The notes under the pieces were generated by a model. The model saw only the letters and a program-made list of their open reading frames with translations. It made no database searches and was not told the origin of the DNA. Below are positions 1 through 64,000 of a DNA stretch of 64,000 bases, one piece after another; the stretch's first letter is position 1; each line of letters begins with the position of its first letter. The position numbers were made by a program, and so were the translations under genes. This DNA is from a candidate division WWE3 bacterium (lineage in GTDB: Bacteria; Patescibacteriota; WWE3; UBA101185; UBA10185). The DNA is taken from the NCBI GenBank assembly GCA_052035175.1, contig JBPOHV010000001.1, forward strand, positions 169,569 through 233,568, written 5' to 3'.

Positions 1-21
1 TCTGGTGCGAGTAAATCTAAG

Positions 22-450
22 TTGGAATACTACATTGTTGCTGAAGATCAAAACTTTGTGCCGAAAGATTACCCGTCGAACATTAATATCCATTTTCATC
101 CATTTGCTAAGCTTATCAAAGGTTTAAATAACACAATTGTCTACATAACTCCTCCCGAATTGGAAGGTCCATTAAAAAAGATTACTTCGAACTCTACAAA
201 GAAAGCAATGATGATTTTGATGGGATTACCCATCAGAGATAAAACTATTTCGCAAGATAATTTTGATTATCTTTTGAACGCACGGGCTTCGATAGAAATA
301 TCTCATCTTGGTGAACTTATGGCCGAAATGAGTCATTTAATTTCGAAACTAATTGATGAAGGTATACAAGAGTATAAGACAGGAAAAATAAATTTATCCG
401 ATTTTGATTATACGAAAGCTATATTAAAGCGTGATAGCAATAATTTATGA
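22..450 (+). CDS. hypothetical protein
   Basis: Clean 142-aa ORF with no recognisable motif. Confidence 0.35.
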   Translation: MEYYIVAEDQNFVPKDYPSNINIHFHPFAKLIKGLNNTIVYITPPELEGPLKKITSNSTKKAMMILMGLPIRDKTISQDNFDYLLNARASIEISHLGELMAEMSHLISKLIDEGIQEYKTGKINLSDFDYTKAILKRDSNNL

Positions 451-503
451 ATAGCCAATATTTACACGAAGTGGCGGTGTTAGGCGGTAAATTGGAAACA
501 CGC

Positions 504-1184
504 TTAATTTTTTGGTAACAGGCTTAACAACTTTGCTGCACGTTTTGGGTCGCCTCGGCCTACAGGAAAATAACAAGGAATAATTTTGAAACTTTTATCT
601 TTTATATTTAGCGGAAATGTTTCTAGAATATTTTGTTGCATACATTTTTCAAAATAATCTTTGAGTTTGATTTGTTCATTGGTCAATGCATTAAATGGTA
701 TTAGTCCAAAAGTCACGATGTATTTTGGATTAACGATTTCGATTTCACGTAAAAGAATTGGTAAAAAAGTTTTAACTTTGTGCGTATCAGGCAAGTCGCC
801 ATTTTCTCCTGTCCACTTTACAATATTTGTAAAATAGAAATCACGGTCTTCTAAATGTTTATAAACTTTATCTGCAAAATCAACATCCCAGACTTTCTTT
901 TTTGAAATCTCGTATAGTAAAGCATTATCAAAATGTCCAGCATTGTTAAATATTTTCCAAATATATTTTGTACCTGTCCATGGTCTACGCTTGCCTTCCC
1001 AAGCTGGATCAGAAGAAATATTTTTGTGTGTAGGATTTATAAAAACAAACATGAACTTTGGACTTTGCAATTTCCCTCCTGCCAGAATGGGGGAGAGTTT
1101 GTTTTGTGGGAAAAGTGAATCGTGTAATTCTTTTGTATATTCCCAAAGTTCTTCTAATGTGTTTACGGCTGAAAGTTCTTTCAT
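504..1184 (-). CDS. uracil-DNA glycosylase superfamily protein (divergent family-4-like)
   Basis: Has 'FVFINPT' (motif-A position), 'YFTNIVKW' (cf. family-4 'TNVVKC') and a C-terminal 'FPVGRG' loop. Motifs are divergent, so this is a tentative call. Confidence 0.4.
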   Translation of the reverse strand: MKELSAVNTLEELWEYTKELHDSLFPQNKLSPILAGGKLQSPKFMFVFINPTHKNISSDPAWEGKRRPWTGTKYIWKIFNNAGHFDNALLYEISKKKVWDVDFADKVYKHLEDRDFYFTNIVKWTGENGDLPDTHKVKTFLPILLREIEIVNPKYIVTFGLIPFNALTNEQIKLKDYFEKCMQQNILETFPLNIKDKSFKIIPCYFPVGRGDPKRAAKLLSLLPKN

Positions 1185-1213
1185 ATAAATGTAAATATAT
1201 CATTTAGAAAATA

Positions 1214-1262
1214 GTCAAAAAAGAAGGTTCCCCCTGATTTCAGATAAACTGATCTCAGGGGG
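1214..1262 (-). terminator. rho-independent terminator downstream of the 1327..2124 gene
   Basis: Inverted repeat CCCCCTGA(1230-1237)/TCAGGGGG(1255-1262), followed on the minus strand by the T-tract TTCTTTTTTG. Confidence 0.5.
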
Positions 1263-1326
1263 TTCCAACTCCCAAATTGTAATCGCGATTAATTAATTAT
1301 TCTGAGCATGCCTGCGAAGAACCTCT

Positions 1327-2124
1327 TCACTTTTGACACAGAAAAAGCATGCGTCCAGATTGTTCTCCAAATGATGCTCGATCAAACGAGCCCCACTTTT
1401 CTACAATATTAAACCCAGCTTTTTCAAGCAAAAGTTCCCATTCGCCTGGGAATACAACGCGGATCTCAAAAGGTGACCAGTAAGTATTAAGTAACTTTCG
1501 GTCTCCTTTTGACTCAAAAATCTGATAAATCCAAGTTGCAGTCACCAACTGTTGATGTGGTATATATCCAAATGATCCGCTACGGATCAAAGTGATACCT
1601 TCTTCTTCAATTGCCATGACCTTTTCCATATCTATCCAAGACGGCCCCATATTTCTTGCAAGTCGCTCGACATTTGGCAGAAAGATATCGGCCATGAAAT
1701 ATCCGCCAGCTTTAAGATGCTTGTAAGCATTGGTTAAGGCTGCAAGTTGGTCTTGCGGTGTAGTCATATGCATAAAACTGTTGAATGGAATCAAAGCCAA
1801 ATCAAATTGGCTATGTCCAACGGTAACATTCCGCATATCGCCGTCTATCAATTGCAGGCGCTCTTGCACGTCCATCGGCAAAAGACTGGCTTTTTGTCTT
1901 GCGATATTCAACATCGCCGGTGTGATGTCTACACCTGTAACGTTAAAACCAGCATTTACTAATGGTAATGTAATGCGCCCAGTTCCAGCACAAAACTCTA
2001 GAATTTTGCCATTTGGAGCAAAGTCTTTTGCGAGGCCGACATTAAACTCAATGTCAGCTGTCAGGTCGCGGTATTCATAATCGTAATGTGGTGCATTACG
2101 ATAGTGATCTTGAATTGTGGTCAT
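1327..2124 (-). CDS. class I SAM-dependent methyltransferase
   Basis: 'ILEFCAGTGRITLPL' glycine-rich SAM-binding motif I, then acidic-loop motifs. Confidence 0.7.
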   Translation of the reverse strand: MTTIQDHYRNAPHYDYEYRDLTADIEFNVGLAKDFAPNGKILEFCAGTGRITLPLVNAGFNVTGVDITPAMLNIARQKASLLPMDVQERLQLIDGDMRNVTVGHSQFDLALIPFNSFMHMTTPQDQLAALTNAYKHLKAGGYFMADIFLPNVERLARNMGPSWIDMEKVMAIEEEGITLIRSGSFGYIPHQQLVTATWIYQIFESKGDRKLLNTYWSPFEIRVVFPGEWELLLEKAGFNIVEKWGSFDRASFGEQSGRMLFLCQK

Positions 2125-2408
2125 TGTGATCTCCTATTAAATTTTATTGTGCGATTCCAACTTTGGGAGTTGGTGACCGCACGTTAGGAGAATACTTATA
2201 GTTTAAAATCTGAGTTTAAAAAAGCGTATTTACATAAAAAGCAATCATCAGCTACCAAAATAGGCAATATTTTAGCTGCACCTTTTTCACAAGGCTGATT
2301 AGAGATATTTAACTTTTGGTTATGTTTGTAACTGCTTATTAACATGGGCGTATTATATGCTATAGGTCCTCATACTGCAAGGATGTATGTGGGGGTATAA
2401 TTCATTTA

Positions 2409-2867
2409 ATGTCTGATCACGTTGCTATATTAAGAAAATCAAATATAAAATCCAAAGATAACTTGTTGGGAGACATTTTGGCAGGTACGAAAACAATTGA
2501 ATCCAGATGGTATGTGAATAAAGTAGCTCCTTGGGGCAAAGTGTTTGCAGGCGATACTGTTTATTTCAAAGAATCAGGGCAGCCTGTCACAGCTAGTGCG
2601 CTTGTTTCAAAAGTATTGCAATTTGAAGATTTAAATAGGCAGGCAATATTAGAAATAATTGATGCATACGGTACACAAATTGCACCTAATACATCGCGTG
2701 AAGAGTTTATAAGTTGGACTAGTACCAAACCAAAAATCAAATATTGCATTCTAGTCTTTTTAAAAGATGTAAAAAAGCTACAGCCGTTTCAAATAAATAA
2801 AAAAGGTTTTGGCATTTCTAGCGCTTGGCTTGCAGTAGGAGATATAGAAAAAGTCAAAATATCTTAA
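2409..2867 (+). CDS. ASCH domain protein
   Basis: N-terminal 'HVAILRKSN...ILAGTKTIESRW' pattern typical of the ASCH/PUA-like fold; ~150 aa. Confidence 0.5.
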   Translation: MSDHVAILRKSNIKSKDNLLGDILAGTKTIESRWYVNKVAPWGKVFAGDTVYFKESGQPVTASALVSKVLQFEDLNRQAILEIIDAYGTQIAPNTSREEFISWTSTKPKIKYCILVFLKDVKKLQPFQINKKGFGISSAWLAVGDIEKVKIS

Positions 2868-3574
2868 CCTGCTGCATTAGTCCATCTACCAGAGTTTATT
2901 GGCAGATAAGCTCCAGCAATGCTTCGGGTTTCCAAAAGTAGAAATGCAAGCTTTGATACTTCATCTGTAGAAACAGGTTGCTTTGTTGGAATGCGATTTA
3001 AAATATCAGGTCTGTTTGCAATTGCTTCTTTACCCATCGGTGTATCCATCAACCCCGGGCCAATTATATTTATACATATGCCATCTTTTGTATATTCTCT
3101 CGATAAACCTGATAGTGCACTTTCGGTTGCGCTTTTTGCACTGTGGTAGAGAATTTCATGTGGGGATGTTGTGCGCGTGGCGACTGAGCTTATATAAACA
3201 ATATTGCCTTTGTGATTTCTTTTTAGCCAACTAGAGATCAGCTTTTGTGCGATTGAAATGCTCGATATGCAATTTACTCTCATAGATTCGCAAAACAAAG
3301 CGATATCCAGGTCGAGCGGGTTTGTATTGTACATTTGTCCATGGCAAATTATTGCGCTGTCTATGGTTGTATAATCAATTTCTAGTGTTGGATCATCTGT
3401 GAAGTCTTTTTTTACGATTATTAAGCTTTTTTCTGGTAGAGTTTCATTTATAAGATTGTGCGCATTATGCGTGTTTACTTGGGCAGTTATTTGATATCCT
3501 TTTTTAAACGCGTGCTCAAGTAATATTGTTCCTAAACCTCCACTTGCTCCTGTTATTAATATTCTTTTTTCCAT
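2864..3574 (-). CDS. SDR family NAD(P)-dependent oxidoreductase
   Basis: 'ITGASGGLG' (TGxxxGxG) cofactor motif and 'YHSAKSA' (YxxxK) catalytic motif. Confidence 0.75.
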   Translation of the reverse strand: MEKRILITGASGGLGTILLEHAFKKGYQITAQVNTHNAHNLINETLPEKSLIIVKKDFTDDPTLEIDYTTIDSAIICHGQMYNTNPLDLDIALFCESMRVNCISSISIAQKLISSWLKRNHKGNIVYISSVATRTTSPHEILYHSAKSATESALSGLSREYTKDGICINIIGPGLMDTPMGKEAIANRPDILNRIPTKQPVSTDEVSKLAFLLLETRSIAGAYLPINSGRWTNAAG

Positions 3575-3654
3575 ATTTACTGGGCTAATTAGAGTAAATC
3601 ATATTTTGCTGATTTCTCATAGACCCAGATCTATATGTGTGTTTTCTTTGGATT

Positions 3655-4341
3655 CTATATGACAGCGTTTTTGATGAATTCAAGTTCTTTTTGTACTTCA
3701 TCCCAATCGTCGCAAACGCTTTCTATTATTATTGGGTAGTGTTTCCATGATTTGAGCGCATTAATTAGTGCGGGTTGTATTGTCTTGTGGATGGGGTGGT
3801 GAAGGAATTGATTGTGATACCCGCTGAAATGTATCTGATTTATTTGTGAAAATTTTTTGAATTCATTTGCAAGCAACATATCTTTGTCGTGTGTGTATAC
3901 ATGTTGTAAGTCTAATACCATGTTACATTTCATTTTTCCAAACAGATTTTCGAAAAAGTCTGGTCTGTGTCCTGCTATTTTTAATTCATCCATATTTTCT
4001 ATCGCCCAAGGCACTTTACATTCCAAGATAGTATCCCAGTCGGTTATATTGTCAGGGTGCAAAACTATATTGTTAGGTTTTAATATTTCGACTATTTCTA
4101 TTAATGTATTGAATATCTCATTACCTTTTGCATAGCTTTCTTTTGGTGGTGTATGAATAGAAACAAATTCAAATTTTTTGGTTACTTCACGACTTATGTT
4201 TTTAAGCTTTTGCAATTGTTGGTTATCGTGTGCGTGAATCTCGACAGCATTTGCCCCAATGTCTAAATATTTTAATAGTGTTTCGTTTGTAAGGCTATCT
4301 ACAAACTTATATGAGCATCCTGTACTGAAACCAAGGATCAT
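3655..4341 (-). CDS. xylose-isomerase-like TIM-barrel / sugar phosphate isomerase-epimerase family protein
   Basis: Alternating beta/alpha pattern with conserved acidic/His positions ('VEIHAH', 'VLHPD', 'AIENM') reminiscent of AP-endonuclease-2/xylose-isomerase-like barrels. Start moved to the internal Met 'MILGFSTG'. Confidence 0.35.
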   Translation of the reverse strand: MILGFSTGCSYKFVDSLTNETLLKYLDIGANAVEIHAHDNQQLQKLKNISREVTKKFEFVSIHTPPKESYAKGNEIFNTLIEIVEILKPNNIVLHPDNITDWDTILECKVPWAIENMDELKIAGHRPDFFENLFGKMKCNMVLDLQHVYTHDKDMLLANEFKKFSQINQIHFSGYHNQFLHHPIHKTIQPALINALKSWKHYPIIIESVCDDWDEVQKELEFIKNAVI

Positions 4342-4445
4342 TTCACTATTATACACGCGTTGTGTACATTTGACCCAGCGCACTATAGGGTGTATAATCC
4401 TGCTGATTCTAGTTTAGTAATATTTTCTGCCTGATTGGAGTATTT

Positions 4446-5279
4446 ATGAAATCATTTATTTCCTTTATCGTAATAGTATTTCTTTTTAGTCTCAACACAG
4501 CGATCTTTGCAGCGGTTCCACAATTACCTTCTGATAATTTATTAAAAAATCCATGGTTTAGAGACAGCTTGAATAAACCTAGTTTGCAAGATTGGGTAGA
4601 TGCTACAGGTCCTTTGGGGCATTGGGTAGCTTCTGATAAACCTGGTAATCCTTCACCTGATAATGCTGTTGGTACTTCAGCTAGAATTTCTGTTGGTGAA
4701 GAGGGTGGTTTGGCAGCAACTATTCCTGTAAATTATCCTGCTTATTTGTATCAAGTTGTGCCAGCAGATCCATCAAAGAAAACTTTAAAGTTTGATATGT
4801 ATTGGGTTACTCATACAGTAAAACCTGTTACCGTGACTGTATATGGCAGTAATTCTGCAAATGGCCCTTGGACACAAGTTTGGGTACCGTTTAACAAAAC
4901 TTTCACACAAGCCTATGTGCCACCTGCTGGGTCTGGTCCAGCCAATGCCTATCTTTGGAATTACTATTCCAATATGACCGACATGGTTTCAACTACGATA
5001 TCAACAGGCTATCCATATTATAAATTACAAGTCTATGCAGTTTTGCCAGATGAGGCCGGTGGGTTAAAACTAACTGGTATGTATTTTGCGAATGGTAGCG
5101 CGCCAATAGTTCCAAATCCTGATCCAGACCCAGATCCTATTCCAGTACCTGATCCTATAAGACCAGGTGATACTGATCCTAGACCTACAACTGGTGGGCA
5201 TAGCGGTTCACACAATAAACGTTCTGGTGAGACTTTGATTCGCAAAGTTTCTCAAGCTATACGAACTTTTGTTAAATAA
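4446..5279 (+). CDS. secreted hypothetical protein with Pro/Asp repeat linker
   Basis: N-terminal signal peptide (MKSFISFIVIVFLFSLNTAIFAA). C-terminal 'PDPDPDPIPVPDPIRPGDTDPRP' low-complexity linker. Confidence 0.5.
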   Translation: MKSFISFIVIVFLFSLNTAIFAAVPQLPSDNLLKNPWFRDSLNKPSLQDWVDATGPLGHWVASDKPGNPSPDNAVGTSARISVGEEGGLAATIPVNYPAYLYQVVPADPSKKTLKFDMYWVTHTVKPVTVTVYGSNSANGPWTQVWVPFNKTFTQAYVPPAGSGPANAYLWNYYSNMTDMVSTTISTGYPYYKLQVYAVLPDEAGGLKLTGMYFANGSAPIVPNPDPDPDPIPVPDPIRPGDTDPRPTTGGHSGSHNKRSGETLIRKVSQAIRTFVK

Positions 5280-5286
5280 CTTTTCT

Positions 5287-5313
5287 GGGCTTCCTGGCGA
5301 TGCCAGGAAGCCC
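5287..5313 (+). terminator. stem-loop downstream of secreted-protein gene
   Basis: Perfect inverted repeat GGGCTTCCTGGC/GCCAGGAAGCCC with a 3-nt loop. No clear U-tract. Confidence 0.35.
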
Positions 5314-5350
5314 ATCAAACATACCTTGCTTCTAGTGGTAAAATCCATGC

Positions 5351-5845
5351 ATGGTTGAATACCACAAAACAGTTTCACAAATAAAAGATTTATTAATTCA
5401 AAATAATGCTTGGTTCGAGGTATTTGAGCATGAGCCTGTACGTACTAGTGCAGAAGCTGCTCTTGTGCGTACTGGGTATACACTTGATCAAGGAGCGAAA
5501 GCTTTATTGATAGAAGTTCTTTATAAACTCACAAAAGAAAAAGAAATATTGATGTGTGTGATACCTGGCAGTGCCAGATTACACAATAGTAAATTAAAAC
5601 AAATTCTCAATATCAAAGAATATCGATTTGTTTCTGAAGATCAAGTAAAAGAAATTACTTCTGGTGTTGAGCCTGGTGGTGTACCTCCATTTGGAAATCT
5701 TTTTGGGTTGAAGGTGTTTGTTGATAAAACTTTACTTGAAAATGACAAAATGATTTTTAATGCTGGTGACAAAAGATTTTCTATTGCTATGACGACAGCC
5801 GATTACAAAGATATTGTTAAGCCTCAAGTTGTGGATATTATTTAG
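5351..5845 (+). CDS. YbaK/ProX-type aminoacyl-tRNA deacylase domain protein
   Basis: 'GAKALLIEV', 'GVEPGGVPPFG' and 'FNAGDKRFSI' motifs are characteristic of YbaK/ProX deacylases. Confidence 0.6.
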   Translation: MVEYHKTVSQIKDLLIQNNAWFEVFEHEPVRTSAEAALVRTGYTLDQGAKALLIEVLYKLTKEKEILMCVIPGSARLHNSKLKQILNIKEYRFVSEDQVKEITSGVEPGGVPPFGNLFGLKVFVDKTLLENDKMIFNAGDKRFSIAMTTADYKDIVKPQVVDII

Positions 5846-5849
5846 TCAC

Positions 5850-5925
5850 CGGAGTGTGGCGCAGTTGGTAGCGCGCAGCGTTCGGGACGCTGAGGCCGTG
5901 CGTTCGAGTCGCACCACTCCGACCA
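5850..5925 (+). tRNA. tRNA-Pro (anticodon CGG)
   Basis: 76-nt cloverleaf. Acceptor CGGAGTG/CACTCCG, anticodon stem CAGCG/CGCTG with loop TTCGGGA, T-arm GTGCG-TTCGAGT-CGCAC, encoded CCA. Confidence 0.85.
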
Positions 5926-5963
5926 GATAGCAGACACATTTTTGAAAAAAATCACTCTTCATG

Positions 5964-6695
5964 TCAAAACTTTTGAAAAACGAGTATCGAGTAATTGGGA
6001 AGTCTTAGCATTTTTTGTAAAAATGGACCCCCAATCCCTGTTGCATCTTCAACCGGTTTGCACTCGTCCAAATATACTAAATGCATAGATGACGCCATAC
6101 AGACAGTTAAATAATCGCTCAATTGCCAATGATAATCTTCAAATGTAAATTTCACCCCTTCAATTTCTCGATGCACAACATATTTGGTAGGGGAAGCATA
6201 ATATCCTTTGAACTCAGTCTCAACATCTTCTCTATCAAAAAGCATCTTTTGCATGTATCCATCAAAACATGGGTTCATAATTGTAGCTATGAAATATCCA
6301 TTTTGCTTTAGAACACGGGCAACTTCAGTAAAAATACCTTTAAAAGTTTTGAAGTTACTCACAGAAGGGAAAAGCATGTTTGATATTACGAAATCGAAAT
6401 CTTTACCCACTTCTGCAGGAAACTGACTTCCATTGCCTACTACAAAATTCCCTGTAGGATTTTTCACTAGTGCCTGAGCAATCATATCGGAAGAGATATC
6501 CATGCCTGTGTAATTAAAGCCACCAGACTCAAAAAACATTGAATAGAGAACACCATCCCCACAACCTAAATCAAGCACTTTTTTAGATTGTAACGATAAA
6601 TTTTTTATAATCCTGTCTATAGCAGGAAATAAACGCACATACTTGTCAGGGGGTTGTCGATAGTTCTTTGCATTTTTTCCATAGTATTCCTGCAT
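5964..6695 (-). CDS. class I SAM-dependent methyltransferase
   Basis: 'VLDLGCGDGVL' motif I. Confidence 0.65.
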   Translation of the reverse strand: MQEYYGKNAKNYRQPPDKYVRLFPAIDRIIKNLSLQSKKVLDLGCGDGVLYSMFFESGGFNYTGMDISSDMIAQALVKNPTGNFVVGNGSQFPAEVGKDFDFVISNMLFPSVSNFKTFKGIFTEVARVLKQNGYFIATIMNPCFDGYMQKMLFDREDVETEFKGYYASPTKYVVHREIEGVKFTFEDYHWQLSDYLTVCMASSMHLVYLDECKPVEDATGIGGPFLQKMLRLPNYSILVFQKF

Positions 6696-6764
6696 ATACT
6701 TATAATTATAAATACAAATTGGAGGATTAACAAAACTGGTAATAGCAGCTGATATAATTTCATT

Positions 6765-7418
6765 ATGTTACCGGTCGATCTCGTCCAAGAATATTTATTA
6801 ATCGCTAAACATACAAAACGTAAACATGCAAAGATTGCACCGCCGCAATCTTGGTGTGTAGGGGATAAAGGTCATATAATTATCATTCCCGGTTGGCATG
6901 GATCTTACCATTCGCTTTTCACACTAGCAGATGCGCTAAATAAAGAAGGTTTTTGTATCCATACGCTTCAAAATGTTCATACAACAGATAAAATTTCAGC
7001 TATGGCCGAAGCGTTATATCAGATGATCATCTCTTTGCCGAAAGGCGAGGTAACATTAATAGCTCACAGTAAAGGAGGAATTGTAGAAAAATATTTGTTA
7101 GACAATTTTCCTGATATTGTGTCAAGTGTGAAAAATATAATTTCAATCGCAACGCCATTTAAAGGTACTGTGTTTGGTAATTTGAAATTTCACAATGTCG
7201 AGGAGTTAAAACCAGACTCTGACATCATTAAAAATTTAAAAAGAGAACGTATATACACAAATTATTATAATTTTTATCCAACGTGGGATAATCATGTGTT
7301 GCCAAATGAGAGTTTGCTTTTGGAAGGCGCGCACAATATCCAAATAAATATAAATGGCCATACACGTGTGTTAGAATCGCCAGAGCTTATAGACAAAATA
7401 AAAGCGGTTTTAGCTTAG
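6765..7418 (+). CDS. alpha/beta hydrolase (lipase/esterase-like)
   Basis: Nucleophile elbow 'AHSKGG' (GxSxG-like) in an alpha/beta-fold context. Confidence 0.5.
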   Translation: MLPVDLVQEYLLIAKHTKRKHAKIAPPQSWCVGDKGHIIIIPGWHGSYHSLFTLADALNKEGFCIHTLQNVHTTDKISAMAEALYQMIISLPKGEVTLIAHSKGGIVEKYLLDNFPDIVSSVKNIISIATPFKGTVFGNLKFHNVEELKPDSDIIKNLKRERIYTNYYNFYPTWDNHVLPNESLLLEGAHNIQININGHTRVLESPELIDKIKAVLA

Positions 7419-7425
7419 TGATAAA

Positions 7426-7845
7426 ATGAGATTGATGATCAAGAAAAAAGCAATAATATTCTATTCCTTGGTTACCATAGTGACCTTACTGTCGTGGAAG
7501 TTTGGATTCTTTGCAGATAGTTTGTTCACTGTTATATACATATCTGGTTGGGTTATGGTATTTAGACTTTCGTTTTCACAACACCCTTTTGCCAGGTCAG
7601 ATAGCAGAACTCAATTTAAGAGGCGTGATTCGGTTTTATTGCTAAAACGTATTCTTACATCCTATATAAGCTATTATGTGCTTTTAACTGGTGTAATTTT
7701 TATATTAAATCGGCCAGCTTTTGAATGGTCTGTCATATTCTCATTTGGATTCTTTTTACTAGTAACCTTGCATGTAACTGTATTCTGGCTGGTCTTTCTT
7801 ATTATCAAAGCTATTTTACAGACTATTAAAAACGATTGGTCATAA
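7426..7845 (+). CDS. membrane protein, unknown function
   Basis: Four predicted hydrophobic helices. Lies immediately upstream of the sugar transferase, separated by a 1-nt gap. Confidence 0.35.
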   Translation: MRLMIKKKAIIFYSLVTIVTLLSWKFGFFADSLFTVIYISGWVMVFRLSFSQHPFARSDSRTQFKRRDSVLLLKRILTSYISYYVLLTGVIFILNRPAFEWSVIFSFGFFLLVTLHVTVFWLVFLIIKAILQTIKNDWS

Positions 7846-7846
7846 A

Positions 7847-8491
7847 ATGTTAATAAACATACTTATCGCAATTTTACTTTTACCATTTGTTCTAAAGCTA
7901 TCTTTTATAGTTTCGCTAATAATATTGCTTGTCGACAAGTATAGCCCATTTTGGATAACAACTCGTGTAGGTCAAGCTGGTAAAGAATTTAAAATAATAA
8001 AGTTTCAAACATTAAAACCACCCAAGAATGTCAACGAAATAAGTAATAAAGTAAATGATCAAACTCGTCTTACGCCATTGGGTGTATTTATACGAGATCA
8101 TGGTATTGATGAGTTGCTACAAATATTCAATGTTTTTACAGGAGACATGTACTTGATTGGACCACGCCCATTTGAACCATCTGATTGGCAGCGCATCTAT
8201 AATACTAACCCAGAATTAAAAGATGAAATTGATATATGGAAAAAAGCGCGTGAACAAATAAAACCTGGTATAACAGGTTGGGCACAAATACATTCTCGCG
8301 GACCACATATATTGACATTAGATAACGAGTTTCTTGCTGATCCTAACGTGTATAAAATTTTGAAAATTGTTATTTGTACTTTATTGATATTTATTCTTGG
8401 TAAAGAATTGTATTTTAAGACATTTTTTACACCAGAAGTTGCAAACGAGATGAATAATCCTTTGGTGAATGTATATGATAATTTGCTTTAA
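7847..8491 (+). CDS. PglC/WbaP-type phosphoglycosyl transferase (bacterial sugar transferase)
   Basis: N-terminal re-entrant helix, then the hallmark 'DELLQIFNVFTGDMYLIGPRP' motif. Confidence 0.7.
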   Translation: MLINILIAILLLPFVLKLSFIVSLIILLVDKYSPFWITTRVGQAGKEFKIIKFQTLKPPKNVNEISNKVNDQTRLTPLGVFIRDHGIDELLQIFNVFTGDMYLIGPRPFEPSDWQRIYNTNPELKDEIDIWKKAREQIKPGITGWAQIHSRGPHILTLDNEFLADPNVYKILKIVICTLLIFILGKELYFKTFFTPEVANEMNNPLVNVYDNLL

Positions 8492-8527
8492 TATCAGACT
8501 TTAGTATCAAATGTTAAAATTAGACAA

Positions 8528-9076
8528 ATGAATTTATACGACACACTAGAACAACCTCAAACTAATGAAGAAAAGTTCACAGAGCTTTATCATCGATATC
8601 AAGTATTGCATCAGCAAGAAAAAACACAGTTACTAGTGGGATATTCCGATTTACCGGAAACAGAAAATGAATATCGAGACCAACAGCATTTATCAGAAAT
8701 AACCAGACCAGTTCTGCAAGAGAAATATGAGCTTAGTGAATTAGAGTTTACGCATCTTGAAGAGTTTTTTACTTCAGGTGGCTTTATGCGAGTTGAGCTA
8801 TTGGATCATACTATTCTTATGTACAACGAAGAGGTTATGAACGCAGATGTACCAGACTTAGAAACTAAGTTTTTATCTTTAATAACTCGAGCATCTTTTT
8901 GGGTAGACATGTTTTATTTTGGATCAGATATTGGTCCGCATATAAGTGGTCCTAATGTTGCATCTGAACCAGAATTATTAGCTGCTGTACGTAGCTTGTC
9001 TCCTAAACAAATAGCACGCACAGGGTTTAAGAGTATGATGCAAGTTTTGGCAGCTGCTTACAAAGTAGAACATTAA
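8528..9076 (+). CDS. hypothetical protein
   Basis: Acidic 182-aa ORF, no motif. Confidence 0.35.
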   Translation: MNLYDTLEQPQTNEEKFTELYHRYQVLHQQEKTQLLVGYSDLPETENEYRDQQHLSEITRPVLQEKYELSELEFTHLEEFFTSGGFMRVELLDHTILMYNEEVMNADVPDLETKFLSLITRASFWVDMFYFGSDIGPHISGPNVASEPELLAAVRSLSPKQIARTGFKSMMQVLAAAYKVEH

Positions 9077-9083
9077 AGCCGAG

Positions 9084-9308
9084 GTGTATAATAGCTATAT
9101 GAAGTATATAGAAAAACTCAAAAGTTTGAATGAAAAGCAAAAGCATTTATATAATGCAGTTTTTATGTTTTGGCTAGTAGTTATGTATTTGATGTTTATG
9201 GTTGGTGATCTAATTTTTAATAGTAGTACCAGTATGAGTCCATTTTTTGTCGTTGCATTCTTTTTTATTGGTACATTTTACCTTTATAAATATTTTGTTA
9301 CCGACTAA
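9084..9308 (+). CDS. small membrane protein
   Basis: 74 aa with two hydrophobic helices. Confidence 0.3.
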   Translation: MYNSYMKYIEKLKSLNEKQKHLYNAVFMFWLVVMYLMFMVGDLIFNSSTSMSPFFVVAFFFIGTFYLYKYFVTD

Positions 9309-9314
9309 GCATAG

Positions 9315-10178
9315 ATGCCAGAAGGTCCAGAAGTCAGAACATTAGTCGACGAATTAAATCAAAAAGTTGTTGGCAAGAAAATACAAAGCATTATATTTGC
9401 AAGTACAGCAGATAAGTTAATTGCAAATCTACCACAACAAGACTTCATAAACTTATTTACTTCACAAACAATTTCACAAGTACAGCGTCATGGAAAATAT
9501 ATTGATTTCAAATTCAGCAATGACTTTCATGTAATTTTGCACTTGTTAATTACAGGTCGCTTATCTTTATTAATGTCAGATGATACAAATTACCCACGCT
9601 ATTTTAGATGTGCTTTTGTATTTGAAGATGGTACAAAATTATGTCTGGGTGATCGTAGACAATGGACAAAGCTGCATGTTGTGCAAGATATCGAAATAGA
9701 AACCTATGAGCGTTTCGCAAGCCAAGGTGTCGATGTTTTTTCAGATGAATTTGATGAAGCAATACTGTCTCAAATTTTAAAAAAGTCACAAGCTATTCAT
9801 GCGCTTTTGCTAGATCAGAAAAAGATTTCTGGTTTGGGTAATATTTATGTAAATGAAGTATTATTCTTGACCGGTATACATCCACAAGCAAAAGCGCAAT
9901 CTGTCATACGAGAAAAGATTTCAACTTTATATCAACATATAAAAGATATTATGCAATTGGCCTTTGATGAACGTGGTACTACAATAGAAGCTTTTTTAGA
10001 AAGAGATTCCGGTGCTGTTGGTTGGCATACACTCGATGGTAAACCTGGTAACTTTTGGAAACATGTAAAGATTTTTCAAAAAGAAGGAAAGCCTTGTCCA
10101 AATTGCGGAACACTTATTAAGCGTACAACTGTCGGAAGCAGAAGTGCTTTCTTTTGTGAAATCTGCCAACCACTTTGA
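9315..10178 (+). CDS. Fpg/Nei family DNA glycosylase/AP lyase
   Basis: N-terminal 'MPEGPEV' (catalytic Pro2/Glu3). C-terminal zinc finger 'CPNCG...x16...CEIC'. Confidence 0.8.
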   Translation: MPEGPEVRTLVDELNQKVVGKKIQSIIFASTADKLIANLPQQDFINLFTSQTISQVQRHGKYIDFKFSNDFHVILHLLITGRLSLLMSDDTNYPRYFRCAFVFEDGTKLCLGDRRQWTKLHVVQDIEIETYERFASQGVDVFSDEFDEAILSQILKKSQAIHALLLDQKKISGLGNIYVNEVLFLTGIHPQAKAQSVIREKISTLYQHIKDIMQLAFDERGTTIEAFLERDSGAVGWHTLDGKPGNFWKHVKIFQKEGKPCPNCGTLIKRTTVGSRSAFFCEICQPL

Positions 10179-10191
10179 CAAAAGAATTTTT

Positions 10192-11910
10192 TTAACCGAA
10201 AGTGAATGCAAATACTTTTATTCCTGACCCTTTGAATATCAATTTTAATAAATGCGTTTTGGCAGCAGTTTGTGTATTTACTAGTTCGTACAATCCATCT
10301 CTATTAATAGTTACAATTCCGTTTACGACATCTGATCCTGCATTTTCTGCGGATATTAATTTGTCGTCTAAATAAACTTCGACAAGTTGATTTTCGGAGA
10401 CGGGTGACATTACCAAAAATACTTTTTGACCTTTATAGGCGAGTATGAGTTCTGCATCTTCTTGTGAAGTTTGTGCATATTCATTAGAAAGATTCCAAAT
10501 CCCTGAATATGCAAATTCATCTTGTCCGATAGTTTGATCGTAAGAATACTTTGCAACCCCTTTTACAGGTAGTTCATTTGAAGTGAATCTTTCCATACGA
10601 GCCAAGCCTAGATAAGTTTCAGGCGTAGTTTGATATTTTGGTAATTCATTTATATCAGCGATTTCTTGTTGTTGTGTGTTACCTGCTTCTGCCAACAATG
10701 TTTGTATAGCGCTTTCCATTTCTGCATATCCACCTTCACCAAAATGCACTTTACGTATGTAGCCGTTTGCATCTATCAAATAATGTGCAGGCCAATATCT
10801 ATTGTTATACGCTTGCCAAGTTTTGTAATCGTTGTCTTGTGCTACTGGGTAATTTATCTTGTACATTTCTAACGCGTTCTGCACATTTGATGTTTCTTTT
10901 TCAAATGCAAATTCTGGTGTATGCACTCCTACTACAACAAGCCCTTGATCTTTGTATTTTTCATACCAAGCAGTTACATACGGCAAAGTGCGGATACAAT
11001 TTATGCATGTATATGTCCAAAAATCTACTAAAACAACTTTTCCTTTCAAATCATTCATGGTCAAAGGTGATTCTGTATTTAGCCAGTTATTTATTCCGGT
11101 AAATTCTGGTGCTTTGAATTTAGCTTTATCAAGCTGTGCATTTATTTGCGGTTTATTATTTGTAAGTAAGTCGAGTTGGTTTTGTACTTTGGCATTATCT
11201 TCTAGGTTAAAAACAAAATCTGAGTATGCTGGGAATTTATCTAACAAGTATGTTTGTAAGACTTTGTCATAATTTGTATAAATCGCGAGTGCAGTTGCTA
11301 TCATAATTGCTCCAAAGATTTGTTGAATAATTTTTGTATATTTGTTTAAGACTTTGGCTTTTGCAAAGATCGAAGTTCCCAAAGATGCAAATATAAATAA
11401 TGGAATACCCACTCCAAGTACATACGCAAATGTAACTAATACTATAGAGAAATTCACGCTTTGTGTAGCTGCAAGTGTAGCTATTGTCGCTAATATTGGC
11501 CCTGCGCATGGTGTCCATACCAAACCTAATGCAAGACCTGTAAGCATTCCTGACCAATATCCTTCGCTTTGTGCGTTTGTGGAAATGTTTAATTTGTTTG
11601 TAAGAAAGCTAACGACACTTTCGAGCTTTTGTCCTAAATATGGAATTACTAGAGTTAGCCCAAGCAGGCCGATAATAAGGACAGCAAATATCCTGAGTGT
11701 ATTTGGATCGAATGAAAATATTCTTACTAAATATGAAATCGCCAATGTAGAAATTCCGAAACTTAGCATTAACCCAAAAGTTATTCCCAATGGTTTTCTT
11801 TTACCGCCAGATGTAGTCGATGACAATATAATAGGTAAAAGTGGCCATATGCACGGAGCTAAGATTGTAATAAGCCCTGATATAAATGCAAATATTAATA
11901 GCGTTGCCAT
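10192..11910 (-). CDS. DipZ-like fusion: CcdA/DsbD-family transmembrane thiol-disulfide transporter + thioredoxin-like domain
   Basis: N-terminal polytopic domain ('ILAPCIWPLLP', second Cys 'WTPCAGPIL'), then a redoxin domain with 'WTYTCINC' (CxxC). Confidence 0.65.
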   Translation of the reverse strand: MATLLIFAFISGLITILAPCIWPLLPIILSSTTSGGKRKPLGITFGLMLSFGISTLAISYLVRIFSFDPNTLRIFAVLIIGLLGLTLVIPYLGQKLESVVSFLTNKLNISTNAQSEGYWSGMLTGLALGLVWTPCAGPILATIATLAATQSVNFSIVLVTFAYVLGVGIPLFIFASLGTSIFAKAKVLNKYTKIIQQIFGAIMIATALAIYTNYDKVLQTYLLDKFPAYSDFVFNLEDNAKVQNQLDLLTNNKPQINAQLDKAKFKAPEFTGINNWLNTESPLTMNDLKGKVVLVDFWTYTCINCIRTLPYVTAWYEKYKDQGLVVVGVHTPEFAFEKETSNVQNALEMYKINYPVAQDNDYKTWQAYNNRYWPAHYLIDANGYIRKVHFGEGGYAEMESAIQTLLAEAGNTQQQEIADINELPKYQTTPETYLGLARMERFTSNELPVKGVAKYSYDQTIGQDEFAYSGIWNLSNEYAQTSQEDAELILAYKGQKVFLVMSPVSENQLVEVYLDDKLISAENAGSDVVNGIVTINRDGLYELVNTQTAAKTHLLKLIFKGSGIKVFAFTFG

Positions 11911-11911
11911 A

Positions 11912-12418
11912 TTATAAGTCGCCCAAGTTGGTTGTTACATCGGTTGCTTCCCATGCTTCGATTTTGTTTAACAAAATCTTTTGCTGTGGGTCTAATAACA
12001 CTTTTGTATGTTGATATGTCACTTTGTATTGTTTCGCCAGTGCTTTTTCTACTTCGTCAGTTTCAGGATCGTTATAGTTAACTCTAAATGCGCTTACGTT
12101 TGGGTTGTTTAATATTTTAAAGCCTTCTTTGATTCGTGGCTCTTCGGCTCTGCAAATAGGACACCAACTAGCATAAAAATTCAGTAAAATGTATTTACCG
12201 TCGCTTTGTGCTTGGGCAAAGTCTTTTTCATTAAATTCTACGTAATTTTTATCTTCTTTCTGTACTACTCTTTCTTTATTTTCCATATCTTCATTTTCCA
12301 TGTATGGTGCGTCTGTGAAGTTTTGCGTGTTTTTACTCACAAAAGCGTTGAGTATAAAGAATCCTATAATGCCAAGCAGTGCAATACCGGTAATTATTAA
12401 AAATGCTTTGTTTTTCAT
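11912..12418 (-). CDS. membrane-anchored TlpA-like thioredoxin
   Basis: Signal anchor, then 'FYASWCPICRAE' CxxC thioredoxin motif. Confidence 0.65.
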   Translation of the reverse strand: MKNKAFLIITGIALLGIIGFFILNAFVSKNTQNFTDAPYMENEDMENKERVVQKEDKNYVEFNEKDFAQAQSDGKYILLNFYASWCPICRAEEPRIKEGFKILNNPNVSAFRVNYNDPETDEVEKALAKQYKVTYQHTKVLLDPQQKILLNKIEAWEATDVTTNLGDL

Positions 12419-12452
12419 TTATATAGTTTATCAGAAGTAGGTTGCTTTTGAC

Positions 12453-13070
12453 TTATTCCAAGATCTTACCAAGCTCTTTTAGTGAATTAATTTCTACACA
12501 CCTTTTTGTATTTGTTTTTTGAGTATTTCTATTGAGGTATACTGGCTGGAATTCATTTGCGACTAGTAGCAATTCGATTATTTCAATATTATCATCTACA
12601 ATGAAGCATCTGTCTGGCAGCTTTGATAAAAACTCTGGTGTACGCTTTGTTTGTTCAATAAACACTAGATCGCTATTTATATATTTATCAATTCTCAGGT
12701 TTTTGAGTTTCACGCGTTGGAAACTAGGAGTTCCTTCAGAAAAGATACCAATTTGGTAATTTACAGATTGTAGATAATTCAAAGCTGGTATTACATCGGG
12801 ATACTTTGGATACAAATCAGAATTATTTTCATATTCATTAGCAAGCATTTCATATTGTTGCTTTGTAGCTGGAAGTAATTTCATAAAGTCTAAAAAGTTA
12901 TAATGATAAAGGTCTTCTATAGTTTTTACGTATTCATCATCGACGCGGGTTATCTCAGCTTTACTTATATTAAGTGTTTTGCTAATTAATTCATCAGTTT
13001 TTATAACAAATTCGTCTGTATTAAAAAGTGTGCGATCAATGTCTAGTAATACGATCTTGCTATGTGCCAT
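12453..13070 (-). CDS. HAD superfamily hydrolase
   Basis: N-terminal 'LLDIDRTLF' (DxD motif I). Downstream 'S/T' and 'K...DD' motifs ('FIVDDN'). Confidence 0.55.
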   Translation of the reverse strand: MAHSKIVLLDIDRTLFNTDEFVIKTDELISKTLNISKAEITRVDDEYVKTIEDLYHYNFLDFMKLLPATKQQYEMLANEYENNSDLYPKYPDVIPALNYLQSVNYQIGIFSEGTPSFQRVKLKNLRIDKYINSDLVFIEQTKRTPEFLSKLPDRCFIVDDNIEIIELLLVANEFQPVYLNRNTQKTNTKRCVEINSLKELGKILE

Positions 13071-13084
13071 GCGGACATTTTAGC

Positions 13085-14236
13085 ATGCAGTATAATCATG
13101 CTATGGAAGAAATAGTTTCTATAAACCCTGATGAACATGAGTATTTAGCTTATGAGCCTACCAATAGCCTCAACGAACTTCAGGATAAATTAAAAACCAA
13201 AGAAGGTCAGTTAGAATTTGCCAAAAAAGGAGTTGCAGGCGCTATTACTTTGGTGGCGCGTGGTCTTGTAAAACCTGAAGACGAAGAAGAGATATTATTG
13301 TTAGCGATTCAAAGCGAAGAATTAGAAAGAGAACGATTTGTTACGCCAACTGCTGCTAAGCATTTACAGTTATTTAAAGAAACTGTGCAAGATGCTCAAA
13401 AGCGTAAAGCATTTATAGAAAAAACAAACGAGGCCTTAACAGAAACAAATAAGTTTGCTCATAGCGCTGCTTCGCGTTTTTTTACTAAAAGTAAAACGTT
13501 ATTTGAAAAATGGGGCGCCAATGTTGAGGTTGAAAATACAAAAGGGAAAATAGCATTCTTAACGGTACCTGAAATCCAACTTCTTTTAGAACAAGTAGGT
13601 TATGTAGCGGCACATGGAAATAATTTACCTGCTGAATTTGTGATTGATACGACAAGAGATACAGCTGGCAAAGTAGTTTCGCGATTACTTACTGAAATAA
13701 AGTTTGATGATACTACTGGTATTGCGTTGTCTTTTTCTTATAATAAAAATACTTTGGAACACGAGGTAATACATTTATTAGCTCAGCAATCATCGAAAAC
13801 CAAAGTTTACACCCCAGAAGGTACAAAGGCTCCTGTTACTGTCGTATCACGTGGTTTTATGCCAAAAGCGTATAAATTAGATGGTGAAATAGACACGGAC
13901 GAGACATTAAAGCTTATATCTGGTACCAAAGACAAAAAGCAGCTATATGATTTAAAAATATTAGACGAAGCAGCAACCACTTTGATTCATGCGGTTTTGG
14001 AAGGCAACTGGACATTTGATTCTGCAGAAAATGTATTGTCGCGTAATACAGTAGGAACATTTGATTCTATCGAAAACGTACAGTGGGCACTAAAGCTTGT
14101 ACGTAAGCTGCATGGTGTTACACATCATGAGCAATTTATAAAAAGATATGTTGCAGGTGACTTGGATGGTTTTATCTCAGATTTAGAAGATTCAAGATTG
14201 TCGTTATATGAATTAATGTGGGCTATAGAACATTGA
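13085..14236 (+). CDS. hypothetical protein
   Basis: Long cytoplasmic ORF. Start placed at an internal Met to avoid overlap with the convergent HAD gene. Confidence 0.4.
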   Translation: MQYNHAMEEIVSINPDEHEYLAYEPTNSLNELQDKLKTKEGQLEFAKKGVAGAITLVARGLVKPEDEEEILLLAIQSEELERERFVTPTAAKHLQLFKETVQDAQKRKAFIEKTNEALTETNKFAHSAASRFFTKSKTLFEKWGANVEVENTKGKIAFLTVPEIQLLLEQVGYVAAHGNNLPAEFVIDTTRDTAGKVVSRLLTEIKFDDTTGIALSFSYNKNTLEHEVIHLLAQQSSKTKVYTPEGTKAPVTVVSRGFMPKAYKLDGEIDTDETLKLISGTKDKKQLYDLKILDEAATTLIHAVLEGNWTFDSAENVLSRNTVGTFDSIENVQWALKLVRKLHGVTHHEQFIKRYVAGDLDGFISDLEDSRLSLYELMWAIEH

Positions 14237-14274
14237 TCACTGCAACTTCTGTGTCTTGGCTGTACAATTAACTT

Positions 14275-15672
14275 ATGTATACTGCAAAGTTCTTTTTAAA
14301 AAACATTTTCTTAGTTTTCGGATTGTTATTTGTGTCGTTTTCATTTTGGTACTCGTTTCATCCAGTATATAAAACAACAACGCAAAATACACTCTCGTTA
14401 CCAAGTGAACCTCTGCCACCACTTACAGAAAAGGCATTTATTGGGACAATCCCAATGCCTGAAGTAAACAAGAAGCAGGCTTATATAGATACTGTTAATG
14501 GTAAATTCTTTTTGGATAGTGTCGTATATGATCCAATCGATCAAAATAAACCTATATTATTTTCCGATTTAGACGAAGCTCTACATGAAATGGGAGATTA
14601 TATATTTTATGCGCAAGCCAATAAAATAACGCGTTACAACAAAGTCACTAAAGAAATAGAAGATATAAGTTTACCTGTTGAAATGGGTAGCTATTCAGTT
14701 GCAGGTGTATCTCCATTAACAGAAACAAGAGCCATAATCAATTTTTATGGTGGTACTTATGGCTCAGATGTCCTTACGTATATATATTCTATAGACACGC
14801 AAATTTATGAGCAAATAAATTTGTTCGACGCTTGTAAAGTTGTATATTGTGGTGGGCCTTTTGTTTATGGTGAGCTTTCTTCAAAAGAGTTTATCGTAAG
14901 ACAAGGTGGCGGTGATGGTTGCGGTGGTGGAGGTTTTATATACAAATTTAATATTGAAACAATGACAAAAGAACTTATTTCAAAATACGCTGGTGGTTGT
15001 GGGCCAGACGCCCCAGCTTTTATAGGCACGGCAGACGGAAAGGTATTGATGAGCGATTATCATTATGATGAGACGCTTGGTAGTATGCATGATAATATTT
15101 TTTCGATTGATCCTTATACATTGGCAAAAAAAGATATAGTTTCCAAAGGAAAATTACCGAATAACATTTCTGATATAACTGTAAGTACTTCTAACACAAA
15201 TGACTTAATATTATATGATTATGTTTCTAGTAAAGTTTATACATTTAATTTCAGTACAATGCTTGTTACAAAAATCCAACCACTAAAAGAATACAAACTA
15301 GCACAAGATACTAGAGAAAGATCACTATACAAAATAGAAAGTACTAACTATCAGATGGATCGGATCACATCGGCATGGGAAAATAAATCTGATGAGGCAA
15401 CTGCTATCTTTGTACAAGATCTCAACGGTAATGTTAAAGATTATTTGACATTTGAAACGTGGAGAACTTTTTACAATAAGTTTTTTGGAAAGACTCTTGT
15501 TGATAAACAATGTGCTATAAATGGAAGTTATGGTTTTGCCAATGTAAATCTTGTTGGTGCAAAGTTGACATTTACTGTCTACTATTATTGCCCTGGAAGT
15601 ACGTCTACAACTTATCACATTTTACACGAAGTTGATGTCACAAATGGCGAGCTTTATGTGCTGCCAAAGTAG
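14275..15672 (+). CDS. membrane-anchored extracellular hypothetical protein
   Basis: N-terminal TM helix. Gly/Cys-rich 'GGGDGCGGGGF' segment. Predicted mostly beta. Confidence 0.4.
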   Translation: MYTAKFFLKNIFLVFGLLFVSFSFWYSFHPVYKTTTQNTLSLPSEPLPPLTEKAFIGTIPMPEVNKKQAYIDTVNGKFFLDSVVYDPIDQNKPILFSDLDEALHEMGDYIFYAQANKITRYNKVTKEIEDISLPVEMGSYSVAGVSPLTETRAIINFYGGTYGSDVLTYIYSIDTQIYEQINLFDACKVVYCGGPFVYGELSSKEFIVRQGGGDGCGGGGFIYKFNIETMTKELISKYAGGCGPDAPAFIGTADGKVLMSDYHYDETLGSMHDNIFSIDPYTLAKKDIVSKGKLPNNISDITVSTSNTNDLILYDYVSSKVYTFNFSTMLVTKIQPLKEYKLAQDTRERSLYKIESTNYQMDRITSAWENKSDEATAIFVQDLNGNVKDYLTFETWRTFYNKFFGKTLVDKQCAINGSYGFANVNLVGAKLTFTVYYYCPGSTSTTYHILHEVDVTNGELYVLPK

Positions 15673-15820
15673 GTTTTCGTACTAATTTCTTGCACCACAA
15701 AGGCTACAAATGGTTCCTTTTTCAGTACCTTTTCTGCAATCCTTGCATGAGATTACTTCTGGTTGATTAATTGAGGCGTCCATAATGTCATTAATACCTT
15801 TCGTAGAAAAAATTATTACA

Positions 15821-17134
15821 CTAGTTATAGCTAGCTGTCGAATTTACAGGAATTAGACTATTTGTGTTCAAATCTACAACATAGTTACTCATTATTTGGC
15901 TAGCACCAATATTTAATTGCAAAATAACAGAGTCTGTACCTTTATATTCAAAAGGTATCATGGTAATTAAGTGGTGTATTTTGGATGTATCCACGCCAGA
16001 GGCGCTAGTGTAGTCAAAGGTAAAGAGCTCTTTGGTTGTGCCTGTCTTTAAATTGTAGACAAACAGTTTGTCAATTGAAGAAATTACCTGAAACCTTGAG
16101 TTATCATTGTTGCATGAATATTTACCACTCAATGGGCTTGATTCTATAGTGTAAAACAAATTATCTCCACTAACGGCACCTTTAAAACTATTGGTGTTTT
16201 TCGGAAAGCTTATAACATATTTTTCATCACCGCCTGGTGTTACTAAATAATATCCTGTTTGCTTATTTATCTCTGAGTTCGAGTATCTGCTGATGACTAC
16301 CTGGTTGTTATACCAACCTACTGTACTCTCATAGGTTGTAAAGCTTTTGTTAGGAAATGGGACAAATTGCTTTTTATTCAAATCATAAACTATGAATTCG
16401 CCGCCTTCATAATATCCTTTTAGAATTAACACTTTAGAGTTGTCTGCAGAAAAAATTGGTCTACGGTAAACGAATCTATCGCCTTTTAGTGGTTCTGTAT
16501 TTGAAAACTGCAATTGAGCTGGCGCACTTTCTGCGCTATCAATATCATATGTATAAAATTCATTGGTAGTGGCAATTCCAAGTAATTTTCCATTTGGTGA
16601 AAAACTAATATCTGATACTGATTCATGTGTTGTAGCAGTAGGGTAGCTTTTTTCTAAGACCGTCGTAAACTCTGCGTTTTTACTTGTGTCAGTTATATAT
16701 ACTTTGAACTCATTTTTACCATTATGATCGTATACACCTAATAAAAGAGCTACATATTTAGTTTGTTCAGAGTAAGCAACTCTTATAATTTTCATAACTG
16801 ATAAATCAATCTTTTGTAACAATGGTTTAAATCTTTCATCGACACTGCCGTTATCCAGTAATAAAGCAGATACATCTACACTTTCATTACCTACAGAAAA
16901 CTTCGATTGATAAACGTATGGATCGGTTATTTGACAACTTTTGACAGTGTTAGAGTTGTGTGATGTTGCGTCGGTATTCATAGTAGTTTTTGTAGTTTTA
17001 AGTTTATAAAACAAGGTTATTACTGCTAGAACTAGTAGCACTATAAGACCTGTTAGTATTAAGGTCTTTTTATTTAAAGAGACTAATTTTTTAGGCTCGG
17101 GTTGTATATTATCGTTTACAGTTGGGTTTTCCAT
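15821..17134 (-). CDS. membrane-anchored extracellular hypothetical protein (beta-propeller-like)
   Basis: N-terminal TM helix (LTGLIVLLVLAVITLF). Repetitive beta-rich body. Confidence 0.4.
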   Translation of the reverse strand: MENPTVNDNIQPEPKKLVSLNKKTLILTGLIVLLVLAVITLFYKLKTTKTTMNTDATSHNSNTVKSCQITDPYVYQSKFSVGNESVDVSALLLDNGSVDERFKPLLQKIDLSVMKIIRVAYSEQTKYVALLLGVYDHNGKNEFKVYITDTSKNAEFTTVLEKSYPTATTHESVSDISFSPNGKLLGIATTNEFYTYDIDSAESAPAQLQFSNTEPLKGDRFVYRRPIFSADNSKVLILKGYYEGGEFIVYDLNKKQFVPFPNKSFTTYESTVGWYNNQVVISRYSNSEINKQTGYYLVTPGGDEKYVISFPKNTNSFKGAVSGDNLFYTIESSPLSGKYSCNNDNSRFQVISSIDKLFVYNLKTGTTKELFTFDYTSASGVDTSKIHHLITMIPFEYKGTDSVILQLNIGASQIMSNYVVDLNTNSLIPVNSTASYN

Positions 17135-17230
17135 AAGTCAACTATACTCCAATAGAGTTTGAGGGTGAAGTACCCGCTAAATTTAGAAATCGACCTAATA
17201 TTAAAGGTTGGGATATATTACAATAGCATT

Positions 17231-17962
17231 ATGGAAAATACGACAGCTGATATTGAAACAAGTTGTGATAGTCTTTTGGAAACTTTACTTGATGGAAAGC
17301 AACCAGCAGAAAATCCGGTTTTCTTTTATATAGCGGGTGGATTTAAGACTAGAAAAAGATTTTTGCAAGGTATAATTTTAAATCCTGAAGTTTATAACTC
17401 AGATTGGGTCAGCAACGTTCGTATCAACGAAACTGTTGTGATTGACTTGGGCGCTTTGATCGAACTTTTACACATCTCTGAATCTGATAAACCCATGCAA
17501 CACCCTGAGAAACTTAATAAATACAAGAGTTCATATCTTAACGCCATTAACTATATCGTGGCTCAACTTCTAGAAACAAAAACAAATATAGTTTTTGCTG
17601 ATCACGGAGATGACCTTGGTCATACTGAAAATCTAGTAAAACAAGCAAGATCTTCAGGTTATACAACACAATTAGTAGTCCTAACAATTCCACAAACCCT
17701 GCTGTTAGAGATATTGAATAACAATCAATCTAAAAAACGCGGTAGACTGGTTGATCGGGAAATTGCAGTGAGTATTGCAAAAATCGTTGATCTGAACACA
17801 CCTAAGCTAATAACTATGTTTGATTTTGCTCAAGTTTTTTCCACTGAAAATGAATTAGAACTAATAGGAGAATACGGTAAACTTAAAAACGACAATGCTA
17901 GCTTTGTAATTGATGAGACTATAATACATCGTTTTTACGAAGCCTTAATTGGGTTGCCTTGA
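17231..17962 (+). CDS. hypothetical protein
   Basis: ORF immediately left of the putative island junction. Possible degenerate P-loop 'AGGFKTRK'. Start placed at 'MENTTAD'. Confidence 0.3.
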   Translation: MENTTADIETSCDSLLETLLDGKQPAENPVFFYIAGGFKTRKRFLQGIILNPEVYNSDWVSNVRINETVVIDLGALIELLHISESDKPMQHPEKLNKYKSSYLNAINYIVAQLLETKTNIVFADHGDDLGHTENLVKQARSSGYTTQLVVLTIPQTLLLEILNNNQSKKRGRLVDREIAVSIAKIVDLNTPKLITMFDFAQVFSTENELELIGEYGKLKNDNASFVIDETIIHRFYEALIGLP

Positions 17963-17972
17963 CTAAAACCTT

Positions 17973-17984
17973 TGGTGAGCCCAC
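17973..17984. other. candidate attL remnant (displaced tRNA-Glu 3' end)
   Basis: TGGTGAGCCCAC matches 11/12 positions of the tRNA-Glu 3' terminus TGGTGACCCCAC (45827-45838). Same orientation, in an intergenic position. A match this short could be chance. Confidence 0.2.
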
Positions 17985-18106
17985 TGTCCCCATTTTGGAA
18001 CACCTCTTCGAGAGCTTAATACGTACTTCTGAAAGACTCCAAGAGTTAGGCTTTACCTATTATAATGGAAAAGTGACTGTTATTGAAACTCAAGAGGAGG
18101 GAAACA

Positions 18107-18547
18107 ATGGATAACTCCTCTCTTTTTGACGAAAGGACATTTTATAAGCAATTTATACCCGATTTACTTCGATGTGATCATGAGGTTATTATCGAAAGTC
18201 CATTCATAACTAGTGAACGAATGGCTACTTTGTATCCTGTTTTTGAAAAACTAGTGAACCAAGGTGTAAAGGTTTATATCATAACCAGAGATCCTAAAGA
18301 ACACTCTAATGGCTATGAAATACAATCTGAAGCTGAAATACAGCGTTTCGAACAGTTGGGTGTACAAGTTTTCCTTTGCATAGGCAACCATCACCGCAAA
18401 TTAGCAATCCTTGATAGAAATATCCTATGGGAAGGTAGTCTCAATATTCTTTCTCAAATACAAAGTAGGGAAATCATGAGACGAATTGAAGCTAAAAGCG
18501 CAGCAGTTGAAATGTTTAATTATTTGAAGCTGGGGAGGTTTTTATAG
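18107..18547 (+). CDS. single-HKD phospholipase-D-family nuclease (Nuc-like)
   Basis: 'GNHHRKLAILD' HxKxxxxD motif. ~146 aa like plasmid Nuc. Strong AGGAGG Shine-Dalgarno 8 nt before the ATG at 18107. The ORF track began it at an upstream TTG. Confidence 0.6.
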   Translation: MDNSSLFDERTFYKQFIPDLLRCDHEVIIESPFITSERMATLYPVFEKLVNQGVKVYIITRDPKEHSNGYEIQSEAEIQRFEQLGVQVFLCIGNHHRKLAILDRNILWEGSLNILSQIQSREIMRRIEAKSAAVEMFNYLKLGRFL

Positions 18548-18550
18548 TCT

Positions 18551-18811
18551 ATGTTATACTCCAACCATATGACCAAGAAGTTTACAGGCTACGAAATCAA
18601 TGAAAAAGATATTGAGGCAACGCTACGCTATCTCATAACTGAAAAGGGTATGAAGAACGCGACACGGGAAGATGCAATTAGCTTTTTGGAGGAACATCAG
18701 GATCTTGCGCATCTTATGGCTCATAAAATAGTTGAGGATGAAAAAAGTGGAAAAATTAAACCAGTAAAACTTGAATCTGATAAGGAAAAGCAGAAAATTG
18801 GATCAAAATGA
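18551..18811 (+). CDS. hypothetical small protein
   Basis: 86-aa charged ORF abutting the nuclease gene. Confidence 0.3.
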   Translation: MLYSNHMTKKFTGYEINEKDIEATLRYLITEKGMKNATREDAISFLEEHQDLAHLMAHKIVEDEKSGKIKPVKLESDKEKQKIGSK

Positions 18812-19027
18812 CAAAATGTCAGAAGATTTTACTTTAAGTATCTTGAGTATATTCTGGAATATTTTCAACGAAGGATTCACTTCATCCCTTTCTATACGAG
18901 CATAGTAATTGGAATTAATCCCAGCCTTTTTGGCAACATCGGACTGTTTTAGTCCAAGTTCTTGTCTGGCTTCTTTTAATTTTTTCCCAATTTTTGTTTT
19001 TGGCGGCATAGTGAGATTATAAGCCAT
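18803..19027 (-). CDS. XRE-family helix-turn-helix transcriptional regulator
   Basis: 'LKQSDVAKKAGINSNYYARIERDEVNPSL' is a canonical HTH_XRE. Confidence 0.7.
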   Translation of the reverse strand: MAYNLTMPPKTKIGKKLKEARQELGLKQSDVAKKAGINSNYYARIERDEVNPSLKIFQNILKILKVKSSDILSF

Positions 19028-19164
19028 TTCATGATCTTCTGCCTAGAAACAATGTTTTTAGAATTTCAGAGTCTGAAAACCCTCTCAGGAAAGCAACTGA
19101 GTAATAAGTCTTTAATTCCTCACACTCAAACGAAGGAAATATACAATTTTTGCAACTTTTTACC

Positions 19165-21378
19165 TTATGTTTGGACCTGTATTTCTAATGTTGGTTTCAA
19201 GATCTCGAGAACTGTTCGGAACCTACTAAATACCTGGTTATACAAATTTACCTCCCTTGGAGCACTAACCTCAACTACTAGTGCATAAGGAATCTCTTGA
19301 GCTTCTCTCGATTTATTACCACCATCTCTGGCAATATAGTGAACATTAAATTCAGGATTTTTAAGACTTTTTCCAAGCATAGACCGTGAGGAAGAAACAG
19401 TGGGTTCCCACCTATGGGAATCGTACCTCTTGTCGTCCCCATCAAGGCCCTTGTAAAGCCTAGAAGAAGAAAAGAATGGTTTTGAATCTGGGTACTCCTG
19501 GTTAGGATCCTTCTTTTTGTCTTCATGAGGTCTAAAAACCATTTCAAGACCACTTTGGGTATAGTTCGCTGAATCCTGTGGGTCAGTAGAAGTGGCATAA
19601 CACATAGTGGCCTTAACTAGAACCTTTCCTCTTATTTGAGTGTTTGGAAGAGGAACCGGAATTCTCATCCATTCCCCAGGACTCAATTTACCCTGGTAGA
19701 CTACCTTTACACAGTGATCATCACATGAAGTTATTAAACCAATATCGGAGTTTAATTTTCCCCATCCTACATCCGCTATATCGTGATTTTCCTTTTCACT
19801 AGAATGGATAAGTAGTGTCTTTATTGCAAGTGGATTCAAGTTGCTGCCAAATAGTGCACGGACACCGACTGCTCCTCTCAGTACCAAAGGAGCTGCAAAG
19901 CTAGTTCCCTGTACTGGAATCGAAAAACCGGCATTATCATTATCTACGACCCAGAAAAACTCCTTGGTTGAACCACCAAATCCAAGCAAATCAGGTTTTA
20001 TATATCCAGGAAGTCTACCAGGACCAATACAACTATAGCTTGCTTTTTGCCAATTATCGCCTTGACTATCCGCAGCACCGATACATAACCCGTTAACACA
20101 ATCTGATGGAGGTTGAATACGAGCATTTCCAGAAGCTCTATCCAAATGACCATTATTACCTGCAGCTAATGTTGCCAATATTGCTCCGTCAGAGAAAACT
20201 TCATCTAGTACCGAAGTCCATGCGTGCACATCACTATCCTCAACAGGTATGTCTGGACCACAGCTTATATTGACGAAATTATAGTTAGTAGAAGTAAGAA
20301 TATCCTTGATTCTTTTAAGCACTTTTATTAGGTTGGCATCGACATTGTCACTGGCGTCAAAAACTCTATATAGATCAACGTATGAGTAGGGTTGAGGTGA
20401 TTGGACACCATCTTGCAGTGAGCCGAAAAGAAAAGCCGATGATACCCATTGTCCATGATTTACTCCATGTGCAATTGGTTGGCTTAATTTCCCAATTTCC
20501 TTTTTATCTACCCACTTTGACAAAGAACTGTTGTCGGGAAACCCACCGTCAAATATTGCAACTTTCAAATTAGGGTCAACAGGTTTTACATCTGGCAAAT
20601 TAATAGGGAAATTTATACCAGTTGAACGCAAAGCTGGTTCGAAACCACGCAGTTTGGGCATTTCTCTTAGCACTCTCAAGAAAGAGTATTCAGCAATTTC
20701 TTGCGCTTTAGTTTTTGGGGCTTCAAGTGACAAAAAACATAAACCTTTTGAAAAAATAAGATCACCAATGGTCGAGTCCCCTTCAAGGGAATCCAAATAT
20801 TTTTTAAATCCATTTACGAGATAAGATTCATCAGCTGAGGCATGTAAGACTGCTTCAAACGTCAACCGATTTTTTTCCGTATGTATTGGAATCAATTTTT
20901 CCGAAATATTCAAAGGCTTAATCATTTCTATCTTCGATAATTCCACTCCTTCGATTGAATTAGGAATGGTTCTTACCAAAAGTTCAGGTAGTGCTTCTAA
21001 TTTTGTTTTCTCTCCGGCAACGAATATTTCTGTTGTTACTACGTCGGTGGTATCTCTCTTTTTCGTCCACTTTTCCGGTTTTATCTTTGTCATCCTGCTT
21101 CCAACTTGTTCTAAATTCCACGAGCGAAATAAAGATTCTGGATAATATGATTTTGCTGTAAATTCTGGATGCAAAACGAAAGAAACCACAGTTTGGTTTT
21201 CGGGACAAGCCAAATCGGGCAAAGATTGAACAGATTTTAAAGTCTGACCAATTTGGACCCCAAGCCTTTTCACGGATTCCTCAAAAGAATATGGCATGCT
21301 CTTATTCAAAGCAGTCTTTGGAGGATCCATTTTTTCTGTTAATCGTTCACCAAAACCGAGGAGGAAATTTCTTGGCAT
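19165..21378 (-). CDS. S8 family subtilisin-like serine peptidase (IetS-like)
   Basis: Subtilase catalytic Ser motif 'GTSFAAPLV'. 'HGVNHGQ' His region. 'AAGNNGHLD' oxyanion/Asn region. Sits 2 nt downstream of the AAA+ gene. Confidence 0.7.
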   Translation of the reverse strand: MPRNFLLGFGERLTEKMDPPKTALNKSMPYSFEESVKRLGVQIGQTLKSVQSLPDLACPENQTVVSFVLHPEFTAKSYYPESLFRSWNLEQVGSRMTKIKPEKWTKKRDTTDVVTTEIFVAGEKTKLEALPELLVRTIPNSIEGVELSKIEMIKPLNISEKLIPIHTEKNRLTFEAVLHASADESYLVNGFKKYLDSLEGDSTIGDLIFSKGLCFLSLEAPKTKAQEIAEYSFLRVLREMPKLRGFEPALRSTGINFPINLPDVKPVDPNLKVAIFDGGFPDNSSLSKWVDKKEIGKLSQPIAHGVNHGQWVSSAFLFGSLQDGVQSPQPYSYVDLYRVFDASDNVDANLIKVLKRIKDILTSTNYNFVNISCGPDIPVEDSDVHAWTSVLDEVFSDGAILATLAAGNNGHLDRASGNARIQPPSDCVNGLCIGAADSQGDNWQKASYSCIGPGRLPGYIKPDLLGFGGSTKEFFWVVDNDNAGFSIPVQGTSFAAPLVLRGAVGVRALFGSNLNPLAIKTLLIHSSEKENHDIADVGWGKLNSDIGLITSCDDHCVKVVYQGKLSPGEWMRIPVPLPNTQIRGKVLVKATMCYATSTDPQDSANYTQSGLEMVFRPHEDKKKDPNQEYPDSKPFFSSSRLYKGLDGDDKRYDSHRWEPTVSSSRSMLGKSLKNPEFNVHYIARDGGNKSREAQEIPYALVVEVSAPREVNLYNQVFSRFRTVLEILKPTLEIQVQT

Positions 21379-21379
21379 A

Positions 21380-22471
21380 TTAATCTCCTTTAATCTTCTT
21401 GCTTAGAGTAGTTCTGCTGATACCAACCATCTCACTGGCACTTCTTTGAGAACTACCTAAGCTAACCATTAATTTAGCTACTTTCAATTTTGATTCTTTA
21501 TCTAATTTATCAATGTGTTGCGTGAAATATTCAACAACAGCATTATCTAATTTAATTTTTTTTATCACTGACTGTTTTCTAATTGATAACACAGCCCTTT
21601 CAATATCGCTAAAAGACAAAGAATTTAAAAGTGATACCAAATAATTTTTAACCTCTTTTGACTCAATTTTCTCTTTTCCCAAATAAAGGTCTACAGCCTT
21701 AACAACTTGCTCTGTTAAAGGCATTGGAAATTCAATCTCTAAATCAAATCTTCTCCATACTGCTGGGTCTAACAATGAAGCATGGTTTGTCGCAGCAATT
21801 AATAAACTATGCTCTGGCCACTCATCTATCTCTTGAAGAATGACTGTTACTAATCTCTTAAGTTCTCCAACATCTGCATTGTCATCTCTTTTTTTAGCAA
21901 TAGCATCAATTTCATCCAAAAGTAAAACACATTCCATACCCTTTGCGTAATCAAGTACATTTCTAATATTTGAGCCAGTGCGACCCAAAAAACTGCTCAT
22001 GACAGCGGATAAATCAAGTACCAAGAGGGGCATGCCTAATTTATAGGCAACCCATTTTGCTGCTAATGATTTACCGACACCAGGCTTTCCAGTAAATATA
22101 ATTGATTTTGTTGCTTGTAAACCATGCTCTCTTAATTTTCTTTTCTGTGTTCTTTCTACAATTACCTGATTAAAAATTTTTTGAATGGAATTTTCCCAAA
22201 TTGGCTCAAAGTCTAAAATGGGTTTATGAAACATACGAACCAGCTCTAGTCTAGTATCTAAGTCTACTGGGATATTGGCCATTTTTGTGTTTCTAAAACC
22301 ACTTACATTTCCTTTGTGAAATATATTTAATTTATTACTCAAATCTGGATAGTTTTCTTTAAGAACTTTGTGATGACGCTTGAGGTACATCTGCAAATCT
22401 TCAGACTTATTTTCAGCAGACAATCTTATTAGCTGGTACAGAATTTCTTGTATGTTCTTTTTTTGAGCCAT
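21380..22471 (-). CDS. AAA+ ATPase with C-terminal Fis-type HTH (IetA-like)
   Basis: Walker A 'GKPGVGKS'. Walker B 'LLLDEID'. Sensor-1/Arg-finger region 'ATNHASLLDPAVWRRFD'. C-terminal 'GISRTTLSKKIK' Fis/NtrC-type HTH. Confidence 0.7.
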   Translation of the reverse strand: MAQKKNIQEILYQLIRLSAENKSEDLQMYLKRHHKVLKENYPDLSNKLNIFHKGNVSGFRNTKMANIPVDLDTRLELVRMFHKPILDFEPIWENSIQKIFNQVIVERTQKRKLREHGLQATKSIIFTGKPGVGKSLAAKWVAYKLGMPLLVLDLSAVMSSFLGRTGSNIRNVLDYAKGMECVLLLDEIDAIAKKRDDNADVGELKRLVTVILQEIDEWPEHSLLIAATNHASLLDPAVWRRFDLEIEFPMPLTEQVVKAVDLYLGKEKIESKEVKNYLVSLLNSLSFSDIERAVLSIRKQSVIKKIKLDNAVVEYFTQHIDKLDKESKLKVAKLMVSLGSSQRSASEMVGISRTTLSKKIKGD

Positions 22472-22584
22472 TTTAATTACCTTATTATTATCTTGAATAT
22501 AATTAGATTATTACTTTCTGGAACAGAAATCAATAGTCTCGTTTGGAAATGTGCCAGTTAAATGAGGACCTTTTAATATTAAAG

Positions 22585-22610
22585 TTTTCTCTTTTTTGTA
22601 GAAGAGAAAA
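22585..22610 (-). terminator. rho-independent terminator after the M23 peptidase / T4SS operon
   Basis: 9-bp inverted repeat TTTTCTCTT/AAGAGAAAA with a 7-nt loop, followed on the minus strand by U-rich sequence. Confidence 0.4.
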
Positions 22611-22619
22611 CCTTCTTAA

Positions 22620-23228
22620 TTAATGCAAAAACACCATGGGATCTACTGGCAACCCAAACACGCGTATTTCAAAATGTAAATGTGGTCCGGTTGCCCAACC
22701 AGTCTCACCCATTTTGCCTATTACATCTCCTAGTTTTACTTCCTGGCCTTTAAATACATAAATTTTGTCAAGATGTGCATAGACCGAGCTAATGTTGTTG
22801 CCATTGTCAATAATAATATGCTTGCCATATCCCCAGAAGATTTCACCTGCATAGATGACTTTCCCATCCATAAAAGCAATCACTGGATCACCAATTTTTC
22901 CTTGAGGATTAGCAATATCCAGCCCCGTATGAAATACCTGATACAGACTTGATTCACCAAACTTTAGAGTAACAACTCCTTGTGCTGGCCATGCAAATGG
23001 ACCTGGTACTTCTGCAAAAACACTTCCATCTTTGGGATTGAGAACTTGGATGGTACTGGTATTAACCTCAACATCAACCAGTGCATCAGACACAATATTG
23101 ATACCCGTGTGCATGAGGATGAATACGGCAATAACCGGAAGTGATAAAACAATCAGGAATGAAAAGAGGACAAGCTTCAGTTCGTTACGAAATGACCAAA
23201 TTGTACTAGCAGTAAATAGTGGATGCAT
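22620..23228 (-). CDS. M23 family metallopeptidase (T4SS-associated cell-wall hydrolase)
   Basis: N-terminal TM anchor. 'HTGLDI' and 'GPHLHFEI' zinc-ligand motifs of LytM/M23. Last gene of the conjugation operon. Confidence 0.75.
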   Translation of the reverse strand: MHPLFTASTIWSFRNELKLVLFSFLIVLSLPVIAVFILMHTGINIVSDALVDVEVNTSTIQVLNPKDGSVFAEVPGPFAWPAQGVVTLKFGESSLYQVFHTGLDIANPQGKIGDPVIAFMDGKVIYAGEIFWGYGKHIIIDNGNNISSVYAHLDKIYVFKGQEVKLGDVIGKMGETGWATGPHLHFEIRVFGLPVDPMVFLH

Positions 23229-23232
23229 TCAT

Positions 23233-25062
23233 TTATGTATAGATCTCCCTCGGATCAGTGGTTAAAAGGGGATGCTCTTTCTCTGAAGCAACTACTTTCA
23301 CCGCCACATGGTTTTGATCGGCTATAACCAGAGCTTCTCCACGATCACAAGTCAATAGAAAATGCTGTTCATATTCACTCAAATGAAACTCTTGGGCTAC
23401 TTTTTTAATGGTTGTTGTATCCTGCTTCATAAGAATCCTCAGCGAGGATTGTGATGCAACTGCACGACCATAATCTTGATTTAAAAAGTCATTGGCCTGT
23501 TGGCTGATAATCGTTACTCCCAAGTAATATTTTCTGGCTCTGCGAACGAGTCCTGCCACAAACCTCGCACTTTCCTCATGTTGCAGGAGTAGCCAGCCCT
23601 CATCGATGACGAGGATTCTCTTTTGTGGATGTGATTTGACTTGTGAATGCACAAAGTTGGCAATCGTGAGCATCATGACTTGTCTTAATGATTCATCCAA
23701 ATCTTTAATATCAAATACCACCAATCGATTATCAAGTTTTACATTGGTTTGTGAATCAAAAACAGATGAGAGTGAACCTGTCACAAACTTATCAAGCCGG
23801 TGGCATAACTCTTTTTGATTCATAGCTTTGAGTTCTTTATAAAAATCTTTCAATTGAGGCATAGTGACGTTTTTGCTTCTATTCTCTTTCTTCATGGTAA
23901 TTCCGACTTTCTTGTACGTTTGGATAAGGGCTTTATCAACCACTGCCTTTTCTTCATCTGAGAGTGAACCAGCCATCAGAGAAATAATTTCAGTAAGGTC
24001 TTGGATATGTTCAGCTAAGGCATTTTCACCAGTTGCCGTATGCAATGAAAAATCAAAGGGATTGATCTTTTCGTGGGAAGTTGCTGATAATTTGATGTAT
24101 GTACCTTTAACAGATTTCGCCAGTTGCTTGTACTCCCGTTCGGGGTCAATGACGATTACCTTGGTGCCTTGCATGAGCTGGCGCAAGATTTCAACTTTTG
24201 CGGTATAACTTTTACCACTGCCTGATTGGGCAAAGATAATTGAGTTAGCATTGTTTAGTGAGAATCGATCCACAATAACGAGCGAATTGTTTGACCTATT
24301 AATCCCATACAATATCCCTGATTCTTGTACTAACTCTGAAGATACAAACGGGAATGTTAAAGCAGCTGACGAACTATCAAGATTTCTTCTCTGCCCTAAT
24401 TGATTCTCTCCTCGAGGAAGAACTGACTGTAAGCCTTCGAGTTGTTGGAAGGTAGCAGTTTTAAGATAAAAGAGTCTGGTGGACATGACTGTTTCTAAAA
24501 TGGTAGTGGTTTTATCGAGTTCAGTTAAGGAATCTGCTGTAATCGTCATGTAGATTGAGATTTGGAATAGTTTTTCTTGGCCTCGTTGGATTTTGTCTTT
24601 TAACTCCATTGCCGACTCCAAAGGGTCAGTAATTTCTGAACCAATCACTTTACCCGCTTTGAGCATTGAGCGCTTGGTTGATTCAAGCTCAGTGATTTTT
24701 CTATTTAGTTTTGGTAATGCTAAGAGTGGATCAACGTGTTCAATGTGATACGAAATATCAATATTGTGGTTAAAGTTAATCAGCATATTGAGCCAACCCA
24801 CAGATGCTACATATGGATAACCGGAGATGAAAAGTGTTCGAACACATTTATCTCCCACTTTAAGATATGAAGATTCTTCTGACAGTCCGGAATATGAAAT
24901 GAGGTCAACTTGATCTTGTTCACCAAAATGAAACTCAACTGCTTTCTTGGTGATTTCTTTAGTAGTAGCTTTTCGCTTTCTTTTCTTTAGTTTAGGAAAT
25001 TTAAAAGTTAATCTACTAAGTGGCAGTTTTTGTAATAATTGTGGTGTTGGGATATTAAACAT
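23233..25062 (-). CDS. VirB4/TrsE-type conjugative transfer ATPase (ATPase portion)
   Basis: Walker A 'AQSGSGKSYTAK'. Walker B 'LVIDEGW'. Matches VirB4 size and layout once combined with the upstream ORF. Confidence 0.75.
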   Translation of the reverse strand: MFNIPTPQLLQKLPLSRLTFKFPKLKKRKRKATTKEITKKAVEFHFGEQDQVDLISYSGLSEESSYLKVGDKCVRTLFISGYPYVASVGWLNMLINFNHNIDISYHIEHVDPLLALPKLNRKITELESTKRSMLKAGKVIGSEITDPLESAMELKDKIQRGQEKLFQISIYMTITADSLTELDKTTTILETVMSTRLFYLKTATFQQLEGLQSVLPRGENQLGQRRNLDSSSAALTFPFVSSELVQESGILYGINRSNNSLVIVDRFSLNNANSIIFAQSGSGKSYTAKVEILRQLMQGTKVIVIDPEREYKQLAKSVKGTYIKLSATSHEKINPFDFSLHTATGENALAEHIQDLTEIISLMAGSLSDEEKAVVDKALIQTYKKVGITMKKENRSKNVTMPQLKDFYKELKAMNQKELCHRLDKFVTGSLSSVFDSQTNVKLDNRLVVFDIKDLDESLRQVMMLTIANFVHSQVKSHPQKRILVIDEGWLLLQHEESARFVAGLVRRARKYYLGVTIISQQANDFLNQDYGRAVASQSSLRILMKQDTTTIKKVAQEFHLSEYEQHFLLTCDRGEALVIADQNHVAVKVVASEKEHPLLTTDPREIYT

Positions 25063-25675
25063 AGTGATGTTCCAGTAACCTTTCTATGGTTTGACCTTTG
25101 AGCGCCTGAGTTTTTATTTGGGACGGGTTGTAGAAACTGTAGAAAAGATCCAGAATTTCTAAACTATCCAGTTGTCTGGCTTTCATCCCCAGTTTATCCA
25201 ATCCCTTCATTACTAAATCACGGGTTAAATGGAGTTGTTCCTTTACTAACTCTCTATCAGGATGTTTGTCTTCTGAATGGTGGGGAATGACAACGTAGAA
25301 ATGTCTGGAGAGAATTTTATTACCACTTACCAAATTTCGAATGAAGTCACAGTAGGCTTGGATTTGTAGTTTATAGACCGTCTCTTTTTCCTTCTCTTTT
25401 GTCTGAAGAATTTGACCCACATAATCGTCAATATCTAGTTCCCGTACTCGAATGAGAATTTGGAGTTTGCAAGGAAGAGCGTTTAAGAAGTTTTGGAAGC
25501 TATCAATTAACACATCCTGCTCATCTTCACTTTTCAACTCAAAATTAACCGATGAAGAAGCCAACACAAGCCTATATTCGTTATTAGGAAGGGTTAAGAT
25601 ACCATCCTGCACTTCCTTAATGGCAATCTGTCTTCGTGAACTCACCTTATTTTGCGATTTCTTGAAAAGCCACAT
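25055..25675 (-). CDS. VirB4 N-terminal domain ORF (split from the ATPase portion)
   Basis: Resembles N-terminal domains of Gram-positive VirB4 homologues. Its stop overlaps the start of the ATPase ORF at the 8-nt 'ATGTTTAA' overlap, in a different frame. Confidence 0.45.
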   Translation of the reverse strand: MWLFKKSQNKVSSRRQIAIKEVQDGILTLPNNEYRLVLASSSVNFELKSEDEQDVLIDSFQNFLNALPCKLQILIRVRELDIDDYVGQILQTKEKEKETVYKLQIQAYCDFIRNLVSGNKILSRHFYVVIPHHSEDKHPDRELVKEQLHLTRDLVMKGLDKLGMKARQLDSLEILDLFYSFYNPSQIKTQALKGQTIERLLEHHYV

Positions 25676-26165
25676 TTAAGCCTCCTTTCTTTGCAACACG
25701 GAACTTCAAATCAAATTTTTTATTGGTCAATGCATACTCCAGTTTGATTGCGTCAGATATATGTAATGTCGACAGTTTAGTTTCTACTGTTTCCTTTACT
25801 ACTTTCTTTTTAAAAGTGAATCGTGGTTTGGTAACTATCTTGGGAAGGTCAAGTAGGCGCTGATAGGTATCGTTTTTGTTGAAGACATAGAATCGCGGTC
25901 GCAGATTGTATCGAAATAGAATTATTAACCATTGTGCAACAACTACACCTTCAATTCGTAAGGAGAGAAAAATACATATAAGCGTAATTACGATCGTTAA
26001 TGCTAGTTTGTAGACAACCAACTGCATGCTTGGTGGAAACAAGACGTAAATGATTGTCGCGAGACACACTGGAGAAATGAGGATCATTATTTGGGTTAGG
26101 CTCAAGTTACCTGCGATCTTGTCTTCTACGGTAGTTATTTGTGCTGGGATGACTTTGGTTCTCAT
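25647..26165 (-). CDS. VirB3-like small membrane protein
   Basis: Two hydrophobic helices near the N-terminus. Position between the VirB6-like and VirB4 genes. Confidence 0.35.
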   Translation of the reverse strand: MRTKVIPAQITTVEDKIAGNLSLTQIMILISPVCLATIIYVLFPPSMQLVVYKLALTIVITLICIFLSLRIEGVVVAQWLIILFRYNLRPRFYVFNKNDTYQRLLDLPKIVTKPRFTFKKKVVKETVETKLSTLHISDAIKLEYALTNKKFDLKFRVAKKGGLNVAFQEIAK

Positions 26166-27451
26166 GCGTTTATGACCTTTCTCGGTGTTTTGGCGATTCC
26201 TTGTGCTACAGCTCTGGTTGCAGACGATGAATTGTCAGCACTCATCACATTCATGATTTGGTTCCCGAGCTTTTTAAATGTTCCTGTTCTTGAAGTATAA
26301 AAAGCCATGCCCATCATGTAGGAGGGAATTTTAAGGAGGGTAAAAAATAGTCCAATCGCAACGGCAATAGAAATTAAAGAATTCTCAGTATGTGCAGGCA
26401 GGGCAAGAAATGAAGCAGCCAGTTGAATGACGACGACATGCACAAAAGCCATGAAGACTGTAACAAAGTACGTTTTGACAGCAATACTAGCCATATCAGA
26501 AAACTTAGGTAAGGTTGAGAGTAAAAAGATAAAGGGTGACAGCACTGCTCCCAGAGAAATGAGAATCAATCGGCTGATGTACATAAGAAGCAGGACAATC
26601 GAGAGAATCAAAAACAGAACTAAAAATACCAAAGTAATAAGCGGTGTAGCACCAGTAATAAATGCAGCTGGATTAATTGCATCCATGATCCAGGCTTGAT
26701 TGAGTCCACCGGTTGAATTGAGAACTGCCGCAACTAGAGCGTTGCAGGTAATAATCACGTAGTCGGCTAAGAATAAGGAGGTATTGGCTCCTAGAAACGC
26801 GAGTCCAAGTTTCGGAAGCAACACTTTGAGTTCCACTTCTTCAAAACCAAAAGTACTCGCACTCATAACTTGGAGGCCAAGCAGGGCTACGACGAGGACA
26901 AATAACGTATCGACAATCCCCAGACTTACCAGCCAGAAGTTTCTCACCACAGTGTTATTTAACAGTGTAGGAGTGGTCGTAAGATAGCCAATAACGCCAT
27001 TCACAATGGGAGCGGTGGAACTTTCTACGATATTTTGGATAAAACCGGAAACAGCATCAATTAGGACTTGAGTCAGACCTTCACTTGGTTCGACGCTTTC
27101 AATAGGAACAAGTTCAATCGGAATACTTCCACTAGGATTTTCTGTAGGTGTGAGTGCTTGAGTAAAGACAGAAACAATCAGATTGGCTGAAAGAACGAGG
27201 AGTAATCCGATCAGGGCATTCTTGATCGTGTGTTTGGCAGATTCCAAGGCATCAGGTCTACCTGTTGAGGTTATATAGGTGTAGCCACCCTTAATCAGGA
27301 AAAAGACTGAAGACAAAGAAGCGATGAGAGTTAAAATTTGCAGTGTGTTGTTGGTGTAATCAACTAACCCGGAATCAGCGGCAAAGGTATGAGAAGGAAA
27401 TAAAAAGAGACACAATATTATTACAAATAGGATGCATATACGCCTTATCAT
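26162..27451 (-). CDS. VirB6/TrbL-like polytopic membrane protein with N-terminal pilin-like segment
   Basis: Signal peptide plus at least six TM helices. The N-terminal segment 'GGYTYITSTGRPDALESAKHTIKNALIGLLLVL' is paralogous to the upstream VirB2-like pilin. Confidence 0.55.
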   Translation of the reverse strand: MIRRICILFVIILCLFLFPSHTFAADSGLVDYTNNTLQILTLIASLSSVFFLIKGGYTYITSTGRPDALESAKHTIKNALIGLLLVLSANLIVSVFTQALTPTENPSGSIPIELVPIESVEPSEGLTQVLIDAVSGFIQNIVESSTAPIVNGVIGYLTTTPTLLNNTVVRNFWLVSLGIVDTLFVLVVALLGLQVMSASTFGFEEVELKVLLPKLGLAFLGANTSLFLADYVIITCNALVAAVLNSTGGLNQAWIMDAINPAAFITGATPLITLVFLVLFLILSIVLLLMYISRLILISLGAVLSPFIFLLSTLPKFSDMASIAVKTYFVTVFMAFVHVVVIQLAASFLALPAHTENSLISIAVAIGLFFTLLKIPSYMMGMAFYTSRTGTFKKLGNQIMNVMSADNSSSATRAVAQGIAKTPRKVINA

Positions 27452-27482
27452 GAATGGATGCTTTCACTTTAGGCAGTGACAC

Positions 27483-27818
27483 TTACTGACCAGATCCGAA
27501 TGCTGTTGTTGCAAGTTGACTGATGACATTAGACAGTACAAAAGCAGCCAACACGATAGTTAATCCAACCGCTGAATACAAAATGGTCTTCTTTGATTTA
27601 TCCAGTGCTTCAGGACTCCCAGAACTCGTAATATATCCAAATCCTCCCCAGACCAGAAAACCTGCGGCAACTAAGCCCGAGAGAGTGACAAGAACTTGAA
27701 TAATACTCTGGATGAATGTTTGAATTTTAGAAACATCAGCGGACTCGGCAAAGGCTGGAGGAGCGGCGATAAGAAGTAAGGTGAGAATTATTGCTTGTGT
27801 GTAGATAAATTTTTTCAT
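27483..27818 (-). CDS. VirB2/TrbC-like pilin
   Basis: 111 aa. Signal peptide (AFA cleavage-like) followed by two hydrophobic segments. First gene of the T4SS operon. Confidence 0.5.
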   Translation of the reverse strand: MKKFIYTQAIILTLLLIAAPPAFAESADVSKIQTFIQSIIQVLVTLSGLVAAGFLVWGGFGYITSSGSPEALDKSKKTILYSAVGLTIVLAAFVLSNVISQLATTAFGSGQ

Positions 27819-27876
27819 ATTCCACCCCCTTTAGGTAAGTGTTTATACTTGGGGCAGAAATGAAACCTGATTTATA

Positions 27877-27899
27877 CAAAAAAACTGCCAAGGTGGCAG
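27877..27899 (-). terminator. possible terminator after uppP
   Basis: CTGCCA-AGG-TGGCAG hairpin, followed on the minus strand by a T7 tract. Confidence 0.3.
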
Positions 27900-27980
27900 C
27901 AGGTTGTTCAATTACTTGAACTGAGGAGATTATAGCAATCCAGATAGTAAAGTCAATTGGTTTGTACTAACCGTTTATTT

Positions 27981-28745
27981 TTAATAGTACAATAGAAAGC
28001 ATACTCCCAAAAATATTCTATAGTACCCAAAAATAGCAAAACCGTTCTTTTCTATGAGATTTAGAAACAGTTTAACTGCAATCCAAGCTGAAATAAAAGA
28101 AATGACACTGCCTATCCCAAGTAGTAAAAACTCGTAGTTTGAGAGAGAAGCTGACGTTTTGAGTAAGTCAAAACCGGTTGCGGCAAGCACGGTGGGAACT
28201 GCAAGTAAAAAGGAGAACTCCGTTGCCTGCTTTTTTGAAAGACCAGTATACATCCCTCCCAGTATTGTTGCAGCAGCTCGAGAAACTCCTGGGATTACAG
28301 AGATACTTTGGGTCAAACCAATAATAAACGCGTTCTTGTATGAAATACTCTCAATCTCTACGTCCTTGCTTATGTGTAGCGATTTATTTTTATCAACGAT
28401 GACCAGTACTATTCCTCCTAAGATAAGAGCAATAGAAACAACGAGTGGATTAAATAAAAATATTTTGATGGTTTTGTAGAATAAAAAACCAATTATGGCC
28501 GTAGGCACAAATGCTACAGCCAACTTTTTGTAGATTTGAATACTACTAAGGAAGCTTTTTGCATATAAACAAACGACTGCAAGAATCGCTCCAAGCTGAA
28601 TAGCAATCTCAAAGGTCTTCACAAATTCCTGATTTGATAACTGCAAAACAGAAGACGCCAAAATCATATGGCCTGTAGAAGAAATTGGTAGAAATTCTGT
28701 GAAACCTTCGATGATGCCTAAAATAGTTACATCAAAAAAGTTCAT
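27981..28745 (-). CDS. uppP: undecaprenyl-diphosphatase (BacA/UppP, bacitracin resistance)
   Basis: 'EGFTEFLPISSTGHMIL' N-terminal signature. 8 TM helices. Length 254 aa. Confidence 0.85.
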   Translation of the reverse strand: MNFFDVTILGIIEGFTEFLPISSTGHMILASSVLQLSNQEFVKTFEIAIQLGAILAVVCLYAKSFLSSIQIYKKLAVAFVPTAIIGFLFYKTIKIFLFNPLVVSIALILGGIVLVIVDKNKSLHISKDVEIESISYKNAFIIGLTQSISVIPGVSRAAATILGGMYTGLSKKQATEFSFLLAVPTVLAATGFDLLKTSASLSNYEFLLLGIGSVISFISAWIAVKLFLNLIEKNGFAIFGYYRIFLGVCFLLYY

Positions 28746-28746
28746 G

Positions 28747-29235
28747 CTATTGAATTACTTCAACTTGCCCTTTCATCCATGGATGAGGTGAACAATGGTA
28801 AGGGTTATTGGAAGAGTTAAGAAATGTAAAAGAATAACTTTCTCCTTTTGCCAAAAGCGGTCCTTCAAACTTACTGGGATCGTCTCCCAGTTTTGCATCA
28901 TGAGGTTTGTCCGAGTCTTCATGATCAAGCATGACGTTATGTTTCATATCATCTTCGTTCGTCCAAGTGACTGTAGTTCCAGCTTGAATTCTTATTTTTT
29001 TGGGAACGTATTCAAAGTTCTTAATTACCACTTTTACTTCTTTTGATGCAGTGAAATCTACCATATCATTGCTTTGAGCTTGAGTTGGAGTAGTAAGAAC
29101 CTCATCATTTATATGTGTTGAAGTAGGTATAATAGAAGTTGTATAGTAGTTCTTGTTTATATTATAACCTAATAACATTACACCAATCCCAAGAAACACT
29201 AGAATTACAAGTCCAATAAGAAGTGGCTTTTTCAT
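28747..29235 (-). CDS. secreted cupredoxin (plastocyanin/azurin-like blue copper protein)
   Basis: Signal anchor. Type-1 copper ligand pattern: H ('HNVM'), then C-terminal 'YHCSPHPWM' (C-x2-H-x2-M). Confidence 0.6.
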   Translation of the reverse strand: MKKPLLIGLVILVFLGIGVMLLGYNINKNYYTTSIIPTSTHINDEVLTTPTQAQSNDMVDFTASKEVKVVIKNFEYVPKKIRIQAGTTVTWTNEDDMKHNVMLDHEDSDKPHDAKLGDDPSKFEGPLLAKGESYSFTFLNSSNNPYHCSPHPWMKGQVEVIQ

Positions 29236-29308
29236 TTTTGTAGTTTAACAAAAAATTAGTTTGAAAACAAAAAATTTAATATATTTAGTTCCTAACCAAT
29301 ATTTACAC

Positions 29309-29773
29309 CTAAGTGAAATTTTCCAAATATTTTTTTATATTCTCACCTTCGTCTTGAATATGTTTCTTGGCAACGTCGGTCTTCACAAAGAACTGAAAAA
29401 TTTTATCTATTAAGCCCGCCCGATTGCCATACTCAACGTACGCAGTCAGTTTGGATGTATTTTTTGAAACACTTTCTATAGAAAAATATCCCATCCCAAA
29501 GTTGAATAAAGAGAAAGGAAACGCTGGTTCATATTCAATATACTCATTCTTTTTTATTTTTGTGACTTTAAGGATTAAATAAAGAGGAAAACCACCGATT
29601 TTCTCCAAAAAGTGGAAAACACACCCACGCTGATTCAAATCTTGAAAGATCACTTTACAAAAAACATGATCTTTAGGATGCCAGGTTTTGTAAAGAGTAT
29701 CTATACGAGTAAGAAAGTTAAAAACGCTTTGAGTATTGGCATTAATAATTGTTTCTTGTTTGATGATTATCAT
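29309..29773 (-). CDS. hypothetical protein
   Basis: 154-aa ORF, no motif. Confidence 0.3.
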   Translation of the reverse strand: MIIIKQETIINANTQSVFNFLTRIDTLYKTWHPKDHVFCKVIFQDLNQRGCVFHFLEKIGGFPLYLILKVTKIKKNEYIEYEPAFPFSLFNFGMGYFSIESVSKNTSKLTAYVEYGNRAGLIDKIFQFFVKTDVAKKHIQDEGENIKKYLENFT

Positions 29774-31683
29774 GTGCTTATGTTATTTTTATCAGTACCA
29801 AAATGAAATAACCTCAGACTATTAGCCACTACAACTACAGTCATCCCTACATCTGCAAATATTGCCAGTGCAATGTTACCCATTCCAGAAAGAGCAAGTA
29901 TAAGAAATATTATTTTAACTCCAACTGAAGCCACAATATTTACTCTGATAGTCCGAACAGAAGCTCTACCAAGTTTAACTAGAAAAGGAATAAGCTGTAG
30001 ATTGTTATTCATAAGTGCTATATCAGCATTTTCAACAGCCACTTCTGAACCTATGGCACCCATAGCAATACCCACCGATGCAATAGTTAGTGCTGGAGCA
30101 TCATTGACACCATCACCAACCATAGCAACATGTGTATATTTCTTAAGCAAGTTTGACAGCTGAACCACTTTGTCATCAGGAAGAAGATTAGCGTGAATTT
30201 CATCAACTCCAACTTCTTGAGCAACATAATTAGCTGCAGAGACATTATCACCAGTAAGCATTGCCGTTTTTACTTTTAATTGATGTAGAATTTTAATGGT
30301 GGTCGCGCTTTCTGGACGAATTGTATCAACAACTCCAATAACACCCTTAATTTTCTTCTCATCGCAAACGACAATAGCTGTCTTACCTTCTTTTTCAAAT
30401 CCCTCAACGATTTCGACTACACGCTTATCCACATCGTGTTCCTCCATAACAAACCGTAAGGTGCCTATGCAGTGGTGTCTGTCGACACAGACCAGACACT
30501 CACCACTGATACCTTTACCCATGGTAGCTTTGAAGTTTGTGTACTTGTGCATTTCCCCCGCAATTTTATGAGCACTTTCAACGATGCTTTTGGCAATTGG
30601 ATGTTCAGAAAACGCTTCAGCACCTGCCATACAAATAAGAAGCTCTTCTTTAGAAACACCGTTGAGTGGTATAACATCAGAAACTGTTGGTTCGCCTTTG
30701 GTTAAAGTTCGCGTTTTATCAAAAGCAATGGCTTTGATCCTACCAATTTCTTCTAAAAACTGCCCACCTTTAATGAGAATTCCACGTCTAGTGGCATTGC
30801 CAATAGCGGAAAAGATGGTAATAGGAGTGGAAATGACAAGTGCACAAGGACAAGCAATAAGAAGAAGAGTTAAGCTCTGGGTAAACCAGAATGTAAACGG
30901 TTGACCAAAGATAACCACTGGCACTACGGTAAGGAAGATAGCAAATGCAAACATGGTTGGCGTGTAGTAGGAAGAAAATTTTTCTATGAATTTAGCGGCC
31001 TGAGATTTACGTTCCGCAGCCTGGAAGGTTAGATCGACAATCTTCGCAAGTGTTGTGTCTTTAGAAACTTTAGTTACTTTTATTTCTAAATACCCCTGGC
31101 TATTGAGAGTTCCGGCAAATACCAGTTCACCTGTATATTTATTTTTCGGAAGTGGCTCCCCGGTGATGGTGCTTTCATCAACCAGCGACTCCCCGTTAAC
31201 AACTATGCCATCTAGAGGAATGTAATCCCCAGGTTTAACCATTACAATATCTCCGATAGTGATCTGTTCGATTGAAATTTTCTCTTTCTGTCCCTTAACC
31301 AGTGCTGTTTTGGGGGTCTTTTCAACCAATTCTTCAAGAGCGTTTTGGCTTTTGGTAATACCAAATTCCTCAAGTGCTTCACTTACTGCAAAAAGAACGA
31401 TGACAATGACTGCTTCTTCTAATTCACCTAAGTACAATGCACCAAAAGTAGCAACAGTCATCAATAAATTGATGTTAGAAAAGTGCAAATTTACAAAACT
31501 CTTAAACCCATTAATGATTACATTTCTACCAAAGAAAAAAATAATAGCACCGAAAACAGGTATCTCAATAAATTGAGGTAAATGAATTGAGAATAGAGAC
31601 AAAATCTCAAAAGGAATAACAAGAAGTAACGTTAGCGCCAATCTTTTAAATTTATTGTCTTTTAGTAAATCATAAACAAGCAT
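29770..31683 (-). CDS. P1B-type heavy-metal translocating ATPase (ZntA/CadA-like, no N-terminal metal-binding domain)
   Basis: TM6 'CPC'. TM7 Lys and TM8 'ADVGMT' (Asp-x-Gly), the Zn/Cd/Pb subgroup pattern. 'MLTGDN' and 'GDGVNDAPAL' motifs. Phosphorylation motif reads 'DKTRTLT' instead of DKTGT. Confidence 0.7.
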   Translation of the reverse strand: MLVYDLLKDNKFKRLALTLLLVIPFEILSLFSIHLPQFIEIPVFGAIIFFFGRNVIINGFKSFVNLHFSNINLLMTVATFGALYLGELEEAVIVIVLFAVSEALEEFGITKSQNALEELVEKTPKTALVKGQKEKISIEQITIGDIVMVKPGDYIPLDGIVVNGESLVDESTITGEPLPKNKYTGELVFAGTLNSQGYLEIKVTKVSKDTTLAKIVDLTFQAAERKSQAAKFIEKFSSYYTPTMFAFAIFLTVVPVVIFGQPFTFWFTQSLTLLLIACPCALVISTPITIFSAIGNATRRGILIKGGQFLEEIGRIKAIAFDKTRTLTKGEPTVSDVIPLNGVSKEELLICMAGAEAFSEHPIAKSIVESAHKIAGEMHKYTNFKATMGKGISGECLVCVDRHHCIGTLRFVMEEHDVDKRVVEIVEGFEKEGKTAIVVCDEKKIKGVIGVVDTIRPESATTIKILHQLKVKTAMLTGDNVSAANYVAQEVGVDEIHANLLPDDKVVQLSNLLKKYTHVAMVGDGVNDAPALTIASVGIAMGAIGSEVAVENADIALMNNNLQLIPFLVKLGRASVRTIRVNIVASVGVKIIFLILALSGMGNIALAIFADVGMTVVVVANSLRLFHFGTDKNNIST

Positions 31684-31707
31684 AGGTCCATTTTACACAG
31701 ATATTAA

Positions 31708-32352
31708 TCAATAATTTACATAATAATTAATTTTTGCATCAGCTTTGAGAGAAGCAATCCATGATGGAGCTTCCTGACTTAGTTTTTGGCTTTTTAGCTG
31801 TTGTGCTATTTGGTTTTTTATTTCAGTTTCCTTACCATCTACCAATTCAACCTTATTGTCCTGGATGTATTTGTTTATCTCCTCATCTGTTACTTGGATT
31901 TTATCCGCAAGAACTTTCTCAATTTTCTTTTGAACTAATAAATGCTTTTTCAAAGCTTCTTTAGTCATTCCTTGTTGGAGTAGTGCAGCATCAAGCGTGC
32001 TTCCCTGCTGGATAATTGATACTTCAATGTTTTTTATTTCCAGATCAATTTCATCACTGGTTACAGTGATACCTTTCTTCTTAGCTTCGTTGTCAATTAA
32101 CTTCTCGGTAATAAGGGCATCTAAGGTGTTTTTACCACCTTGCTTTTCCAATTCTTGAATAACACTTAATCTTGTTACCGGGCGCCCGTTTACCATAGCT
32201 GCGACAAAAGCACCTTTAAAATAAAACAACGATCCAAAAACAATCCCAATAAGTACAATGGATAAAAGTAATTTTCTACTTTTCAATAGCCTGAATTTTT
32301 CTGCTTTTGGCTGCTCAAAATTAGCTTCTGACTTAGTTATTTTTTCATTCAT
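31708..32352 (-). CDS. SurA N-terminal-domain-like membrane-anchored chaperone
   Basis: N-terminal TM anchor, then a helical domain resembling the SurA/PrsA N-terminal chaperone domain. Confidence 0.4.
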   Translation of the reverse strand: MNEKITKSEANFEQPKAEKFRLLKSRKLLLSIVLIGIVFGSLFYFKGAFVAAMVNGRPVTRLSVIQELEKQGGKNTLDALITEKLIDNEAKKKGITVTSDEIDLEIKNIEVSIIQQGSTLDAALLQQGMTKEALKKHLLVQKKIEKVLADKIQVTDEEINKYIQDNKVELVDGKETEIKNQIAQQLKSQKLSQEAPSWIASLKADAKINYYVNY

Positions 32353-32455
32353 ACGTTTCCTCTATTAAATTTTTATACCTTAAAATCTCCCATACACAAA
32401 TTTTCTAACTTCTACTATACCGATGCGTATTTGACCACTCACTTTCTAATGATAG

Positions 32456-32935
32456 CTATTCTACAATTAGCTTTCCTTCCATTTCTTTATGCCCTTGACC
32501 ACAGAAAAGACTACAATAAAATCTAAACGTACCCTTTTTAGTTGCAGTAAATTCAACAACTGTTGTGCCAACAGGAAGGTCCTTTTTGATACCTAATTCG
32601 TCGATTGCAAACCCATGGGGCACATCAAGATTGTTGACGGTAAGCTTAATATTATCTCCTTCCGAAACTGTAATAGTTGCTGGAGAAAAATCAAACTTTT
32701 TGGCAGTCATTGTAAATTCTTTGACACCATTTGTTACTGGGGTATTTGTAGCATCTGGCTGAATTGTAACTGATGGACTTTGAGTTACAGAGCTTCTAGT
32801 TTGGGAAGTAGCATCTTTATTTCCAAATAATGCATATACACCGACTAGTACAATGCCAATCACTACAACGCCTATAATCATAGGATTCATAGCTTGCTTT
32901 GGTTGATCGTTTTGATTTGTTATATGTTCATCCAT
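32456..32935 (-). CDS. membrane-anchored cupredoxin with CuA-like centre (COX2-like)
   Basis: TM anchor. C-terminal 'H...FYCSLFCGQGHKEM' = C-x3-C-G-x2-H-x2-M CuA-type ligand set. Confidence 0.5.
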   Translation of the reverse strand: MDEHITNQNDQPKQAMNPMIIGVVVIGIVLVGVYALFGNKDATSQTRSSVTQSPSVTIQPDATNTPVTNGVKEFTMTAKKFDFSPATITVSEGDNIKLTVNNLDVPHGFAIDELGIKKDLPVGTTVVEFTATKKGTFRFYCSLFCGQGHKEMEGKLIVE

Positions 32936-32951
32936 ACAATATCACCCCCTT

Positions 32952-34139
32952 TCAACAATCTGTTCCAAGTCCACCAACACAATTTTCAGTTGGTGGTGTT
33001 CCTCGCTCTGGACATTTCTCCGAATACATACACGCTATATCTGTTACCGAGTCGATCTGCTTTTGCATCGTTGCTTGATCTTCTGAACCATATGAAATAA
33101 CGATTCTATCAAGGTCAGTAAATTCATACTCACCCAACTTATCGTTTAGTTTGCCATTCACGTATAATTTCAACGTATTTTTTTCATCACTGCAATACTG
33201 CTTTTTATCATCAGTCACAAAACAATTCTTGTCAAAGCCAATGCCAATAGTTTTGAAGAAATACCCAAGCGTTACACCCTGGCGATGCTTGTGCGTAACG
33301 TCTCCATTACCATCATGCAAATGAGCATAAGGGTCTAGAGGTGCTTCCTTTGAATCTTGATATTTGGCCGAGGTGAAATCAAAAGCTTTTCCATTAAGAT
33401 ATACCTTAAAATCAGCATGCTCATGAACCTTGTCCCCAAGTACTGGTTCACCAAGTTTCGGAGCTTTGAGAATTGCAGCTTTAATGAGAGTCTTAAAATC
33501 GTCAGGAGTCTTTGGATTTTGGATTTTCTCACCGTTTAGGAAAAATGTTGGTGTCCCAGTGTTACCGAGTTTTTCTCCAGATGCCTTGTCTCGCTCAACC
33601 CTATCTTTCACTTCCTTTGAGACCACATCTTTTTTAAATTGTTCAATATTTAATCCAATTTGTTTGGCGAAGCCTTCAAAAATGGCTGGATCAGCTACTG
33701 GTTTCTCACCCCAAGTTTTTTGATTGTCAAACACAATATTGTGCATCTCCCAGTACTTTCCTTGACGGCTTGCGGCTTCTACAGACAAAGCTGCCTGCAT
33801 ACCATTTTTGTGTCCAGGAAGGGGAAAGTATCGATTTACAAACCGAACATCATTTTTGAACTCTTCTGAGAGTTGTTTCATAAGTGGATAGTATGCTCCA
33901 CAGGCTTCACACTCAAAGTCAAGATATTCAATGAGGGTAACTGACGCGTCTTTATTTCCTTTAATATATTCGTCAGCAGCAACCTCTAGTAGTTGCTTTT
34001 TATCATCAGAAAGTACAGCTTGGCCGGTTGGTGCATTACTGCTTGTTAAATTAGACTTGTTGGCAAAGAAAATAATTCCAGCAAATATTGCAATAGTAAT
34101 GCCAACTACACTTAAAATAAATTTCCTATCACTTGTCAT
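32952..34139 (-). CDS. DsbA-like thiol-disulfide oxidoreductase with Cys-rich C-terminal extension
   Basis: TM anchor. 'FECEACGAYYP' CxxC in a thioredoxin-fold context. Extra C-terminal ~150 aa with five Cys. Confidence 0.5.
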   Translation of the reverse strand: MTSDRKFILSVVGITIAIFAGIIFFANKSNLTSSNAPTGQAVLSDDKKQLLEVAADEYIKGNKDASVTLIEYLDFECEACGAYYPLMKQLSEEFKNDVRFVNRYFPLPGHKNGMQAALSVEAASRQGKYWEMHNIVFDNQKTWGEKPVADPAIFEGFAKQIGLNIEQFKKDVVSKEVKDRVERDKASGEKLGNTGTPTFFLNGEKIQNPKTPDDFKTLIKAAILKAPKLGEPVLGDKVHEHADFKVYLNGKAFDFTSAKYQDSKEAPLDPYAHLHDGNGDVTHKHRQGVTLGYFFKTIGIGFDKNCFVTDDKKQYCSDEKNTLKLYVNGKLNDKLGEYEFTDLDRIVISYGSEDQATMQKQIDSVTDIACMYSEKCPERGTPPTENCVGGLGTDC

Positions 34140-36451
34140 ATTTTCTTTCCTTTCAGGCGCAGTGAATTAGTTACAACAGATACACTACTAAGACCCATGG
34201 CAGCTCCAGCAATTGCAGGATTTAGAAGTATACCAAAAAATGGATATAAAACGCCCGCAGCAATAGGAATGCCGATGATGTTATAGAAAAATGCCCAGAA
34301 AAGATTTTGTTTGATAATATTCATTGTGGCTCGTGCCAACTTAATGGCTTTAGGAAGTTTAGAAATGTACCCACCTAAGAGTGTGATTCCCGCCGATTCA
34401 ATCGCCACATCGGTTCCAGTTCCCATTGCAATGCCTACATCAGCTGTGGCTAACGCTGGTGCATCATTGATGCCATCACCAACCATTGCGACTTTGTATC
34501 CTTCTTTCTGCAGCTTCTTGATTTCACCGGCTTTGTCGCCAGGTAATATTTCTGCAATCACTCGATCAATACCTACAAGCTTTGCGATATACTGCGCCGT
34601 ACGTTGGTTGTCTCCAGTGAGCATGGCAACTTTAATACCCTGTATATGAAGCTCTGCCACTGTTTCCTTAGCGTCATCTTTAATTGTGTCGGCAATACCA
34701 ATGTAGGCAATAACGTGCTTTTTAGTCATAAAAACGACGGGAGTCTTGCCTTGTGACGCAAAATTGTTAATTACTTCTTCGTCCACTTGTATTTTGAGAT
34801 TGGTAGTTAGTTTAAGATTACCAGCATAATATTCTGTAGCATCTATAGTTCCTTTGAGCCCTTTTCCTTCAATGGCTTCAAAATCCATCACTTTGTGAAA
34901 GCTAAGCTTTTCTTGCTTTGCTTTTTCAACGACTGCTTGAGCAAGAGGGTGCTCCGAATGACTCTCTAAGGACGCGAGGAGTTGTAAAATTTCTTTCTCA
35001 GAATAAGAGCTAGTTGTTTGAACATCGGTCACTTCCGGTGTACCTTTGGTAATTGTGCCAGTCTTATCCATTACTACAAAGTTAATTCCATCAAACTTCT
35101 CTAAACTCTCGGCATTTTTAATTAAGATTCCATTTTCTGCAGCTTTACCCACACCAACAATAATGGCGGTGGGAGTTGCCAGTCCCATGGCACATGGACA
35201 GGCAATCACCAGAATTCCAACAAAGCTCAAGATTCCCAAGGTGAGGGCTTGGGAGAATGGCATAAACTGACTGCCAACCACTAGCCACAGCACAAGGGTG
35301 AAAATCGCTAGAACGAGTACAACTGGAACAAAAATTGCTGATATTTGATCAGCCATACGTTCAATTGGCGCTTTTGAACCTTGGGCTTCCTCAACCATTT
35401 TGATGATTTGGGAAAGCATGGTATCACTTCCAATCTTTGTAACTTGAATTCTCAAAGAGCCCTGTTTATTGATAGTTGCACCGATAACAATATCTTCTGG
35501 TCCTTTGTCCACCGGAATTGATTCTCCAGTGATCATTGACTCGTCAACTGAAGATTTACCTTCAAGAATGATTCCATCAAGAGGGATCTTTTGGCCAGGT
35601 TTCACAATCACAATATCACCAACCACTACTTGCTCAATTGGTATTTCGACCTCTTTACCATTACGAATGACAAGAGCATTCTTAGCCTGCAATCCCAAAA
35701 GCTTTTCTATGGCCTCCCCAGTTTTAAGTTTGGAGCGAGCTTCTAGGAATTTTCCTAGAGTGATAAATCCGATAACAACAATCGTGACATCGTAATAAGT
35801 TTGTTGGGTATTTACATAAGGAGCGAGAACTTTATCAAATGCTGTCACAACGAAGCTATAAAGGAAAGCAACTGAGGTACCAATCCCCACTAGGGTGTCC
35901 ATGTTGGCAACTCGGTGTTTGAAGAAGCGAACCATTCCTTGCAAATACGGAACGCCTATAACGAATAATGTATATGTTGCAAAGAGGGGAAGTAGGTGGT
36001 GAAAAAATTCCATAATAGCCTCTGGCATATGAGGCAAAAGCATAAGAGGATCTGCCCCAATTTCCCAAGTCATTACAAAGATACTTAGTGCTACCATAGG
36101 TAAGACAATCTGAACGTGACGTTGTAGCTTAGCAAGGTCTTTCAGTTTTTGGGCTTTAATTGAGGCGTCAGATGAAATTGGAGTCATCATGTCATGACCC
36201 GCGTGCATGGAGCGATCCATTCCCATCGGCATGTCCATTTGGCTATCCACGAGAGAATAGCCTAACTTAGCAATTTCCTCATTCATCTGAGGAACATCTA
36301 CTTTTTGAGGATCAAATGAAACTGAAGCCTTTTCAGTACCATAGTTAACGGAGCATGACTCAACTCCATCAATTTTCTCAAGTTTTCTTTTAATAATTGA
36401 TGCGCATGAAGCGCAGTGCATTCCTTTGACAGGAAATGATTTGCTTTCCAT
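34136..36451 (-). CDS. copA: copper-translocating P1B-1 ATPase CopA
   Basis: N-terminal HMA 'GMHCASCA'. Met/His-rich stretch. 'CPC', 'DKTGTIT', 'GDGINDAP', TM7 'YN', TM8 'MGLSS'. Confidence 0.85.
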   Translation of the reverse strand: MESKSFPVKGMHCASCASIIKRKLEKIDGVESCSVNYGTEKASVSFDPQKVDVPQMNEEIAKLGYSLVDSQMDMPMGMDRSMHAGHDMMTPISSDASIKAQKLKDLAKLQRHVQIVLPMVALSIFVMTWEIGADPLMLLPHMPEAIMEFFHHLLPLFATYTLFVIGVPYLQGMVRFFKHRVANMDTLVGIGTSVAFLYSFVVTAFDKVLAPYVNTQQTYYDVTIVVIGFITLGKFLEARSKLKTGEAIEKLLGLQAKNALVIRNGKEVEIPIEQVVVGDIVIVKPGQKIPLDGIILEGKSSVDESMITGESIPVDKGPEDIVIGATINKQGSLRIQVTKIGSDTMLSQIIKMVEEAQGSKAPIERMADQISAIFVPVVLVLAIFTLVLWLVVGSQFMPFSQALTLGILSFVGILVIACPCAMGLATPTAIIVGVGKAAENGILIKNAESLEKFDGINFVVMDKTGTITKGTPEVTDVQTTSSYSEKEILQLLASLESHSEHPLAQAVVEKAKQEKLSFHKVMDFEAIEGKGLKGTIDATEYYAGNLKLTTNLKIQVDEEVINNFASQGKTPVVFMTKKHVIAYIGIADTIKDDAKETVAELHIQGIKVAMLTGDNQRTAQYIAKLVGIDRVIAEILPGDKAGEIKKLQKEGYKVAMVGDGINDAPALATADVGIAMGTGTDVAIESAGITLLGGYISKLPKAIKLARATMNIIKQNLFWAFFYNIIGIPIAAGVLYPFFGILLNPAIAGAAMGLSSVSVVTNSLRLKGKKI

Positions 36452-36479
36452 AATTACTTTCTTTCATATCCAGCAGAAC

Positions 36480-36701
36480 TTATATCTGCTCAGCAATAAC
36501 AGTTTCATAACCAAGCTTTGTGATAACGGCAATAATCTGTTCATGTTTTATTTTATCTGGGTCGTAGGTAACCACTGAAATTTGTTTGGCATAATGTGTC
36601 TTTGCTTCCTTCACTCCTGCTAAATCTTCAAGATCAAAATCAATGTTGATCGCACAACTCGTGCAGTGCATGCCGACAATTTTTAGCGTTATTGTTTTCA
36701 T
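36480..36701 (-). CDS. copZ: copper chaperone CopZ (HMA domain)
   Basis: 73 aa with 'GMHCTSCA' MxCxxC motif and ferredoxin-like length. Confidence 0.8.
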   Translation of the reverse strand: MKTITLKIVGMHCTSCAINIDFDLEDLAGVKEAKTHYAKQISVVTYDPDKIKHEQIIAVITKLGYETVIAEQI

Positions 36702-37753
36702 ATATTTGAGTTGGGAACAACATTTATTTCACCTCTAAACATTCCCATGCTGCACATAAAAGCAAGCGGACCTGGCTCTGCTGGTGTTGTAAACTCAAGC
36801 GTATCTGATTGGCCAATAGGAACAATACGTTGTAGTCCCAATTTTGGAACGGTGAGTGCTTGTGTACACCCACCTCCACCTTGGTTCACGATATTAAATT
36901 TTACCTTCGATCCGGCTCTAACATTGACAACTGCTGGCTCTGTACGATAGCCGTTTTGAGTTATAAAGATCGTTGCTTCCTTTACTGTGTTTGAAGCGGT
37001 CGCAGTAGCTGCAACTCGATTGCTATCACAAAAACTGATAGTACAATTAATATTAGTTATTACATTCTCAAAGGTGAAAGCACTGCCACTCAGTGCTAAA
37101 GCTCCATTAAAGTTATATGCGGCAATCAATATAATTGCTCCGGCTGCAACTTTGTTAAACGTTCCACTTAGTGAATTTCCTAGTTTTCTGGCTGCATAGC
37201 CAAAGAGGAAAAACAACGGTGAGGTTCCTAGTATAAAGACAAACATTGTTATTGCTCCAGCAAAAGCAGATCCGGTTGCAATTGCATATGCCATCATCGC
37301 TTGAGTGGCTCCACATGGGATGAGCACAGTCATCGCGCCTAATAATGCTGGACCAAATACCGCCTTGCTTTTTGATTGATTTTTGACCAACCTAGTCAAA
37401 AACCTTGGTGGTTGAATGATGAAATAACGAAAAATTGGATGAACCTGAAGAAGATTTAGAGCAGTACCTATCATAAAGATCACGGCAGCAAATTGCAAAG
37501 CCACACGGGCTGAAAGGGAGAGTTGGAAAACTGTTCCAATACTTCCCAACAAAAAGCCAAGAAGTGTATAGGCAATAAGACGGGTAACCAAAAAGGAGAG
37601 AATCGGTAGAAGATGTCCGAATAGTTTTATTTCTTCTTCCAGTTTGTTTTTTTCTTGCTGGGCAATTGAACTAGCAAGAAGCCCGCCTTGTACTGCCAAG
37701 CATGTTAGTCCTCCTGCAAATAGTCCTGTGACAAAGATTGATGTAATTTCCAT
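36698..37753 (-). CDS. polytopic membrane protein with C-terminal cupredoxin-like Cys/Met domain
   Basis: ~8 TM helices (TauE/DsbD-like permease feel). Soluble C-terminal beta domain with 'GGGGC' and 'FMCSMGMF'. Overlaps copZ by 4 nt. Confidence 0.4.
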   Translation of the reverse strand: MEITSIFVTGLFAGGLTCLAVQGGLLASSIAQQEKNKLEEEIKLFGHLLPILSFLVTRLIAYTLLGFLLGSIGTVFQLSLSARVALQFAAVIFMIGTALNLLQVHPIFRYFIIQPPRFLTRLVKNQSKSKAVFGPALLGAMTVLIPCGATQAMMAYAIATGSAFAGAITMFVFILGTSPLFFLFGYAARKLGNSLSGTFNKVAAGAIILIAAYNFNGALALSGSAFTFENVITNINCTISFCDSNRVAATATASNTVKEATIFITQNGYRTEPAVVNVRAGSKVKFNIVNQGGGGCTQALTVPKLGLQRIVPIGQSDTLEFTTPAEPGPLAFMCSMGMFRGEINVVPNSNI

Positions 37754-37782
37754 ATATTTTCTTTCATTTCATACTAAAAAAA

Positions 37783-38541
37783 TTAACTTTGCAAAGCCTT
37801 CTCGATCATCGGCTTTACTTGTTCAAAAGGTAAAGCACCGTTAATAAATTGTGTAGTGCCTTTCGCATCAATAATTATGGTACCTGGTGTTCCAGTTACG
37901 CCTTCTTCTGTTCCCTTAGCCATTTGATCCTTGACTTTCTGTGCCATTTCTCCCGAGTCTAAACATTGTTTAAAAGGTGCTTCATTTAATCCGAGCTCTT
38001 GGGCAAGAGGAACAAGTTTGTCTAGGGCAAAACCGGTTCCATTGCCACTTGTTCGTGCAAAAATTGCATCCGCGTATTTCCAGAAACTATCATTACCACC
38101 AAGTTTTCCGGCACACTCTGCCGCTTCTGCCTCTTTTTGAGCATTGGCGTGGAAGGAAAGCGGGTAGTGGCGATAAACCCACTTTACTTTATCACCGTAT
38201 TCCTTCATGACTTGCTGCATAGTTGGATGAAACCTAATACAAAATGGGCACTCTAAATCAGAATATTCAACCAGCACTACTTTGGCATTTTTATTACCCT
38301 TATACCAATCTACGTCCGTCACTTCTGGTTTTTTGGTCGCTTGTTTTGGAGCGGGTGGTTGAGCAGCGGCATTTCCTGCAGATGGCGCGTTTCCTTGATT
38401 TACAGCACCTGCTACCACTGCACCTTTTTCTAAATATTTCACTTTAGTTGTCAGAGAACCAATTACAAATGAAGCTCCAATAAGAAGGACAACTAGTATG
38501 GAAGGGAAATTTATAAAACTACGTTTTTTTTCTTCTGACAT
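37783..38541 (-). CDS. membrane-anchored DsbA family thiol-disulfide oxidoreductase
   Basis: TM anchor. Pro/Ala linker. 'LECPFC' CxxC. DsbA-like helical insertion. Confidence 0.65.
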   Translation of the reverse strand: MSEEKKRSFINFPSILVVLLIGASFVIGSLTTKVKYLEKGAVVAGAVNQGNAPSAGNAAAQPPAPKQATKKPEVTDVDWYKGNKNAKVVLVEYSDLECPFCIRFHPTMQQVMKEYGDKVKWVYRHYPLSFHANAQKEAEAAECAGKLGGNDSFWKYADAIFARTSGNGTGFALDKLVPLAQELGLNEAPFKQCLDSGEMAQKVKDQMAKGTEEGVTGTPGTIIIDAKGTTQFINGALPFEQVKPMIEKALQS

Positions 38542-38611
38542 ATTTTATTTCTATAATTTAATAATCTACTACAAACTGTAGTAGAACAAGGAATGATTGT
38601 CAATAAGCTAC

Positions 38612-39625
38612 TTATTTAGAAGTAAAAGCTGAGGTATAAGGAATAGAACTATTTGAGGTGCTACTCATTGGTGGTATAACTGTGGCATTTTCTCTACACC
38701 AATTAGCGCACTCACTATCGTTCATGCATACCATCATAACATCCTCGTTATTTTCATGCAGATCTATTGCATTAACTGGTGCAATTAATAATCCATACAT
38801 CATAAGTATTGATATCACACTTATTCCTATACGGAGAAATGAAACTTTTGGGTAAACTGCTCTCTGCTCAATCAAGGCTTTTATTCTCAATTCCAATGTA
38901 TCCCATTCAGCAAGAGAAGTTGCAAGTACGAATACTGGTGTGGGAGTACAACACATTAATTTCTTAAGGACTGAAACAAGTGATTCGTTTCCATTCATTG
39001 CTTGAGTAACCGCATGATCAGCGTTGACCTCTCTTTGTATTTGGTAGTGCTTGATAATATCAATCAGTATTGGAAGAAATGGGAACAGCGAGTGTGTCAT
39101 TGATGCCAATAAATGAGTCAGGCTATCTCGATGTTCTAGATGGTATTTTTCATGGTGAAGGACAGCCTCAAGTTCGCTCATGGTGGTCAATGCCAAAAGT
39201 CTAGTTGAAATATAAATTTTAGGGTTCCGGATGCCAAAACAAAATGCAAATGGTTTGTTATCGTTTATAACGAATACTTTGTTAAGTAAGTTTATCTTTT
39301 TTATTAAAGTACTGTAGCGTATAGGCAATGGTTGGGTTTGCAAGGCTTTTCTAAAGAAATAAATTCTGGTAATGGTATAAGCTAATTTAAGGAATACTAT
39401 CCCTACCATTAGGATTCCTATGATAAATATAAACGGACCAACCTCCTTGGGTATTTGAATAGAGAATGACCGAAGCATCTCTTGGCAGTAGTAAACAGTC
39501 TTATGGAGAAAAAGAGGCAGGTATTTTTGAATAATGACCTTTACTGAAAGGACTAATATCCCAAAGAGTCCAGAAAAAATAATTAAGTGCTTATGCTTTT
39601 TTATCATATTGATCCAAAAGCTCAA
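38612..39625 (-). CDS. BlaR1/MecR1-family M56 signal-transducing metalloprotease lacking a penicillin-binding sensor domain
   Basis: 4 TM helices. 'HEKYHLEHRD' HExxH gluzincin motif in the expected loop. Short Cys-containing C-terminal tail instead of a transpeptidase-like sensor. Confidence 0.6.
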   Translation of the reverse strand: MSFWINMIKKHKHLIIFSGLFGILVLSVKVIIQKYLPLFLHKTVYYCQEMLRSFSIQIPKEVGPFIFIIGILMVGIVFLKLAYTITRIYFFRKALQTQPLPIRYSTLIKKINLLNKVFVINDNKPFAFCFGIRNPKIYISTRLLALTTMSELEAVLHHEKYHLEHRDSLTHLLASMTHSLFPFLPILIDIIKHYQIQREVNADHAVTQAMNGNESLVSVLKKLMCCTPTPVFVLATSLAEWDTLELRIKALIEQRAVYPKVSFLRIGISVISILMMYGLLIAPVNAIDLHENNEDVMMVCMNDSECANWCRENATVIPPMSSTSNSSIPYTSAFTSK

Positions 39626-39971
39626 GGAAATATTTCCGTTTTGCTTCAGGCAAACTATCTACTGACTGCGCAAACGAGGCAATTGCTATATCACCAAATG
39701 AGGTAACAAGTTTTTGCATAAACGACTGGGCAATGTTTCTGCTATATCGCTCTTTTGAAACTCTCGCGCTATACATAATTGTGCCTTGGTCCTCAATTTT
39801 TTTAACCAATCCTTTGTCATGAAGTCTTTGCAAAACTGTTGCTATTGTCGTGTATGCCAGTTGTCTAGTTTGATTTATTATTTCTAATACATCTCTAACT
39901 GAGCAGTTTTCTTGCTCCCACACGACGCTCATAACTTCTTGTTCAAGGTTGCTTAATGTTTTAGCTGTCAT
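39591..39971 (-). CDS. BlaI/MecI/CopY family transcriptional repressor
   Basis: Winged-helix 'SNLEQEVMSVVWEQENCSVRDVLEII...AYTTIATVLQRLHDKGLV', typical of penicillinase-repressor/CopY family. Confidence 0.7.
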   Translation of the reverse strand: MTAKTLSNLEQEVMSVVWEQENCSVRDVLEIINQTRQLAYTTIATVLQRLHDKGLVKKIEDQGTIMYSARVSKERYSRNIAQSFMQKLVTSFGDIAIASFAQSVDSLPEAKRKYFLELLDQYDKKA

Positions 39972-40053
39972 ACTACTACAGATTGTAGTTGCTATTCAAA
40001 AAATATTCAAGTTAAGGATTATAAATGATCCTTATGACTGTTCTAATCTGCAC

Positions 40054-40827
40054 TTATGGATCTTTAGGCTCCACTTTCTGTAATGTATCTCTGGTTAGTC
40101 CTTTTGTTTTTATTAGTTCCCTTGTTGAAAGGTAAAAATGTAGCCTTGCTTCATCCTCAAGCTTCTTTCGAATCTCTTTATGCAAATAGTTTTTTGACCG
40201 ATCATCTGGGCAGACAAAAATAATTTCTGGGAATGGTTTATCAGTGTGATCCTGCCAGTACTCATTCTCGTAATAGTCAAAATATTGCTTAACTCGCTTA
40301 TAAAGAACATTTTTCGGTGGTAATTCATCAAAGATATCAAGGAAGTATCTTTTTGTTCTCCCATTTGCTTCTTCGATTGAAAAATAAGCATCGGGATTGG
40401 GCAGGATAAGATACTGCATATCATCTAAATCCACTTTGGTATAAAAATTCAGTTTGGCTTTGGTTTTGTTAGTGAGTTCAACTAAAGAAAGATAAATATC
40501 TGCTACAAACAAACAGTGGTTTTTAAACTGTGTTGATAGCGTTGGTTCCCTCCAAACTCGATCCAAAAGCTCAGGCTTCACTGTACTGAATTTGTCTGGA
40601 TTACTCTTCAAATACTTTCTGCCTTTTAATCCTAATGAATACAGAGCTGGTATGGTAACTGTTTTGGGATTGTAATAACGTCTGATGTGTCCAGATTCGG
40701 TTAGTTCGTTGAGCCAGATGATAATGCGGTTGAAGTGTTTGTGATGGAGTAGATGTTGGATGTGAATACGGTGTAAGAAACGGAAGCGATAGAGATAATT
40801 AAATATGTTGTCGTGTTGGTTGTTCAT
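40054..40827 (-). CDS. putative replication-relaxation family protein (relaxosome candidate)
   Basis: Basic/His-rich N-terminal wHTH-like region. Position immediately downstream of the coupling protein. No HUH motif seen. Confidence 0.3.
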   Translation of the reverse strand: MNNQHDNIFNYLYRFRFLHRIHIQHLLHHKHFNRIIIWLNELTESGHIRRYYNPKTVTIPALYSLGLKGRKYLKSNPDKFSTVKPELLDRVWREPTLSTQFKNHCLFVADIYLSLVELTNKTKAKLNFYTKVDLDDMQYLILPNPDAYFSIEEANGRTKRYFLDIFDELPPKNVLYKRVKQYFDYYENEYWQDHTDKPFPEIIFVCPDDRSKNYLHKEIRKKLEDEARLHFYLSTRELIKTKGLTRDTLQKVEPKDP

Positions 40828-40956
40828 AAATAAAGATAGTAAAAATAATAAATACTTAGACTTTCATTCCTTCTCCTTATATATAAGGATATAGAGGTAG
40901 TACATTTCCATATTCCAGCCTTAAAATCAACCAATTCCAGTGTAAACACGCTTACA

Positions 40957-43503
40957 CTAACTCAAGGTATCTACATCCGTATAAAGTGTAGGCTGATTAC
41001 CATGTTTCTTCTCAGTTTTTGACTCAGATCGTATCGTAGTTTGTACAACGGGACTTTTATACTCGACAGCAAAGTTCTTTCGTGAGGCTTCAATCACTTC
41101 GTTTGCTTTTTGCATATTTTCTTCAATCTTGACAGGAATAGTAACCCCCGAAAACGGCTCTTCTGGATTAAGTGCGCCAAGTCTTATATAGAAATGGTAT
41201 GAAGGTAAACTGGCTATTTCTCCTTGTTCAATATATGGCCTAAACTGTGGCAAGATCATTCGTTCGTCTTCTGGGTTTGCAGTCCTAAAACAAATAACTG
41301 TTCCTGTATTAGCCAGGGTTACATTTACAAGTGACGTTTCTTCGAGTTGTGAAGTTGTTTGATGGGCAAGGATTGCGCCTAACCTATATTTTCTTGCTTC
41401 CGAAAGAATTTGCGCAAATGCAGGTGTGGCAAAGTTTTGGAACTCGTCAACATATAAATAGAAGTCTTTTCTTTGCTCTTGAGGGATCCTAGCTCTCTTT
41501 AAAGCTGCAAGTTGAATCTTGGCCATAATCAATACTCCAAATACCTCTGAGTTATCTTCTCCAATCTTTCCTTTGGAGAGATTGCACAAGAGTATTTTGC
41601 CTTCGTTGAGAATCGTGTCAAAGTTGACAGTCGATTTACCTTGTTCAAGTATTCTCTTGGCAGTTGGAGAAAACAGAAACCGCCCAATCTTATTTGTAAT
41701 CGGAGAGATCATTTTCACTTTCTGATAATCACCAGCCTTGGCAAACTCATACTTCCAAAAGTCTTTCAGGTTTTCATCAACGATGTTTTTAGTGACCGAA
41801 TTTCTGTAGGGTGTATTGATAAGTAACTTGTAGACAGTAAACAGTGTGGCATCTGGAACTGTAAAGGCAGTATGAATAGTATTTCGGAGGATATATTCCA
41901 TTCTCGGTCCAGAGTACTTATCAGAGTAGATTTTATGGAACACAGAGATAATGCTTTCTGCAATAAATTCTTTTTCTCTCACGGCATCTTCCGCACTTAA
42001 TCCTTGGGTTAATTCGAGTAAATTAATCCCCATCGGATAGCTAATGTCGTCTGGATTAAAGTACACAACATCTGGTATTCGCTTTGTAGGAATAGTTGAT
42101 AAGGCTTGTTCTATTAAATCTCCATGCGGATCTATCACACATAGACCTTTGCCGTTATGAATATCTTGATTAATCATGGATAAGAGCATGGTTGATTTAC
42201 CTGTGCCCGTAGCTCCCAAAATATATACATGTCGCCTTCTTTCATCTAAAGATAACCCGATATTTGTACTACTTCCTCCATAGGTATTTTTGGCAAATAT
42301 AATGTCTAAATCCTGAGCACGCTTGAGTGAAACCGGAGCTGGAAGTTCTTTACTGTGCAGTTTAACCAAGTCTTCAGTTTTAGTTGTACTCGTAAATGGC
42401 AAATGATAGATATCACTTATTTCTGAAACTGAAAGAATAGAATTGCTAAAAATACCAAGCAACCTATTTCTGAAAAGAAATGTCTTTAATGTTTTTATTA
42501 ACCTCAGTTTGATGTGCAATGACGGAATGATTGCCTGATATCCAGAATTACCAAAGGAAGAAAGAGCTGAAATGAACCCTCGTTCTCTTTTGCGAATTTC
42601 AGCGTAGTTGTTTCCCACAATGAGTAAGCGAATAGAAGTAGTAAATAATTGTTGATCTAGCTTTTCTTTTACCAACTGCTCAAGCTCCATTTGATAGGGA
42701 TTATCAGTTTTCTTTTGATTTCTATTTAGGAAAAAAGACCAGAATGGTTTTCTTTTAATATTCTTCAAAAGATCACTGTTTGAATAAATAAGTTGTGAGA
42801 TTCGAGAGATATCTTTTACCAAAGATTTGGTTACTGGCGATACCACCAACTGGAAAGATACTAATTCATTTTCTTCCAGCTTGGTCATACTTCCTGTGGT
42901 GTAAGCAATGGGATCGTGTTTCTCTAAGACGGCTTGCTTCTTTAAGGGAAAGGCAAAGTGGTTTGATAATTTAAATTCTGTGATTTTAAGTAAGGACTTT
43001 CCAATGCCGCCAAAACCGTAATCATCAACTTCTTTAACACTCACTCCTGGAAGATATGAAAATAGACTCTTTTTCAGTAAGTCCGCATCTTCAGACACGA
43101 TCCGAATCAAATATCTGATTCCTTGGTCTTTTGTCGCCACAATCTCGAATGAATAGCTATTACTAAGTCCTAATACTCTCGACCAAAAAGTTCGCTGACG
43201 AGCCAGACCATGAATGAGGTTAAATAATTCCTGTGTAGTATATGGACTTTGTTCTGTGGTCTTGAGCGGTTTGACTTCAAGGATAGTGTAGTTTTGTCTC
43301 AGTTGCAGTTTTATGTGAAACAACTTAAACAGAAGGAGTAAATCGAGTGCAATAAGTAGAGCCAAGAGAAGATATACAAAAACAATAGACACAAGAGGCC
43401 AGGATCCAGAAATGTGTACTTGAGAAAGAAATGAAGAAACTTGCGGAAAAAGTTTAGAAAAAAGAATATTGTTAGTGAATAGTTCTTGTAATCCTGTATT
43501 CAT
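40957..43503 (-). CDS. type IV coupling protein (VirD4/TraG/TcpA-like)
   Basis: Two N-terminal TM helices. Walker A 'GATGTGKST'. Walker B 'LYVDEFQNF'. 'AHQTTSQL' motif typical of TraG/TrwB ATPases. Confidence 0.75.
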   Translation of the reverse strand: MNTGLQELFTNNILFSKLFPQVSSFLSQVHISGSWPLVSIVFVYLLLALLIALDLLLLFKLFHIKLQLRQNYTILEVKPLKTTEQSPYTTQELFNLIHGLARQRTFWSRVLGLSNSYSFEIVATKDQGIRYLIRIVSEDADLLKKSLFSYLPGVSVKEVDDYGFGGIGKSLLKITEFKLSNHFAFPLKKQAVLEKHDPIAYTTGSMTKLEENELVSFQLVVSPVTKSLVKDISRISQLIYSNSDLLKNIKRKPFWSFFLNRNQKKTDNPYQMELEQLVKEKLDQQLFTTSIRLLIVGNNYAEIRKRERGFISALSSFGNSGYQAIIPSLHIKLRLIKTLKTFLFRNRLLGIFSNSILSVSEISDIYHLPFTSTTKTEDLVKLHSKELPAPVSLKRAQDLDIIFAKNTYGGSSTNIGLSLDERRRHVYILGATGTGKSTMLLSMINQDIHNGKGLCVIDPHGDLIEQALSTIPTKRIPDVVYFNPDDISYPMGINLLELTQGLSAEDAVREKEFIAESIISVFHKIYSDKYSGPRMEYILRNTIHTAFTVPDATLFTVYKLLINTPYRNSVTKNIVDENLKDFWKYEFAKAGDYQKVKMISPITNKIGRFLFSPTAKRILEQGKSTVNFDTILNEGKILLCNLSKGKIGEDNSEVFGVLIMAKIQLAALKRARIPQEQRKDFYLYVDEFQNFATPAFAQILSEARKYRLGAILAHQTTSQLEETSLVNVTLANTGTVICFRTANPEDERMILPQFRPYIEQGEIASLPSYHFYIRLGALNPEEPFSGVTIPVKIEENMQKANEVIEASRKNFAVEYKSPVVQTTIRSESKTEKKHGNQPTLYTDVDTLS

Positions 43504-43581
43504 GCCTACTTTTTTTAGGGCAACATGAGCAGGCTTATATTACTGAGGGAAGTATATATCAGGGTTAGTGTATTGGCAAAA

Positions 43582-43863
43582 TTATTTGCCTGAATCAGCC
43601 CTTGATGCAATTTTTTGAATTTTTTGAGCGATTTCTTCTTCAACACCTAAATCCCTAGTTACTATTGTAAGGGCACCGTACATGAGCTCTGACCGACTCG
43701 TCTCCTCTGGAAGATTGAGCATCTGAGCTAATACTCCAAAAGAATGATCAATTAAAAATTGATTTGGAGAGTGATCAAGAAGCAATAGCATGCACTGTCC
43801 CAGTTGATGAGAGATACCTTGTGCAGGGGTTTCTGTACCTCTCCTATTTGCTTCTAATGGCAT
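43582..43863 (-). CDS. hypothetical small protein
   Basis: 93-aa ORF upstream of the coupling protein gene. Confidence 0.3.
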   Translation of the reverse strand: MPLEANRRGTETPAQGISHQLGQCMLLLLDHSPNQFLIDHSFGVLAQMLNLPEETSRSELMYGALTIVTRDLGVEEEIAQKIQKIASRADSGK

Positions 43864-43993
43864 ATTATTACCTCGTTAGCCAAGTATTATATATCCTGGT
43901 CAAAACATTTTATAGGCTCTTGACAAGGTTATCTCAAAATATTATATTATCTATATATGGATAGTGTAAATTAAAGATTTATCTGATTTTGAT

Positions 43994-44170
43994 ATGGGAA
44001 GAGCAATACGTAAGGTAACTACAACTAAAAGAAAATCTCCGAAAACCCCTACTCCTTTATTGTCTCTTGAAGAGCAACTGAAAGTTTTTGCCAATGTTAT
44101 CGTAGATAGAATCTTAGAAGAACAGCAAAACGGCAATGTTTTATTGAGTAAGGAGAAACAGCATGGATAA
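43994..44170 (+). CDS. small basic protein, possible excisionase / recombination directionality factor
   Basis: 58-aa ORF absent from the ORF track. Its stop overlaps the recombinase ATG (44163). Confidence 0.3.
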   Translation: MGRAIRKVTTTKRKSPKTPTPLLSLEEQLKVFANVIVDRILEEQQNGNVLLSKEKQHG

Positions 44171-45848
44171 TGTAGCACGCCAAGAAAATGCGGTTGCAGC
44201 AATTCGAGTATCTTCTATTAAACAAGGCCTACAAGGCGATTCTCCAGAGCACCAAAAGGAGCAGATAGAACGCTTCGCCCAGGCTCATAATATTCATATT
44301 AAGAAATTCTTTATTTTCATGGAATCGGCTTCAAAAGAGGAACAGCCAGTCCAAGAAGCTATAGATTATTGTAAAAGTTCAAAAAATAACATTCAACTTT
44401 TCGTTATCAAATCTATAGATAGATTTACCCGCGGGGGTTCATACCTCTATGACCATTTAAAGATGCAACTAGTGAAATACAACGTTCAACTAGTGGATAT
44501 TTACGGGGTAATTGGTAGTCAGGAAGTAAACACCCTTGAACATTTGGGGATTGAATATGACTGGAGTATATATAGTCCAACCAAAAAGTCAGAAATCCTT
44601 GAAGCCGAAAGAGCAAAAGATGAGATGCGAGATATTATGACCAGAATGATTGGTGCAGAAATTCGCTATGTCCGATTGGGATTTAGAGTTCGGCGTGCTC
44701 CCTACGGTTATATGAACGAAAAAGTTGAAACCTCACATGGTAAACGAGTTATTCTAAAACCCCACCCCGAAGAATCACAGTGGATTTTAAAAATGTATGA
44801 ACTTCGTTGTCGAGGTACGATGACTGATCAGCAGATTGTAGACGAAATAAATACATTGGGTTTTCGTTCTAGAAAACAATATAGACGAAATCCTCAAGAC
44901 AGGACTAAAGTCATCGGTGAAACAGGTGGAAATAAACTTATCCTTAAACAATTCTGGCGTTACGTTGAAAGTCCTATCTATGCAGGGGTAAATGTTGAGA
45001 AATGGACAAATGGTCAGCCAATAAAGGGTAAGTTTCAAGGTTTAGTACCTATTGAAATGTATAACAAAGCAAACAAAGGCAAAGTCACTCTCACAGAAGA
45101 AGCTGGTGAAGTACGATTATGGAAAAGAAAGCCAGCAGAATGGTACATAAAGAAAGATCCAAACAATCCAGCATTTCCCTATAAAAAGTATGTCACCTGC
45201 ACTCACTGTCAGAAACCTTTTTTTGGAAGTACTTCAAAGGGTAAAAGATTAAGATATTCTGCATACCATTGTAATAGGGGGCATAAATACTACCGTGTAC
45301 CAGTAAGTGAATTTAACGAAACTATTGAGACCTTCGTAAAGGGTGTAAAGCTAAATATGACCCCTGAATATATTGAAGAACTGAAAAAGTATGTTCTAGA
45401 GGCTTGGAATAGCCGTACGGAAGGAATTAAAAAGGATGCAGTAAACATTGATACAAAAATTCAGGAACTACAAATGGCATCGAAAGCTACCGCAGATAAG
45501 ATACGCTTTCTCAGTTCAGAAGTAGCCATCAAATATATGGAAGACGATTTAGTAAAGATTGATGGGGAAATAAAGCAATTAGAAGAAACAAAGGTTCAAA
45601 AAGATACAAAATCTACAAATATGGAGTTAGTGATGAAATACATAGAATACTTTTTGGAACACCTTGAAGATTTATTGCTGGGAAGCCCAAACCCTCTTAA
45701 AAGAGCTGCCTACTTTGGCCTACTCTTCGATGGACTGCCTACATATCAAGATTTGTGTTTTGGAACACCTAAATTAGCACCATATTTAGGACTAAAACAG
45801 CAGTTTGCTACTGCCTTACTCCCTAATGGTGACCCCACGGGGAGTTGA
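44163..45848 (+). CDS. large serine recombinase (integrase)
   Basis: N-terminal resolvase domain with catalytic Ser context 'AAIRVSSIKQG'. Recombinase domain, then zinc ribbon 'CTHC...YHCNRGH', then coiled-coil. The 3' end runs 22 nt into tRNA-Glu. Confidence 0.8.
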   Translation: MDNVARQENAVAAIRVSSIKQGLQGDSPEHQKEQIERFAQAHNIHIKKFFIFMESASKEEQPVQEAIDYCKSSKNNIQLFVIKSIDRFTRGGSYLYDHLKMQLVKYNVQLVDIYGVIGSQEVNTLEHLGIEYDWSIYSPTKKSEILEAERAKDEMRDIMTRMIGAEIRYVRLGFRVRRAPYGYMNEKVETSHGKRVILKPHPEESQWILKMYELRCRGTMTDQQIVDEINTLGFRSRKQYRRNPQDRTKVIGETGGNKLILKQFWRYVESPIYAGVNVEKWTNGQPIKGKFQGLVPIEMYNKANKGKVTLTEEAGEVRLWKRKPAEWYIKKDPNNPAFPYKKYVTCTHCQKPFFGSTSKGKRLRYSAYHCNRGHKYYRVPVSEFNETIETFVKGVKLNMTPEYIEELKKYVLEAWNSRTEGIKKDAVNIDTKIQELQMASKATADKIRFLSSEVAIKYMEDDLVKIDGEIKQLEETKVQKDTKSTNMELVMKYIEYFLEHLEDLLLGSPNPLKRAAYFGLLFDGLPTYQDLCFGTPKLAPYLGLKQQFATALLPNGDPTGS

Positions 45849-45901
45849 ACCCCGATTACCAGATTGAGAATCTGGTGTCCTAACCGCTAGACGATGGGGC
45901 C
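45827..45901 (-). tRNA. tRNA-Glu (anticodon CUC)
   Basis: Reverse complement folds as a cloverleaf. Acceptor GGCCCCA/UGGGGUC, D-arm GTCT..GGAC, anticodon stem CCAGA/TCTGG with loop TTCTCAA, T-arm GGGGT-TCAACTC-CCCGT (first T-stem pair G·T), encoded CCA. Confidence 0.85.
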
Positions 45902-45973
45902 AAAGCTTTGGCAGCTAATGCTTTAACAACAGGATTTTACCATATAGGCTTGTCGAGTATATAATAGTATTAC

Positions 45974-46393
45974 ATGGCACTGAGTTTTAAAAACAATATA
46001 TTAATAGTCACATTACTTTCGTGTGTATTGGCTTTGACATACGCAAATTTTTCATCATACCGCCCCAAAATACTCAAAAGAGTGCAAGAAGTAAAAGGCT
46101 CTCACACACAGATTTTGCGCACATTACCGTATCCAGAAAACTCTCAAAACATTTCTACAAATGAGAACTCAGATTCTATTCAGATGACTTTTGAAACACA
46201 ACGCACGCCCGATGCGTTGCAGCAATTTTATAAAACTATTTTGCTCGACGATGATTGGATTTTGATCTCTGAGTACATAACACAAGACTCACAAATTGCA
46301 ACGTATGAATCGGAAAATCAGAAGATTGATATCAAAGCAACTACTGCGACAGATAAATCTACAATTGCCAGCATCGAAATTGTTGGTAGGTGA
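45974..46393 (+). CDS. secreted hypothetical protein
   Basis: N-terminal signal peptide, no motif. Confidence 0.35.
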   Translation: MALSFKNNILIVTLLSCVLALTYANFSSYRPKILKRVQEVKGSHTQILRTLPYPENSQNISTNENSDSIQMTFETQRTPDALQQFYKTILLDDDWILISEYITQDSQIATYESENQKIDIKATTATDKSTIASIEIVGR

Positions 46394-46448
46394 CATTTTC
46401 AATGAAGAAATACTAATGTAAGAAAGAAATGGTTTATGTTTCAGCTAT

Positions 46449-48221
46449 TTATTTTTTAGTTCCTACCAAAAACACAGCTCTCCAAGGTTGATAGCGTGTA
46501 GTGTATGTATCTGTATTTATTGTTTCACCATCTCTAGTAACAGTGCGCGTGAAACTTACGGTTGCACCCCATGCACTAAAGTCGACTTGTTTAGTGACCC
46601 CTTTTGGTAGAGTTGGATCGTCTTGATACAACGCTTCTGGAGGAGCAGTTTGATTTGTAACAATTGGTTCTGTAAGTTCTACTTTTCTATCATCTGGTGT
46701 TCCATAAATCGTAAATTTTAAAGAATAGTCTTTGGGCTGCGCATCGGCTTGTATCAAAATATAATTTTGTGTGTCGTTTTTAAATTGAAAATCAAGCGAT
46801 GGTTGATAGACAGAAGCATCGAGTCCAAGCGGGCTTTCGATTTCATAATAACGTACGCGATATGCATGAGGGTATCTTGCTACTACTGGGAGTCCACTAT
46901 TTAACACTGCTCTAAATAATGTTGTAGATGTTTGACATACACCACCACCGTCTCCTAAAACTGTGCGTCCGTTACTTATTACATAAGCCGTAGCGTACCC
47001 TGTTGCTCTGCTGATTTCTCCCACAGATTTGTTAAAAGAGTAAGTTCCTCCTGGAGGAACCAATATTCCGTCTGTTCTTTCTGCTGCTAGTACAAGATTA
47101 TGTACGCGTTCTGTACCAGATCCTGTATATTTTGAAACACCTTCTCCTAGCTTTGCGAGTATGCCGTATTTTTCTTTTGTTGGGGCGTCAGTAGGTTTTG
47201 TCGAAATTGCAAGTGTCGCATCTTTAAAAGTTTTGAAGTATAGATCTTTGAATTCCTCTTTAAATTTGGTTTCGTCTATTTCTGTTCCTTGATCTATAAT
47301 TTCAAACTCAGTTACTTTATCGTCTTCTGTTTTTGTGACATGACCTTTGGGTAATTTGTTTACATCTTGTCCGATCAATTTTACAAATGCATCTAGCTTG
47401 GGTTTATTTATAGTGAGTAATACTTTATTATCTTTTTCTAATGTGAATTCAATAAAGTCTAACAATTGTTTTTTTTCTACTAATATCTTTTTATCATCAT
47501 AAGTTAGTGTGATAGTTTTGTTGACAATACTTTTGACATCATCGAGTAGAGGAGATATTTGTTGTTCTACAATAGTGGGGTTGTCGATATGTACTGGCAA
47601 AGTCTTTTTTGCAAAATCGAGCCTATTGTATGATTCGATTGCAATATTATATAAATCTTCTTTTGATACGCGTCGCCCGATTGTAGAAGGAGTTATTATA
47701 ATGTTTTCTTTTTCATCAAAAGCAACTTTTGAATTTTGACCTTCTTGATTTACTTCAGCCTTTATATACGAAAATTCTTTATCCAATAAATCTGTGTCAA
47801 TATCGTATCTTGTTGGTAGGTATAATGACTTGAATATTCCAGCAAATTTATCTTTTGTATCTATGAAAAAATCTTTTGTGCGGCCGACTTCAAAAGCTCG
47901 TGTAACGGCAGATTCCCAATCGTAAGAAAAGTTTACGTCTTGTGGTGTAATATCATAAGTTTTTGATTCAAATTCAAATGTAATAGTTTTGTCGAGTTGT
48001 TCTTCACTCTTCTTTAATAAATCTAGCGCTTGATAATATTTCATTCCTCCGACGTGGACATTTCCTATAACCACTCCAGGAATTATTCTTTTTGCAAATG
48101 CAGCATGATATATGCCTACCAATACTAAAACACCATAAAACAAAAAGATTGCTTTTGATACTTTTGTATTGTTAAGCGTAGTAACGCTAGGCCATTTTAT
48201 ATTAAATCTCTTTAACAACAT
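46449..48221 (-). CDS. VanW family protein
   Basis: TM anchor. C-terminal VanW-domain signature 'GGTYSFNKSVG...GDGGGVCQTSTTLFRA'. Confidence 0.65.
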   Translation of the reverse strand: MLLKRFNIKWPSVTTLNNTKVSKAIFLFYGVLVLVGIYHAAFAKRIIPGVVIGNVHVGGMKYYQALDLLKKSEEQLDKTITFEFESKTYDITPQDVNFSYDWESAVTRAFEVGRTKDFFIDTKDKFAGIFKSLYLPTRYDIDTDLLDKEFSYIKAEVNQEGQNSKVAFDEKENIIITPSTIGRRVSKEDLYNIAIESYNRLDFAKKTLPVHIDNPTIVEQQISPLLDDVKSIVNKTITLTYDDKKILVEKKQLLDFIEFTLEKDNKVLLTINKPKLDAFVKLIGQDVNKLPKGHVTKTEDDKVTEFEIIDQGTEIDETKFKEEFKDLYFKTFKDATLAISTKPTDAPTKEKYGILAKLGEGVSKYTGSGTERVHNLVLAAERTDGILVPPGGTYSFNKSVGEISRATGYATAYVISNGRTVLGDGGGVCQTSTTLFRAVLNSGLPVVARYPHAYRVRYYEIESPLGLDASVYQPSLDFQFKNDTQNYILIQADAQPKDYSLKFTIYGTPDDRKVELTEPIVTNQTAPPEALYQDDPTLPKGVTKQVDFSAWGATVSFTRTVTRDGETINTDTYTTRYQPWRAVFLVGTKK

Positions 48222-48744
48222 TTCTTGTACTCGATCGGGCTTTTCCTATCAAAAACTTTTGAGGGAGTTTTGACATATCTATTACGTAATCGGCTTCTTC
48301 AAATAATTTAGCTGACGCAGTTTTTCCAAAAGCAATTACTTCTGTGCGCACGCCTTGACTATGCGCATATTGTAAAAGGTCTACATAATCACCGTCGCCA
48401 GATACTAACACCATTACGTCTATTTTTGAAACCATTCGTACGACGTCCATGCACAACCCTACATCCCAATCGCCTTTTTTTGCACCGTCATAAAAGACCT
48501 GGAGTTCTTTTTCTTTTACTTCAAAGCCTATTTTGTAAAGTGCGTCAAAAAAATCTCTTTCTGTGCCTACGTCTGCTTTTATTACATATGCAAAAGCTCT
48601 TATAAGTTGACGATTATCTACTCCTTCGCCCAAAACAGCTCGAAAATCTACTTTGGCAGAGTAAAGGTTTTTGGCTGAGTAGTACATATTTTGAATATCT
48701 ACGAATACTGCGACTCTTTGTTGTTTGTGTCTTGTATAATCCAT
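48202..48744 (-). CDS. NYN/LabA-like (PIN-like) domain protein
   Basis: 'VAVFVDIQNMYY' N-terminal Asp. 'VLVSGDGDYVDLL' acidic cluster typical of NYN/LabA. Confidence 0.6.
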   Translation of the reverse strand: MDYTRHKQQRVAVFVDIQNMYYSAKNLYSAKVDFRAVLGEGVDNRQLIRAFAYVIKADVGTERDFFDALYKIGFEVKEKELQVFYDGAKKGDWDVGLCMDVVRMVSKIDVMVLVSGDGDYVDLLQYAHSQGVRTEVIAFGKTASAKLFEEADYVIDMSKLPQKFLIGKARSSTRNVVKEI

Positions 48745-48829
48745 GTTGTTATTTTATATCAAGTTGCCATATATACAAAACAGTGTATATTTGGTCTATA
48801 TGAACACTCTTATATCTAAAATTAAGACT

Positions 48830-48922
48830 ATGTTAAATATCGGTACCCCAGCAGCCTCAGAAGGTTGTTGTGAAGACGGCGGTTGCGAATGCGGTGGCAA
48901 TTGCGGTTGCGGTCATTGCTAA
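48830..48922 (+). CDS. metallothionein-like Cys-rich micro-protein (30 aa)
   Basis: ATG..TAA ORF translating to MLNIGTPAASEGCCEDGGCECGGNCGCGHC. It has 8 Cys and 1 His arranged as CC, CxC, CxC and CxxC. Confidence 0.35.
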   Translation: MLNIGTPAASEGCCEDGGCECGGNCGCGHC

Positions 48923-48947
48923 ATAGCATTATTTTGATTTAATCACT

Positions 48948-49997
48948 ATGCAGAAGAAAAAGGCTTATTTTGCCCTATTAATACTAGTTGTCCTTGGTTT
49001 ATTTGCTTATGTACGCTACTCAAACAAACTTGTCGATATTGCCCCTGATGTAATGGATGATCGAAAGCTTTCTGATGTACCAACAAATACTTCACCTATA
49101 CCTTTTGAAGATTTAACTGTTCCATACCTTCGGACACAATCATTTATTAGCCAATTGTCAGACTTAGACTTAGTTTCGCAGAATGGCAGTTATAAAAGCT
49201 ATCTTACGTCTTATACATCTGATAACTTGAAAATTAACGGTTTGCTAACGATTCCAGATGGTCAAAAACCAGATAATGGTTGGCCAGCGATAGTTTTTAT
49301 TCATGGTTATATACCGCCCACTTTATATAAGACACGTGGAAATTATGAAGCTTATGTTGATTATTTGGCAAAAAATGGTTTTGTCGTTTTCAAAATTGAT
49401 TTACGTGGGCACGATGCGTCAGAAGGTGAAGCAGGCGGTGCTTACTATAGTAGTGATTATATAAAAGACACTCTCAATGCTTATGCTGCTTTGCAATCTG
49501 CCGATTTTATAGATGCGTCAAAGATAGGTTTGTGGGGGCATAGCATGGCGGGAAATGTTGTTTTGCGTTCGATTGCTGTAGAAGAAAGTATTCCTGCTGC
49601 GGTGATTTGGGGTGGTGCTGTTTATTCTTATGAAGACATGCAAAAGTATGGGATTGACGATAATTCTTATCGACCCCCATCTCAAGATACAAGCAGGCAG
49701 CGCCGTCGCCAAGCATTGTTTGATGCACACGGCCAATTTGATCCAGCGAGTCCATTTTGGCAAAAAGTTGTACCGACTAATTATTTAGATAATATTTCTA
49801 CAGCTATTCAGCTCGACCATGCTGTAAACGATGATGTTGTTAATATAGGCTATAGTCGTGATTTATTTCAAATCTTGCAAACCAAAGGTATTACTAGTGA
49901 ATTAAACGAATACCCATCTGGTGGGCACAATATTACAAGTCCTAGCTTTGAAAAGGCTATGCAAGATACTGTGAGATTTTTTAATACTCATCTTTAG
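48948..49997 (+). CDS. membrane-anchored alpha/beta hydrolase (S9/dienelactone-hydrolase-like)
   Basis: TM anchor. 'GHSMAGN' GxSxG nucleophile elbow. C-terminal Asp/His region 'VNDDV...GGHN'. Confidence 0.55.
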   Translation: MQKKKAYFALLILVVLGLFAYVRYSNKLVDIAPDVMDDRKLSDVPTNTSPIPFEDLTVPYLRTQSFISQLSDLDLVSQNGSYKSYLTSYTSDNLKINGLLTIPDGQKPDNGWPAIVFIHGYIPPTLYKTRGNYEAYVDYLAKNGFVVFKIDLRGHDASEGEAGGAYYSSDYIKDTLNAYAALQSADFIDASKIGLWGHSMAGNVVLRSIAVEESIPAAVIWGGAVYSYEDMQKYGIDDNSYRPPSQDTSRQRRRQALFDAHGQFDPASPFWQKVVPTNYLDNISTAIQLDHAVNDDVVNIGYSRDLFQILQTKGITSELNEYPSGGHNITSPSFEKAMQDTVRFFNTHL

Positions 49998-50042
49998 TTG
50001 TAATTTCTGCAAATACCAATGGTTTTTGGTAAACTGTCATTG

Positions 50043-50084
50043 GTATTGGGGGATCGCCTGCCTGCGCAGGCAGGTCTAATGGTA
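50043..50084 (+). repeat. partial duplication of tRNA-Gln 5' end interrupted by an 18-bp perfect palindrome
   Basis: GTATTGGGGGATCG (50043-50056) and TCTAATGGTA (50075-50084) repeat the contiguous sequence 50098-50121. They are separated by the self-complementary CCTGCCTGCGCAGGCAGG (50057-50074). Confidence 0.55.
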
Positions 50085-50101
50085 TATGCTATACACAGTA
50101 T

Positions 50102-50175
50102 TGGGGGATCGTCTAATGGTAGGACATCGCACTCTGAATGCGGTAATTGGGGTCCGATTCCCTGTCCCCCAGCCA
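50102..50175 (+). tRNA. tRNA-Gln (anticodon CUG), slightly atypical T-arm
   Basis: U1-A72 acceptor TGGGGGA/TCCCCCA as in E. coli tRNA-Gln. D-arm GTCT..GGAC. Anticodon stem TCGCA/TGCGG with loop CTCTGAA. Ends ..CCCCCAGCCA. T-stem has two G·U pairs and C at position 55. Confidence 0.55.
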
Positions 50176-50268
50176 TGAAAATGGCCAGACTGCGTTTTTT
50201 AAACATAGTTTCAAATGGCAATCAATCTGAATGAAAGGTTATGTTAAAGTCAGTGGCTAGTTAATATT

Positions 50269-51258
50269 ATGGATAAAACACTGGAAAAGTATGTTTCTAT
50301 ACTAGGTTTAGCCGATGATGTACTTATGTTTTGTCTTAGTGCAGCATTTGATAGTTATAGCAAACACAATATTGTGGAGAAAAGCTTTCAAGTATCACCA
50401 CATGAATCTGAAAATTCCACTACAGGTATTTTAATAGTAGTAACTGGTCTAGAAAGCTTCGTAAAGAGATTAGAATATATTGTAAAGTCAACAACTGATT
50501 ATGCAAAATATATACCTATTTTTAACTATACAGTGTGCAGTAAATGTAAGCTTACTAACTTCCTTCCGCTTTATGAAAAGGCATCTCAGATTATTGGCCA
50601 AGAACTTAACTTAAAATTCGAGGGTATAACGCTTAATCGCAAAATGGTCAATAACATGCTTCAGGAGCTATCTAAGGTTAGAAATAATATTACCCATAAT
50701 TATTTGTATGAATTTACCGTCCAGTATGACGAGGAATATAATCTTAAAGACTGGAACTATACCGACATTCCAAAGAACAAAGCGGGCATAAAAAATGATA
50801 AGACAAAATATATTGGCTTCAATAAGATACCAAATCAAATTTCATTCATGGATATCCTCAAAGCGATGCTTGTGTTTGATACTGTAATAAGACTAATGGA
50901 ACTCGCCATAAAAGGCATAAATTATAGATTTGGGGGTTATCACAAGCTAAACGGTAGCTATGTGCAAAGTTTTTATCAAGTATTTAATTATTACCTACTC
51001 GAGATGATTAAGTTGGGAAAAAAAGAAGATGCGCAGGAAATAAATGATCTAATAGTAAGAATAAGTACAATTTTACAAGTTGAATCTATTGATACTGAAA
51101 GCCTAGAATCTGGTTTGTTAAAGCATTTAAATAGATCTAATTTGCTTAGAGAGACGATAATCAACCACGTCAGCCTGTGTTCTAAATGTAATACCGAAAG
51201 CTTAATGATTAACTCATATGGCACTACAAATTGCTTGAATTGTACAATTGCTGCGTAG
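50269..51258 (+). CDS. hypothetical protein
   Basis: 329-aa ORF with CxxC pairs near both ends ('CSKCK', 'CSKCN...CLNC'). Confidence 0.35.
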   Translation: MDKTLEKYVSILGLADDVLMFCLSAAFDSYSKHNIVEKSFQVSPHESENSTTGILIVVTGLESFVKRLEYIVKSTTDYAKYIPIFNYTVCSKCKLTNFLPLYEKASQIIGQELNLKFEGITLNRKMVNNMLQELSKVRNNITHNYLYEFTVQYDEEYNLKDWNYTDIPKNKAGIKNDKTKYIGFNKIPNQISFMDILKAMLVFDTVIRLMELAIKGINYRFGGYHKLNGSYVQSFYQVFNYYLLEMIKLGKKEDAQEINDLIVRISTILQVESIDTESLESGLLKHLNRSNLLRETIINHVSLCSKCNTESLMINSYGTTNCLNCTIAA

Positions 51259-51369
51259 TACCTTTTATGCTCTCTGATTTACCTAGTTTTATTCTAGAAG
51301 ATACACTAGGTATATTAGATTCCATAAAAACGTTCAATAGAAAGGCCGTGAATATACTACAATATAAAT

Positions 51370-51846
51370 ATGCAGAATAATGAAGAATACGTAAAAGATC
51401 AATTTAGAATTCTTGTTCATAGAGGACAGTTTAGAGATGTAGTAATGCATACATCGTTCATTAAAACAGTAATTAAGGACACTGCCTCAGTAACCATAAG
51501 ACCACCATTTAAAAAAGCGCTAGTGTTGTTAGGTTTAATTATTGATGACGCAGATGAAGAGAATTCATGTTATGCAGAGTCCTCGCAGCATAAAGCGAAC
51601 TACTTAGTAGAAATCAATAAGTTACGTGTTCAACGAAACAAACTTTTACATGACATTATGAGAGAGCGATTGCCACAGAAATATATAGATAACATAAGGG
51701 ACGAGATGAAAGGAAACATTTGGTTAATTTACTTTCGGTCACCACTAGTACGTAACTATTTTAAAAGTACATATGGCTATGATCCAAAGGACTTATTAAT
51801 TGTTTGGTCCAAGCATTATGGTAAATCCCAAATCATCGTGGATTAA
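51370..51846 (+). CDS. hypothetical protein
   Basis: 158-aa ORF. Confidence 0.3.
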   Translation: MQNNEEYVKDQFRILVHRGQFRDVVMHTSFIKTVIKDTASVTIRPPFKKALVLLGLIIDDADEENSCYAESSQHKANYLVEINKLRVQRNKLLHDIMRERLPQKYIDNIRDEMKGNIWLIYFRSPLVRNYFKSTYGYDPKDLLIVWSKHYGKSQIIVD

Positions 51847-51868
51847 AATCATTAGGCTTTCGATCGAC

Positions 51869-52525
51869 ATGCTCAGCCATATATCCTGGAGAAATAATGT
51901 ACAGGATAGACTTGACCTTCTACAATTAGCCACAATGACAAAAATAGAAAGTCTATTAGAATTCACTAAGTTTTGTAATAAATTCCAACAAACACAAAGG
52001 CAAATTCGAGTTGTAGGAGAAGCCCGAAAAGAGAATGATGCAGAACACAGTTTTCAAGTCGCACTCACATGTTGGTATTTGATTTCAGAATATAAACTCG
52101 ATCTGGATATAACAAAAGTTTTAAAATACGCTTTAGCCCATGATCTTCCAGAAGCTATAACTGGAGACTATTATTTCGAGCTAGATAGTCAGAAACAAAA
52201 AGAAAAAGAAGATGCAGAAAAAGTCGCAATAGATAAATTGGGCAATATGTTTCCTAACTTTGCTGAGTTAGCAAATCTATTGGAAGATTATAATAATAAA
52301 ATAGATAAAGAAGCACGCTTTGTAAATGCAACAGAAAAATTGATTCCTGTTATAAATATTTTTTTAGATAAAGGCAAAACATGGAAAGAAGAAAATATGA
52401 CTTGGGATATATTAATTCCTAATAAAGATAAAAAGATTTCTATATCAGATCTACCAAGTGAGCTATGGGAAGAATTTAAACCGATTATTGAAGAATCTGG
52501 CTTGTTACCAAAAACAAAGTCTTAG
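51869..52525 (+). CDS. HD domain phosphohydrolase (YfbR-like)
   Basis: 'AEHSFQV...ALAHDLPEAITGD' His-Asp motif. Start moved to an internal Met past the upstream ORF. Confidence 0.55.
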   Translation: MLSHISWRNNVQDRLDLLQLATMTKIESLLEFTKFCNKFQQTQRQIRVVGEARKENDAEHSFQVALTCWYLISEYKLDLDITKVLKYALAHDLPEAITGDYYFELDSQKQKEKEDAEKVAIDKLGNMFPNFAELANLLEDYNNKIDKEARFVNATEKLIPVINIFLDKGKTWKEENMTWDILIPNKDKKISISDLPSELWEEFKPIIEESGLLPKTKS

Positions 52526-52627
52526 TATTCGATAAGGAACGTATGTGCATTAACAGCGCTTTCATTTATAAAAGACTACGGTTAGAAAGAGCTAACTAAC
52601 TTCCGCAATAGTATATACTGTTATTGT

Positions 52628-53086
52628 ATGAAAGAAGTTCAAATAGATACAAACAATATTGAACAAATCGACAAGATTTTAGAAGCAGCAACGAAAGTAT
52701 TCAATCCCTCACAAGAAGAACTAGAAAAGTATCATAAGAAAGAAGTTTGGCTCAAAAAGATTTCAGATGGCGGTCTTTTAGTTTCAATAACTTTAGACAA
52801 CATGATTGTTGCTTTTGCTATATGTGAAAAGAGAAGTAATAAACTTCATATATGGAATGTTGGTGTGCTAAGCGACTATAGAAAGTTAGGTTTGTGGAAA
52901 CAAATGCACGCCTTAATCATAAAGCATGCCAAGCGGGAAGGGTTTGAAAAAATTACTTTGAATACATATAAAGAGAAATTTCCTAATATGTATACATTTG
53001 TATCAGAGCATGGTTATAAAGAAATTTCTAAAGAATTTGATGAAATGCAAAATGCAACCAAGTCCCACTTTGAGCTTATTTTATAA
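52628..53086 (+). CDS. GNAT family N-acetyltransferase
   Basis: 'IWNVGVLSDYRKLGLWKQM' acetyl-CoA-binding motif A (R/Q-x-x-G-x-G/A). Confidence 0.6.
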   Translation: MKEVQIDTNNIEQIDKILEAATKVFNPSQEELEKYHKKEVWLKKISDGGLLVSITLDNMIVAFAICEKRSNKLHIWNVGVLSDYRKLGLWKQMHALIIKHAKREGFEKITLNTYKEKFPNMYTFVSEHGYKEISKEFDEMQNATKSHFELIL

Positions 53087-53094
53087 TCCGACTA

Positions 53095-53577
53095 ATGGTT
53101 TATAATACCCATATGTATAACCACGAACCGCAAGATTATAAATGTCCTTTATGCGCTATTCGCGATGGAGTTGAAGGTGATTTCCCATACACAAAACAAG
53201 CAGATATCTTTTTTCAGGATGAAGATTTAGTTGGAATCATTGCCTCACATGGGTGGGAAACAAACAAAGGTCATGTACTAGTATTTCCAAAAAAACACAC
53301 AGAAAATATTTTTGATATTGAAGATGCACTTTTGTCTAAAATACATACCTTTGCAAAGAAAGTTGCGCAAGTATTGAAAGATGAATATAAGTGTGAAGGT
53401 ATTACAATAAGACAAAACAATGAGCAACCTGGTGACCAAGATGTGTGGCATTATCATGTCCATGTATTTCCAAGGTATATTGGAGATAATATTAATCAAA
53501 TACCAGGGTTAAGAAAGCAAAGTGATACTAAAGAACGTGCCGAGTATGCAGCTAGACTAAGAAAACATTTCTCATAA
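53095..53577 (+). CDS. HIT family hydrolase
   Basis: Histidine triad 'HYHVHVF' (HxHxHxx) near the C-terminus. Confidence 0.75.
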   Translation: MVYNTHMYNHEPQDYKCPLCAIRDGVEGDFPYTKQADIFFQDEDLVGIIASHGWETNKGHVLVFPKKHTENIFDIEDALLSKIHTFAKKVAQVLKDEYKCEGITIRQNNEQPGDQDVWHYHVHVFPRYIGDNINQIPGLRKQSDTKERAEYAARLRKHFS

Positions 53578-53595
53578 ATATACTATAATCAACAT

Positions 53596-54227
53596 ATGGC
53601 GTCAGTGTTCAAAGTAACTATCTTAGATAATTCAGCTTTACAAAACTACAAAGACAAAGCTATGGAAGAACTCGATGTGTGGTTCGAAAAAGTATGGCCT
53701 TATACTGCACCAAAGTTATTTGTCGTCGATGACAGAAAAACAATAGATGCTCTTTTGGAGCAAAAAACTGAAGATTGGGTTATGGGGTGGAGTTGGGGAA
53801 GAAACGCAGTATTTATCCTAAATCCTGCAAATATTTCTACCGAAAGCTGTCACGATGCAAGTAAATATAACTATGGACATCTAATCAACATGAGTTAGCC
53901 CATTCTTATTTTCAAATAAATTTTGGGCAATGTAATTTCGCATGGATTAATGAAGGAGTTTCTATATATGTCGCTGGGCAACTTGAAAAATATACGATGC
54001 CATTAGAATTTGATGGATTTTTGGATGACAAAAAGATATATCAAGAATCAGGAAATGCAATAAAGTTGATTGTTGATCATTTTGGGAAAGATACTCTTTT
54101 TGACTTTTTAAGAAATCAAAGCAGTATCGAAGATATATCAGAACTAAAAGAAGCTTTCAAAAAAATTTTTAATGCAGAACTGAATTATTCATTTTTTAAT
54201 ACTTTGAGAAATGAGTATTCCAAATGA
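53596..54227 (+). pseudogene. frameshifted HExxH metallopeptidase-like gene
   Basis: The frame-1 ORF (53596-53898) stops at 'HLINMS*'. An open frame-0 segment from 53871 encodes '..NQHELAHSYFQ...WINEGVSIYVAGQ' and runs into the 53997-54227 ORF. A single frameshift near 53870-53890 joins them. Confidence 0.4.
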
Positions 54228-54718
54228 ATACTAGACCTACAAAAATACTACTACTAGGTATATCGGGAGCAGGGAAGTCTACATTGGCTCCGTTGTTGGC
54301 TGAATTTTATAAACTTAATGTATATGAAGCCGATGATGAAGTAATGATAATAAACAATAATGTATGGCCACACGACGATGCAACCGTTGATAAGGGTTTT
54401 GCAATAGCAAATGAAAAAGCTTTGAATTCAGACAACATTATATTCGTTACATCTTGGCTTAATAAAAAAGATTTTCTTAAATTTGTAGAAAAAGAATTTA
54501 AAATAGTAGAACTGCACGCTGATTTAGACGAGTTAGTAGTAAGAAAACAAACGCGTGACAACTCTAGCGAAGATCACATCCTCAGATTTCGTAATGCATA
54601 TCCAGAGTACTTAGAATTAATAAATGATGCAGATCTAAAATCAAACTTTACACTAAGTGTCGATACAACACGCTTGTCTGCAGATGAACTGTTTAAATTA
54701 ATTGGCTTAAGACTTTGA
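54224..54718 (+). CDS. P-loop NTPase / nucleoside(-tide) kinase-like
   Basis: Walker A 'GISGAGKST' near the N-terminus. ~160 aa. Confidence 0.5.
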   Translation: MNTRPTKILLLGISGAGKSTLAPLLAEFYKLNVYEADDEVMIINNNVWPHDDATVDKGFAIANEKALNSDNIIFVTSWLNKKDFLKFVEKEFKIVELHADLDELVVRKQTRDNSSEDHILRFRNAYPEYLELINDADLKSNFTLSVDTTRLSADELFKLIGLRL

Positions 54719-54719
54719 G

Positions 54720-55280
54720 TTAGTTCCCAATGATTACTATATTTTTGACAACACTTTTTAAGGAGTATCCCATGAGTAAAAAATCTTCAATTATGAAATC
54801 ATGGCGCTCATCTTGGTACGAGATTACAAATGTTCTTCCTTCTTTTTGAAAAATAAATATATCTTGAAATGCAATACTTCGATCACTCATTTCTTCCTTT
54901 TTTAATGTAAAGCCTTCTATATCGTTTATTTTTACTGGGGTGTATTTGTCGTATCTTTTTAAAGTATCAGTAATATCTTCTATTTGAGATCTAACCACGA
55001 TTATTCCTATGAGCGCATCTTTTTTCTTAATCTCAAAGAATACAGTTTCATTACCATTGGGTAGATAATTATAATAACTCAAGTGTGTGTTCTGATCTGC
55101 ATTATATATGAAATGTTTGAAAGTCTCAGGATGGTATTTCCTAAAAACTCTTTGAGAAATAAGAGATACAAATGTACAACTTAGGCCGATAATAACAACA
55201 CAACAACCGACAGCAAAGAGCTTTTTGAAGATACTTTTACTATGATCTTCAGGTATCATAGCTATATTATATAGCATCAA
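54720..55280 (-). CDS. membrane-anchored hypothetical protein
   Basis: One TM helix (CCVVIIGLSCTFVSLI). Confidence 0.3.
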   Translation of the reverse strand: MMLYNIAMIPEDHSKSIFKKLFAVGCCVVIIGLSCTFVSLISQRVFRKYHPETFKHFIYNADQNTHLSYYNYLPNGNETVFFEIKKKDALIGIIVVRSQIEDITDTLKRYDKYTPVKINDIEGFTLKKEEMSDRSIAFQDIFIFQKEGRTFVISYQDERHDFIIEDFLLMGYSLKSVVKNIVIIGN

Positions 55281-55285
55281 TACTT

Positions 55286-55774
55286 TTATAAGTACTCAGG
55301 ATATAGTTTCAATCCTTCAAGTAACATCTTATGCTTGATCTCACTAGAATTAATTATTTGTTCTTTAGTTAAAGCTTGTGGGTTTTTTACATCAGCTCCG
55401 TACGGTTCCATAACTTTCTTACCTTTTGCTAAGAAAAAAAGTATGTGTCCTAACTTTGGGTATTTGTTTTTGAACTTTTCTGGCGCATCATCTTTTAAAG
55501 AGATTTCATAATAGCCAAAGTACTTCCACTGATTCAATTCTATTCCACCTTCTTCTAGTGCTTCGCGTTTCAATGCATCATCTATTGTTTCACCAGCTTC
55601 TACATGTCCGCCGATAGGCTCATTGTTCATAAGAATTACATTATTATTTTGATCAAAACACACACTAACTACACCAGTTGTATTTTTGATTAAATCTTTG
55701 TAATCTCCATTCAAATCTATATATGCCTTATAAGTTGAATGTCCCCAATCTTGTGTATCTATCAACACTTTCAT
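55286..55774 (-). CDS. NUDIX hydrolase
   Basis: Nudix box 'GGHVEAGETIDDALKREALEEGGI' (Gx5Ex7REUxEExGU). Confidence 0.7.
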   Translation of the reverse strand: MKVLIDTQDWGHSTYKAYIDLNGDYKDLIKNTTGVVSVCFDQNNNVILMNNEPIGGHVEAGETIDDALKREALEEGGIELNQWKYFGYYEISLKDDAPEKFKNKYPKLGHILFFLAKGKKVMEPYGADVKNPQALTKEQIINSSEIKHKMLLEGLKLYPEYL

Positions 55775-55884
55775 GCACTTATTGTAGCATCGCTAGTGAA
55801 TGGTTAGTTTATAATATTTCAATGAGCTTATTGTGCTATACATTTTCTACATTTCCAGATATACAGTTTATAGAAAGACATAAT

Positions 55885-56256
55885 ATGTTTGTATTTCACA
55901 AACTAAAGTCAGACTTAATTGCATTTCTATCTCTTATAGAAAAAGTACAGCCAGATATAATTGTAGGTATTGCAAAAAGCCCTAACAGCAAGTCAAGGTT
56001 TGAACGAATGGCTATCAATAAGTTTAATCGTACGAAGTTGATAAATAAATCTGGAGAACCTTCGTATAAATTAAGCTATCCTGCTGAAGGTTATAAAAAT
56101 ATTTCTTTACACAAGTCTTATACTGATAGCTTTTGTAACTGGGTAATGTACAAGCTTTCTGAGCATTTATTGGAAAAAAGTATTCCACTACAGTTCATTC
56201 ATGTAGCTCCAAAAGATATCGATATTCTAGACGAATACCTGAAGTCTCTTTCATAA
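55885..56256 (+). CDS. hypothetical protein
   Basis: ORF trimmed to an internal Met to avoid overlap with the NUDIX gene start. Confidence 0.3.
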   Translation: MFVFHKLKSDLIAFLSLIEKVQPDIIVGIAKSPNSKSRFERMAINKFNRTKLINKSGEPSYKLSYPAEGYKNISLHKSYTDSFCNWVMYKLSEHLLEKSIPLQFIHVAPKDIDILDEYLKSLS

Positions 56257-56275
56257 AATGATACTCTATTAACGT

Positions 56276-56419
56276 ATGGAATTATCCACAGATCAACAAA
56301 AAGCGTTAAACCAACTTCTGAAATGGTTTAACAATAAAAATAAAAATCAATACATCACACTCGGTGGTTATGCTGGTACAGGAAAAGGAGAGATGCGGTT
56401 ATATGTTGTAGGTATCTAA
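56276..56419 (+). pseudogene. truncated 5' copy of the RecD/Dda-like helicase gene
   Basis: Encodes MELSTDQQKALNQLLKWFNNKNKNQYITLGGYAGTGKG then stops. ~85% nt identity to 61294-61410. Confidence 0.55.
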
Positions 56420-56983
56420 TGGTTTCCATGTTTGTATTACTTTATTAGTATTTGAATCAACTATAAAATAATTACCACCATTATTTTCTGGTTGACTGTA
56501 TATAATACTTATCGTTTTTTTCAGTAAATATGACATATATAGTGCACCGACAGCACCATGACTAATTACTAAGATATCTTTATTTGAACTTTGCATAACA
56601 ATATCGGCTATTGTTTTTACTATACGCTTTTGTGCATCAGTAGCTGATTCCCATCCGCACACATTTTTCGTTGGATACTGGAAAAAGCTATTTACGTTAT
56701 GCATAAATGTCTCGTAGGGTTGGTACCCAGTAGATGTTCTATCAAATTCGCCTAATGATTTTATTTTTGTATAAGGCTTATTAAGATATGCACTTGCAAT
56801 ATCAGCGCCATCAACAGCTTTTTGTTCTTCGCTAGTAAAAATCTGATCAATTTTACTAAACCAACTTTGAAGATTAATCTTTTTAAATCTGTCTTTACCT
56901 TTTTCAGAAAGTGGCCATTTCTCAATCAATTCATTTTTATCTATTTCTACATCAGTGTGAGTTAAAAAAAATAAATATGACAT
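56399..56983 (-). CDS. histidine-phosphatase-superfamily-like protein
   Basis: C-terminal 'LVISHGAVG' resembles the phosphoglycerate-mutase-family second His motif. The N-terminal RHG motif is not canonical. Confidence 0.35.
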   Translation of the reverse strand: MSYLFFLTHTDVEIDKNELIEKWPLSEKGKDRFKKINLQSWFSKIDQIFTSEEQKAVDGADIASAYLNKPYTKIKSLGEFDRTSTGYQPYETFMHNVNSFFQYPTKNVCGWESATDAQKRIVKTIADIVMQSSNKDILVISHGAVGALYMSYLLKKTISIIYSQPENNGGNYFIVDSNTNKVIQTWKPLDTYNI

Positions 56984-57056
56984 ATGTAGTACTTTGTATG
57001 AGTATTATACATAACATAAATGCTAATTTGGTAGGTCATGGTAGAATACCACAGGT

Positions 57057-57608
57057 TTGAGTAAACATATGATTTTAACTGGTTCAAAAATAGTAGAGGA
57101 ATTACATAATGGTTATATTACTTTAGTGCCATTTGAAGAATCTTTAATTAATCCCAATAGTTATAATTATCGACTCGGCACTGAAATAGTAGAAATAACT
57201 TACGATACAACAAATATTAATACTAGTCCTCAAAAAAACACCATTGTAATTCCAAATGAAGGCTATGTCTTACAGCCCCAAAAACTTTATTTGGCTGCAA
57301 CGCATGAAATAATCGGATCCACAAAGTATGTTCCTAGTCTAATAGGCAGATCTTCTTTAGGTAGACTTGGTTTATATCTTCAAATTACTGCTGATTTGGG
57401 TCATATAGGCACCTGCCATAAATGGACTTTGGAGTTGACTGTGGTACAACCCTTACGTGTATATGCTGGTATGAGGGTAGGCCAGGTTTCTTTTTGGGTG
57501 ACTGATGGTTTAGAAATGTTAAATGGGCATGAATACAAGAGTGAAAAAAATAATTATGCAAAATTTAGTAAACCTATGCATAGTCAAGTACGAAAATTGA
57601 TGGAGTAA
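57057..57608 (+). CDS. dCTP deaminase / dUTPase (Dcd-Dut beta-clip fold) family protein
   Basis: 'ILTGSKI', 'NPNSYNYRLG' and 'GRSSLGRLGL' Dcd signatures. Confidence 0.7.
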   Translation: MSKHMILTGSKIVEELHNGYITLVPFEESLINPNSYNYRLGTEIVEITYDTTNINTSPQKNTIVIPNEGYVLQPQKLYLAATHEIIGSTKYVPSLIGRSSLGRLGLYLQITADLGHIGTCHKWTLELTVVQPLRVYAGMRVGQVSFWVTDGLEMLNGHEYKSEKNNYAKFSKPMHSQVRKLME

Positions 57609-58139
57609 TTGATGATATTAACAGGACCAAGAATTAAAGAAGAGTTTAAAAAGGGCAATATATTCATTGCACCTTTTAAAGACGATCAAATTAATCCTAA
57701 TTCTTATGATCTCAGACTAGGTAATGTTTTAAAAACATACAAATCTTTTGAATTAGATACTAAAAAAGAAAATGAAACTGACACTATAAATTTAACAGAA
57801 GCTGGGATAGTACTTTATCCTGATAAATTATACTTAGGGCATTCTCTCGAGACTGTTGGAAGTGATGTATATGTACCAGTGATTAGAGGAAAGTCTTCCA
57901 CTGGCAGACTAGGGTTGTTTGTACATATAACTGCTGACTTAATAGATATTGGATATAAAGGAACATACACGCTAATGCTACATGCCGTGCAGCCTGTTAG
58001 AGTTTTTCCTGGGATGCGGATTGGACAAGTTACCTTTTGGAAAGTATTTGGTGATATCAAATTGTATAAAGGGAAATATCAGGGCAGTACTGAACCATCT
58101 GCATCTCAAGTTTATAAGGACTTTAATTTGGAAGGTTAG
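57609..58139 (+). CDS. dCTP deaminase / dUTPase family paralog
   Basis: 'ILTGPRI', 'NPNSYDLRLG' and 'GKSSTGRLGL'. Its start overlaps the upstream paralog's stop (TAATTGATG). Confidence 0.7.
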   Translation: MMILTGPRIKEEFKKGNIFIAPFKDDQINPNSYDLRLGNVLKTYKSFELDTKKENETDTINLTEAGIVLYPDKLYLGHSLETVGSDVYVPVIRGKSSTGRLGLFVHITADLIDIGYKGTYTLMLHAVQPVRVFPGMRIGQVTFWKVFGDIKLYKGKYQGSTEPSASQVYKDFNLEG

Positions 58140-58150
58140 CTTTTAATTTT

Positions 58151-59260
58151 ATGAAAATCTTAACTGGTATAGATATACCTTTCCATCCTTTTGGCGGAAG
58201 TCCTTTAATATGTAATGATTGGTATTCAGATCTACCTTCTGATACTGAAGTAAAATTTTTGGCACTCAAGCCGACAGATATGCAACTTGATAATTGGTGG
58301 TCCATTAAAGATGTAACTTTCTTAGAAACTTTGAAAACTAAAAATGCTGATGAATATCAAAACTATATTAAAAGCTTATACGAGGAGGTATCTAAAATAG
58401 TTGAGGATTTTAAACCCGATGTTATTCATGCACAACACTTAAACTTTGGACTTTCTCGAGTATTCGCGGATTTGAGTAAAGATATACCTAAATTAGGCAT
58501 ATGTCATGGTACAGATGTTCAATGGGCCATGAAAGAAAAGTTCTTTGAGGAAAACCTGATATATATTTCAGATAACTTAGATAAATTACTTTTTCCAGCA
58601 GAAAACATGGCGAAAGACTTTTTTAAAATATATAAAAAAGAGAAGCCTTATGTAATTAATCCTCATGGAATACCTGATAATTACTATGTAAATACTTTGA
58701 TAAATCCTTCTTATGATGGAAAAGATCCATTAAAGGTATTATACGCTGGCAGATTATTATCTATAAAAGGAGCACATATAGTAGTTGAATCTCTTGCACA
58801 TACTAGAAATGCTGTTGAATTAACAATCATTGGGAATGAAGATGAGAAAGGTTATAAGGGCTTATTAAAAGCCATAGTAAAAAAGCATAATTTAACAAAT
58901 GTTATTTTCAAGGATCAAATTTCTAGAAGCAATTTAATTAATAGCTTCAAAAACTATGATTTAGTTGTATTCCCATCTATTGCTATAGAAGCTTTTTCTT
59001 TAACATCTATAGAAGCACAGGCTTCAGGTTTACCTGTAGCATATGCTGAAGCTGGTGGAATAGCTGATGCGGTAGGGGGTTCAGGTATTATCATCAGTCC
59101 AAATACACCACAAGCACTAGCAAAGATTTTTGATGGTATTTTCATCGACCCACTACTTTTAAAGCAATACCAGTTACTAGGTTATGAAAATGCGAAAAAA
59201 TTTAAACTATCCGAAAAAAAGGATAAATTATTCAAGATTACCGCTGATCTTTTGAGGTAG
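58151..59260 (+). CDS. GT-B glycosyltransferase (GT4/group-1-like)
   Basis: C-terminal 'FPSIAIEAFSLTSIEAQASGLPV' E-x7-E motif region. Confidence 0.65.
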   Translation: MKILTGIDIPFHPFGGSPLICNDWYSDLPSDTEVKFLALKPTDMQLDNWWSIKDVTFLETLKTKNADEYQNYIKSLYEEVSKIVEDFKPDVIHAQHLNFGLSRVFADLSKDIPKLGICHGTDVQWAMKEKFFEENLIYISDNLDKLLFPAENMAKDFFKIYKKEKPYVINPHGIPDNYYVNTLINPSYDGKDPLKVLYAGRLLSIKGAHIVVESLAHTRNAVELTIIGNEDEKGYKGLLKAIVKKHNLTNVIFKDQISRSNLINSFKNYDLVVFPSIAIEAFSLTSIEAQASGLPVAYAEAGGIADAVGGSGIIISPNTPQALAKIFDGIFIDPLLLKQYQLLGYENAKKFKLSEKKDKLFKITADLLR

Positions 59261-59265
59261 ATCTT

Positions 59266-59970
59266 TTATATTGGAAAGGTTTTATATACTTTGAAGTTTT
59301 TTTCAGACTCGTTTTTTATTACCATTGTGAGGGAGTTCATCTCTAGTTTTACCGATGTGTCAAATAATTCTGAAATATTTTTCTCGAGTGCGGGCATTTC
59401 TGAGTCTTCAATAAAAACAGGATTTAATAGTGTAAAGTGTGGTTTAAAATGTTCAAAAATGTATGGTGCATAAAACATCTTTATCTTTTTGACCTGGTCA
59501 GGCAAGTACTTAATATCATTTTCTGCAGTTTGTTTTTCTAGAAGATTTACATATAGTGAACCTCTTCCTAGTATTTGTATTGTACTAACTAACACATCAT
59601 GAAGAGTTTTCACATTATCATTAGGTATTAACCTAATAGCTAATTGAGTTTTATTTTTTGGCCAAAATCCAATTTCTTCTACATTGAGTGTCAGTTCTAA
59701 GTTCTTAGAAAATGTGTTTAGAACATTTTGTATCTTTTGTTCTATTACAGGTAAATCACTTTCATTTATAGTTACTGCATCAGTCATAGTCATATGAAAT
59801 CCGTAAACACTGGACTCTGTTACCCAGGCTTTTTTTATAAATGAATTTAAATTTATATGCTTTTGGTTAAGAATGTCGTAGCCTATTATTTCTGACCCCG
59901 TTTTATAATAATCTGTTTCAAATGGGATATAATATAATCCAAATAGCATTTGCATATTATTATGACACAA
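59266..59970 (-). CDS. 2H phosphoesterase superfamily protein (LigT-like)
   Basis: Two H-x-T-x motifs ('FHMTM', 'PHFTL') about 100 aa apart. Confidence 0.45.
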   Translation of the reverse strand: MCHNNMQMLFGLYYIPFETDYYKTGSEIIGYDILNQKHINLNSFIKKAWVTESSVYGFHMTMTDAVTINESDLPVIEQKIQNVLNTFSKNLELTLNVEEIGFWPKNKTQLAIRLIPNDNVKTLHDVLVSTIQILGRGSLYVNLLEKQTAENDIKYLPDQVKKIKMFYAPYIFEHFKPHFTLLNPVFIEDSEMPALEKNISELFDTSVKLEMNSLTMVIKNESEKNFKVYKTFPI

Positions 59971-60879
59971 AGACGTATAAAAAAAGCACTTATTTCAGAT
60001 GCTGGTATGGCAAGCAGATATTTACCAGTTCTTAAAGCTTCCCCTAAGGGATTACTACCATTACTTAATAGGTCAATAATGGATTGGGTATTACTTGAAT
60101 GCAAAGAGGCAGGAATTGAAGAAATAATTATTGTTACAAGTGTTAACAATGTTGAGAAATATGAGCAGTATTATCATGACTCTGCACAACACATTAAGGA
60201 TGCATTACAAAAACAAAACAAACTTGAAAGATATGACGGTATAGTTGAGTTATTTTCATTGCCAAAGATAACTATAATAGCCCAATCTGTAGATTTACCA
60301 TACGGAACAGCTGCGCCACTAGTTACTGCTCGCCAATTTTTAGATAAAGAAGAAGGGTTTGTTTTTTGTCAGGGAGATGATGTGATTTTGGGTAAACATA
60401 AAGATGTAGCAAAGATGATAGAGTTGTTTAACAGCAACGCTGACCTTGCAGGTGTAATAATGACACAGGCGACTCCCGAAAACGAACTACATAACTATGG
60501 TGTAGTTAAGCTGAGGAATTCTGGTCTTTTAGAAGAGATTGTCGAGCGACCATCGAAAGGCAGTGCTCCCTCCAGATTAGTGTCTTATGGAAGATATTTG
60601 TTAACTCCTGAAATCTTTAAATATACTGAAGAAAGAAAGAGTAACCCTAATACTGGAGAATTTATGTTAGTTGACGCAATTACAAGTCTTGCTGTTAATC
60701 ATGATGTGTTAGTTGGCAAAACTGATGGTTTATGGCTTACAACAGGCGATCCAGTTAATCATTTAAAAGCACAAATAGCATTTGCATTGAATGATGAAAA
60801 ATATAAACATTCTATACAAGATTTTATTGATATTGAGTTAAAAAAGCTCTATGCGACCTCATTACCAGTGCACAAATGA
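59950..60879 (+). CDS. sugar-1-phosphate nucleotidyltransferase (GalU-like)
   Basis: N-terminal 'KALISDAGMASRYLPVLKASPKGLLPL' (G-x-G-T-R-x-LP-x-TK-like pyrophosphorylase motif). Confidence 0.6.
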   Translation: MHIIMTQRRIKKALISDAGMASRYLPVLKASPKGLLPLLNRSIMDWVLLECKEAGIEEIIIVTSVNNVEKYEQYYHDSAQHIKDALQKQNKLERYDGIVELFSLPKITIIAQSVDLPYGTAAPLVTARQFLDKEEGFVFCQGDDVILGKHKDVAKMIELFNSNADLAGVIMTQATPENELHNYGVVKLRNSGLLEEIVERPSKGSAPSRLVSYGRYLLTPEIFKYTEERKSNPNTGEFMLVDAITSLAVNHDVLVGKTDGLWLTTGDPVNHLKAQIAFALNDEKYKHSIQDFIDIELKKLYATSLPVHK

Positions 60880-61226
60880 AAATGAAGTTGATTAACTTCT
60901 TGGCGATTACCACCATTAATTAATAAAGTATATTCTTGCCATTCTAATTCTTTTACCAGTTCTTTTACTATCATGAATACTTCGTTGATATAAGTCATAT
61001 CTTCTTGCTCTAATGAGACTATATTCTTAATTTTCTTTTTAGGTACGATTAAAATATGTTTGTCCCAAAATGGCTTTGGATGCCAAAATGCGACTACTAG
61101 GTCATTTTCAAAAACTTTTTTTACAGGTAATACCTTACTAAAAGATTCAAAGGTTGTGCCTACTATAAAATCACCAATAGGTGTCTTAGCCATAGTGAAT
61201 AAAAATTTGCTCAGCTTCATAGACAA
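60849..61226 (-). CDS. HIT-like protein
   Basis: Partial histidine triad 'QLHFHLC'. HIT-like size and position. Confidence 0.4.
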   Translation of the reverse strand: MSMKLSKFLFTMAKTPIGDFIVGTTFESFSKVLPVKKVFENDLVVAFWHPKPFWDKHILIVPKKKIKNIVSLEQEDMTYINEVFMIVKELVKELEWQEYTLLINGGNRQEVNQLHFHLCTGNEVA

Positions 61227-61293
61227 ATTTTACCATAGTGGTTAGTTGTAATTTCATATAAAAGTAAAAACTGATGTATTATCAAATTACACT

Positions 61294-62454
61294 ATGGAAT
61301 TATCCACAGATCAACAAAAAGCACTAAACCAACTATTGAAATGGTTTAACAACAATCACAAACCTCAATTCATAACACTCGGTGGATATGCTGGTACGGG
61401 TAAGACGACATTAATTTCAATTTTCAAAAATGAATTAATTAAAATAGATAAAAAGATGACAATCGCGTTTTGTAGTTATACCGGGCGTGCAGCGCAAAAC
61501 TTGAAAAATAAATTAAAAGAACACAAAGCGATTTCGTCAAAAGATACAATCAGTACAATACACGGATTAATTTATAATCCTATCGAAAATTCAAATGCAG
61601 AAATTGTCGGGTGGGAAAAGAAAGAATTACTCGAGCATAGCCTTATTATAGTAGATGAAGCGTCGATGATAGACGAAGTTATTTGGAGAGACTTACTTTC
61701 TTATAATGTGCCGATCGTGGCAGTAGGGGATCATGGTCAGTTACCTCCTATAAAAGGCAAGTTTAATCTCATGGAAAATCCAGAAATCTTGTTAATAGAA
61801 ATACACAGACAAGCTAGAGATAATCCGATAATCAAAGTTTCAGAATACGCACGTACATCTGGAATTGTACCAGCACAAGAATTTGATACAAATGTAGCAA
61901 AGTATTCTCGAGAAGATCCTTATGTGCAATCAATCAGTAATGAATTGTTAGAAAATTACACAACAGATACACTGATATTGTGTGGCTATAATTCGACACG
62001 TACAAAGCTGAACCAGTATATTAGAAATAATCTAGGCTTTGAAAGTGCATTACCAGAATCTGGTGATAGAGTTATTTGTTTACGAAATAATAATAAAAAA
62101 GGAATATATAACGGAATGCTTGGGACAATTACTAATATAAATCTTAAAGAAACAGATTGGTACGACGCAGAAATCCAAATGGATGATAATACGAGACCGT
62201 ATGCCGGTCTCATTTACGCTCCTCAATTTGGTGCAACTACTGCAATTAATTTTACCGAAAATCGAAAGCACGCGATGAAAGGCGACTTATTTGATTTTGG
62301 TTATGCAATGACAGTCCACAAAGCACAAGGTAGTCAAGCAAAGCGTGTGATTATGTTTGAAGAAAGATTTAAACAAATGGACGACGATATGTGGAAGCGT
62401 TGGTTGTATACAGGTATAACACGCGCACAAGAAGAATTATTTTTGTTTGGTTAA
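61294..62454 (+). CDS. RecD/Dda-like superfamily-1 DNA helicase (AAA_30 + UvrD_C-like)
   Basis: Walker A 'GYAGTGKTT'. Walker B 'LIIVDEASMI'. C-terminal 'TVHKAQGSQ' motif. Confidence 0.7.
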   Translation: MELSTDQQKALNQLLKWFNNNHKPQFITLGGYAGTGKTTLISIFKNELIKIDKKMTIAFCSYTGRAAQNLKNKLKEHKAISSKDTISTIHGLIYNPIENSNAEIVGWEKKELLEHSLIIVDEASMIDEVIWRDLLSYNVPIVAVGDHGQLPPIKGKFNLMENPEILLIEIHRQARDNPIIKVSEYARTSGIVPAQEFDTNVAKYSREDPYVQSISNELLENYTTDTLILCGYNSTRTKLNQYIRNNLGFESALPESGDRVICLRNNNKKGIYNGMLGTITNINLKETDWYDAEIQMDDNTRPYAGLIYAPQFGATTAINFTENRKHAMKGDLFDFGYAMTVHKAQGSQAKRVIMFEERFKQMDDDMWKRWLYTGITRAQEELFLFG

Positions 62455-63929
62455 TAAGCAGCAATCCGCTTATAAAAATAGACTTTTGGATTTATATAAA
62501 TATTGAAGGGGTACTCAATAATTTTTTCTTCAAGAAGTAGATATTTATCTTTGTATCGACCATTAACTTCTGGTGAATCATAAGAGAATTCATATAAGTA
62601 TTTTCTTTCTTCATTTTTGTAATTCAATTTCCACGCGTTTGTGCCAAGTACAAGCACTGGGTTGATACGTTCATTGTTTACAGTTTGAACTGATTTATTC
62701 CAGATATATTTATTTACTAATACAAAGTCCATTGTCATCTGATAAGTGAAAAAGCCTATGAATGCTATAAAAGTACATATTAAAAGTTTATTGATTTTGG
62801 AAAGTTCGATACTTTTGATAAAAAATAAAATCGCAAATGGAATTATTGTAAGTAAGTATCTGTCATAAAAAGTTTCAGAAAGTATCATCAGCCCGAGATA
62901 TAGCGTGACAAATATTATATTGAAATCGATATATCTTCTCTTATATATAACTACTGCGATTGCAGGTAAAGACAAACTTATTAATATTTTTGACATTTGA
63001 TCCCAATATCTATATAAATCGTAATTCCATCTGAATTGATATTTCGTCCCTATCACGCCACGTGGGTATAGCCCTGTGCGCTCCCAAATGTTTTCAAAAT
63101 ATGGAAACTCGCCCCATGAGACTTTCATTGGTTGAAACTGTGAGTTTAAAAAATAGAGACACATTATGCCACATACCACTATTAAAACGATGTTTCTTTT
63201 TGATAGTTTAGTGTATGTGTTTAAAATAAATGCAATTATTAATGGCATCAGCAGTGCATATATCACAATCAATGATCCATACACCAATGCGAATGAATAG
63301 TCACGGTCAAATAAATGCGCCGTTTGCAATGGCTTCTCAAACATTTCAGCAGTTCGTGGAAATAACCACATATAATACCCATATAGAGTCAAGAAAAGGG
63401 AAGTAAACAAAAAACAATTTTTATAATCTCGTTTAAACATGTAAAAGATAGCCAAAGCCACGATAAATACAAGAGCTGCTTGCTTTACAAAAAAAGCTGC
63501 AATCAGACTTACACATAGAGTTAACAATACTTTTGGATTATTATTCTTTTCTTGTTCATATAAATGAAAAGCATATGTTGCGACAAGTAAAAAAAATAAC
63601 AAATAATTTTCTGTCATAAACCCAATCGAAGAATATGAGAACCATGGATTAAATAACAACAGCAATCCTACGACAAAGCCCCAAAAAATATTTTTTAAAT
63701 AGAATTTATTCAGAATAGCAACGAATACTAGATACGTGCTTATAGATATAATAAGAGTTAGTATTGGAAGACTATATAAACCAAAAAGCTTCGCAAATAA
63801 ATATGCCAAAAGACCTTGCACATAAAATGTAGGAGCAACCAAAGAGTTTAACGAAAAGTCGCCTCGTAAGAAGCTCTCAACAGTTTTGTAGTAGATCCAG
63901 TCGTCATTTTGCATAAAAGAGATAAACAT
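62451..63929 (-). CDS. GT-C family polytopic membrane glycosyltransferase (ArnT/PMT-like)
   Basis: ~12 TM helices with an N-terminal-loop acidic motif. Typical length. Confidence 0.45.
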   Translation of the reverse strand: MFISFMQNDDWIYYKTVESFLRGDFSLNSLVAPTFYVQGLLAYLFAKLFGLYSLPILTLIISISTYLVFVAILNKFYLKNIFWGFVVGLLLLFNPWFSYSSIGFMTENYLLFFLLVATYAFHLYEQEKNNNPKVLLTLCVSLIAAFFVKQAALVFIVALAIFYMFKRDYKNCFLFTSLFLTLYGYYMWLFPRTAEMFEKPLQTAHLFDRDYSFALVYGSLIVIYALLMPLIIAFILNTYTKLSKRNIVLIVVCGIMCLYFLNSQFQPMKVSWGEFPYFENIWERTGLYPRGVIGTKYQFRWNYDLYRYWDQMSKILISLSLPAIAVVIYKRRYIDFNIIFVTLYLGLMILSETFYDRYLLTIIPFAILFFIKSIELSKINKLLICTFIAFIGFFTYQMTMDFVLVNKYIWNKSVQTVNNERINPVLVLGTNAWKLNYKNEERKYLYEFSYDSPEVNGRYKDKYLLLEEKIIEYPFNIYINPKVYFYKRIAAY

Positions 63930-64000
63930 ATGTTGTAATGATATAATATTTTTGTATGTTTAAGCACGTGCGTGCGCATTATCCTTTGGTTTTATTTTTG

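Follow-up and report, generated by a model that had tools for sequence, protein, structure and literature searches.

A mobile element with its own DNA-transfer genes occupied positions 17973-45832 (27.9 kb; ~27.86 kb) of the window, the 64,000-nucleotide stretch of WWE3 (Patescibacteria) chromosome analysed here, which comes from an ultra-small bacterium. This interval is very probably one integrated conjugative element of candidate-division WWE3 at tRNA-Glu(CUC). An earlier note on this DNA had proposed a ~28-kb integrative conjugative element there, from ~17.97 kb to 45.8-45.9 kb, and comparative evidence backed both its borders and its unity. T4SSs of Patescibacteria were recently judged mostly non-conjugative; the T4SS here lies between attachment sites.

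The right border was located at 45827-45832, the 3' terminus of tRNA-Glu, and the left border at 17973-17978. Related elements in other genomes, about 20 of them, were similar to this one from GTGAGCC (position 17975) onward, which bore out the left border that the note had drawn at 17973. The host ORFs of the left flank (14275-17962) had no matches in 80 VirB4 loci and none in 80 integrase loci (160 related loci in all), and the 267-aa neighbour in this flank was an ORFan. The comparison of composition with the flanks, suggested in the note, gave a GC content of 0.380 inside the element vs 0.343 in the flanks, with tetranucleotide distance rising stepwise at 16-18 kb and falling again at 44-46 kb.

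Between blocks, GC ranged from 0.34 to 0.40, as might be expected had the 28 kb accreted at a tRNA hotspot from at least two separate elements or islands. Tandem or remnant arrangements in loci L020, L047 and the left end of L167 would agree with such a history, as would the variable region downstream of tRNA-Glu in WWE3 relatives. However, the interval contained a single integrase and a single copy each of the P' and P arms, with no internal attP-like junction, and its variable blocks occupied the same two cargo slots as in other family members. We consider accretion highly improbable and a single element the better reading.

Gene content of the element

The features of the element are listed below from left to right; fractions of 80 refer to the 80 VirB4 loci.

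17959-18114, plus strand: small ORF s51, in at least 12 related loci by tblastn, always upstream of the PLD gene
17973-18001, plus strand: attL, shared core TGGTGA (17973-17978), then P' arm GTGAGCCCACTGTCCCCATTT-TGGAAC (start of inter-element similarity, 21-nt spacing)
18083-18547, plus strand: PLD-family (PLDc_2) nuclease (Pfam; 50/80)
18551-18811, plus strand: small conserved ORF s86, between PLD and HTH (tblastn; 8/80)
18803-19027, minus strand: HTH_3 (Xre-type) regulator, conserved core gene (Pfam; 46/80)
19165-21378, minus strand: IetS, cargo, defence pair (PADLOC, E = 1.2e-40)
21380-22471, minus strand: IetA, cargo, defence pair (PADLOC, E = 1.6e-82)
22620-23228, minus strand: M23 peptidoglycan hydrolase of the T4SS operon (Pfam; 76/80)
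23233-25062, minus strand: VirB4-type ATPase (Pfam P-loop_TraG/AAA_10)
25055-25675, minus strand: TrsD-like protein, similar to the N-terminal portion of VirB4/TraC (weak Pfam match to TraC_F_IV; 77/80)
25647-26165, minus strand: PrgI/VirB3-like protein (Pfam; 72/80)
26162-27451, minus strand: polytopic membrane protein with N-terminal T4SS_pilin domain, in the VirB6/PrgH position (Pfam; 70/80)
27483-27818, minus strand: VirB2/TrbC-type pilin (Pfam; 67/80)
27981-39971, minus strand: cargo, comprising BacA/UppP, a plastocyanin-like protein, two P1B ATPases, HMA, cupredoxins, DsbD/DsbA proteins and a BlaI/CopY-type repressor with M56/M48 sensor (Pfam, precomputed annotation)
40054-40827, minus strand: Replic_Relax (PF13814, MOBC-type) candidate relaxase (Pfam, E = 9.7e-10)
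40957-43503, minus strand: VirD4-type coupling protein, T4CP (Pfam TrwB_AAD_bind, TraG-D_C)
43994-44170, plus strand: 58-aa ORF s58, overlapping the integrase start (tblastn)
44163-45848, plus strand: large serine integrase, 561 aa (Pfam Resolvase N-terminal domain; fold matches)
45790-45855, plus strand: attR, P arm (integrase 3' end), core TGGTGA (45827-45832), B' arm
45827-45901, minus strand: tRNA-Glu(CUC) (anticodon ctc), host target gene, attB (ARAGORN, Rfam)

All core genes were intact, including those for the integrase (Int), the T4CP and the MOBC-type relaxase candidate. The Pfam results agreed with the note on the coupling protein, the replication-relaxation-like protein and a monoderm-type T4SS operon with pilin, VirB6-like, VirB3-like and M23 genes, and what it had called a split VirB4 corresponded to the TrsD-like gene plus the VirB4 P-loop gene; TrsD has been described previously (PMC12102498). 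The T4CP was found in 33 of the 40 integrase loci having enough upstream DNA, and the Replic_Relax gene was linked to T4CP and Int in relatives. PF13814 corresponds to the MobC relaxase superfamily (PMC5357655). This protein may act as a relaxase, and the element may move by conjugation. Conjugation is not to be assumed, because a survey found the T4SSs of Patescibacteria to be mostly chromosomal, without relaxases and co-opted for other roles (PMC12102498).

Under the proposed arrangement, the attachment sites would enclose the MOBC/Replic_Relax relaxase candidate, the coupling protein and the compact monoderm-type T4SS, with an Xre regulator and PLD nuclease operon at the far end beyond the T4SS. 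Two slots would take cargo, one filled with copper/metal-homeostasis genes and BacA and the other with the IetAS defence pair. The note had counted uppP/bacA, a heavy-metal island, an IetAS-like pair and the PLD nuclease as cargo. The first three are true cargo, whereas the PLD nuclease, given its recurrence in the VirB4 loci, is a conserved end-proximal core gene. IetAS was missing from most related elements, its slot being variable; the 27981-39971 block was not in the compact relative L097, and similar metal genes stood in its slot in L018, L047, L050, L064 and L085. At the extreme left, the first codons of s51 overlapped the host flank and attL, and its stop (18112-18114) overlapped the start of the PLD gene, which is likely the ATG at 18107, with an AGGAGGG ribosome-binding site ahead of it.

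The serine recombinase ended 22 nt within the 3' end of the minus-strand tRNA-Glu, as the note had stated. Its last seven codons (NGDPTGS) were antisense tRNA, and the overlap is read-through of the integrase ORF into the antisense tRNA. A Zn_ribbon_recom match fell under the Pfam cutoff, and there was no sequence-level match to solved integrases. The predicted structure, from a model of moderate quality (pLDDT 70, pTM 0.41), resembled full-length large serine integrases (SPbeta-type entries, Bxb1, phiC31) with E = 1e-15 to 1e-9. The 58-aa ORF that the note had placed across the integrase start had conserved counterparts ahead of the integrase gene in about 20 relatives (41-61% identity by tblastn) and had no Pfam match; it is a candidate directionality factor or regulator, and the label "Xis-like" is a guess.

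Attachment sites and the tRNA-Glu target

The large serine integrase at the right end would have recombined the attP of the element with the 3' terminus of host tRNA-Glu(CUC), the crossover, whose exact dinucleotide we infer, falling in or adjoining the shared TGGTGA at the discriminator/CCA. With the junction there, at most ~6 nt of the tRNA would come from the element and the tRNA body would be host-derived. The classic layout suggested in the note, in which the element rebuilds the tRNA 3' end, did not survive this analysis, the integrase being of the large serine type and the element contributing so little tRNA sequence.

The 12-mer TGGTGAGCCCAC (17973-17984) was identical to 45827-45838 at 11 of 12 positions. 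The expectation for matches with at most one mismatch was 0.06 per window, against two non-self matches found (the other at 2171). Taken by itself, the match is weak. It stood exactly where inter-element homology starts. Because the sequence from GTGAGCC onward was conserved at element ends in unrelated genomes and followed straight after the integrase in attP-like contigs, the 12-mer is the inner part of the P' arm of the element itself, mimicking the tRNA acceptor/T-arm (the 3' half of the tRNA with spacing increased by 5 bp). The note was right about the match and the attL position, but not in suggesting that the 12-mer may be a displaced tRNA end.

In attL, the T(C/G)GAAC motif (17996-18001) lay 21 nt past the G of GTGA. 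In attR, the 3' strand of the tRNA acceptor and the T-arm made up the B' arm, where TTGAAC came 16 nt past the G of GTGA. The 21-nt spacing was present in all 20 listed P' arms and also in L037, L042, L054, L098 and L151, vs 16 nt in tRNA genes; for four non-GTGA P' arms the anchors were picked by eye, and L045 and L084 did not fit cleanly. The left-end sequence, its spacing being 5 bp longer, is therefore an attP half-site and not a tRNA, and the difference is the 5-bp shift between attP and attB that large serine integrases typically show; their published signature is a ZD motif 5 bp nearer the centre in attB (PMC3783163). As its B' half-site, the integrase seems to recognise the 3' strand of the tRNA acceptor together with the T-loop (TCGAAC), and the P' half-site at the left end presents the same two motifs 5 bp further apart. 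On the contrary side, the B arm was arbitrary host DNA, and the P and P' arms had no obvious dyad symmetry. The predicted attB was ...ACTAAAACCTT-TGGTGA-CCCCACGGGG..., and the predicted attP was ...CTCCCTAA-TGGTGA-GCCCACTGTCCCC....

The 11/12 direct match, in the right orientation and place, could also be read as the mark of a classic tRNA island of the tyrosine-integrase style, with the crossover at least ~12 nt inside the tRNA, a new 3' end supplied by the element and the old one displaced to 17973-17984. The left ends of other elements also resembled the 3' ends of particular tRNA types (L077 vs tRNA-Arg). This reading is extremely improbable: a tyrosine integrase was absent from the element, and the 12-mer used as a tRNA end would put a C3:C70 mismatch into the acceptor stem, where the unoccupied tRNA-Glu genes of L011 and L013 have GACCCC. 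Moreover, GTGAGCC and the next ~25 nt were conserved among elements of unrelated genomes in register with s51, and the attP-like contigs carried this sequence directly behind the integrase gene.

The element family and its mobility

The integrase family, well conserved in Patescibacteria, comprised 1,694 matches, the best 120 of which shared 60-77% identity and had C-terminal tails that were antisense-tRNA peptides. In 66 of 80 metagenomic relatives, the 3' end of the integrase gene met that of a convergently oriented tRNA gene (Glu, Lys, Arg, Gln, Ser, Asp or Ile), and seven of the other 14 stopped at a contig edge. The common gene order was Int-s58-T4CP-RepRelax-(cargo)-pilin-VirB6-PrgI-TrsD-VirB4-M23-(cargo)-HTH-PLD-s51-end. 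In a closer WWE3 genome (VanW 65%), L097 carried a compact version (M23...pilin-RepRelax-T4CP-Int) at the same tRNA-Glu by VanW. VirB4 was 70-85% identical in Daviesbacteria, Roizmanbacteria, Shapirobacteria, Woykebacteria, Collierbacteria, Levybacteria and others, and two contigs held two copies each. The neighbouring host VanW had a best non-self match of 53%, and this contrast, a comparison of sequences, supports horizontal spread of the family. It is apparently a large, undescribed family with serine integrases aimed at tRNA gene ends.

In L095, L098, L122, L151, L020 and the left end of L167, the integrase 3' end ran straight into P', s51 and PLD in an attP-like junction, and in such contigs s51 was fused in frame with the integrase. 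An empty site, which the note had proposed to seek, was represented by the WWE3 relatives L011 and L013, in which tRNA-Glu has the corresponding syntenic position, with the order tRNA-Gln/NYN/VanW/AF_1845/tRNA-Glu and no element; both were distant (VanW 52-53%), the DNA past their tRNA-Glu was unrelated to the left flank of the window, and no true before/after pair for this site was found among the relatives compared.

These junctions also bear on how much of the interval is mobile. Were only the right-hand ~6 kb (RepRelax, T4CP, s58, Int) a small integrative mobilizable element beside a resident host T4SS and metal island, versions devoid of a T4SS would be expected, and they exist: L167 had PLD-HTH...RepRelax-Int in ~9.7 kb, and L003 had no T4SS within 10 kb of Int. 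The survey likewise found the T4CP usually far from virB4 and the T4SS chromosomal (PMC12102498). Nevertheless, the P' arm and the PLD/HTH end genes stood left of the T4SS, and attP-like contigs (L122, L098, L095) joined these to Int; therefore, the T4SS lies between both attachment sites. In addition, the collinear unit was found again in other lineages (L097, L025, L043, L067 and others), VirB4 identity across classes far exceeded that of the host protein VanW, and 18-46 kb contained no internal att site and no second integrase. The small mobilizable element is thus very unlikely, and the full 27.9 kb is taken as the unit.

Neither an excision junction nor a circular form of the 17973-45832 copy, the form that the note had suggested looking for, was seen, and Logan SRR34217543, the only other assembly found with the element, showed the same integrated arrangement. 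Domestication would account for this, with the T4SS serving epibiotic host interaction or DNA uptake in a family island that no longer excises; Saccharimonadia need T4SS genes for epibiotic growth, and nearly all Patescibacteria have such genes while recognised relaxases are few (PMC12102498). We judge this unlikely, since the core genes remained intact, the family has spread recently, occurs in multiple copies per genome, uses many different tRNA targets and shows attP-like junctions, and replacement of cargo in fixed slots is characteristic of active elements. For the conjugative element preferred here, we infer present-day excision of this copy.

Comparison with known systems

Like the solved large serine integrases (Listeria A118/LI, SPbeta, Bxb1, phiC31), the integrase has an N-terminal catalytic domain with the R-x-S-S motif, a long coiled coil and, as predicted, the full-length fold, and the distal motif moves outward by 5 bp from the attB to the attP half-site (PMC3783163). 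Unlike them, it lacks detectable sequence similarity outside the catalytic domain, targets a tRNA gene end with arbitrary flank as one attB half-site, and belongs to a family on ICEs/IMEs rather than phages. The enzyme of phiRSM-type filamentous phage is reportedly a small phage recombinase with a longer shared core, not the large serine integrase of a conjugative element. As cited in PMC7192596, that phage integrates in a tRNA-Ser gene via a small resolvase-like serine recombinase, and to that extent it shares with the element a serine recombinase using a tRNA gene 3' end as attB.

The MPF_FATA ICEs of Firmicutes with serine recombinases (e.g. Tn5397/TndX, CTn2-type and streptococcal ICEs with serine integrases) also combine a monoderm-type T4SS (VirB4, PrgI/VirB3, VirB6-like, cell-wall hydrolase, T4CP) with a relaxase and a serine recombinase at one end and cargo modules between core modules. 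The present element differs in its ultra-small Patescibacteria host genome, its VirB2-type pilins, TrsD partner and MOBC-type relaxase candidate, and in an integrase that targets the extreme tRNA 3' end, with a tRNA-mimicking P' arm and an ORF crossing attP. As with pAD1 TraX and the MOBC relaxases (PF13814), the Pfam match spans nearly the whole model and the gene adjoins that of the coupling protein; the Replic_Relax protein, a candidate relaxase, is only ~35% identical even among family members. Only 58 MOBC relaxases were reported in the phylum by the 2025 survey, which used MOBscan (PMC12102498). The Patescibacteria-clade T4SS of that survey (Quinonero-Coronel et al. 2025, PMC12102498), from the same phylum, shares VirB4, TrsD, VirB3/PrgI, VirB6-like protein and VirB2 pilins with the element, and its T4CP gene likewise stands apart from virB4; integrases and tRNA sites are not mentioned there. 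Whereas that system is treated there as chromosomal and largely relaxase-free, the T4SS described here lies between attachment sites together with Int, a T4CP and a PF13814 protein.

Gene content of the element and its family

The earlier note had proposed a ~28-kb integrative conjugative element (ICE) at tRNA-Glu(CUC). Gene content, both borders and the comparison with its family bore this out: what had been seen is genuine, and reading it in the main as a ~28-kb ICE with a large serine integrase is correct. The features referred to below are as follows.

17959-18114, s51, small conserved ORF
17973-18001, attL
18083-18547, PLDc_2 nuclease gene (PLD)
18551-18811, s86, small conserved ORF
43994-44170, s58, small conserved ORF of 58 aa
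44163-45848, integrase gene (int)
45790-45855, attR
45827-45901, minus strand, tRNA-Glu(CUC) gene

The genes named in the earlier note were all present. Pfam matches gave a coupling protein (T4CP), Replic_Relax, a BlaI/BlaR-like pair, a pilin, a pilin-domain polytopic protein, PrgI, a TraC-N/TrsD-like protein with VirB4, and M23. The compact T4SS operon described there (pilin, VirB6-like, VirB3-like, split VirB4, M23) was present together with the T4CP and Replic_Relax, and the mating-pair-formation genes were those for VirB4, TrsD, PrgI, the VirB6-like protein, the pilin and the M23 hydrolase. Both the T4CP domains and PF13814 (MOBC-type) exceeded the Pfam cutoffs, the latter marking a candidate relaxase by domain. 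No phage structural genes were present in the element, which ruled out reading it as a prophage.

VirB4 homologues with 70-85% identity were found in 80 genomes, their hosts including Daviesbacteria, Roizmanbacteria, Shapirobacteria, Woykebacteria, Collierbacteria, Levybacteria, Gottesmanbacteria and others; two contigs carried two VirB4 copies each. Mapping the window proteins on the 80 VirB4 loci revealed a recurring order, [Int]-T4CP-RepRelax-(variable)-pilin-VirB6-PrgI-TrsD-VirB4-M23-(variable)-HTH-(s86)-PLD-(s51)-end, with PLD in 50/80 loci and HTH in 46/80. A closer WWE3 relative (L097, VanW 65%) carried a compact M23...pilin-RepRelax-T4CP-s58-Int element at the same tRNA-Glu beside VanW, lacking the metal island and BacA. 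Some smaller relatives that lack a T4SS (L167 and perhaps L003) resemble mobilizable derivatives.

Several side observations were made on these loci. The T4SS/PLD-end block occurred twice on each of CAJQIG010000001.1 (L017/L018) and JBBDPM010000004.1 (L034/L037), apparently as two family elements per genome. In the more distant L090-L094 (VirB4 69-73% identical), the T4CP gene directly followed VirB4 or M23, unlike the arrangement in the window family. Many L015-L094 contigs with this Patescibacteria-type T4SS bore MAG titles such as Pseudomonadales, Gammaproteobacteria, Micrarchaeota, Anaerolineae or Methylococcaceae, probably through mislabelling or mis-binning.

The cargo included BacA, two P1B ATPases, HMA, cupredoxins and DsbD/DsbA. 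An adjacent gene pair on one strand matched IetA (E = 1.6e-82) and IetS (E = 1.2e-40) in PADLOC; by these matches the AAA ATPase and S8 protease are an IetAS system, with a predicted role in defence. Since two slots varied in other members, and the metal island and BacA were missing from L097, these two slots were taken to house the cargo, one set being the metal genes plus BacA and the other IetAS. The cargo list of the earlier note therefore held for uppP/bacA, the heavy-metal island and the IetAS-like pair. It failed for the PLD nuclease, which occurred in so many VirB4 loci that PLD, like HTH, is by its distribution a core gene and not cargo. In other elements, IetA/IetS-like genes were seen in the M23-HTH slot (L049 2885-5759, L083 14754-15392), and metal-resistance genes recurred in the T4CP-pilin slot (L018, L047, L050, L064, L085). 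A BlaI/CopY-family repressor and an M56/M48 membrane protease-sensor (38612-39971) border the copper ATPase island, a pair possibly serving as metal-responsive regulators rather than in beta-lactam sensing.

The integrase and its tRNA target

The 561-aa product of int contained a resolvase catalytic domain (PF00239, E = 8e-9, residues 11-113), with R15, S17 and S18 invariant (31 homologues). Four Cys/His residues (C346, C349, H369 and C370) were also invariant, and the Pfam Zn_ribbon_recom match was under the cutoff. PDB sequence and profile searches returned nothing significant and no solved relative, so a fold search was needed. The AlphaFold model was of moderate quality (pLDDT 70), with helices 401-479 forming a long coiled coil, and Foldseek matched it to att-site complexes of full-length large serine integrases, including Bxb1 and phiC31 (E = 1e-15 to 1e-9, >500 columns). 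Judged from this model, the protein is a large serine integrase, with an N-terminal catalytic domain and C-terminal recombinase, zinc-ribbon and coiled-coil parts.

The tRNA-Glu(ctc) gene was located identically by ARAGORN and Rfam. The int gene lies at the right border of the element and ends within this tRNA gene, 22 nt from its 3' terminus, as given in the earlier note; its stop codon falls in the T-loop. The integrase had 1,694 homologues at E < 1e-10, the best 120 of which were 60-77% identical. A convergent tRNA gene, its 3' end abutting or overlapping that of int, was present in 66 of the 80 metagenomic loci found with the integrase, and 7 of the other 14 stopped at a contig edge. The targets among the 80 loci were tRNA-Glu(ctc/ttc), Lys, Arg, Gln, Ser, Asp and Ile. 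In the best 120 homologues, the C-terminal tails were antisense tRNA translations, such as G[DE]P.G.RT.. or GFEPPT..; the conserved part of the protein stopped at (V/L)P.G, and the tRNA terminus came immediately after. At one locus (L007), int overlapped tRNA-Lys by 58 nt, which is plain read-through. The 58-aa ORF s58 was retained only as a candidate RDF.

The flanking VanW protein identified the host as candidate division WWE3, its best non-self matches reaching only 52-53% identity; the window is a section of a 925-kb NCBI contig. The order tRNA-Gln / NYN / VanW / AF_1845-like / tRNA-Glu(ctc) was kept in the WWE3 relatives L011 and L013, with no recombinase past the tRNA. The tRNA-Glu therefore belongs to the host and has a conserved location, and there are genomes in which this site is free. 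The search for an empty tRNA-Glu site in relatives, suggested earlier, thus succeeded in part: both relatives are distant, the DNA beyond their tRNA-Glu was unrelated to the window left flank, and an exact empty-site pair was not obtainable from them. An exact search of genome contigs with the tRNA 5' 43-mer gave 0 matches, hence no close relative by that route. Three genes to the right, the tRNA-Gln(ctg) gene (50102-50175) was empty in the window; in other WWE3 genomes (L169-L171) this neighbouring tRNA-Gln(ctg) was occupied by a related element.

Borders and att-site geometry

When the PLD-proximal ends of related elements were aligned, similarity started exactly at (TG)GTGAGCC (17973/17975), and all upstream sequence was unrelated; the three ORFs left of 17962 occurred in 0/160 related loci. 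Comparison with >100 related loci placed att borders around the whole gene set, attL at 17973-18001 and attR at 45790-45855. The proposed composition check of ~18-45.8 kb agreed, with a GC content of 0.380 inside vs 0.343 in the flanks, a modest contrast, and tetranucleotide steps at both borders. The immediate left neighbour of the element, a 267-aa ORF (17159-17962), was an ORFan: a search of 5.8 billion proteins gave only the self match, and Pfam and PADLOC gave none. A regex search did not locate the distal end of the element in L025.

The 12-mer at 17973-17984, which matches the tRNA terminus at 11/12 positions, had been proposed as the displaced original tRNA end, and thus as attL. The chance expectation for such a match was 0.06 per window, and a second one occurred at 2171; taken by itself, the match was only mildly unlikely. 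A 25-mer repeat search gave no second copy at <=3 mismatches, only the 11/12 match. The conserved P' sequence (the element-side arm) was present both at element ends and directly after int in attP-like contigs of relatives; therefore, the 12-mer is element DNA, the inner P' arm. As a tRNA end it would give a C:C mismatch in the acceptor stem, and the tRNA-Glu at the unoccupied L011/L013 sites has GACCCC. The proposal thus stands for the left border, which coincides with the 12-mer, and falls for the displaced tRNA end.

Other candidates were rejected. The second 11/12 match (2171-2182, TGGTGACCGCAC) was intergenic among housekeeping-type genes, had no T(C/G)GAAC at +16/+21 and probably arose by chance. 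A 9-mer (GACTAAAAC) common to 17961-17969 and 45790-45798 lay at different offsets from the core and was judged a chance match. An Islander-type tRNA island made by a tyrosine integrase was likewise rejected, since no phage-integrase-type ORF was present in 17.9-45.9 kb, where the sole recombinase is serine-type, and no displaced tRNA 3' fragment formed a distal direct repeat. A search of 10-52 kb found no long direct or inverted repeats flanking the element, as expected with a serine integrase.

In tRNA genes, the T-loop motif TCGAAC started 16 nt past the GTGA G, which directly adjoins the discriminator on its 3' side, whereas in P' arms T(C/G)GAAC started 21 nt after the equivalent anchor (20/20 listed, some anchors picked by eye). 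The 21-nt spacing also fitted L037, L042, L054, L098 and L151; L045 and L084 were ambiguous. An attB distal (zinc-ribbon domain, ZD) motif 5 bp nearer the centre than in attP is a hallmark of large serine integrases (PMC3783163), and this offset was found on the P'/B' side only (21 vs 16 nt). The spacing supports a reading in which the tRNA-side arm B' would comprise the T-arm and the 3' strand of the acceptor, with P' as its 5-bp-expanded mimic. No obvious dyad symmetry was seen between the P and P' arms. The offset confines the crossover to the shared TGGTGA or its immediate surroundings; the tRNA body would then be host-derived, with at most ~6 nt supplied by the element. The earlier picture of a classic layout rebuilding the tRNA 3' end was accordingly replaced by a large serine integrase at an essentially host-derived tRNA. 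The empty attB is predicted as ...GGGTTGCCTTGACTAAAACCTTTGGTGACCCCACGGGGAGTTGAACC..., and the attP of the excised element as ...GCCTTACTCCCTAATGGTGAGCCCACTGTCCCCATTTTGGAACACC....

Excision, transfer and relation to known elements

P'-type sequence directly followed int in contigs L095, L098, L122 and L151; L020 and the left end of L167 showed the same. These attP-like junctions could stem from circular forms or tandem copies, and they link the PLD and Int ends as parts of one unit. For the element in the window, neither a circular form nor reads spanning a junction turned up, and attP-like junctions came from relatives only. Within long chromosomal contigs, int or an int 3' remnant lay against the P'/PLD end at L020 15400-17300, L047 14156-20706 and L167 1930-2010, which look like tandem or decayed copies. 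The PLD-side end was often ~30-100 nt from the 5' end of another tRNA gene (L037, L042, L045, L054), which fits insertion into tRNA gene arrays.

In the window element, the int frame (..CCT AAT GGT GA..) and the s51 frame (..TTT GGT GAG CCC..) coincide, so the excised form would encode an s51-extended integrase: int would run in frame through attP into s51, predicted as ...LLPNGEPTVPILEHLFESL..., with ~47 extra residues. Such int-s51 fusions were found in P0084/L095, L098, L122 and P0096, and none was seen in the L020 subfamily, whose two frames do not match. The stop codon of s51 (TAA, 18112-18114) overlaps the PLD start (ATG 18107), as ATGGATAA, with an AGGAGGG ribosome-binding site upstream, and the two genes look translationally coupled. 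Integration would replace the integrase tail by a short antisense-tRNA peptide, separating s51 and PLD from int expression. An integration-state switch acting on integrase form and nuclease expression is a speculative extension.

Beside the observed gene content, borders, family behaviour and att-site geometry, we infer a transfer route in which the integrase would insert the element at tRNA ends and excise it from them, the PF13814 protein would nick oriT, and the T4CP would then pass the DNA to the T4SS. PF13814 is part of the MobC relaxase superfamily (PMC5357655). Distant lineages share near-identical core genes (VirB4 comparison), which indirectly suggests cell-to-cell transfer of the family. 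Taken jointly, the linked readings, namely that the T4SS is the conjugation apparatus of a tRNA-targeting ICE family with divergent MOBC-type relaxases and that attP inside a coding region acts as an integration-state switch, are tentative and on balance doubtful.

Patescibacteria are difficult to grow or still uncultured, their genomes are tiny, and gene exchange among them is believed to be rare. The element, together with >100 relatives, reveals a coherent mobile unit (integrase, coupling protein, relaxase candidate, T4SS), which makes Patescibacteria conjugation directly testable, and the cargo (copper/metal homeostasis, BacA, IetAS) points to traits moving between these bacteria. Through a tRNA-mimicking attP arm, this large family of serine integrases would recognise the acceptor/T-loop end as a generic feature of tRNA genes. 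Because their att sites are short and predictable, the enzymes could become genetic tools in Patescibacteria and elsewhere. A 2025 survey of Patescibacteria T4SS found VirB4 in 2,417/3,035 genomes and 5,713 T4CP homologues, mostly far from virB4, with few relaxases (PMC12102498). If our reading is true, the widespread 'chromosomal, relaxase-less' T4SS of Microgenomatia/WWE3-type Patescibacteria would be the transfer apparatus of a large ICE family, with relaxases missed by standard screens. A limited literature search found no published description of this family, and an earlier one is possible. An ICE with a large serine integrase is a known kind of element; the host phylum, the targeting of tRNA ends and the clean att-site geometry set this one apart.

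What the first reader, a model, noticed from the sequence alone, without database searches (positions are those of the whole stretch)
19165..22471. AAA+ ATPase (with Fis-type HTH) translationally coupled to a 737-aa S8 subtilase: IetAS-like defence candidate
The two genes are co-oriented and separated by 1 nt, with their own upstream promoter region and a terminator from the T4SS operon behind them. An AAA+ ATPase followed by an S8 subtilase is the reported composition of the IetAS antiphage system. Here the ATPase carries a C-terminal 'GISRTTLSKKIK' Fis/NtrC-like HTH. The protease has long N- and C-terminal extensions around the catalytic core, which may be sensing or effector regions. As cargo of a conjugative element it fits the pattern of defence islands hitch-hiking on mobile DNA.
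Basis: partly seen in the sequence, partly recalled or inferred. Interest (0 to 1): 0.7.

Follow-up and report, generated by a model that had tools for sequence, protein, structure and literature searches.

The report
IetAS toxin–antitoxin defence gene pair
This is a genuine but ordinary member of the known IetAS ATPase–protease anti-phage/toxin–antitoxin family; the more notable point is that it sits in a swap-in "cargo slot" beside the type IV secretion genes of an ultra-small (Patescibacteria) bacterium, where related genomes carry other immune systems.

Summary
On the minus strand, a 363-aa AAA+ ATPase (22471..21380) and a 737-aa S8 subtilase (21378..19165) are joined by TAA-T-ATG, and an AAGGAG ribosome-binding site lies inside the end of the first gene.

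Both proteins match defence-system profiles over nearly their full length (PADLOC IetA E=1.6e-82, IetS E=1.2e-40). Walker A/B, the pore loop, the Arg fingers and the Asp-His-Ser triad are all intact. Both score below NCBI's IteA/IteS equivalog cut-offs, so this is a divergent subtype.

The C-terminal HTH and the long protease extensions are conserved across the clade and are not special to this copy. The N-terminal extension folds like subtilase prodomains.

The pair fills a variable slot between an M23 peptidase gene and an XRE promoter, inside a conserved Patescibacteria T4SS module. In 52 related loci the slot is empty in 13. Elsewhere it carries Avs2, CBASS, Thoeris, OLD-like genes, methylases and, once, an unrelated IetAS.

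Close relatives of the cassette sit in serine-recombinase islands, on conjugative plasmids and in phages. Whether the T4SS region here is a true conjugative element is unresolved.

Verdict: a new member of a known kind, with a modestly interesting context.

The parts
22472..22619 (-). ietA upstream region. It holds a 12-bp hairpin (22584-22611) just after the M23 stop codon. It also holds about 100 nt conserved with two other cassettes, including an imperfect palindrome at 22505-22539 (candidate operator or promoter).
   Evidence: Sequence; hairpin; conservation with L001 and L003 upstream regions; inverted repeat I3. The operator role is an inference.
21380..22471 (-). ietA: 363-aa classic-clade AAA+ ATPase. 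Motifs: Walker A G128-S135, pore loop F161-L162-G163, Walker B D186-E187, sensor-1 N229, R240-R241.
   Evidence: PADLOC IetA PDLC02196 E=1.6e-82, covering profile positions 43-369 of 374. NCBIfam IteA 231.9 bits is the best hit but is below the cut-off of 510. Pfam AAA 2.2e-29. Invariant motifs in alignment A2. The closest solved structures are p97/Cdc48/PAN AAA modules.
21389..21457 (-). C-terminal helix-turn-helix of IetA (residues 339-361, G-SQR...(G)-SR-T).
   Evidence: G339, S341, Q342, R343, S352, R353 and T355 are invariant in 18 diverse homologues. Weak matches to HTH_8/Fis and to Aca1, Fis-like and HigA HTH proteins in the PDB.
19165..21378 (-). ietS: 737-aa cytoplasmic S8 subtilase (the stop codon is included in these coordinates).
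   Evidence: PADLOC IetS PDLC02197 E=1.2e-40, covering profile positions 60-729 of 749. NCBIfam IteS 103 bits is the best hit but is below the cut-off of 900. AlphaFold model with pLDDT 87.5 and pTM 0.91.
20584..21378 (-). IetS N-terminal region (residues 1-265): two ferredoxin-like alpha/beta modules resembling subtilase prodomains.
19759..20565 (-). IetS S8 catalytic domain (residues 272-540) with D277, H308, N408 and S493.
   Evidence: Pfam Peptidase_S8 covers 272-540. All four residues are invariant in 71 sequences.
19168..19746 (-). IetS C-terminal beta-rich domain (residues 545-737).
   Evidence: Secondary structure of the model. The best Foldseek matches are subtilases with a prodomain plus a C-terminal beta domain (3afg, KP-43, PCSK9), aligned over up to about 690 columns. 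Conserved family-wide.
22620..27818 (-). Conserved Patescibacteria T4SS module: VirB2-like pilin, VirB6-like protein, PrgI/VirB3, a 206-aa unknown, VirB4 and an M23 peptidase. Its 3' end is the left edge of the cargo slot.
   Evidence: Pfam. The same order is seen in 67-80 of 80 related loci, with VirB4 70-85% identical.
18803..19045 (-). XRE-family HTH gene and its conserved TATAAT promoter (19021-19016), which form the right edge of the cargo slot. The true start codon is probably the ATG at 19009 (leaderless).
   Evidence: Pfam HTH_3 2.3e-14. Promoter hit scoring 10 of 12. The same TGnTATAAT, followed by 6-9 nt and then ATG, appears in loci with an empty slot.
18083..18811 (+). PLD-family 154-aa nuclease-like gene and an 86-aa ORF, divergent from the XRE gene. 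They form the conserved end of the module.
   Evidence: Pfam PLDc_2 1.5e-10. Present in 50 of 80 loci.
40054..45901 (.). Possible conjugation and integration genes of a larger element: Replic_Relax protein (40827..40054), T4 coupling protein (43503..40957) and large serine recombinase (44163..45848, + strand), whose 3' end overlaps tRNA-Glu (45827-45901, - strand). Whether they belong to the same element as ietAS is not established.
   Evidence: Pfam. The recombinase is 36% identical (E=2e-102) to a Recombinase/Zn_ribbon protein of L011. tRNA. The T4CP + Replic_Relax pair recurs near the module in 11 of 81 loci.

Best explanation
The two genes are a self-contained IetAS-family cassette. IetS is a latent cytoplasmic subtilase 'toxin' and IetA is a classic-clade AAA+ ATPase 'antitoxin'. 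The cassette has been inserted, with its own roughly 100-nt upstream region, into a variable cargo slot between the M23 peptidase gene and the XRE promoter of the conserved Patescibacteria T4SS module.

Shown here:
- family membership at the profile level;
- intact ATPase, pore-loop and protease catalytic residues;
- a clade-wide C-terminal HTH on IetA;
- a prodomain-like N-terminal region and a beta-rich C-terminal domain on IetS;
- the hotspot location;
- the mobility of the cassette.

Taken from the literature on other IetAS pairs:
- the protease is toxic and the ATPase neutralises it;
- protease activity is needed for phage defence;
- defence is abortive and can be triggered by expressing a single phage protein.

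Inferred mechanism:
1. In uninfected cells the IetA hexamer uses ATP and its pore loops to hold or re-set IetS in a zymogen-like state, acting through the protease's prodomain-like modules.
2. The IetA HTH represses the cassette promoter, as antitoxins of type II TA systems do.
3. A phage product, or loss of the cassette, disturbs IetA. IetS is freed and cleaves cellular proteins, stopping growth before phage release.
4. The same property would make the cassette addictive and stabilise the DNA that carries it.
For: Profile matches:
- PADLOC IetA 1.6e-82 and IetS 1.2e-40, over almost the whole profiles.
- The best NCBIfam hits are IteA/IteS_antiphage, well above PAN and FtsH.

Conserved residues:
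- In IetA: K134, D186/E187, N229, R240/R241 and the pore loop (F/Y/L)161-L162-G163. L162 and G163 are invariant; position 161 is F, Y or L.
- In IetS: D277, H308, N408 and S493 are invariant.
- The HTH residues are invariant across the clade.

Structure:
- The IetS model is confident, with pTM 0.91.
- It resembles pro-subtilases with C-terminal beta domains.
- The N-terminal region alone hits subtilase prodomains.

Hotspot:
- The module order pilin-VirB6-PrgI-u206-VirB4-M23 | slot | XRE-PLD is conserved.
- The slot is under 400 bp in 13 of 52 loci and up to 9.2 kb in the rest.
- Its cargo includes Avs2 (E=2.5e-303), TRIP13/CBASS, Thoeris, OLD/AriA-like genes and methylases.
- L040 carries an independently acquired IetAS (32% and 23% identity to this pair) in the same slot.

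Mobility:
- Cassettes with 72-81% identity lie in serine-recombinase islands between housekeeping genes.
- The upstream region travels with the cassette.
- Clade members sit next to MobC-relaxase-T4CP on Paracoccus pAMI8, on 26 plasmids, and in P2-like, Pf and Paenibacillus phages.

Literature:
- TA behaviour and the statement that the mechanism is unknown (PMC13069673).
- Abortive infection triggered by SPbeta yosG (bioRxiv 10.1101/2022.08.27.505566).
- A mycoplasma ATPase/subtilase TA pair (PMC8562856).
Against: - No experiment exists for this subtype or this organism. Scores fall below NCBI's equivalog cut-offs, and identity to annotated IteS and to the Ti-plasmid IetS is only about 23-27%. 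Function is therefore extrapolated across a large distance.
- The direction of IetA action (restraining or activating IetS) cannot be read from sequence.
- The HTH assignment is weak at the family level. The candidate operator palindrome is imperfect and not clearly conserved.
- The slot also carries non-defence genes such as GNAT, MFS, ArsP and a chromate transporter. Location alone therefore does not prove an immune role.
Confidence: 0.75

Rival explanations
1. The pair works mainly as an addiction (post-segregational killing) module that stabilises the mobile DNA or hotspot carrying it. This is how ietAS was first described on the Ti plasmid. On this reading it has no meaningful anti-phage role in this organism.
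For: - IetAS was first identified as a plasmid-stabilising TA system (cited in PMC13069673, and PMC8562856).
- Clade members sit directly beside transfer genes on conjugative plasmids.
- They also sit inside small serine-recombinase islands.
- The HTH-bearing antitoxin fits type II TA logic.
Against: - The same slot in sister genomes is filled mostly with bona fide anti-phage systems: Avs2, CBASS, Thoeris and OLD-like genes.
- Other IetAS pairs protect against phage in experiments.
- The two roles are not mutually exclusive.
Confidence: 0.2
2. The ATPase and protease are accessory parts of the type IV secretion machine, for example processing pilins or secreted substrates. They would be co-transcribed with the VirB4-M23 genes.
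For: - Same strand as the T4SS genes, and only 148 nt downstream of the M23 gene.
- Subtilases process secreted proteins in other systems, such as mycosin in T7SS, which gives a weak NCBIfam hit.
Against: - The pair is absent from this position in 50 of 52 related loci that keep the full T4SS module.
- A hairpin separates it from the M23 gene, and it brings its own conserved upstream region.
- Close relatives have no T4SS nearby.
- IetS has no signal peptide or membrane segment at its N-terminus (sequence).
Confidence: 0.03
3. A housekeeping ATP-dependent protein-quality-control system: a split AAA+ protease analogous to FtsH, Lon or the proteasome-activating ATPases.
For: The AAA module is of the classic clade with a conserved pore loop. 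It is most similar in the PDB to p97/Cdc48/PAN.
Against: - FtsH, PAN and ClpX models score far below their cut-offs and far below IetA.
- The pair is patchily distributed, carried on mobile elements, and absent from most sister genomes.
- An HTH tail is not a feature of housekeeping unfoldases.
Confidence: 0.02

Closest known systems
IetAS / IteAS anti-phage system (Gao et al. 2020; PADLOC IetA/IetS; NCBIfam NF042959/NF042956)
   Same: - Two co-oriented genes, with the AAA+ ATPase upstream of a roughly 740-aa S8 peptidase.
- Best profile hits for both proteins, over nearly full length.
- Intact catalytic residues.
- Carried on mobile elements.
   Different: - Below the NCBI equivalog cut-offs, and only about 23% identical to an annotated IteS.
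- It belongs to the PDLC02196/02197 subtype, which is abundant in soil Acidobacteriota, Proteobacteria and Verrucomicrobiota.
- The host is a Patescibacteria genome.
- I found no experimental test of this subtype in the papers read.
ietA/ietS toxin-antitoxin of Agrobacterium pTiC58 (Yamamoto et al. 2009, as cited in PMC13069673 and PMC8562856)
   Same: - Protease toxin plus AAA-ATPase antitoxin.
- Located on conjugative DNA.
- Expected addiction behaviour.
   Different: - Ti/Ri-plasmid proteins align over only 43% of IetS, at 26.7% identity.
- The original paper was not available to read.
Mycoplasma mycoides TA132/133 (AAA-ATPase 353 aa / subtilisin-like protease 757 aa; PMC8562856)
   Same: - Same sizes, gene order and absence of an intergenic gap.
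- A reduced-genome, chromosomally located pair, shown experimentally to be a toxin-antitoxin pair.
   Different: - Different phylum.
- Sequence relationship to this pair was not measured here.
- An anti-phage role has not been tested there.
ietHAS (IetAS plus an SNF2 helicase; PMC13069673)
   Same: Same core pair. The protease is required for defence, and the ATPase could not be mutated, which is consistent with an antitoxin role.
   Different: No helicase gene accompanies the pair here. The slot holds only the two genes.
Core defence hotspots flanked by conserved genes (e.g. Pseudomonas aeruginosa cDHS, P2/P4 hotspots; PMC10250203, PMC9122126)
   Same: A fixed intergenic position between conserved genes that is either empty or filled with highly diverse, mostly immune cargo.
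   Different: - The flanking genes here are the T4SS M23 peptidase gene and an XRE/PLD pair, in Patescibacteria.
- I found no description of this hotspot.

Membership tests
IetAS defence system | Adjacent, co-oriented AAA+ ATPase gene followed by an S8 peptidase gene | tested here: met
   22471..21380 and 21378..19165 on the same strand, with a 1-nt gap.
IetAS defence system | The ATPase matches an IetA profile | tested here: met
   PADLOC PDLC02196 E=1.6e-82, profile positions 43-369 of 374. Three further IetA profiles also match.
IetAS defence system | The peptidase matches an IetS profile | tested here: met
   PADLOC PDLC02197 E=1.2e-40, profile positions 60-729 of 749. Five further IetS profiles also match.
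IetAS defence system | Equivalog-level identity to the reference IteA/IteS (NCBIfam curated cut-offs) | tested here: not met
   IteA 231.9 bits against a cut-off of 510; IteS 103.4 bits against 900. These are the best hits, but this is a divergent subtype and not an equivalog.
IetAS defence system | Catalytically competent ATPase and protease | tested here: met
   Walker A K134, Walker B D186/E187, N229 and R240/R241. D277/H308/N408/S493 are invariant.
IetAS defence system | Protects against phage; the protease is toxic and is neutralised by the ATPase | not testable with these tools
   Known only for other members.
Type II-like toxin-antitoxin module | The antitoxin carries a DNA-binding domain and autoregulates the operon | tested here: inconclusive
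   A conserved C-terminal HTH is present. There is an imperfect palindrome in the conserved upstream region. Binding was not testable.
Integrative conjugative element (as carrier) | Mating-pair formation genes (VirB4, VirB6, pilin) | tested here: met
   Note that this module is near-universal and largely vertically inherited in Patescibacteria (PMC12102498).
Integrative conjugative element (as carrier) | Coupling protein and relaxase | tested here: inconclusive
   The T4CP is present: TrwB_AAD_bind 41.6 bits and TraG-D_C. The only relaxase candidate is a Replic_Relax (PF13814) protein at 39.3 bits, about 12 kb from the module.
Integrative conjugative element (as carrier) | Integrase and defined ends | tested here: inconclusive
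   A large serine recombinase abuts tRNA-Glu. No second copy of the tRNA end and no flanking repeats were found. G+C is about 0.38 in 19-46 kb against about 0.33-0.35 outside.
Housekeeping AAA+ proteases (FtsH, PAN, ClpX partners) | Reaches the family's curated score | tested here: not met
   PAN 88.9 bits against 500; FtsH 72.5 against 600; ClpX 20 against 359.

The most novel reading that the evidence does not exclude
The interval between the M23 peptidase gene and the XRE promoter of the class-wide Patescibacteria (Microgenomatia-type) T4SS module may be a previously undescribed immune-gene docking site.

In 52 loci it is empty 13 times. Otherwise it holds 83 different gene families, including Avs2, CBASS, Thoeris, OLD-like nucleases and two unrelated IetAS cassettes.

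If so, ultra-small epibiotic bacteria keep exchangeable defence cargo tethered to their host-contact machinery. The cargo with no recognisable family would then be candidate new defence systems: L013 (735 aa), L031 (622 + 799 aa) and L034 (1167 aa).
Probability: 0.5. Interest if true: 0.6.

Novelty: new member of a known kind. Interest (0 to 1): 0.3.

Why it matters
Standard tools (PADLOC, NCBIfam) would flag this pair automatically, so the pair by itself adds little.

Its value is threefold.

1. It places an IetAS subtype in Patescibacteria. These are tiny-genome bacteria whose immune repertoires are poorly known.

2. The clade-wide features documented here give concrete, testable hypotheses for a system whose mechanism the literature still calls unknown (PMC13069673). 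The features are a conserved substrate-threading pore loop and an HTH on IetA, and prodomain-like modules plus a C-terminal beta domain on IetS.

3. The insertion site proved to be a recurrent cargo slot. It could be mined for further defence systems in a phylum that cannot yet be screened experimentally.

Tried and rejected
- **Exact-sequence look-ups.** Look-ups of the window's IetS found no contig on record. The organism is therefore inferred only from VirB4 relatives (Patescibacteria/Microgenomates MAGs) and from the 925-kb contig size.
- **PDB sequence search with IetS.** No hits. Foldseek against the PDB found only generic subtilases and no solved IetS.
- **Element ends.** Direct repeats across the window and a search for a second copy of the tRNA-Glu 3' end found nothing useful.
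- **Sigma-70 promoter scan.** No promoter upstream of ietA and no enrichment over shuffles. Patescibacteria promoters may differ from the consensus.
- **Downstream of ietS.** No conservation among cassettes.
- **Rfam.** Only the three tRNAs.
- **PADLOC on the window's other neighbours.** The 267, 437, 465, 402 and 86-aa ORFs gave nothing. The PLD and XRE genes gave only domain-level hits. In this genome IetAS is therefore not part of a larger recognisable defence island.
- **Yamamoto 2009.** The paper could not be read.
- **T4SS-accessory and housekeeping readings.** Both were considered and rejected on synteny and profile scores.
Full report
**1. Observation**

The ORF list reproduces the finding exactly. 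On the minus strand, a 363-aa ORF (22471..21380) is followed by a 737-aa ORF (21378..19165). The junction is ...AAAGGAGATTAA-T-ATG. This gives a 1-nt gap, with an AAGGAG ribosome-binding site inside the end of the first gene, so translational coupling is plausible.

Pfam finds an AAA domain (2.2e-29) in the first protein and Peptidase_S8 (4.3e-15, residues 272-540) in the second.

A 12-bp hairpin (22584-22611) follows the upstream M23 peptidase gene. The sigma-70 scan finds no promoter between the hairpin and ietA, and finds fewer sites in the region than in shuffles.

**2. Family assignment**

Against PADLOC, the ATPase matches four IetA profiles. The best is PDLC02196 (E=1.6e-82, profile positions 43-369 of 374). 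The protease matches six IetS profiles. The best is PDLC02197 (E=1.2e-40, positions 60-729 of 749).

In NCBIfam the best hits are IteA_antiphage (231.9 bits) and IteS_antiphage (103.4 bits). These are well ahead of PAN (88.9), FtsH (72.5) and ClpX (20). Both are nevertheless below the curated equivalog cut-offs of 510 and 900 bits.

The pair is a divergent IetAS subtype and not an equivalog of the reference. Consistent with this, an annotated iteS on a Dongshaea plasmid is 22.6% identical, and the Ti/Ri-plasmid proteins are 26.7% identical over 43% of the length.

**3. Sequence anatomy**

IetS has 1,612 homologues at E<=0.001. Hundreds of these are full-length (about 745 aa) proteins at 45-50% identity, from MAGs labelled Acidobacteriaceae and Vicinamibacterales and from many unlabelled metagenome contigs.

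In alignments of 18 and 71 sequences, the S8 triad and oxyanion residue (D277, H308, S493, N408) are invariant. Conservation extends through the whole N-terminal 265 and C-terminal 190 residues. The 'extensions' are therefore family features.

IetA has 6,215 homologues. The following are invariant in an 18-sequence alignment:
- Walker A, including K134;
- Walker B (D186, E187);
- sensor-1 N229;
- R240 and R241.

The alignment also shows an aromatic-hydrophobic-Gly motif, (F/Y/L)161-L162-G163, 27 residues after the Walker lysine. That is where classic-clade AAA+ unfoldases carry pore loop 1. The motif is read from the alignment; its role is inferred from established knowledge of FtsH, PAN and p97. 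The closest solved structures are p97/Cdc48/NSF/PAN modules.

The C-terminal HTH (G339, S341, Q342, R343 ... S352, R353, T355) is invariant across the clade and lies inside the PADLOC IetA profile. Its family is uncertain: Pfam HTH_8 gives E=0.005, below the cut-off, and a profile of the tail hits Aca1 (E=0.004), a Fis-like protein (E=0.03) and HigA (E about 1). The HTH is therefore real but is not a peculiarity of this copy, and 'Fis-type' is not established.

**4. Structure**

An AlphaFold2 model of IetS built from 71 sequences is confident (pLDDT 87.5, pTM 0.91). No IetS structure exists in the PDB, by sequence or by fold. The best fold matches are subtilases that retain a prodomain and carry a C-terminal beta domain: ProN-Tk-SP 3afg, KP-43, PCSK9 and EpiP.

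I read IetS as a cytoplasmic, zymogen-like subtilase. There is no hydrophobic N-terminus (sequence). I could not check whether the prodomain-like modules cover the active site.

**5. Genomic context: a cargo slot in the T4SS module**

Upstream on the same strand lie a VirB2-like pilin, a VirB6-like protein, PrgI/VirB3, a 206-aa unknown, VirB4 and an M23 peptidase. Downstream lie an XRE HTH gene on the same strand, then an 86-aa ORF and a 154-aa PLD-family gene on the opposite strand.

A scan of species-representative genomes with VirB4 returned 80 loci. Most carry Patescibacteria/Microgenomates-type labels (Davies-, Roizman-, Levy-, Shapiro-, Collier-, Woyke- and Gottesmanbacteria), and VirB4 is 70-85% identical.

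tblastn of the window's proteins shows the same order in these loci: pilin-VirB6-PrgI-u206-VirB4-M23 | gap | XRE-(u86)-PLD. None of the window's genes outside this module recur, apart from copper-resistance genes in about six loci.

The gap was measurable in 52 loci:
- 60-400 bp in 13 loci;
- up to 9.2 kb in the other 39.

In empty loci the M23 stop codon is followed within 40-70 nt by a TGnTATAAT box and, 6-9 nt later, the XRE start codon. The window has the same box at 19021-19016. This fixes the right edge of the slot and suggests that the XRE gene starts at 19009 as a leaderless message.

The 105 cargo ORFs of at least 100 aa fall into 83 clusters, 65 of them singletons. Profile scans of 102 of these cargo ORFs find:
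- CBASS cyclases (up to 7 members), Cap15 effectors and TRIP13 (3.5e-121);
- Thoeris ThsA and ThsB;
- Avs2 (2.5e-303);
- OLD/AriA/GajA-like ATPase nucleases;
- PDC-S39, mad3, C5 and N6 methylases, NERD and KAP NTPases;
- some non-immune genes (GNAT, MFS, ArsP, a chromate transporter).

L040 carries, in the same slot, a different IetAS. Its IetA is 32% and its IetS 23% identical to the window's pair, yet they match the same PADLOC profiles at 1e-42 and 3.5e-63. That indicates an independent acquisition.

In the window the slot holds only ietAS. The neighbouring unknown ORFs have no defence-profile hits.

**6. Mobility of the cassette**

The closest relatives (IetS 72-74%, IetA 76-81% identical) lie in small islands between housekeeping genes. 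These islands have a large serine recombinase, an HTH_17 protein and, in one case, a VapE-like primase, and they have no T4SS. A 50%-identical pair likewise lies next to a serine recombinase.

About 100 nt upstream of ietA is conserved among the window, L001 and L003, whereas the sequence after ietS is not. The mobile unit is therefore promoter region + ietA + ietS. The conserved stretch contains an imperfect palindrome (22505-22539), which is a weak operator candidate.

Full-length clade members at 33-42% identity occur on 26 plasmids. One is Paracoccus pAMI8, where the pair directly follows the MobC-relaxase-coupling protein genes. Others occur in a P2-like Enterobacter phage, a Pf filamentous phage and Paenibacillus phages.

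**7. Is the carrier a conjugative element?**

For:
- the window also encodes a T4 coupling protein (43503..40957) and a Replic_Relax protein (40827..40054);
- it encodes a large serine recombinase (44163..45848; Resolvase domain 36 bits; 36% identical to a recombinase that recurs near the module) whose end overlaps tRNA-Glu;
- the intervening genes are typical accessory cargo: two copper P-type ATPases, cupredoxins, DsbA/DsbD, a BlaI/BlaR-like pair and BacA;
- G+C is somewhat higher in 19-46 kb;
- two contigs carry two copies of the module.

Against:
- a survey of 3,035 Patescibacteria genomes found VirB4 in 80% of them, usually as a single copy, tracking class phylogeny and mostly without relaxases. 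It concluded that the system is chromosomal and co-opted (PMC12102498);
- I found no element ends.

I therefore treat the slot as a hotspot flanked by conserved genes. 'Conjugative element' remains an open possibility, at roughly even odds.

**8. Mechanism**

Known from other members:
- the protease is toxic and the ATPase neutralises it;
- the ATPase could not be inactivated in the presence of the protease;
- protease activity is needed for defence, and the anti-phage mechanism 'remains unknown' (PMC13069673);
- a Bacillus IetAS acts by abortive infection and is triggered by expressing the SPbeta gene yosG;
- a mycoplasma pair of the same sizes is a working TA system.

Combining this with the anatomy above gives my preferred model. 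It is inferred, not shown.
1. A hexameric IetA uses ATP and its pore loops to hold or re-set IetS in a latent state, acting through the protease's prodomain-like modules.
2. The IetA HTH represses the cassette promoter.
3. A phage product, or loss of the cassette, disturbs IetA.
4. IetS then cleaves cellular proteins and arrests the cell.

Addiction and immunity would be two faces of the same property.

**9. Verdict**

The finding is a new member, of a divergent subtype, of a known system that standard defence annotators would call automatically.

The HTH and the extensions are family traits and not novelties. The most interesting by-product is the M23-XRE cargo slot. I did not find it described in the literature held here.

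Noticed in passing
window 19028-22619; loci L006-L082 between the M23 and XRE genes: The interval between the T4SS M23 peptidase gene and the XRE promoter is a recurrent variable slot. It is empty in 13 of 52 loci. Elsewhere it holds up to 9.2 kb of highly diverse cargo: 83 clusters from 105 ORFs, including Avs2, CBASS, Thoeris, OLD-like genes, methylases and a second, unrelated IetAS in L040. I found no paper describing it.
   Followed up: partly
L013:4923-7130; L031:12466-16883; L034:17896-21399: Large slot cargo proteins (735 aa; 622 + 799 aa; 1167 aa) with no PADLOC match. They are possible unrecognised defence genes.
   Followed up: partly
window 19027..18803 (- strand): The XRE gene as called begins upstream of its own conserved -10 box (TATAAT, 19021-19016). 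Comparison with eight empty-slot loci suggests the real start is the ATG at 19009, on a leaderless transcript.
   Followed up: partly
window 18083-18547 (+ strand): A 154-aa PLD-family (Nuc-like) protein lies divergent from the XRE gene and is conserved at the end of the T4SS module in 50 of 80 loci. Its role next to a secretion system is unexplained.
   Followed up: no
window 40054-45901: A Replic_Relax protein, a T4 coupling protein and a large serine recombinase whose 3' end overlaps tRNA-Glu. Together with the T4SS module they could form an integrative conjugative element of about 27 kb or more. No ends were found.
   Followed up: partly
window 28747-39971: A cluster of metal- and envelope-stress genes lies between the T4SS module and the coupling protein: two copper P-type ATPases (sharing a 71-nt repeat at 30059 and 34422), cupredoxins, DsbA/DsbD proteins, a BlaI/BlaR-like pair and BacA.
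   Followed up: no
window 13028-17962: Four sizeable ORFs (402, 465, 437 and 267 aa) downstream of the module have no significant Pfam family, no PADLOC hit, and no counterpart in any of the 80 related loci.
   Followed up: no
window 56268-56385 and 61286-61403: A 118-nt direct repeat (85% identical), with copies 5 kb apart.
   Followed up: no
L008/L009 (CAJQIG010000001.1) and L025/L028 (JBBDPM010000004.1): Two full copies of the T4SS module lie on one contig, each with different slot cargo. The published survey describes the system as usually single-copy.
   Followed up: no

Follow-up and report, generated by a model that had tools for sequence, protein, structure and literature searches.

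In the T4SS of R388, a VirB6 pentamer forms the base of the stalk, with the recruitment site for VirB2 on helix α1 of VirB6 and the assembly site on top (PMC9259494). The handover of VirB2 to VirB6 and its polymerisation are still a model derived from coevolution, docking and mutagenesis, and, in the monoderm case, from AlphaFold and labelling. Among Gram-positive systems, the VirB2-like PrgF is encoded beside the VirB6-like PrgH, and a pilus has been modelled on a PrgH pentamer (bioRxiv 10.64898/2025.12.18.695078). Patescibacteria T4SSs have pilin arrays (Wang 2023, PMC10633639; Quinonero-Coronel 2025, PMC12102498), and both extended VirB6 proteins (Rickettsiales, F TraG, TcpH) and VirB3-VirB4 fusions are precedents for joined components (PMC12857230, PMC12102498). 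We found no description of a fusion between a pilin and VirB6 in the searchable literature.

We analyzed such a fusion in a window of 64,000 nucleotides, the whole stretch of DNA examined, for which a first-pass annotation had proposed a CPR host; the host lineage does belong to the ultrasmall CPR/Patescibacteria. The two open reading frames of interest, of 111 and 429 aa, were found on the minus strand where that annotation had located them, and the peptides quoted in it agree with their translations. They are the first two genes of the following six-gene cassette, which contains no VirB5-like gene:

27884-27956, minus: promoter-like site upstream of the pilin gene (TTGACT-16-TGnTATAAT, 11/12, from a consensus scan only), with a GC-rich hairpin and a run of T after it
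27483-27818, minus: free VirB2-type pilin, 111 aa
26162-27451, minus: fusion protein, 429 aa
25647-26165, minus: PrgI/VirB3-like gene (PF12666, 33.4 bits)
25055-25675, minus: split VirB4, N-terminal TrsD/TraC-like part, 206 aa (TrsD and VirB4 N-terminal matches)
23233-25062, minus: split VirB4, ATPase, 609 aa (NCBIfam CD1110-family VirB4, 373 bits)
22620-23228, minus: M23 peptidoglycan hydrolase, a functional VirB1 analogue (PF01551, 112 bits)

A strong Shine-Dalgarno-like sequence, GGGGGTGG, lies upstream of the free pilin gene. The start of the PrgI/VirB3 gene overlaps the stop of the fusion gene, to which it appears to be translationally coupled.

We compared the free pilin with the N-terminus of the fusion protein. 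BLASTP aligned the 111-aa with the 429-aa protein over 101 aa (E 9e-15), at 34% identity and with 60% positives, the signal peptides lying inside the match. Once these had been removed, the highest-scoring local alignment covered 75 residues without gaps and scored 136, compared with 28 ± 5 for composition-preserving shuffles (z 21.5) and 29 ± 5 for shuffles made separately inside helix 1, the loop and helix 2 so as to preserve the hydrophobic layout (z 19.6). The alignment is far better than that of shuffled hydrophobic segments (z about 20), and when the pilin was aligned with the hydrophobic part of the 429-aa protein outside the module, the score was only 43. The Pfam family T4SS_pilin (PF18895, gathering cutoff 26.6) matched the free pilin with 47.5 bits and residues 27-96 of the fusion with 37.0 bits; the free pilin also matched TrbC/VirB2 (PF04956, 38.1 bits) and, with 39.9 bits on NCBIfam NF045849 (Mbov_0395 pilin-like conjugal transfer protein), fell just below the cutoff of 40. 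Its layout comprises a signal peptide, ending in AFA before ES, a basic loop and two hydrophobic helices. The first-pass annotation had called the 111-aa protein a VirB2-like pilin and had described a pilin-like segment behind the fusion's own signal peptide, and these matches support both descriptions. It had also claimed paralogy over about 45 residues; the paralogy itself stands, but it spans the whole pilin, about 75-100 residues. The 111-aa pilin and residues 1-100 of the 429-aa protein are full-length paralogues.

Between loci, mean identity was 59% for the N-terminal module and 73% for the free pilin, whereas free and fused copies within one locus share 34%. Because both paralogues are kept between loci and yet differ this far within a locus, the sequences indicate an ancient split, with the two copies as old paralogues under separate purifying selection. 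The residues of the pattern GG.xY.TS.G.P..L..xK, common to both, are retained. The same comparison indicates that the tethered copy is under looser constraint, as would be expected of a subunit that touches the polymer on one side only.

The 429-aa protein is divided as follows:

27380-27451, minus: signal peptide, residues 1-24, ending in SHTFA before AD and aligning with the pilin signal peptide
27152-27379, minus: pilin-like module, residues 25-100, a helical hairpin (helices 27-61 and 66-100)
27077-27151, minus: tether, residues 101-125, disordered, S/A/P/T-rich and slightly acidic
26162-27076, minus: TrbL/VirB6-like polytopic domain, residues 126-416, with a basic C-terminal tail and the stop

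The structure was predicted by AF2 with a diverse alignment of 83 sequences (pLDDT 78.7, pTM 0.72); a prediction with 46 close orthologues (pLDDT 54, pTM 0.26) was set aside. The signal peptide was predicted as a hydrophobic helix (2-17) followed by a low-confidence stretch (18-25), and is variable, with 30% mean identity between loci. The module hairpin was predicted with pLDDT 83-93 and carries the motif GGYxYITSxGxPxxLxxAK; its K73 and G82 are invariant in the 83 diverse members, which are only 22-40% identical, and the module of orthologue P0031 also matches TrbC/VirB2 (PF04956, 31.9 bits, cutoff 27.9). The module and the 330-residue domain form one covalent chain in each complete Patescibacterial member, whereas VirB2-type pilins are small free subunits (~70-130 aa). 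The tether (pLDDT <50 at residues 104-116) is poorly kept in sequence, with 31% mean identity between loci, but measures 22-25 residues in >95% of 357 members (minimum 12, maximum 29). This constancy of length in a variable sequence implies a fixed geometry. Moreover, the loop region of the module is net positive in 99% of the 357 members and the tether has a net charge of 0 or below in 85%, which fits a loop-in, tether-out orientation. A mean-field DCA (357 sequences, Meff 156) for contacts between the hairpin and VirB6 gave clade-marker hubs as top pairs; as it recovered no helix1-helix2 contacts, it did not pass its positive control and gives no information on such contacts.

Beyond the module and tether, the 429-aa protein had been read as VirB6-like, and this part is probably a TrbL/VirB6-like domain on the basis of transitive Pfam matches and of the best PDB fold matches. 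The window protein itself had no Pfam TrbL match at E ≤ 1. Close orthologues lie at the threshold of TrbL_4 (PF19597; 27.4-28.4 bits, cutoff 27), Saccharimonadales relatives reach 38.7 bits on this family, and one of the latter, P0370, matches TrbL (PF04610; 26.8 bits, cutoff 25.9); relatives also carry precomputed matches to TrbL_3 (PF19590). Homology of the 429-aa protein to the relatives with TrbL matches is secure. When residues 100-429 were searched against a library of 1.8 billion proteins, actinobacterial-type TrbL-like proteins were found (E 1e-15 to 1e-10). The best PDB fold matches were R388 TrwI/VirB6, with probabilities of 0.97-0.99 but an E of 0.045 and TM of 0.37-0.44, weak in absolute terms. 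A profile search of PDB sequences gave a designed protein as its sole match, by chance.

The fusion is present in every sufficiently complete Patescibacteria relative, among hundreds of relatives, and the free pilin gene always adjoins it, directly upstream in each locus that is not cut by a contig end. Of 80 GTDB loci, 78 contain both genes (a contig edge cuts the others), as do loci from Saccharimonadales. A protein identical to the fusion is encoded on a 46.5-kb contig of SRR34217543. The presence of the fusion in orthologues shows that it is not a local artefact, and its constant co-occurrence with the free pilin suggests that their roles are not redundant. The order pilin, pilin::VirB6, PrgI, split VirB4 and wall hydrolase was observed in the 80 loci, contig-end cuts aside, and in loci L082 and L083. 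PrgI was found in 78/80 loci, and the split of VirB4 is kept in all. The M23 hydrolase, the last of the six genes, was found in 65/80, the others being cut by contig ends; one Saccharimonadales locus has a CHAP domain in its place. A tblastn search against plasmids gave no match. The actinobacterial-type distant relatives do not have the module; they carry only a signal or anchor sequence and a Pro/Thr/Ala-rich spacer.

The cassette lies within an apparent integrative conjugative element (ICE) of ~28 kb, with the following additional features:

18083-18547, plus: PLD-family nuclease (PF13091, 41.5 bits), the probable other end of the element backbone
40054-40827, minus: candidate relaxase of the Replic_Relax family (PF13814, 39.3 bits, cutoff 25.3)
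40957-43503, minus: coupling protein, T4CP (TrwB_AAD_bind, TraG-D_C, T4SS-DNA_transf)
44163-45848, plus: large serine recombinase (Resolvase, Zn_ribbon_recom)
45827-45901, minus: tRNA-Glu

The island holds a recombinase, a coupling protein, a candidate relaxase and a T4SS, and its backbone recurs in other genomes with variable cargo. In 14/80 loci both the coupling protein and the relaxase lie no more than 8 kb from the cassette, and in 32/80 the PLD-family nuclease lies downstream of it, as it also does in Saccharimonadales loci. The GC boundaries of the element are soft, no convincing att direct repeats were found on either side of the island, and the serine recombinase beside tRNA-Glu is only suggestive. 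The earlier annotation had missed the ICE-like setting of the cassette, with its coupling protein and candidate relaxase. An S8 protease gene nearby in the window is part of an IetAS defence pair. The element around the cassette suggests that conjugative DNA exchange occurs in some Patescibacteria, which carry copper-resistance and anti-phage cargo.

We propose that the 429-aa protein would serve a compact monoderm-type T4SS as its VirB6-type membrane platform, with a complete VirB2-type pilin permanently joined to its extracytoplasmic N-terminus by the flexible tether. The module probably originated from an old duplication of the adjoining pilin gene and a fusion to virB6, both copies having been kept since. 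Its hairpin would enter and leave the membrane on the outside, and so would not be required to orient VirB6. Since VirB6 forms pentamers in R388 and VirB2 has been proposed to be recruited by VirB6 and to polymerise on top of it, the tethered modules, assumed to number five by analogy with R388, would form one pilin-like ring at the assembly site. Through ordinary pilin-pilin contacts, this ring might seed the free-pilin polymer and hold it on the platform, giving a short conduit across the wall; because the machine in this window belongs to an ICE, such a conduit would most likely serve DNA transfer between Patescibacteria. A C-terminal tether is sterically plausible, since the pilin termini lie outside the tube (bioRxiv 10.64898/2025.12.18.695078). 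The first-pass annotation had suggested a minor pilin, an adhesin tip or a pilus-anchoring adaptor; anchoring or nucleation would suit the anatomy best, and nothing indicates an adhesin. However, if the pilus grows from its base, as in the current model, a tether of ~25 residues (≤~9 nm) implies that the ring either blocks growth or limits the tube to a few layers, so that seeding and retention require a short conduit or another mode of growth. We consider the chances that the five modules seed or retain the free-pilin tube to be about evenly balanced.

The same anatomy could be read differently. The five modules might instead be assembled first and end up as the outermost layer, in place of the absent VirB5 tip, with the free pilins inserting below them and the tether limiting the length of the conduit. 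The lack of a VirB5-like gene in the cassette is consistent with such a cap, as are the base growth in the R388 model, which places the first layer at the tip (PMC9259494), the constrained tether length, which could serve as a ruler, and the faster evolution of the module relative to the free pilin, as expected of a terminal subunit. However, a tether this short permits only a few layers and the module contains no adhesin-like or extra domain; the present data would look the same for a basal ring. We regard a distal position as rather unlikely. A comparably low likelihood is given to a module that stays in the membrane at the VirB2 recruitment site, where it would fill or line the site next to the transmembrane helices of VirB6 and VirB3 and act towards the free pilin as a docking partner or gate. 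This site is formed in the membrane by VirB6 α1 and VirB3 (PMC9259494, PMC12624023), PrgI/VirB3 is encoded by the next, apparently coupled gene, and the module, both of whose ends lie outside, is neutral in topology; nevertheless, a membrane-resident module offers no obvious reason for a length constraint on an extracytoplasmic tether, and the pilin signature is retained in full, basic loop included.

Two further readings seem very improbable. The tether, being disordered and exposed, might be cut after membrane insertion to yield a canonical VirB6 and set free a second, minor pilin, and the S8 protease gene lies nearby in the window; yet that gene belongs to a defence pair and is absent from the other 80 loci, no conserved motif was seen in the sampled tethers at 31% identity, and a mere cleavage spacer would not be expected to keep its length. 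Alternatively, the hairpin might be a relic or topogenic addition that contributes two membrane anchors and nothing specific to pilins, as the function of the actinobacterial-type relatives without it would allow. Against this reading, the module has its own cleavable signal peptide and both ends outside, which leaves the VirB6 topology unchanged, its signature residues are kept across members of only 22-40% identity, and it is kept in every complete Patescibacterial member.

A more specific form of the tethered-ring proposal combines two statements: that five covalently tethered modules are the first ring of a conduit that is short and limited in length, in place of VirB5, and that the cassette represents a widespread family of genuinely conjugative elements in Patescibacteria with an overlooked Replic_Relax-type relaxase. 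We hold this combination only tentatively and think it more likely wrong than right. If the conjugative-family part is true, it contradicts the view of T4SSs in Patescibacteria as machines that have mostly given up conjugation. A conserved natural VirB2-VirB6 fusion with a tether of fixed length provides independent evolutionary evidence that the two proteins work in direct contact; it might, if the reading is true, be a natural 'Rosetta stone' of the VirB2-VirB6 assembly step, and it offers a convenient construct for structural work. The fusions are caught by the pilin profile, and some are named 'pilin' by NCBI, which may help to explain why VirB6 was reported as 'scarce' in a survey of Microgenomatia.

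Among described Patescibacterial systems, the essential T4SS of Southlakia has a six-gene pilin array and separate VirB6-like proteins of 999 and 1088 aa with no PF18895 listed; we considered whether its essential VirB6 might be of the fused type and rejected this, as the proteins are ~1000 aa long and have no listed pilin match. The CPR 'Pam' pilus (preprint), an unrelated Ig-fold pilus, was likewise rejected as a relative. The minimal monoderm ICE machine of Mycoplasma (Mbov_0395, Mbov_0397) resembles the present one, whose VirB4 reaches 293 bits with the model of Mbov_0397, a VirB4, but the scores here fall under the equivalog cutoffs and no fusion has been described there. Extended VirB6 proteins and VirB3-VirB4 fusions share with this locus the addition of VirB6 domains and the joining of adjacent, interacting T4SS components, although the extensions are hydrophilic, central or C-proximal, and include no N-terminal pilin. 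In pCF10 (PrgF as B2, PrgH as B6) and other Gram-positive T4SSs, also monoderm, a small VirB2-like gene adjoins the VirB6-like gene; PrgF and PrgH are separate proteins with no fusion reported (bioRxiv 10.64898/2025.12.18.695078), whereas free and fused copies coexist here. Like canonical VirB6/TrbL proteins (A. tumefaciens VirB6, R388 TrwI; PF04610, TrbL_3/TrbL_4), the fusion has a polytopic helical membrane domain and adjoining VirB3 and VirB4 genes; unlike them, it belongs to a monoderm-type machine with no outer-membrane complex and no VirB5 partner, and bears at its N-terminus a complete VirB2-type pilin on a tether of fixed length. Both pilin copies share the signal peptide, two hydrophobic helices and basic loop of the VirB2/TrbC and T4SS_pilin families (PF04956, PF18895), but one of them, in contrast to these free subunits, is the N-terminal domain of the platform itself.

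Two adjacent minus-strand open reading frames were found where the first-pass annotation had placed them, and the peptides quoted there agreed with the sequence:

27483-27818, minus strand: free pilin, 111 aa
26162-27451, minus strand: fusion protein, 429 aa, adjoining the free pilin frame

The annotation had also proposed that the fusion protein begins with a paralogue of the pilin. In a BLASTP comparison, residues 1-101 of the free pilin aligned with residues 2-98 of the fusion protein (34% identity, E = 9e-15). After removal of the signal peptides, the best local alignment was ungapped over 75 residues and scored 136, whereas composition-preserving shuffled controls scored 28 ± 5 and controls shuffled within helix 1, loop and helix 2 scored 29 ± 5 (z-scores of approximately 20 against both). 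Because the free pilin scored just 43 against the remainder of the fusion protein, generic similarity between hydrophobic segments is ruled out, and the proposed paralogy stands. Both sequences exceeded the Pfam T4SS_pilin cutoff of 26.6 bits (free pilin, 47.5; module, 37.0), the free pilin also passed the TrbC/VirB2 profile, and no further pilin module occurs in the 64-kb window.

We modelled the fusion protein with AlphaFold2 from 83 diverse family members (pLDDT 78.7, pTM 0.72). The model opens with the helix of the signal peptide. A hairpin of two confidently predicted helices (residues 27-61 and 66-100) follows, then a disordered segment (104-116), and residues 126-416 form a bundle of long helices that are mostly hydrophobic. 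In a Foldseek search of the PDB, five of the six best matches were TrwI/VirB6 chains of the R388 stalk (probability 0.97-0.99), with weak E-values (0.045-0.16) and TM-scores of 0.37-0.44. The window's own protein matched no TrbL profile in Pfam; close orthologues reached TrbL_4 at threshold, Saccharimonadales relatives scored 38.7 bits with TrbL_4 and 26.8 bits with TrbL/VirB6 (cutoff 25.9), and TrbL_3 is assigned in precomputed annotations. A search of 1.8 billion representatives using residues 100-429 alone retrieved high-GC actinobacterial-type proteins (E = 1e-15 to 1e-10) bearing weak to significant TrbL and TrbL_4 matches. PrgI/VirB3 and a split VirB4 follow directly downstream of the gene. 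The designation 'VirB6-like' is well supported, with the window's own copy lying below strict per-protein thresholds.

The fusion is not confined to this locus, since its orthologues also carry the module. The best 120 database relatives (64-100% identity) were all about 430 aa long, and all except the 373-aa relative P0103 contained the pilin domain. A second clade, in Saccharimonadales (410-515 aa, approximately 35% identical), likewise combined T4SS_pilin with TrbL_3; some of these proteins are named simply 'pilin' at NCBI. Among the best 150 of the 50%-identity representatives retrieved with the VirB6-like domain alone, 55 contained the module, 47 were N-terminally truncated records, 19 began at the VirB6-like domain and 29 lacked the module despite having at least 40 upstream residues. 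Each of these 29 is a distant, high-GC protein that has a Pro/Thr/Ala-rich spacer as well as a signal or anchor sequence. The fusion is therefore characteristic of the branch of this VirB6 family found in Patescibacteria.

We further compared 80 related loci from GTDB species representatives, labelled as Shapiro-, Davies-, Levy-, Gottesman-, Pace- and Woykebacteria, WWE3 and Saccharibacteria, among others, some bins evidently being mislabelled. All 80 shared the cassette of free pilin, pilin::VirB6, PrgI, TrsD-like VirB4 N-terminal protein, VirB4 ATPase and M23 hydrolase, with no conservation in its flanks; the free pilin was kept wherever the contig extended far enough. VirB4 was likewise divided in 80/80 loci, a TrsD-like protein (206 aa) being encoded apart from the ATPase (609 aa). 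Two Saccharimonadales loci had the identical order, with a coupling protein directly after the cassette. Six assemblies each contained two diverged whole cassettes (locus pairs L005/L012, L021/L022, L006/L025, L043/L044, L041/L056 and L035/L042), and many metagenome-assembled records with the cassette are labelled Pseudomonadales, Gammaproteobacteria, Methanobacterium or Micrarchaeota, evidently from mislabelled or contaminated bins. Overlaps between cassette genes (23233-26165, minus strand; fusion/PrgI, 4 nt, ATGA; PrgI/VirB4 N-terminal protein, 29 nt; the two VirB4 genes, 8 nt) suggest translational coupling. At 27884-27956 (minus strand) lies a near-consensus extended –10 promoter-like site (TTGACT-16-TG-TATAAT), followed after about 30 nt by a GC hairpin and T-run, which could serve as a leader/attenuator or terminate the uppP gene upstream, and then by the strong ribosome-binding site of the pilin; that of the fusion gene is much weaker.

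Mean identity between loci was 73% for the free pilin core and 59% for the fused module, far above that between the two copies at the same locus (just 34%, maximum 42%), which points to an old duplication followed by separate selection on each copy, with no gene conversion. Signal peptides (30-44% identity) and tether (31%) drifted freely; GG.xY.TS.G.P..L..xK and G82, common to both copies, were retained, and K73 and G82 were invariant in members as low as 22% identity.

The tether between helix 2 and the VirB6-like domain measured 22-25 residues in >95% of 357 members (range 12-29). Its length is held while its sequence varies, which implies a fixed spatial relation between module and platform. 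Rich in S, A, P and T, the tether carries a net charge ≤0 in 85% of members, and the hairpin loop is net positive in 99%, charges that fit a cytoplasmic loop and an external tether. A hairpin placed after a cleavable signal peptide, with both ends outside, would leave the orientation of VirB6 unchanged, so a purely topogenic role is disfavoured. A cleaved polyprotein or a functionless relic is unlikely, given the constrained tether length, the conserved signature residues and the lack of an apparent conserved tether motif.

In R388, VirB6 forms a pentamer at the stalk base, and it has been proposed that VirB2 binds VirB6 alpha1 in the membrane and is raised to an assembly site atop VirB6, from which the pilus grows at its base (PMC9259494; PMC12624023). 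In Gram-positive systems, the essential VirB2-like PrgF is encoded beside the VirB6-like PrgH; in models it forms a tube on a PrgH pentamer, with pilin termini on the exterior and the loop lining the lumen (bioRxiv 10.64898/2025.12.18.695078), which makes a C-terminal tether exiting at the tube surface sterically plausible. We propose that the tethered modules make a single ring of pilin-like subunits, fixed to the platform, which would seed and retain a polymer of free pilin. Such a ring may be basal, as an anchor; distal, as a VirB5-like cap, with length limited to the reach of about 25 residues (at most about 9 nm); or membrane-resident, as a partner in docking or gating. That the tethered copy is less strictly conserved fits a terminal subunit touching the polymer on one face only.

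The cassette lies within what looks like an integrative conjugative element of about 28 kb (approximately 18.0-45.9 kb of the window), with the following components:

PLD-family nuclease
19165-22471, minus strand: IetA/IetS pair, IetA-like AAA ATPase (PADLOC 276 bits) and IetS-like S8 protease (137 bits)
T4SS cassette
UppP
28747-39971: copper-related, metal-resistance and redox cargo block, including the next five entries
29770-31683 and 34136-36451: two paralogous heavy-metal P-type ATPases
three cupredoxin-domain proteins
DsbD-like and DsbA/thioredoxin proteins
38612-39625: M56 sensor-protease
39591-39971: CopY/TcrY-like repressor
40054-40827, minus strand: Replic_Relax (PF13814) protein, 257 aa, candidate relaxase, directly beside the coupling protein
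coupling protein (T4CP)
44163-45848, plus strand: large serine recombinase, abutting tRNA-Glu
45827-45901, minus strand: tRNA-Glu(ctc)

Because these genes recur in constant order (nuclease, 32/80 loci; coupling protein and relaxase pair, 14/80; recombinase, 5/80) and none of the window's genes outside the span recur at those 80 loci, we read it as a mobile backbone, which was found in other genomes with variable cargo and in two copies in some. A search for att repeats of the element found none. The 3' end of the recombinase gene overlaps the tRNA-Glu(ctc) gene by about 20 nt, which may mark the integration site. The two P-type ATPase genes share a 71-nt stretch of 75% identity, and similar ATPases occur near the cassette at seven other loci. 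None of the 80 related loci contains the IetAS pair (anti-phage/anti-plasmid), which is carried here as cargo immediately after the cassette. A survey of Patescibacterial T4SSs with MOBscan reported hits in eight other MOB classes, none seen to be of a Replic_Relax type, and explicitly left room for 'very different relaxases' (PMC12102498); the Replic_Relax protein may be one of these.

The combination of pilin and VirB6 domains is already visible in precomputed Pfam annotations. A VirB2-VirB6 fusion is undescribed in the Patescibacteria T4SS survey, the Cell 2023 genetics paper, two 2025 T4SS reviews and the Gram-positive pilus preprint, and full-text literature searches (PF18895, fusion terms) found none described, although an earlier mention is possible in subscription papers, which mostly fell outside their scope. 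We considered equating the fused type with the essential, origin-proximal T4SS of Southlakia and rejected this, because that system is of a different type: its pilin array spans six genes, and its VirB6-like proteins are separate and about 1000 aa long (PMC10633639 supplement).
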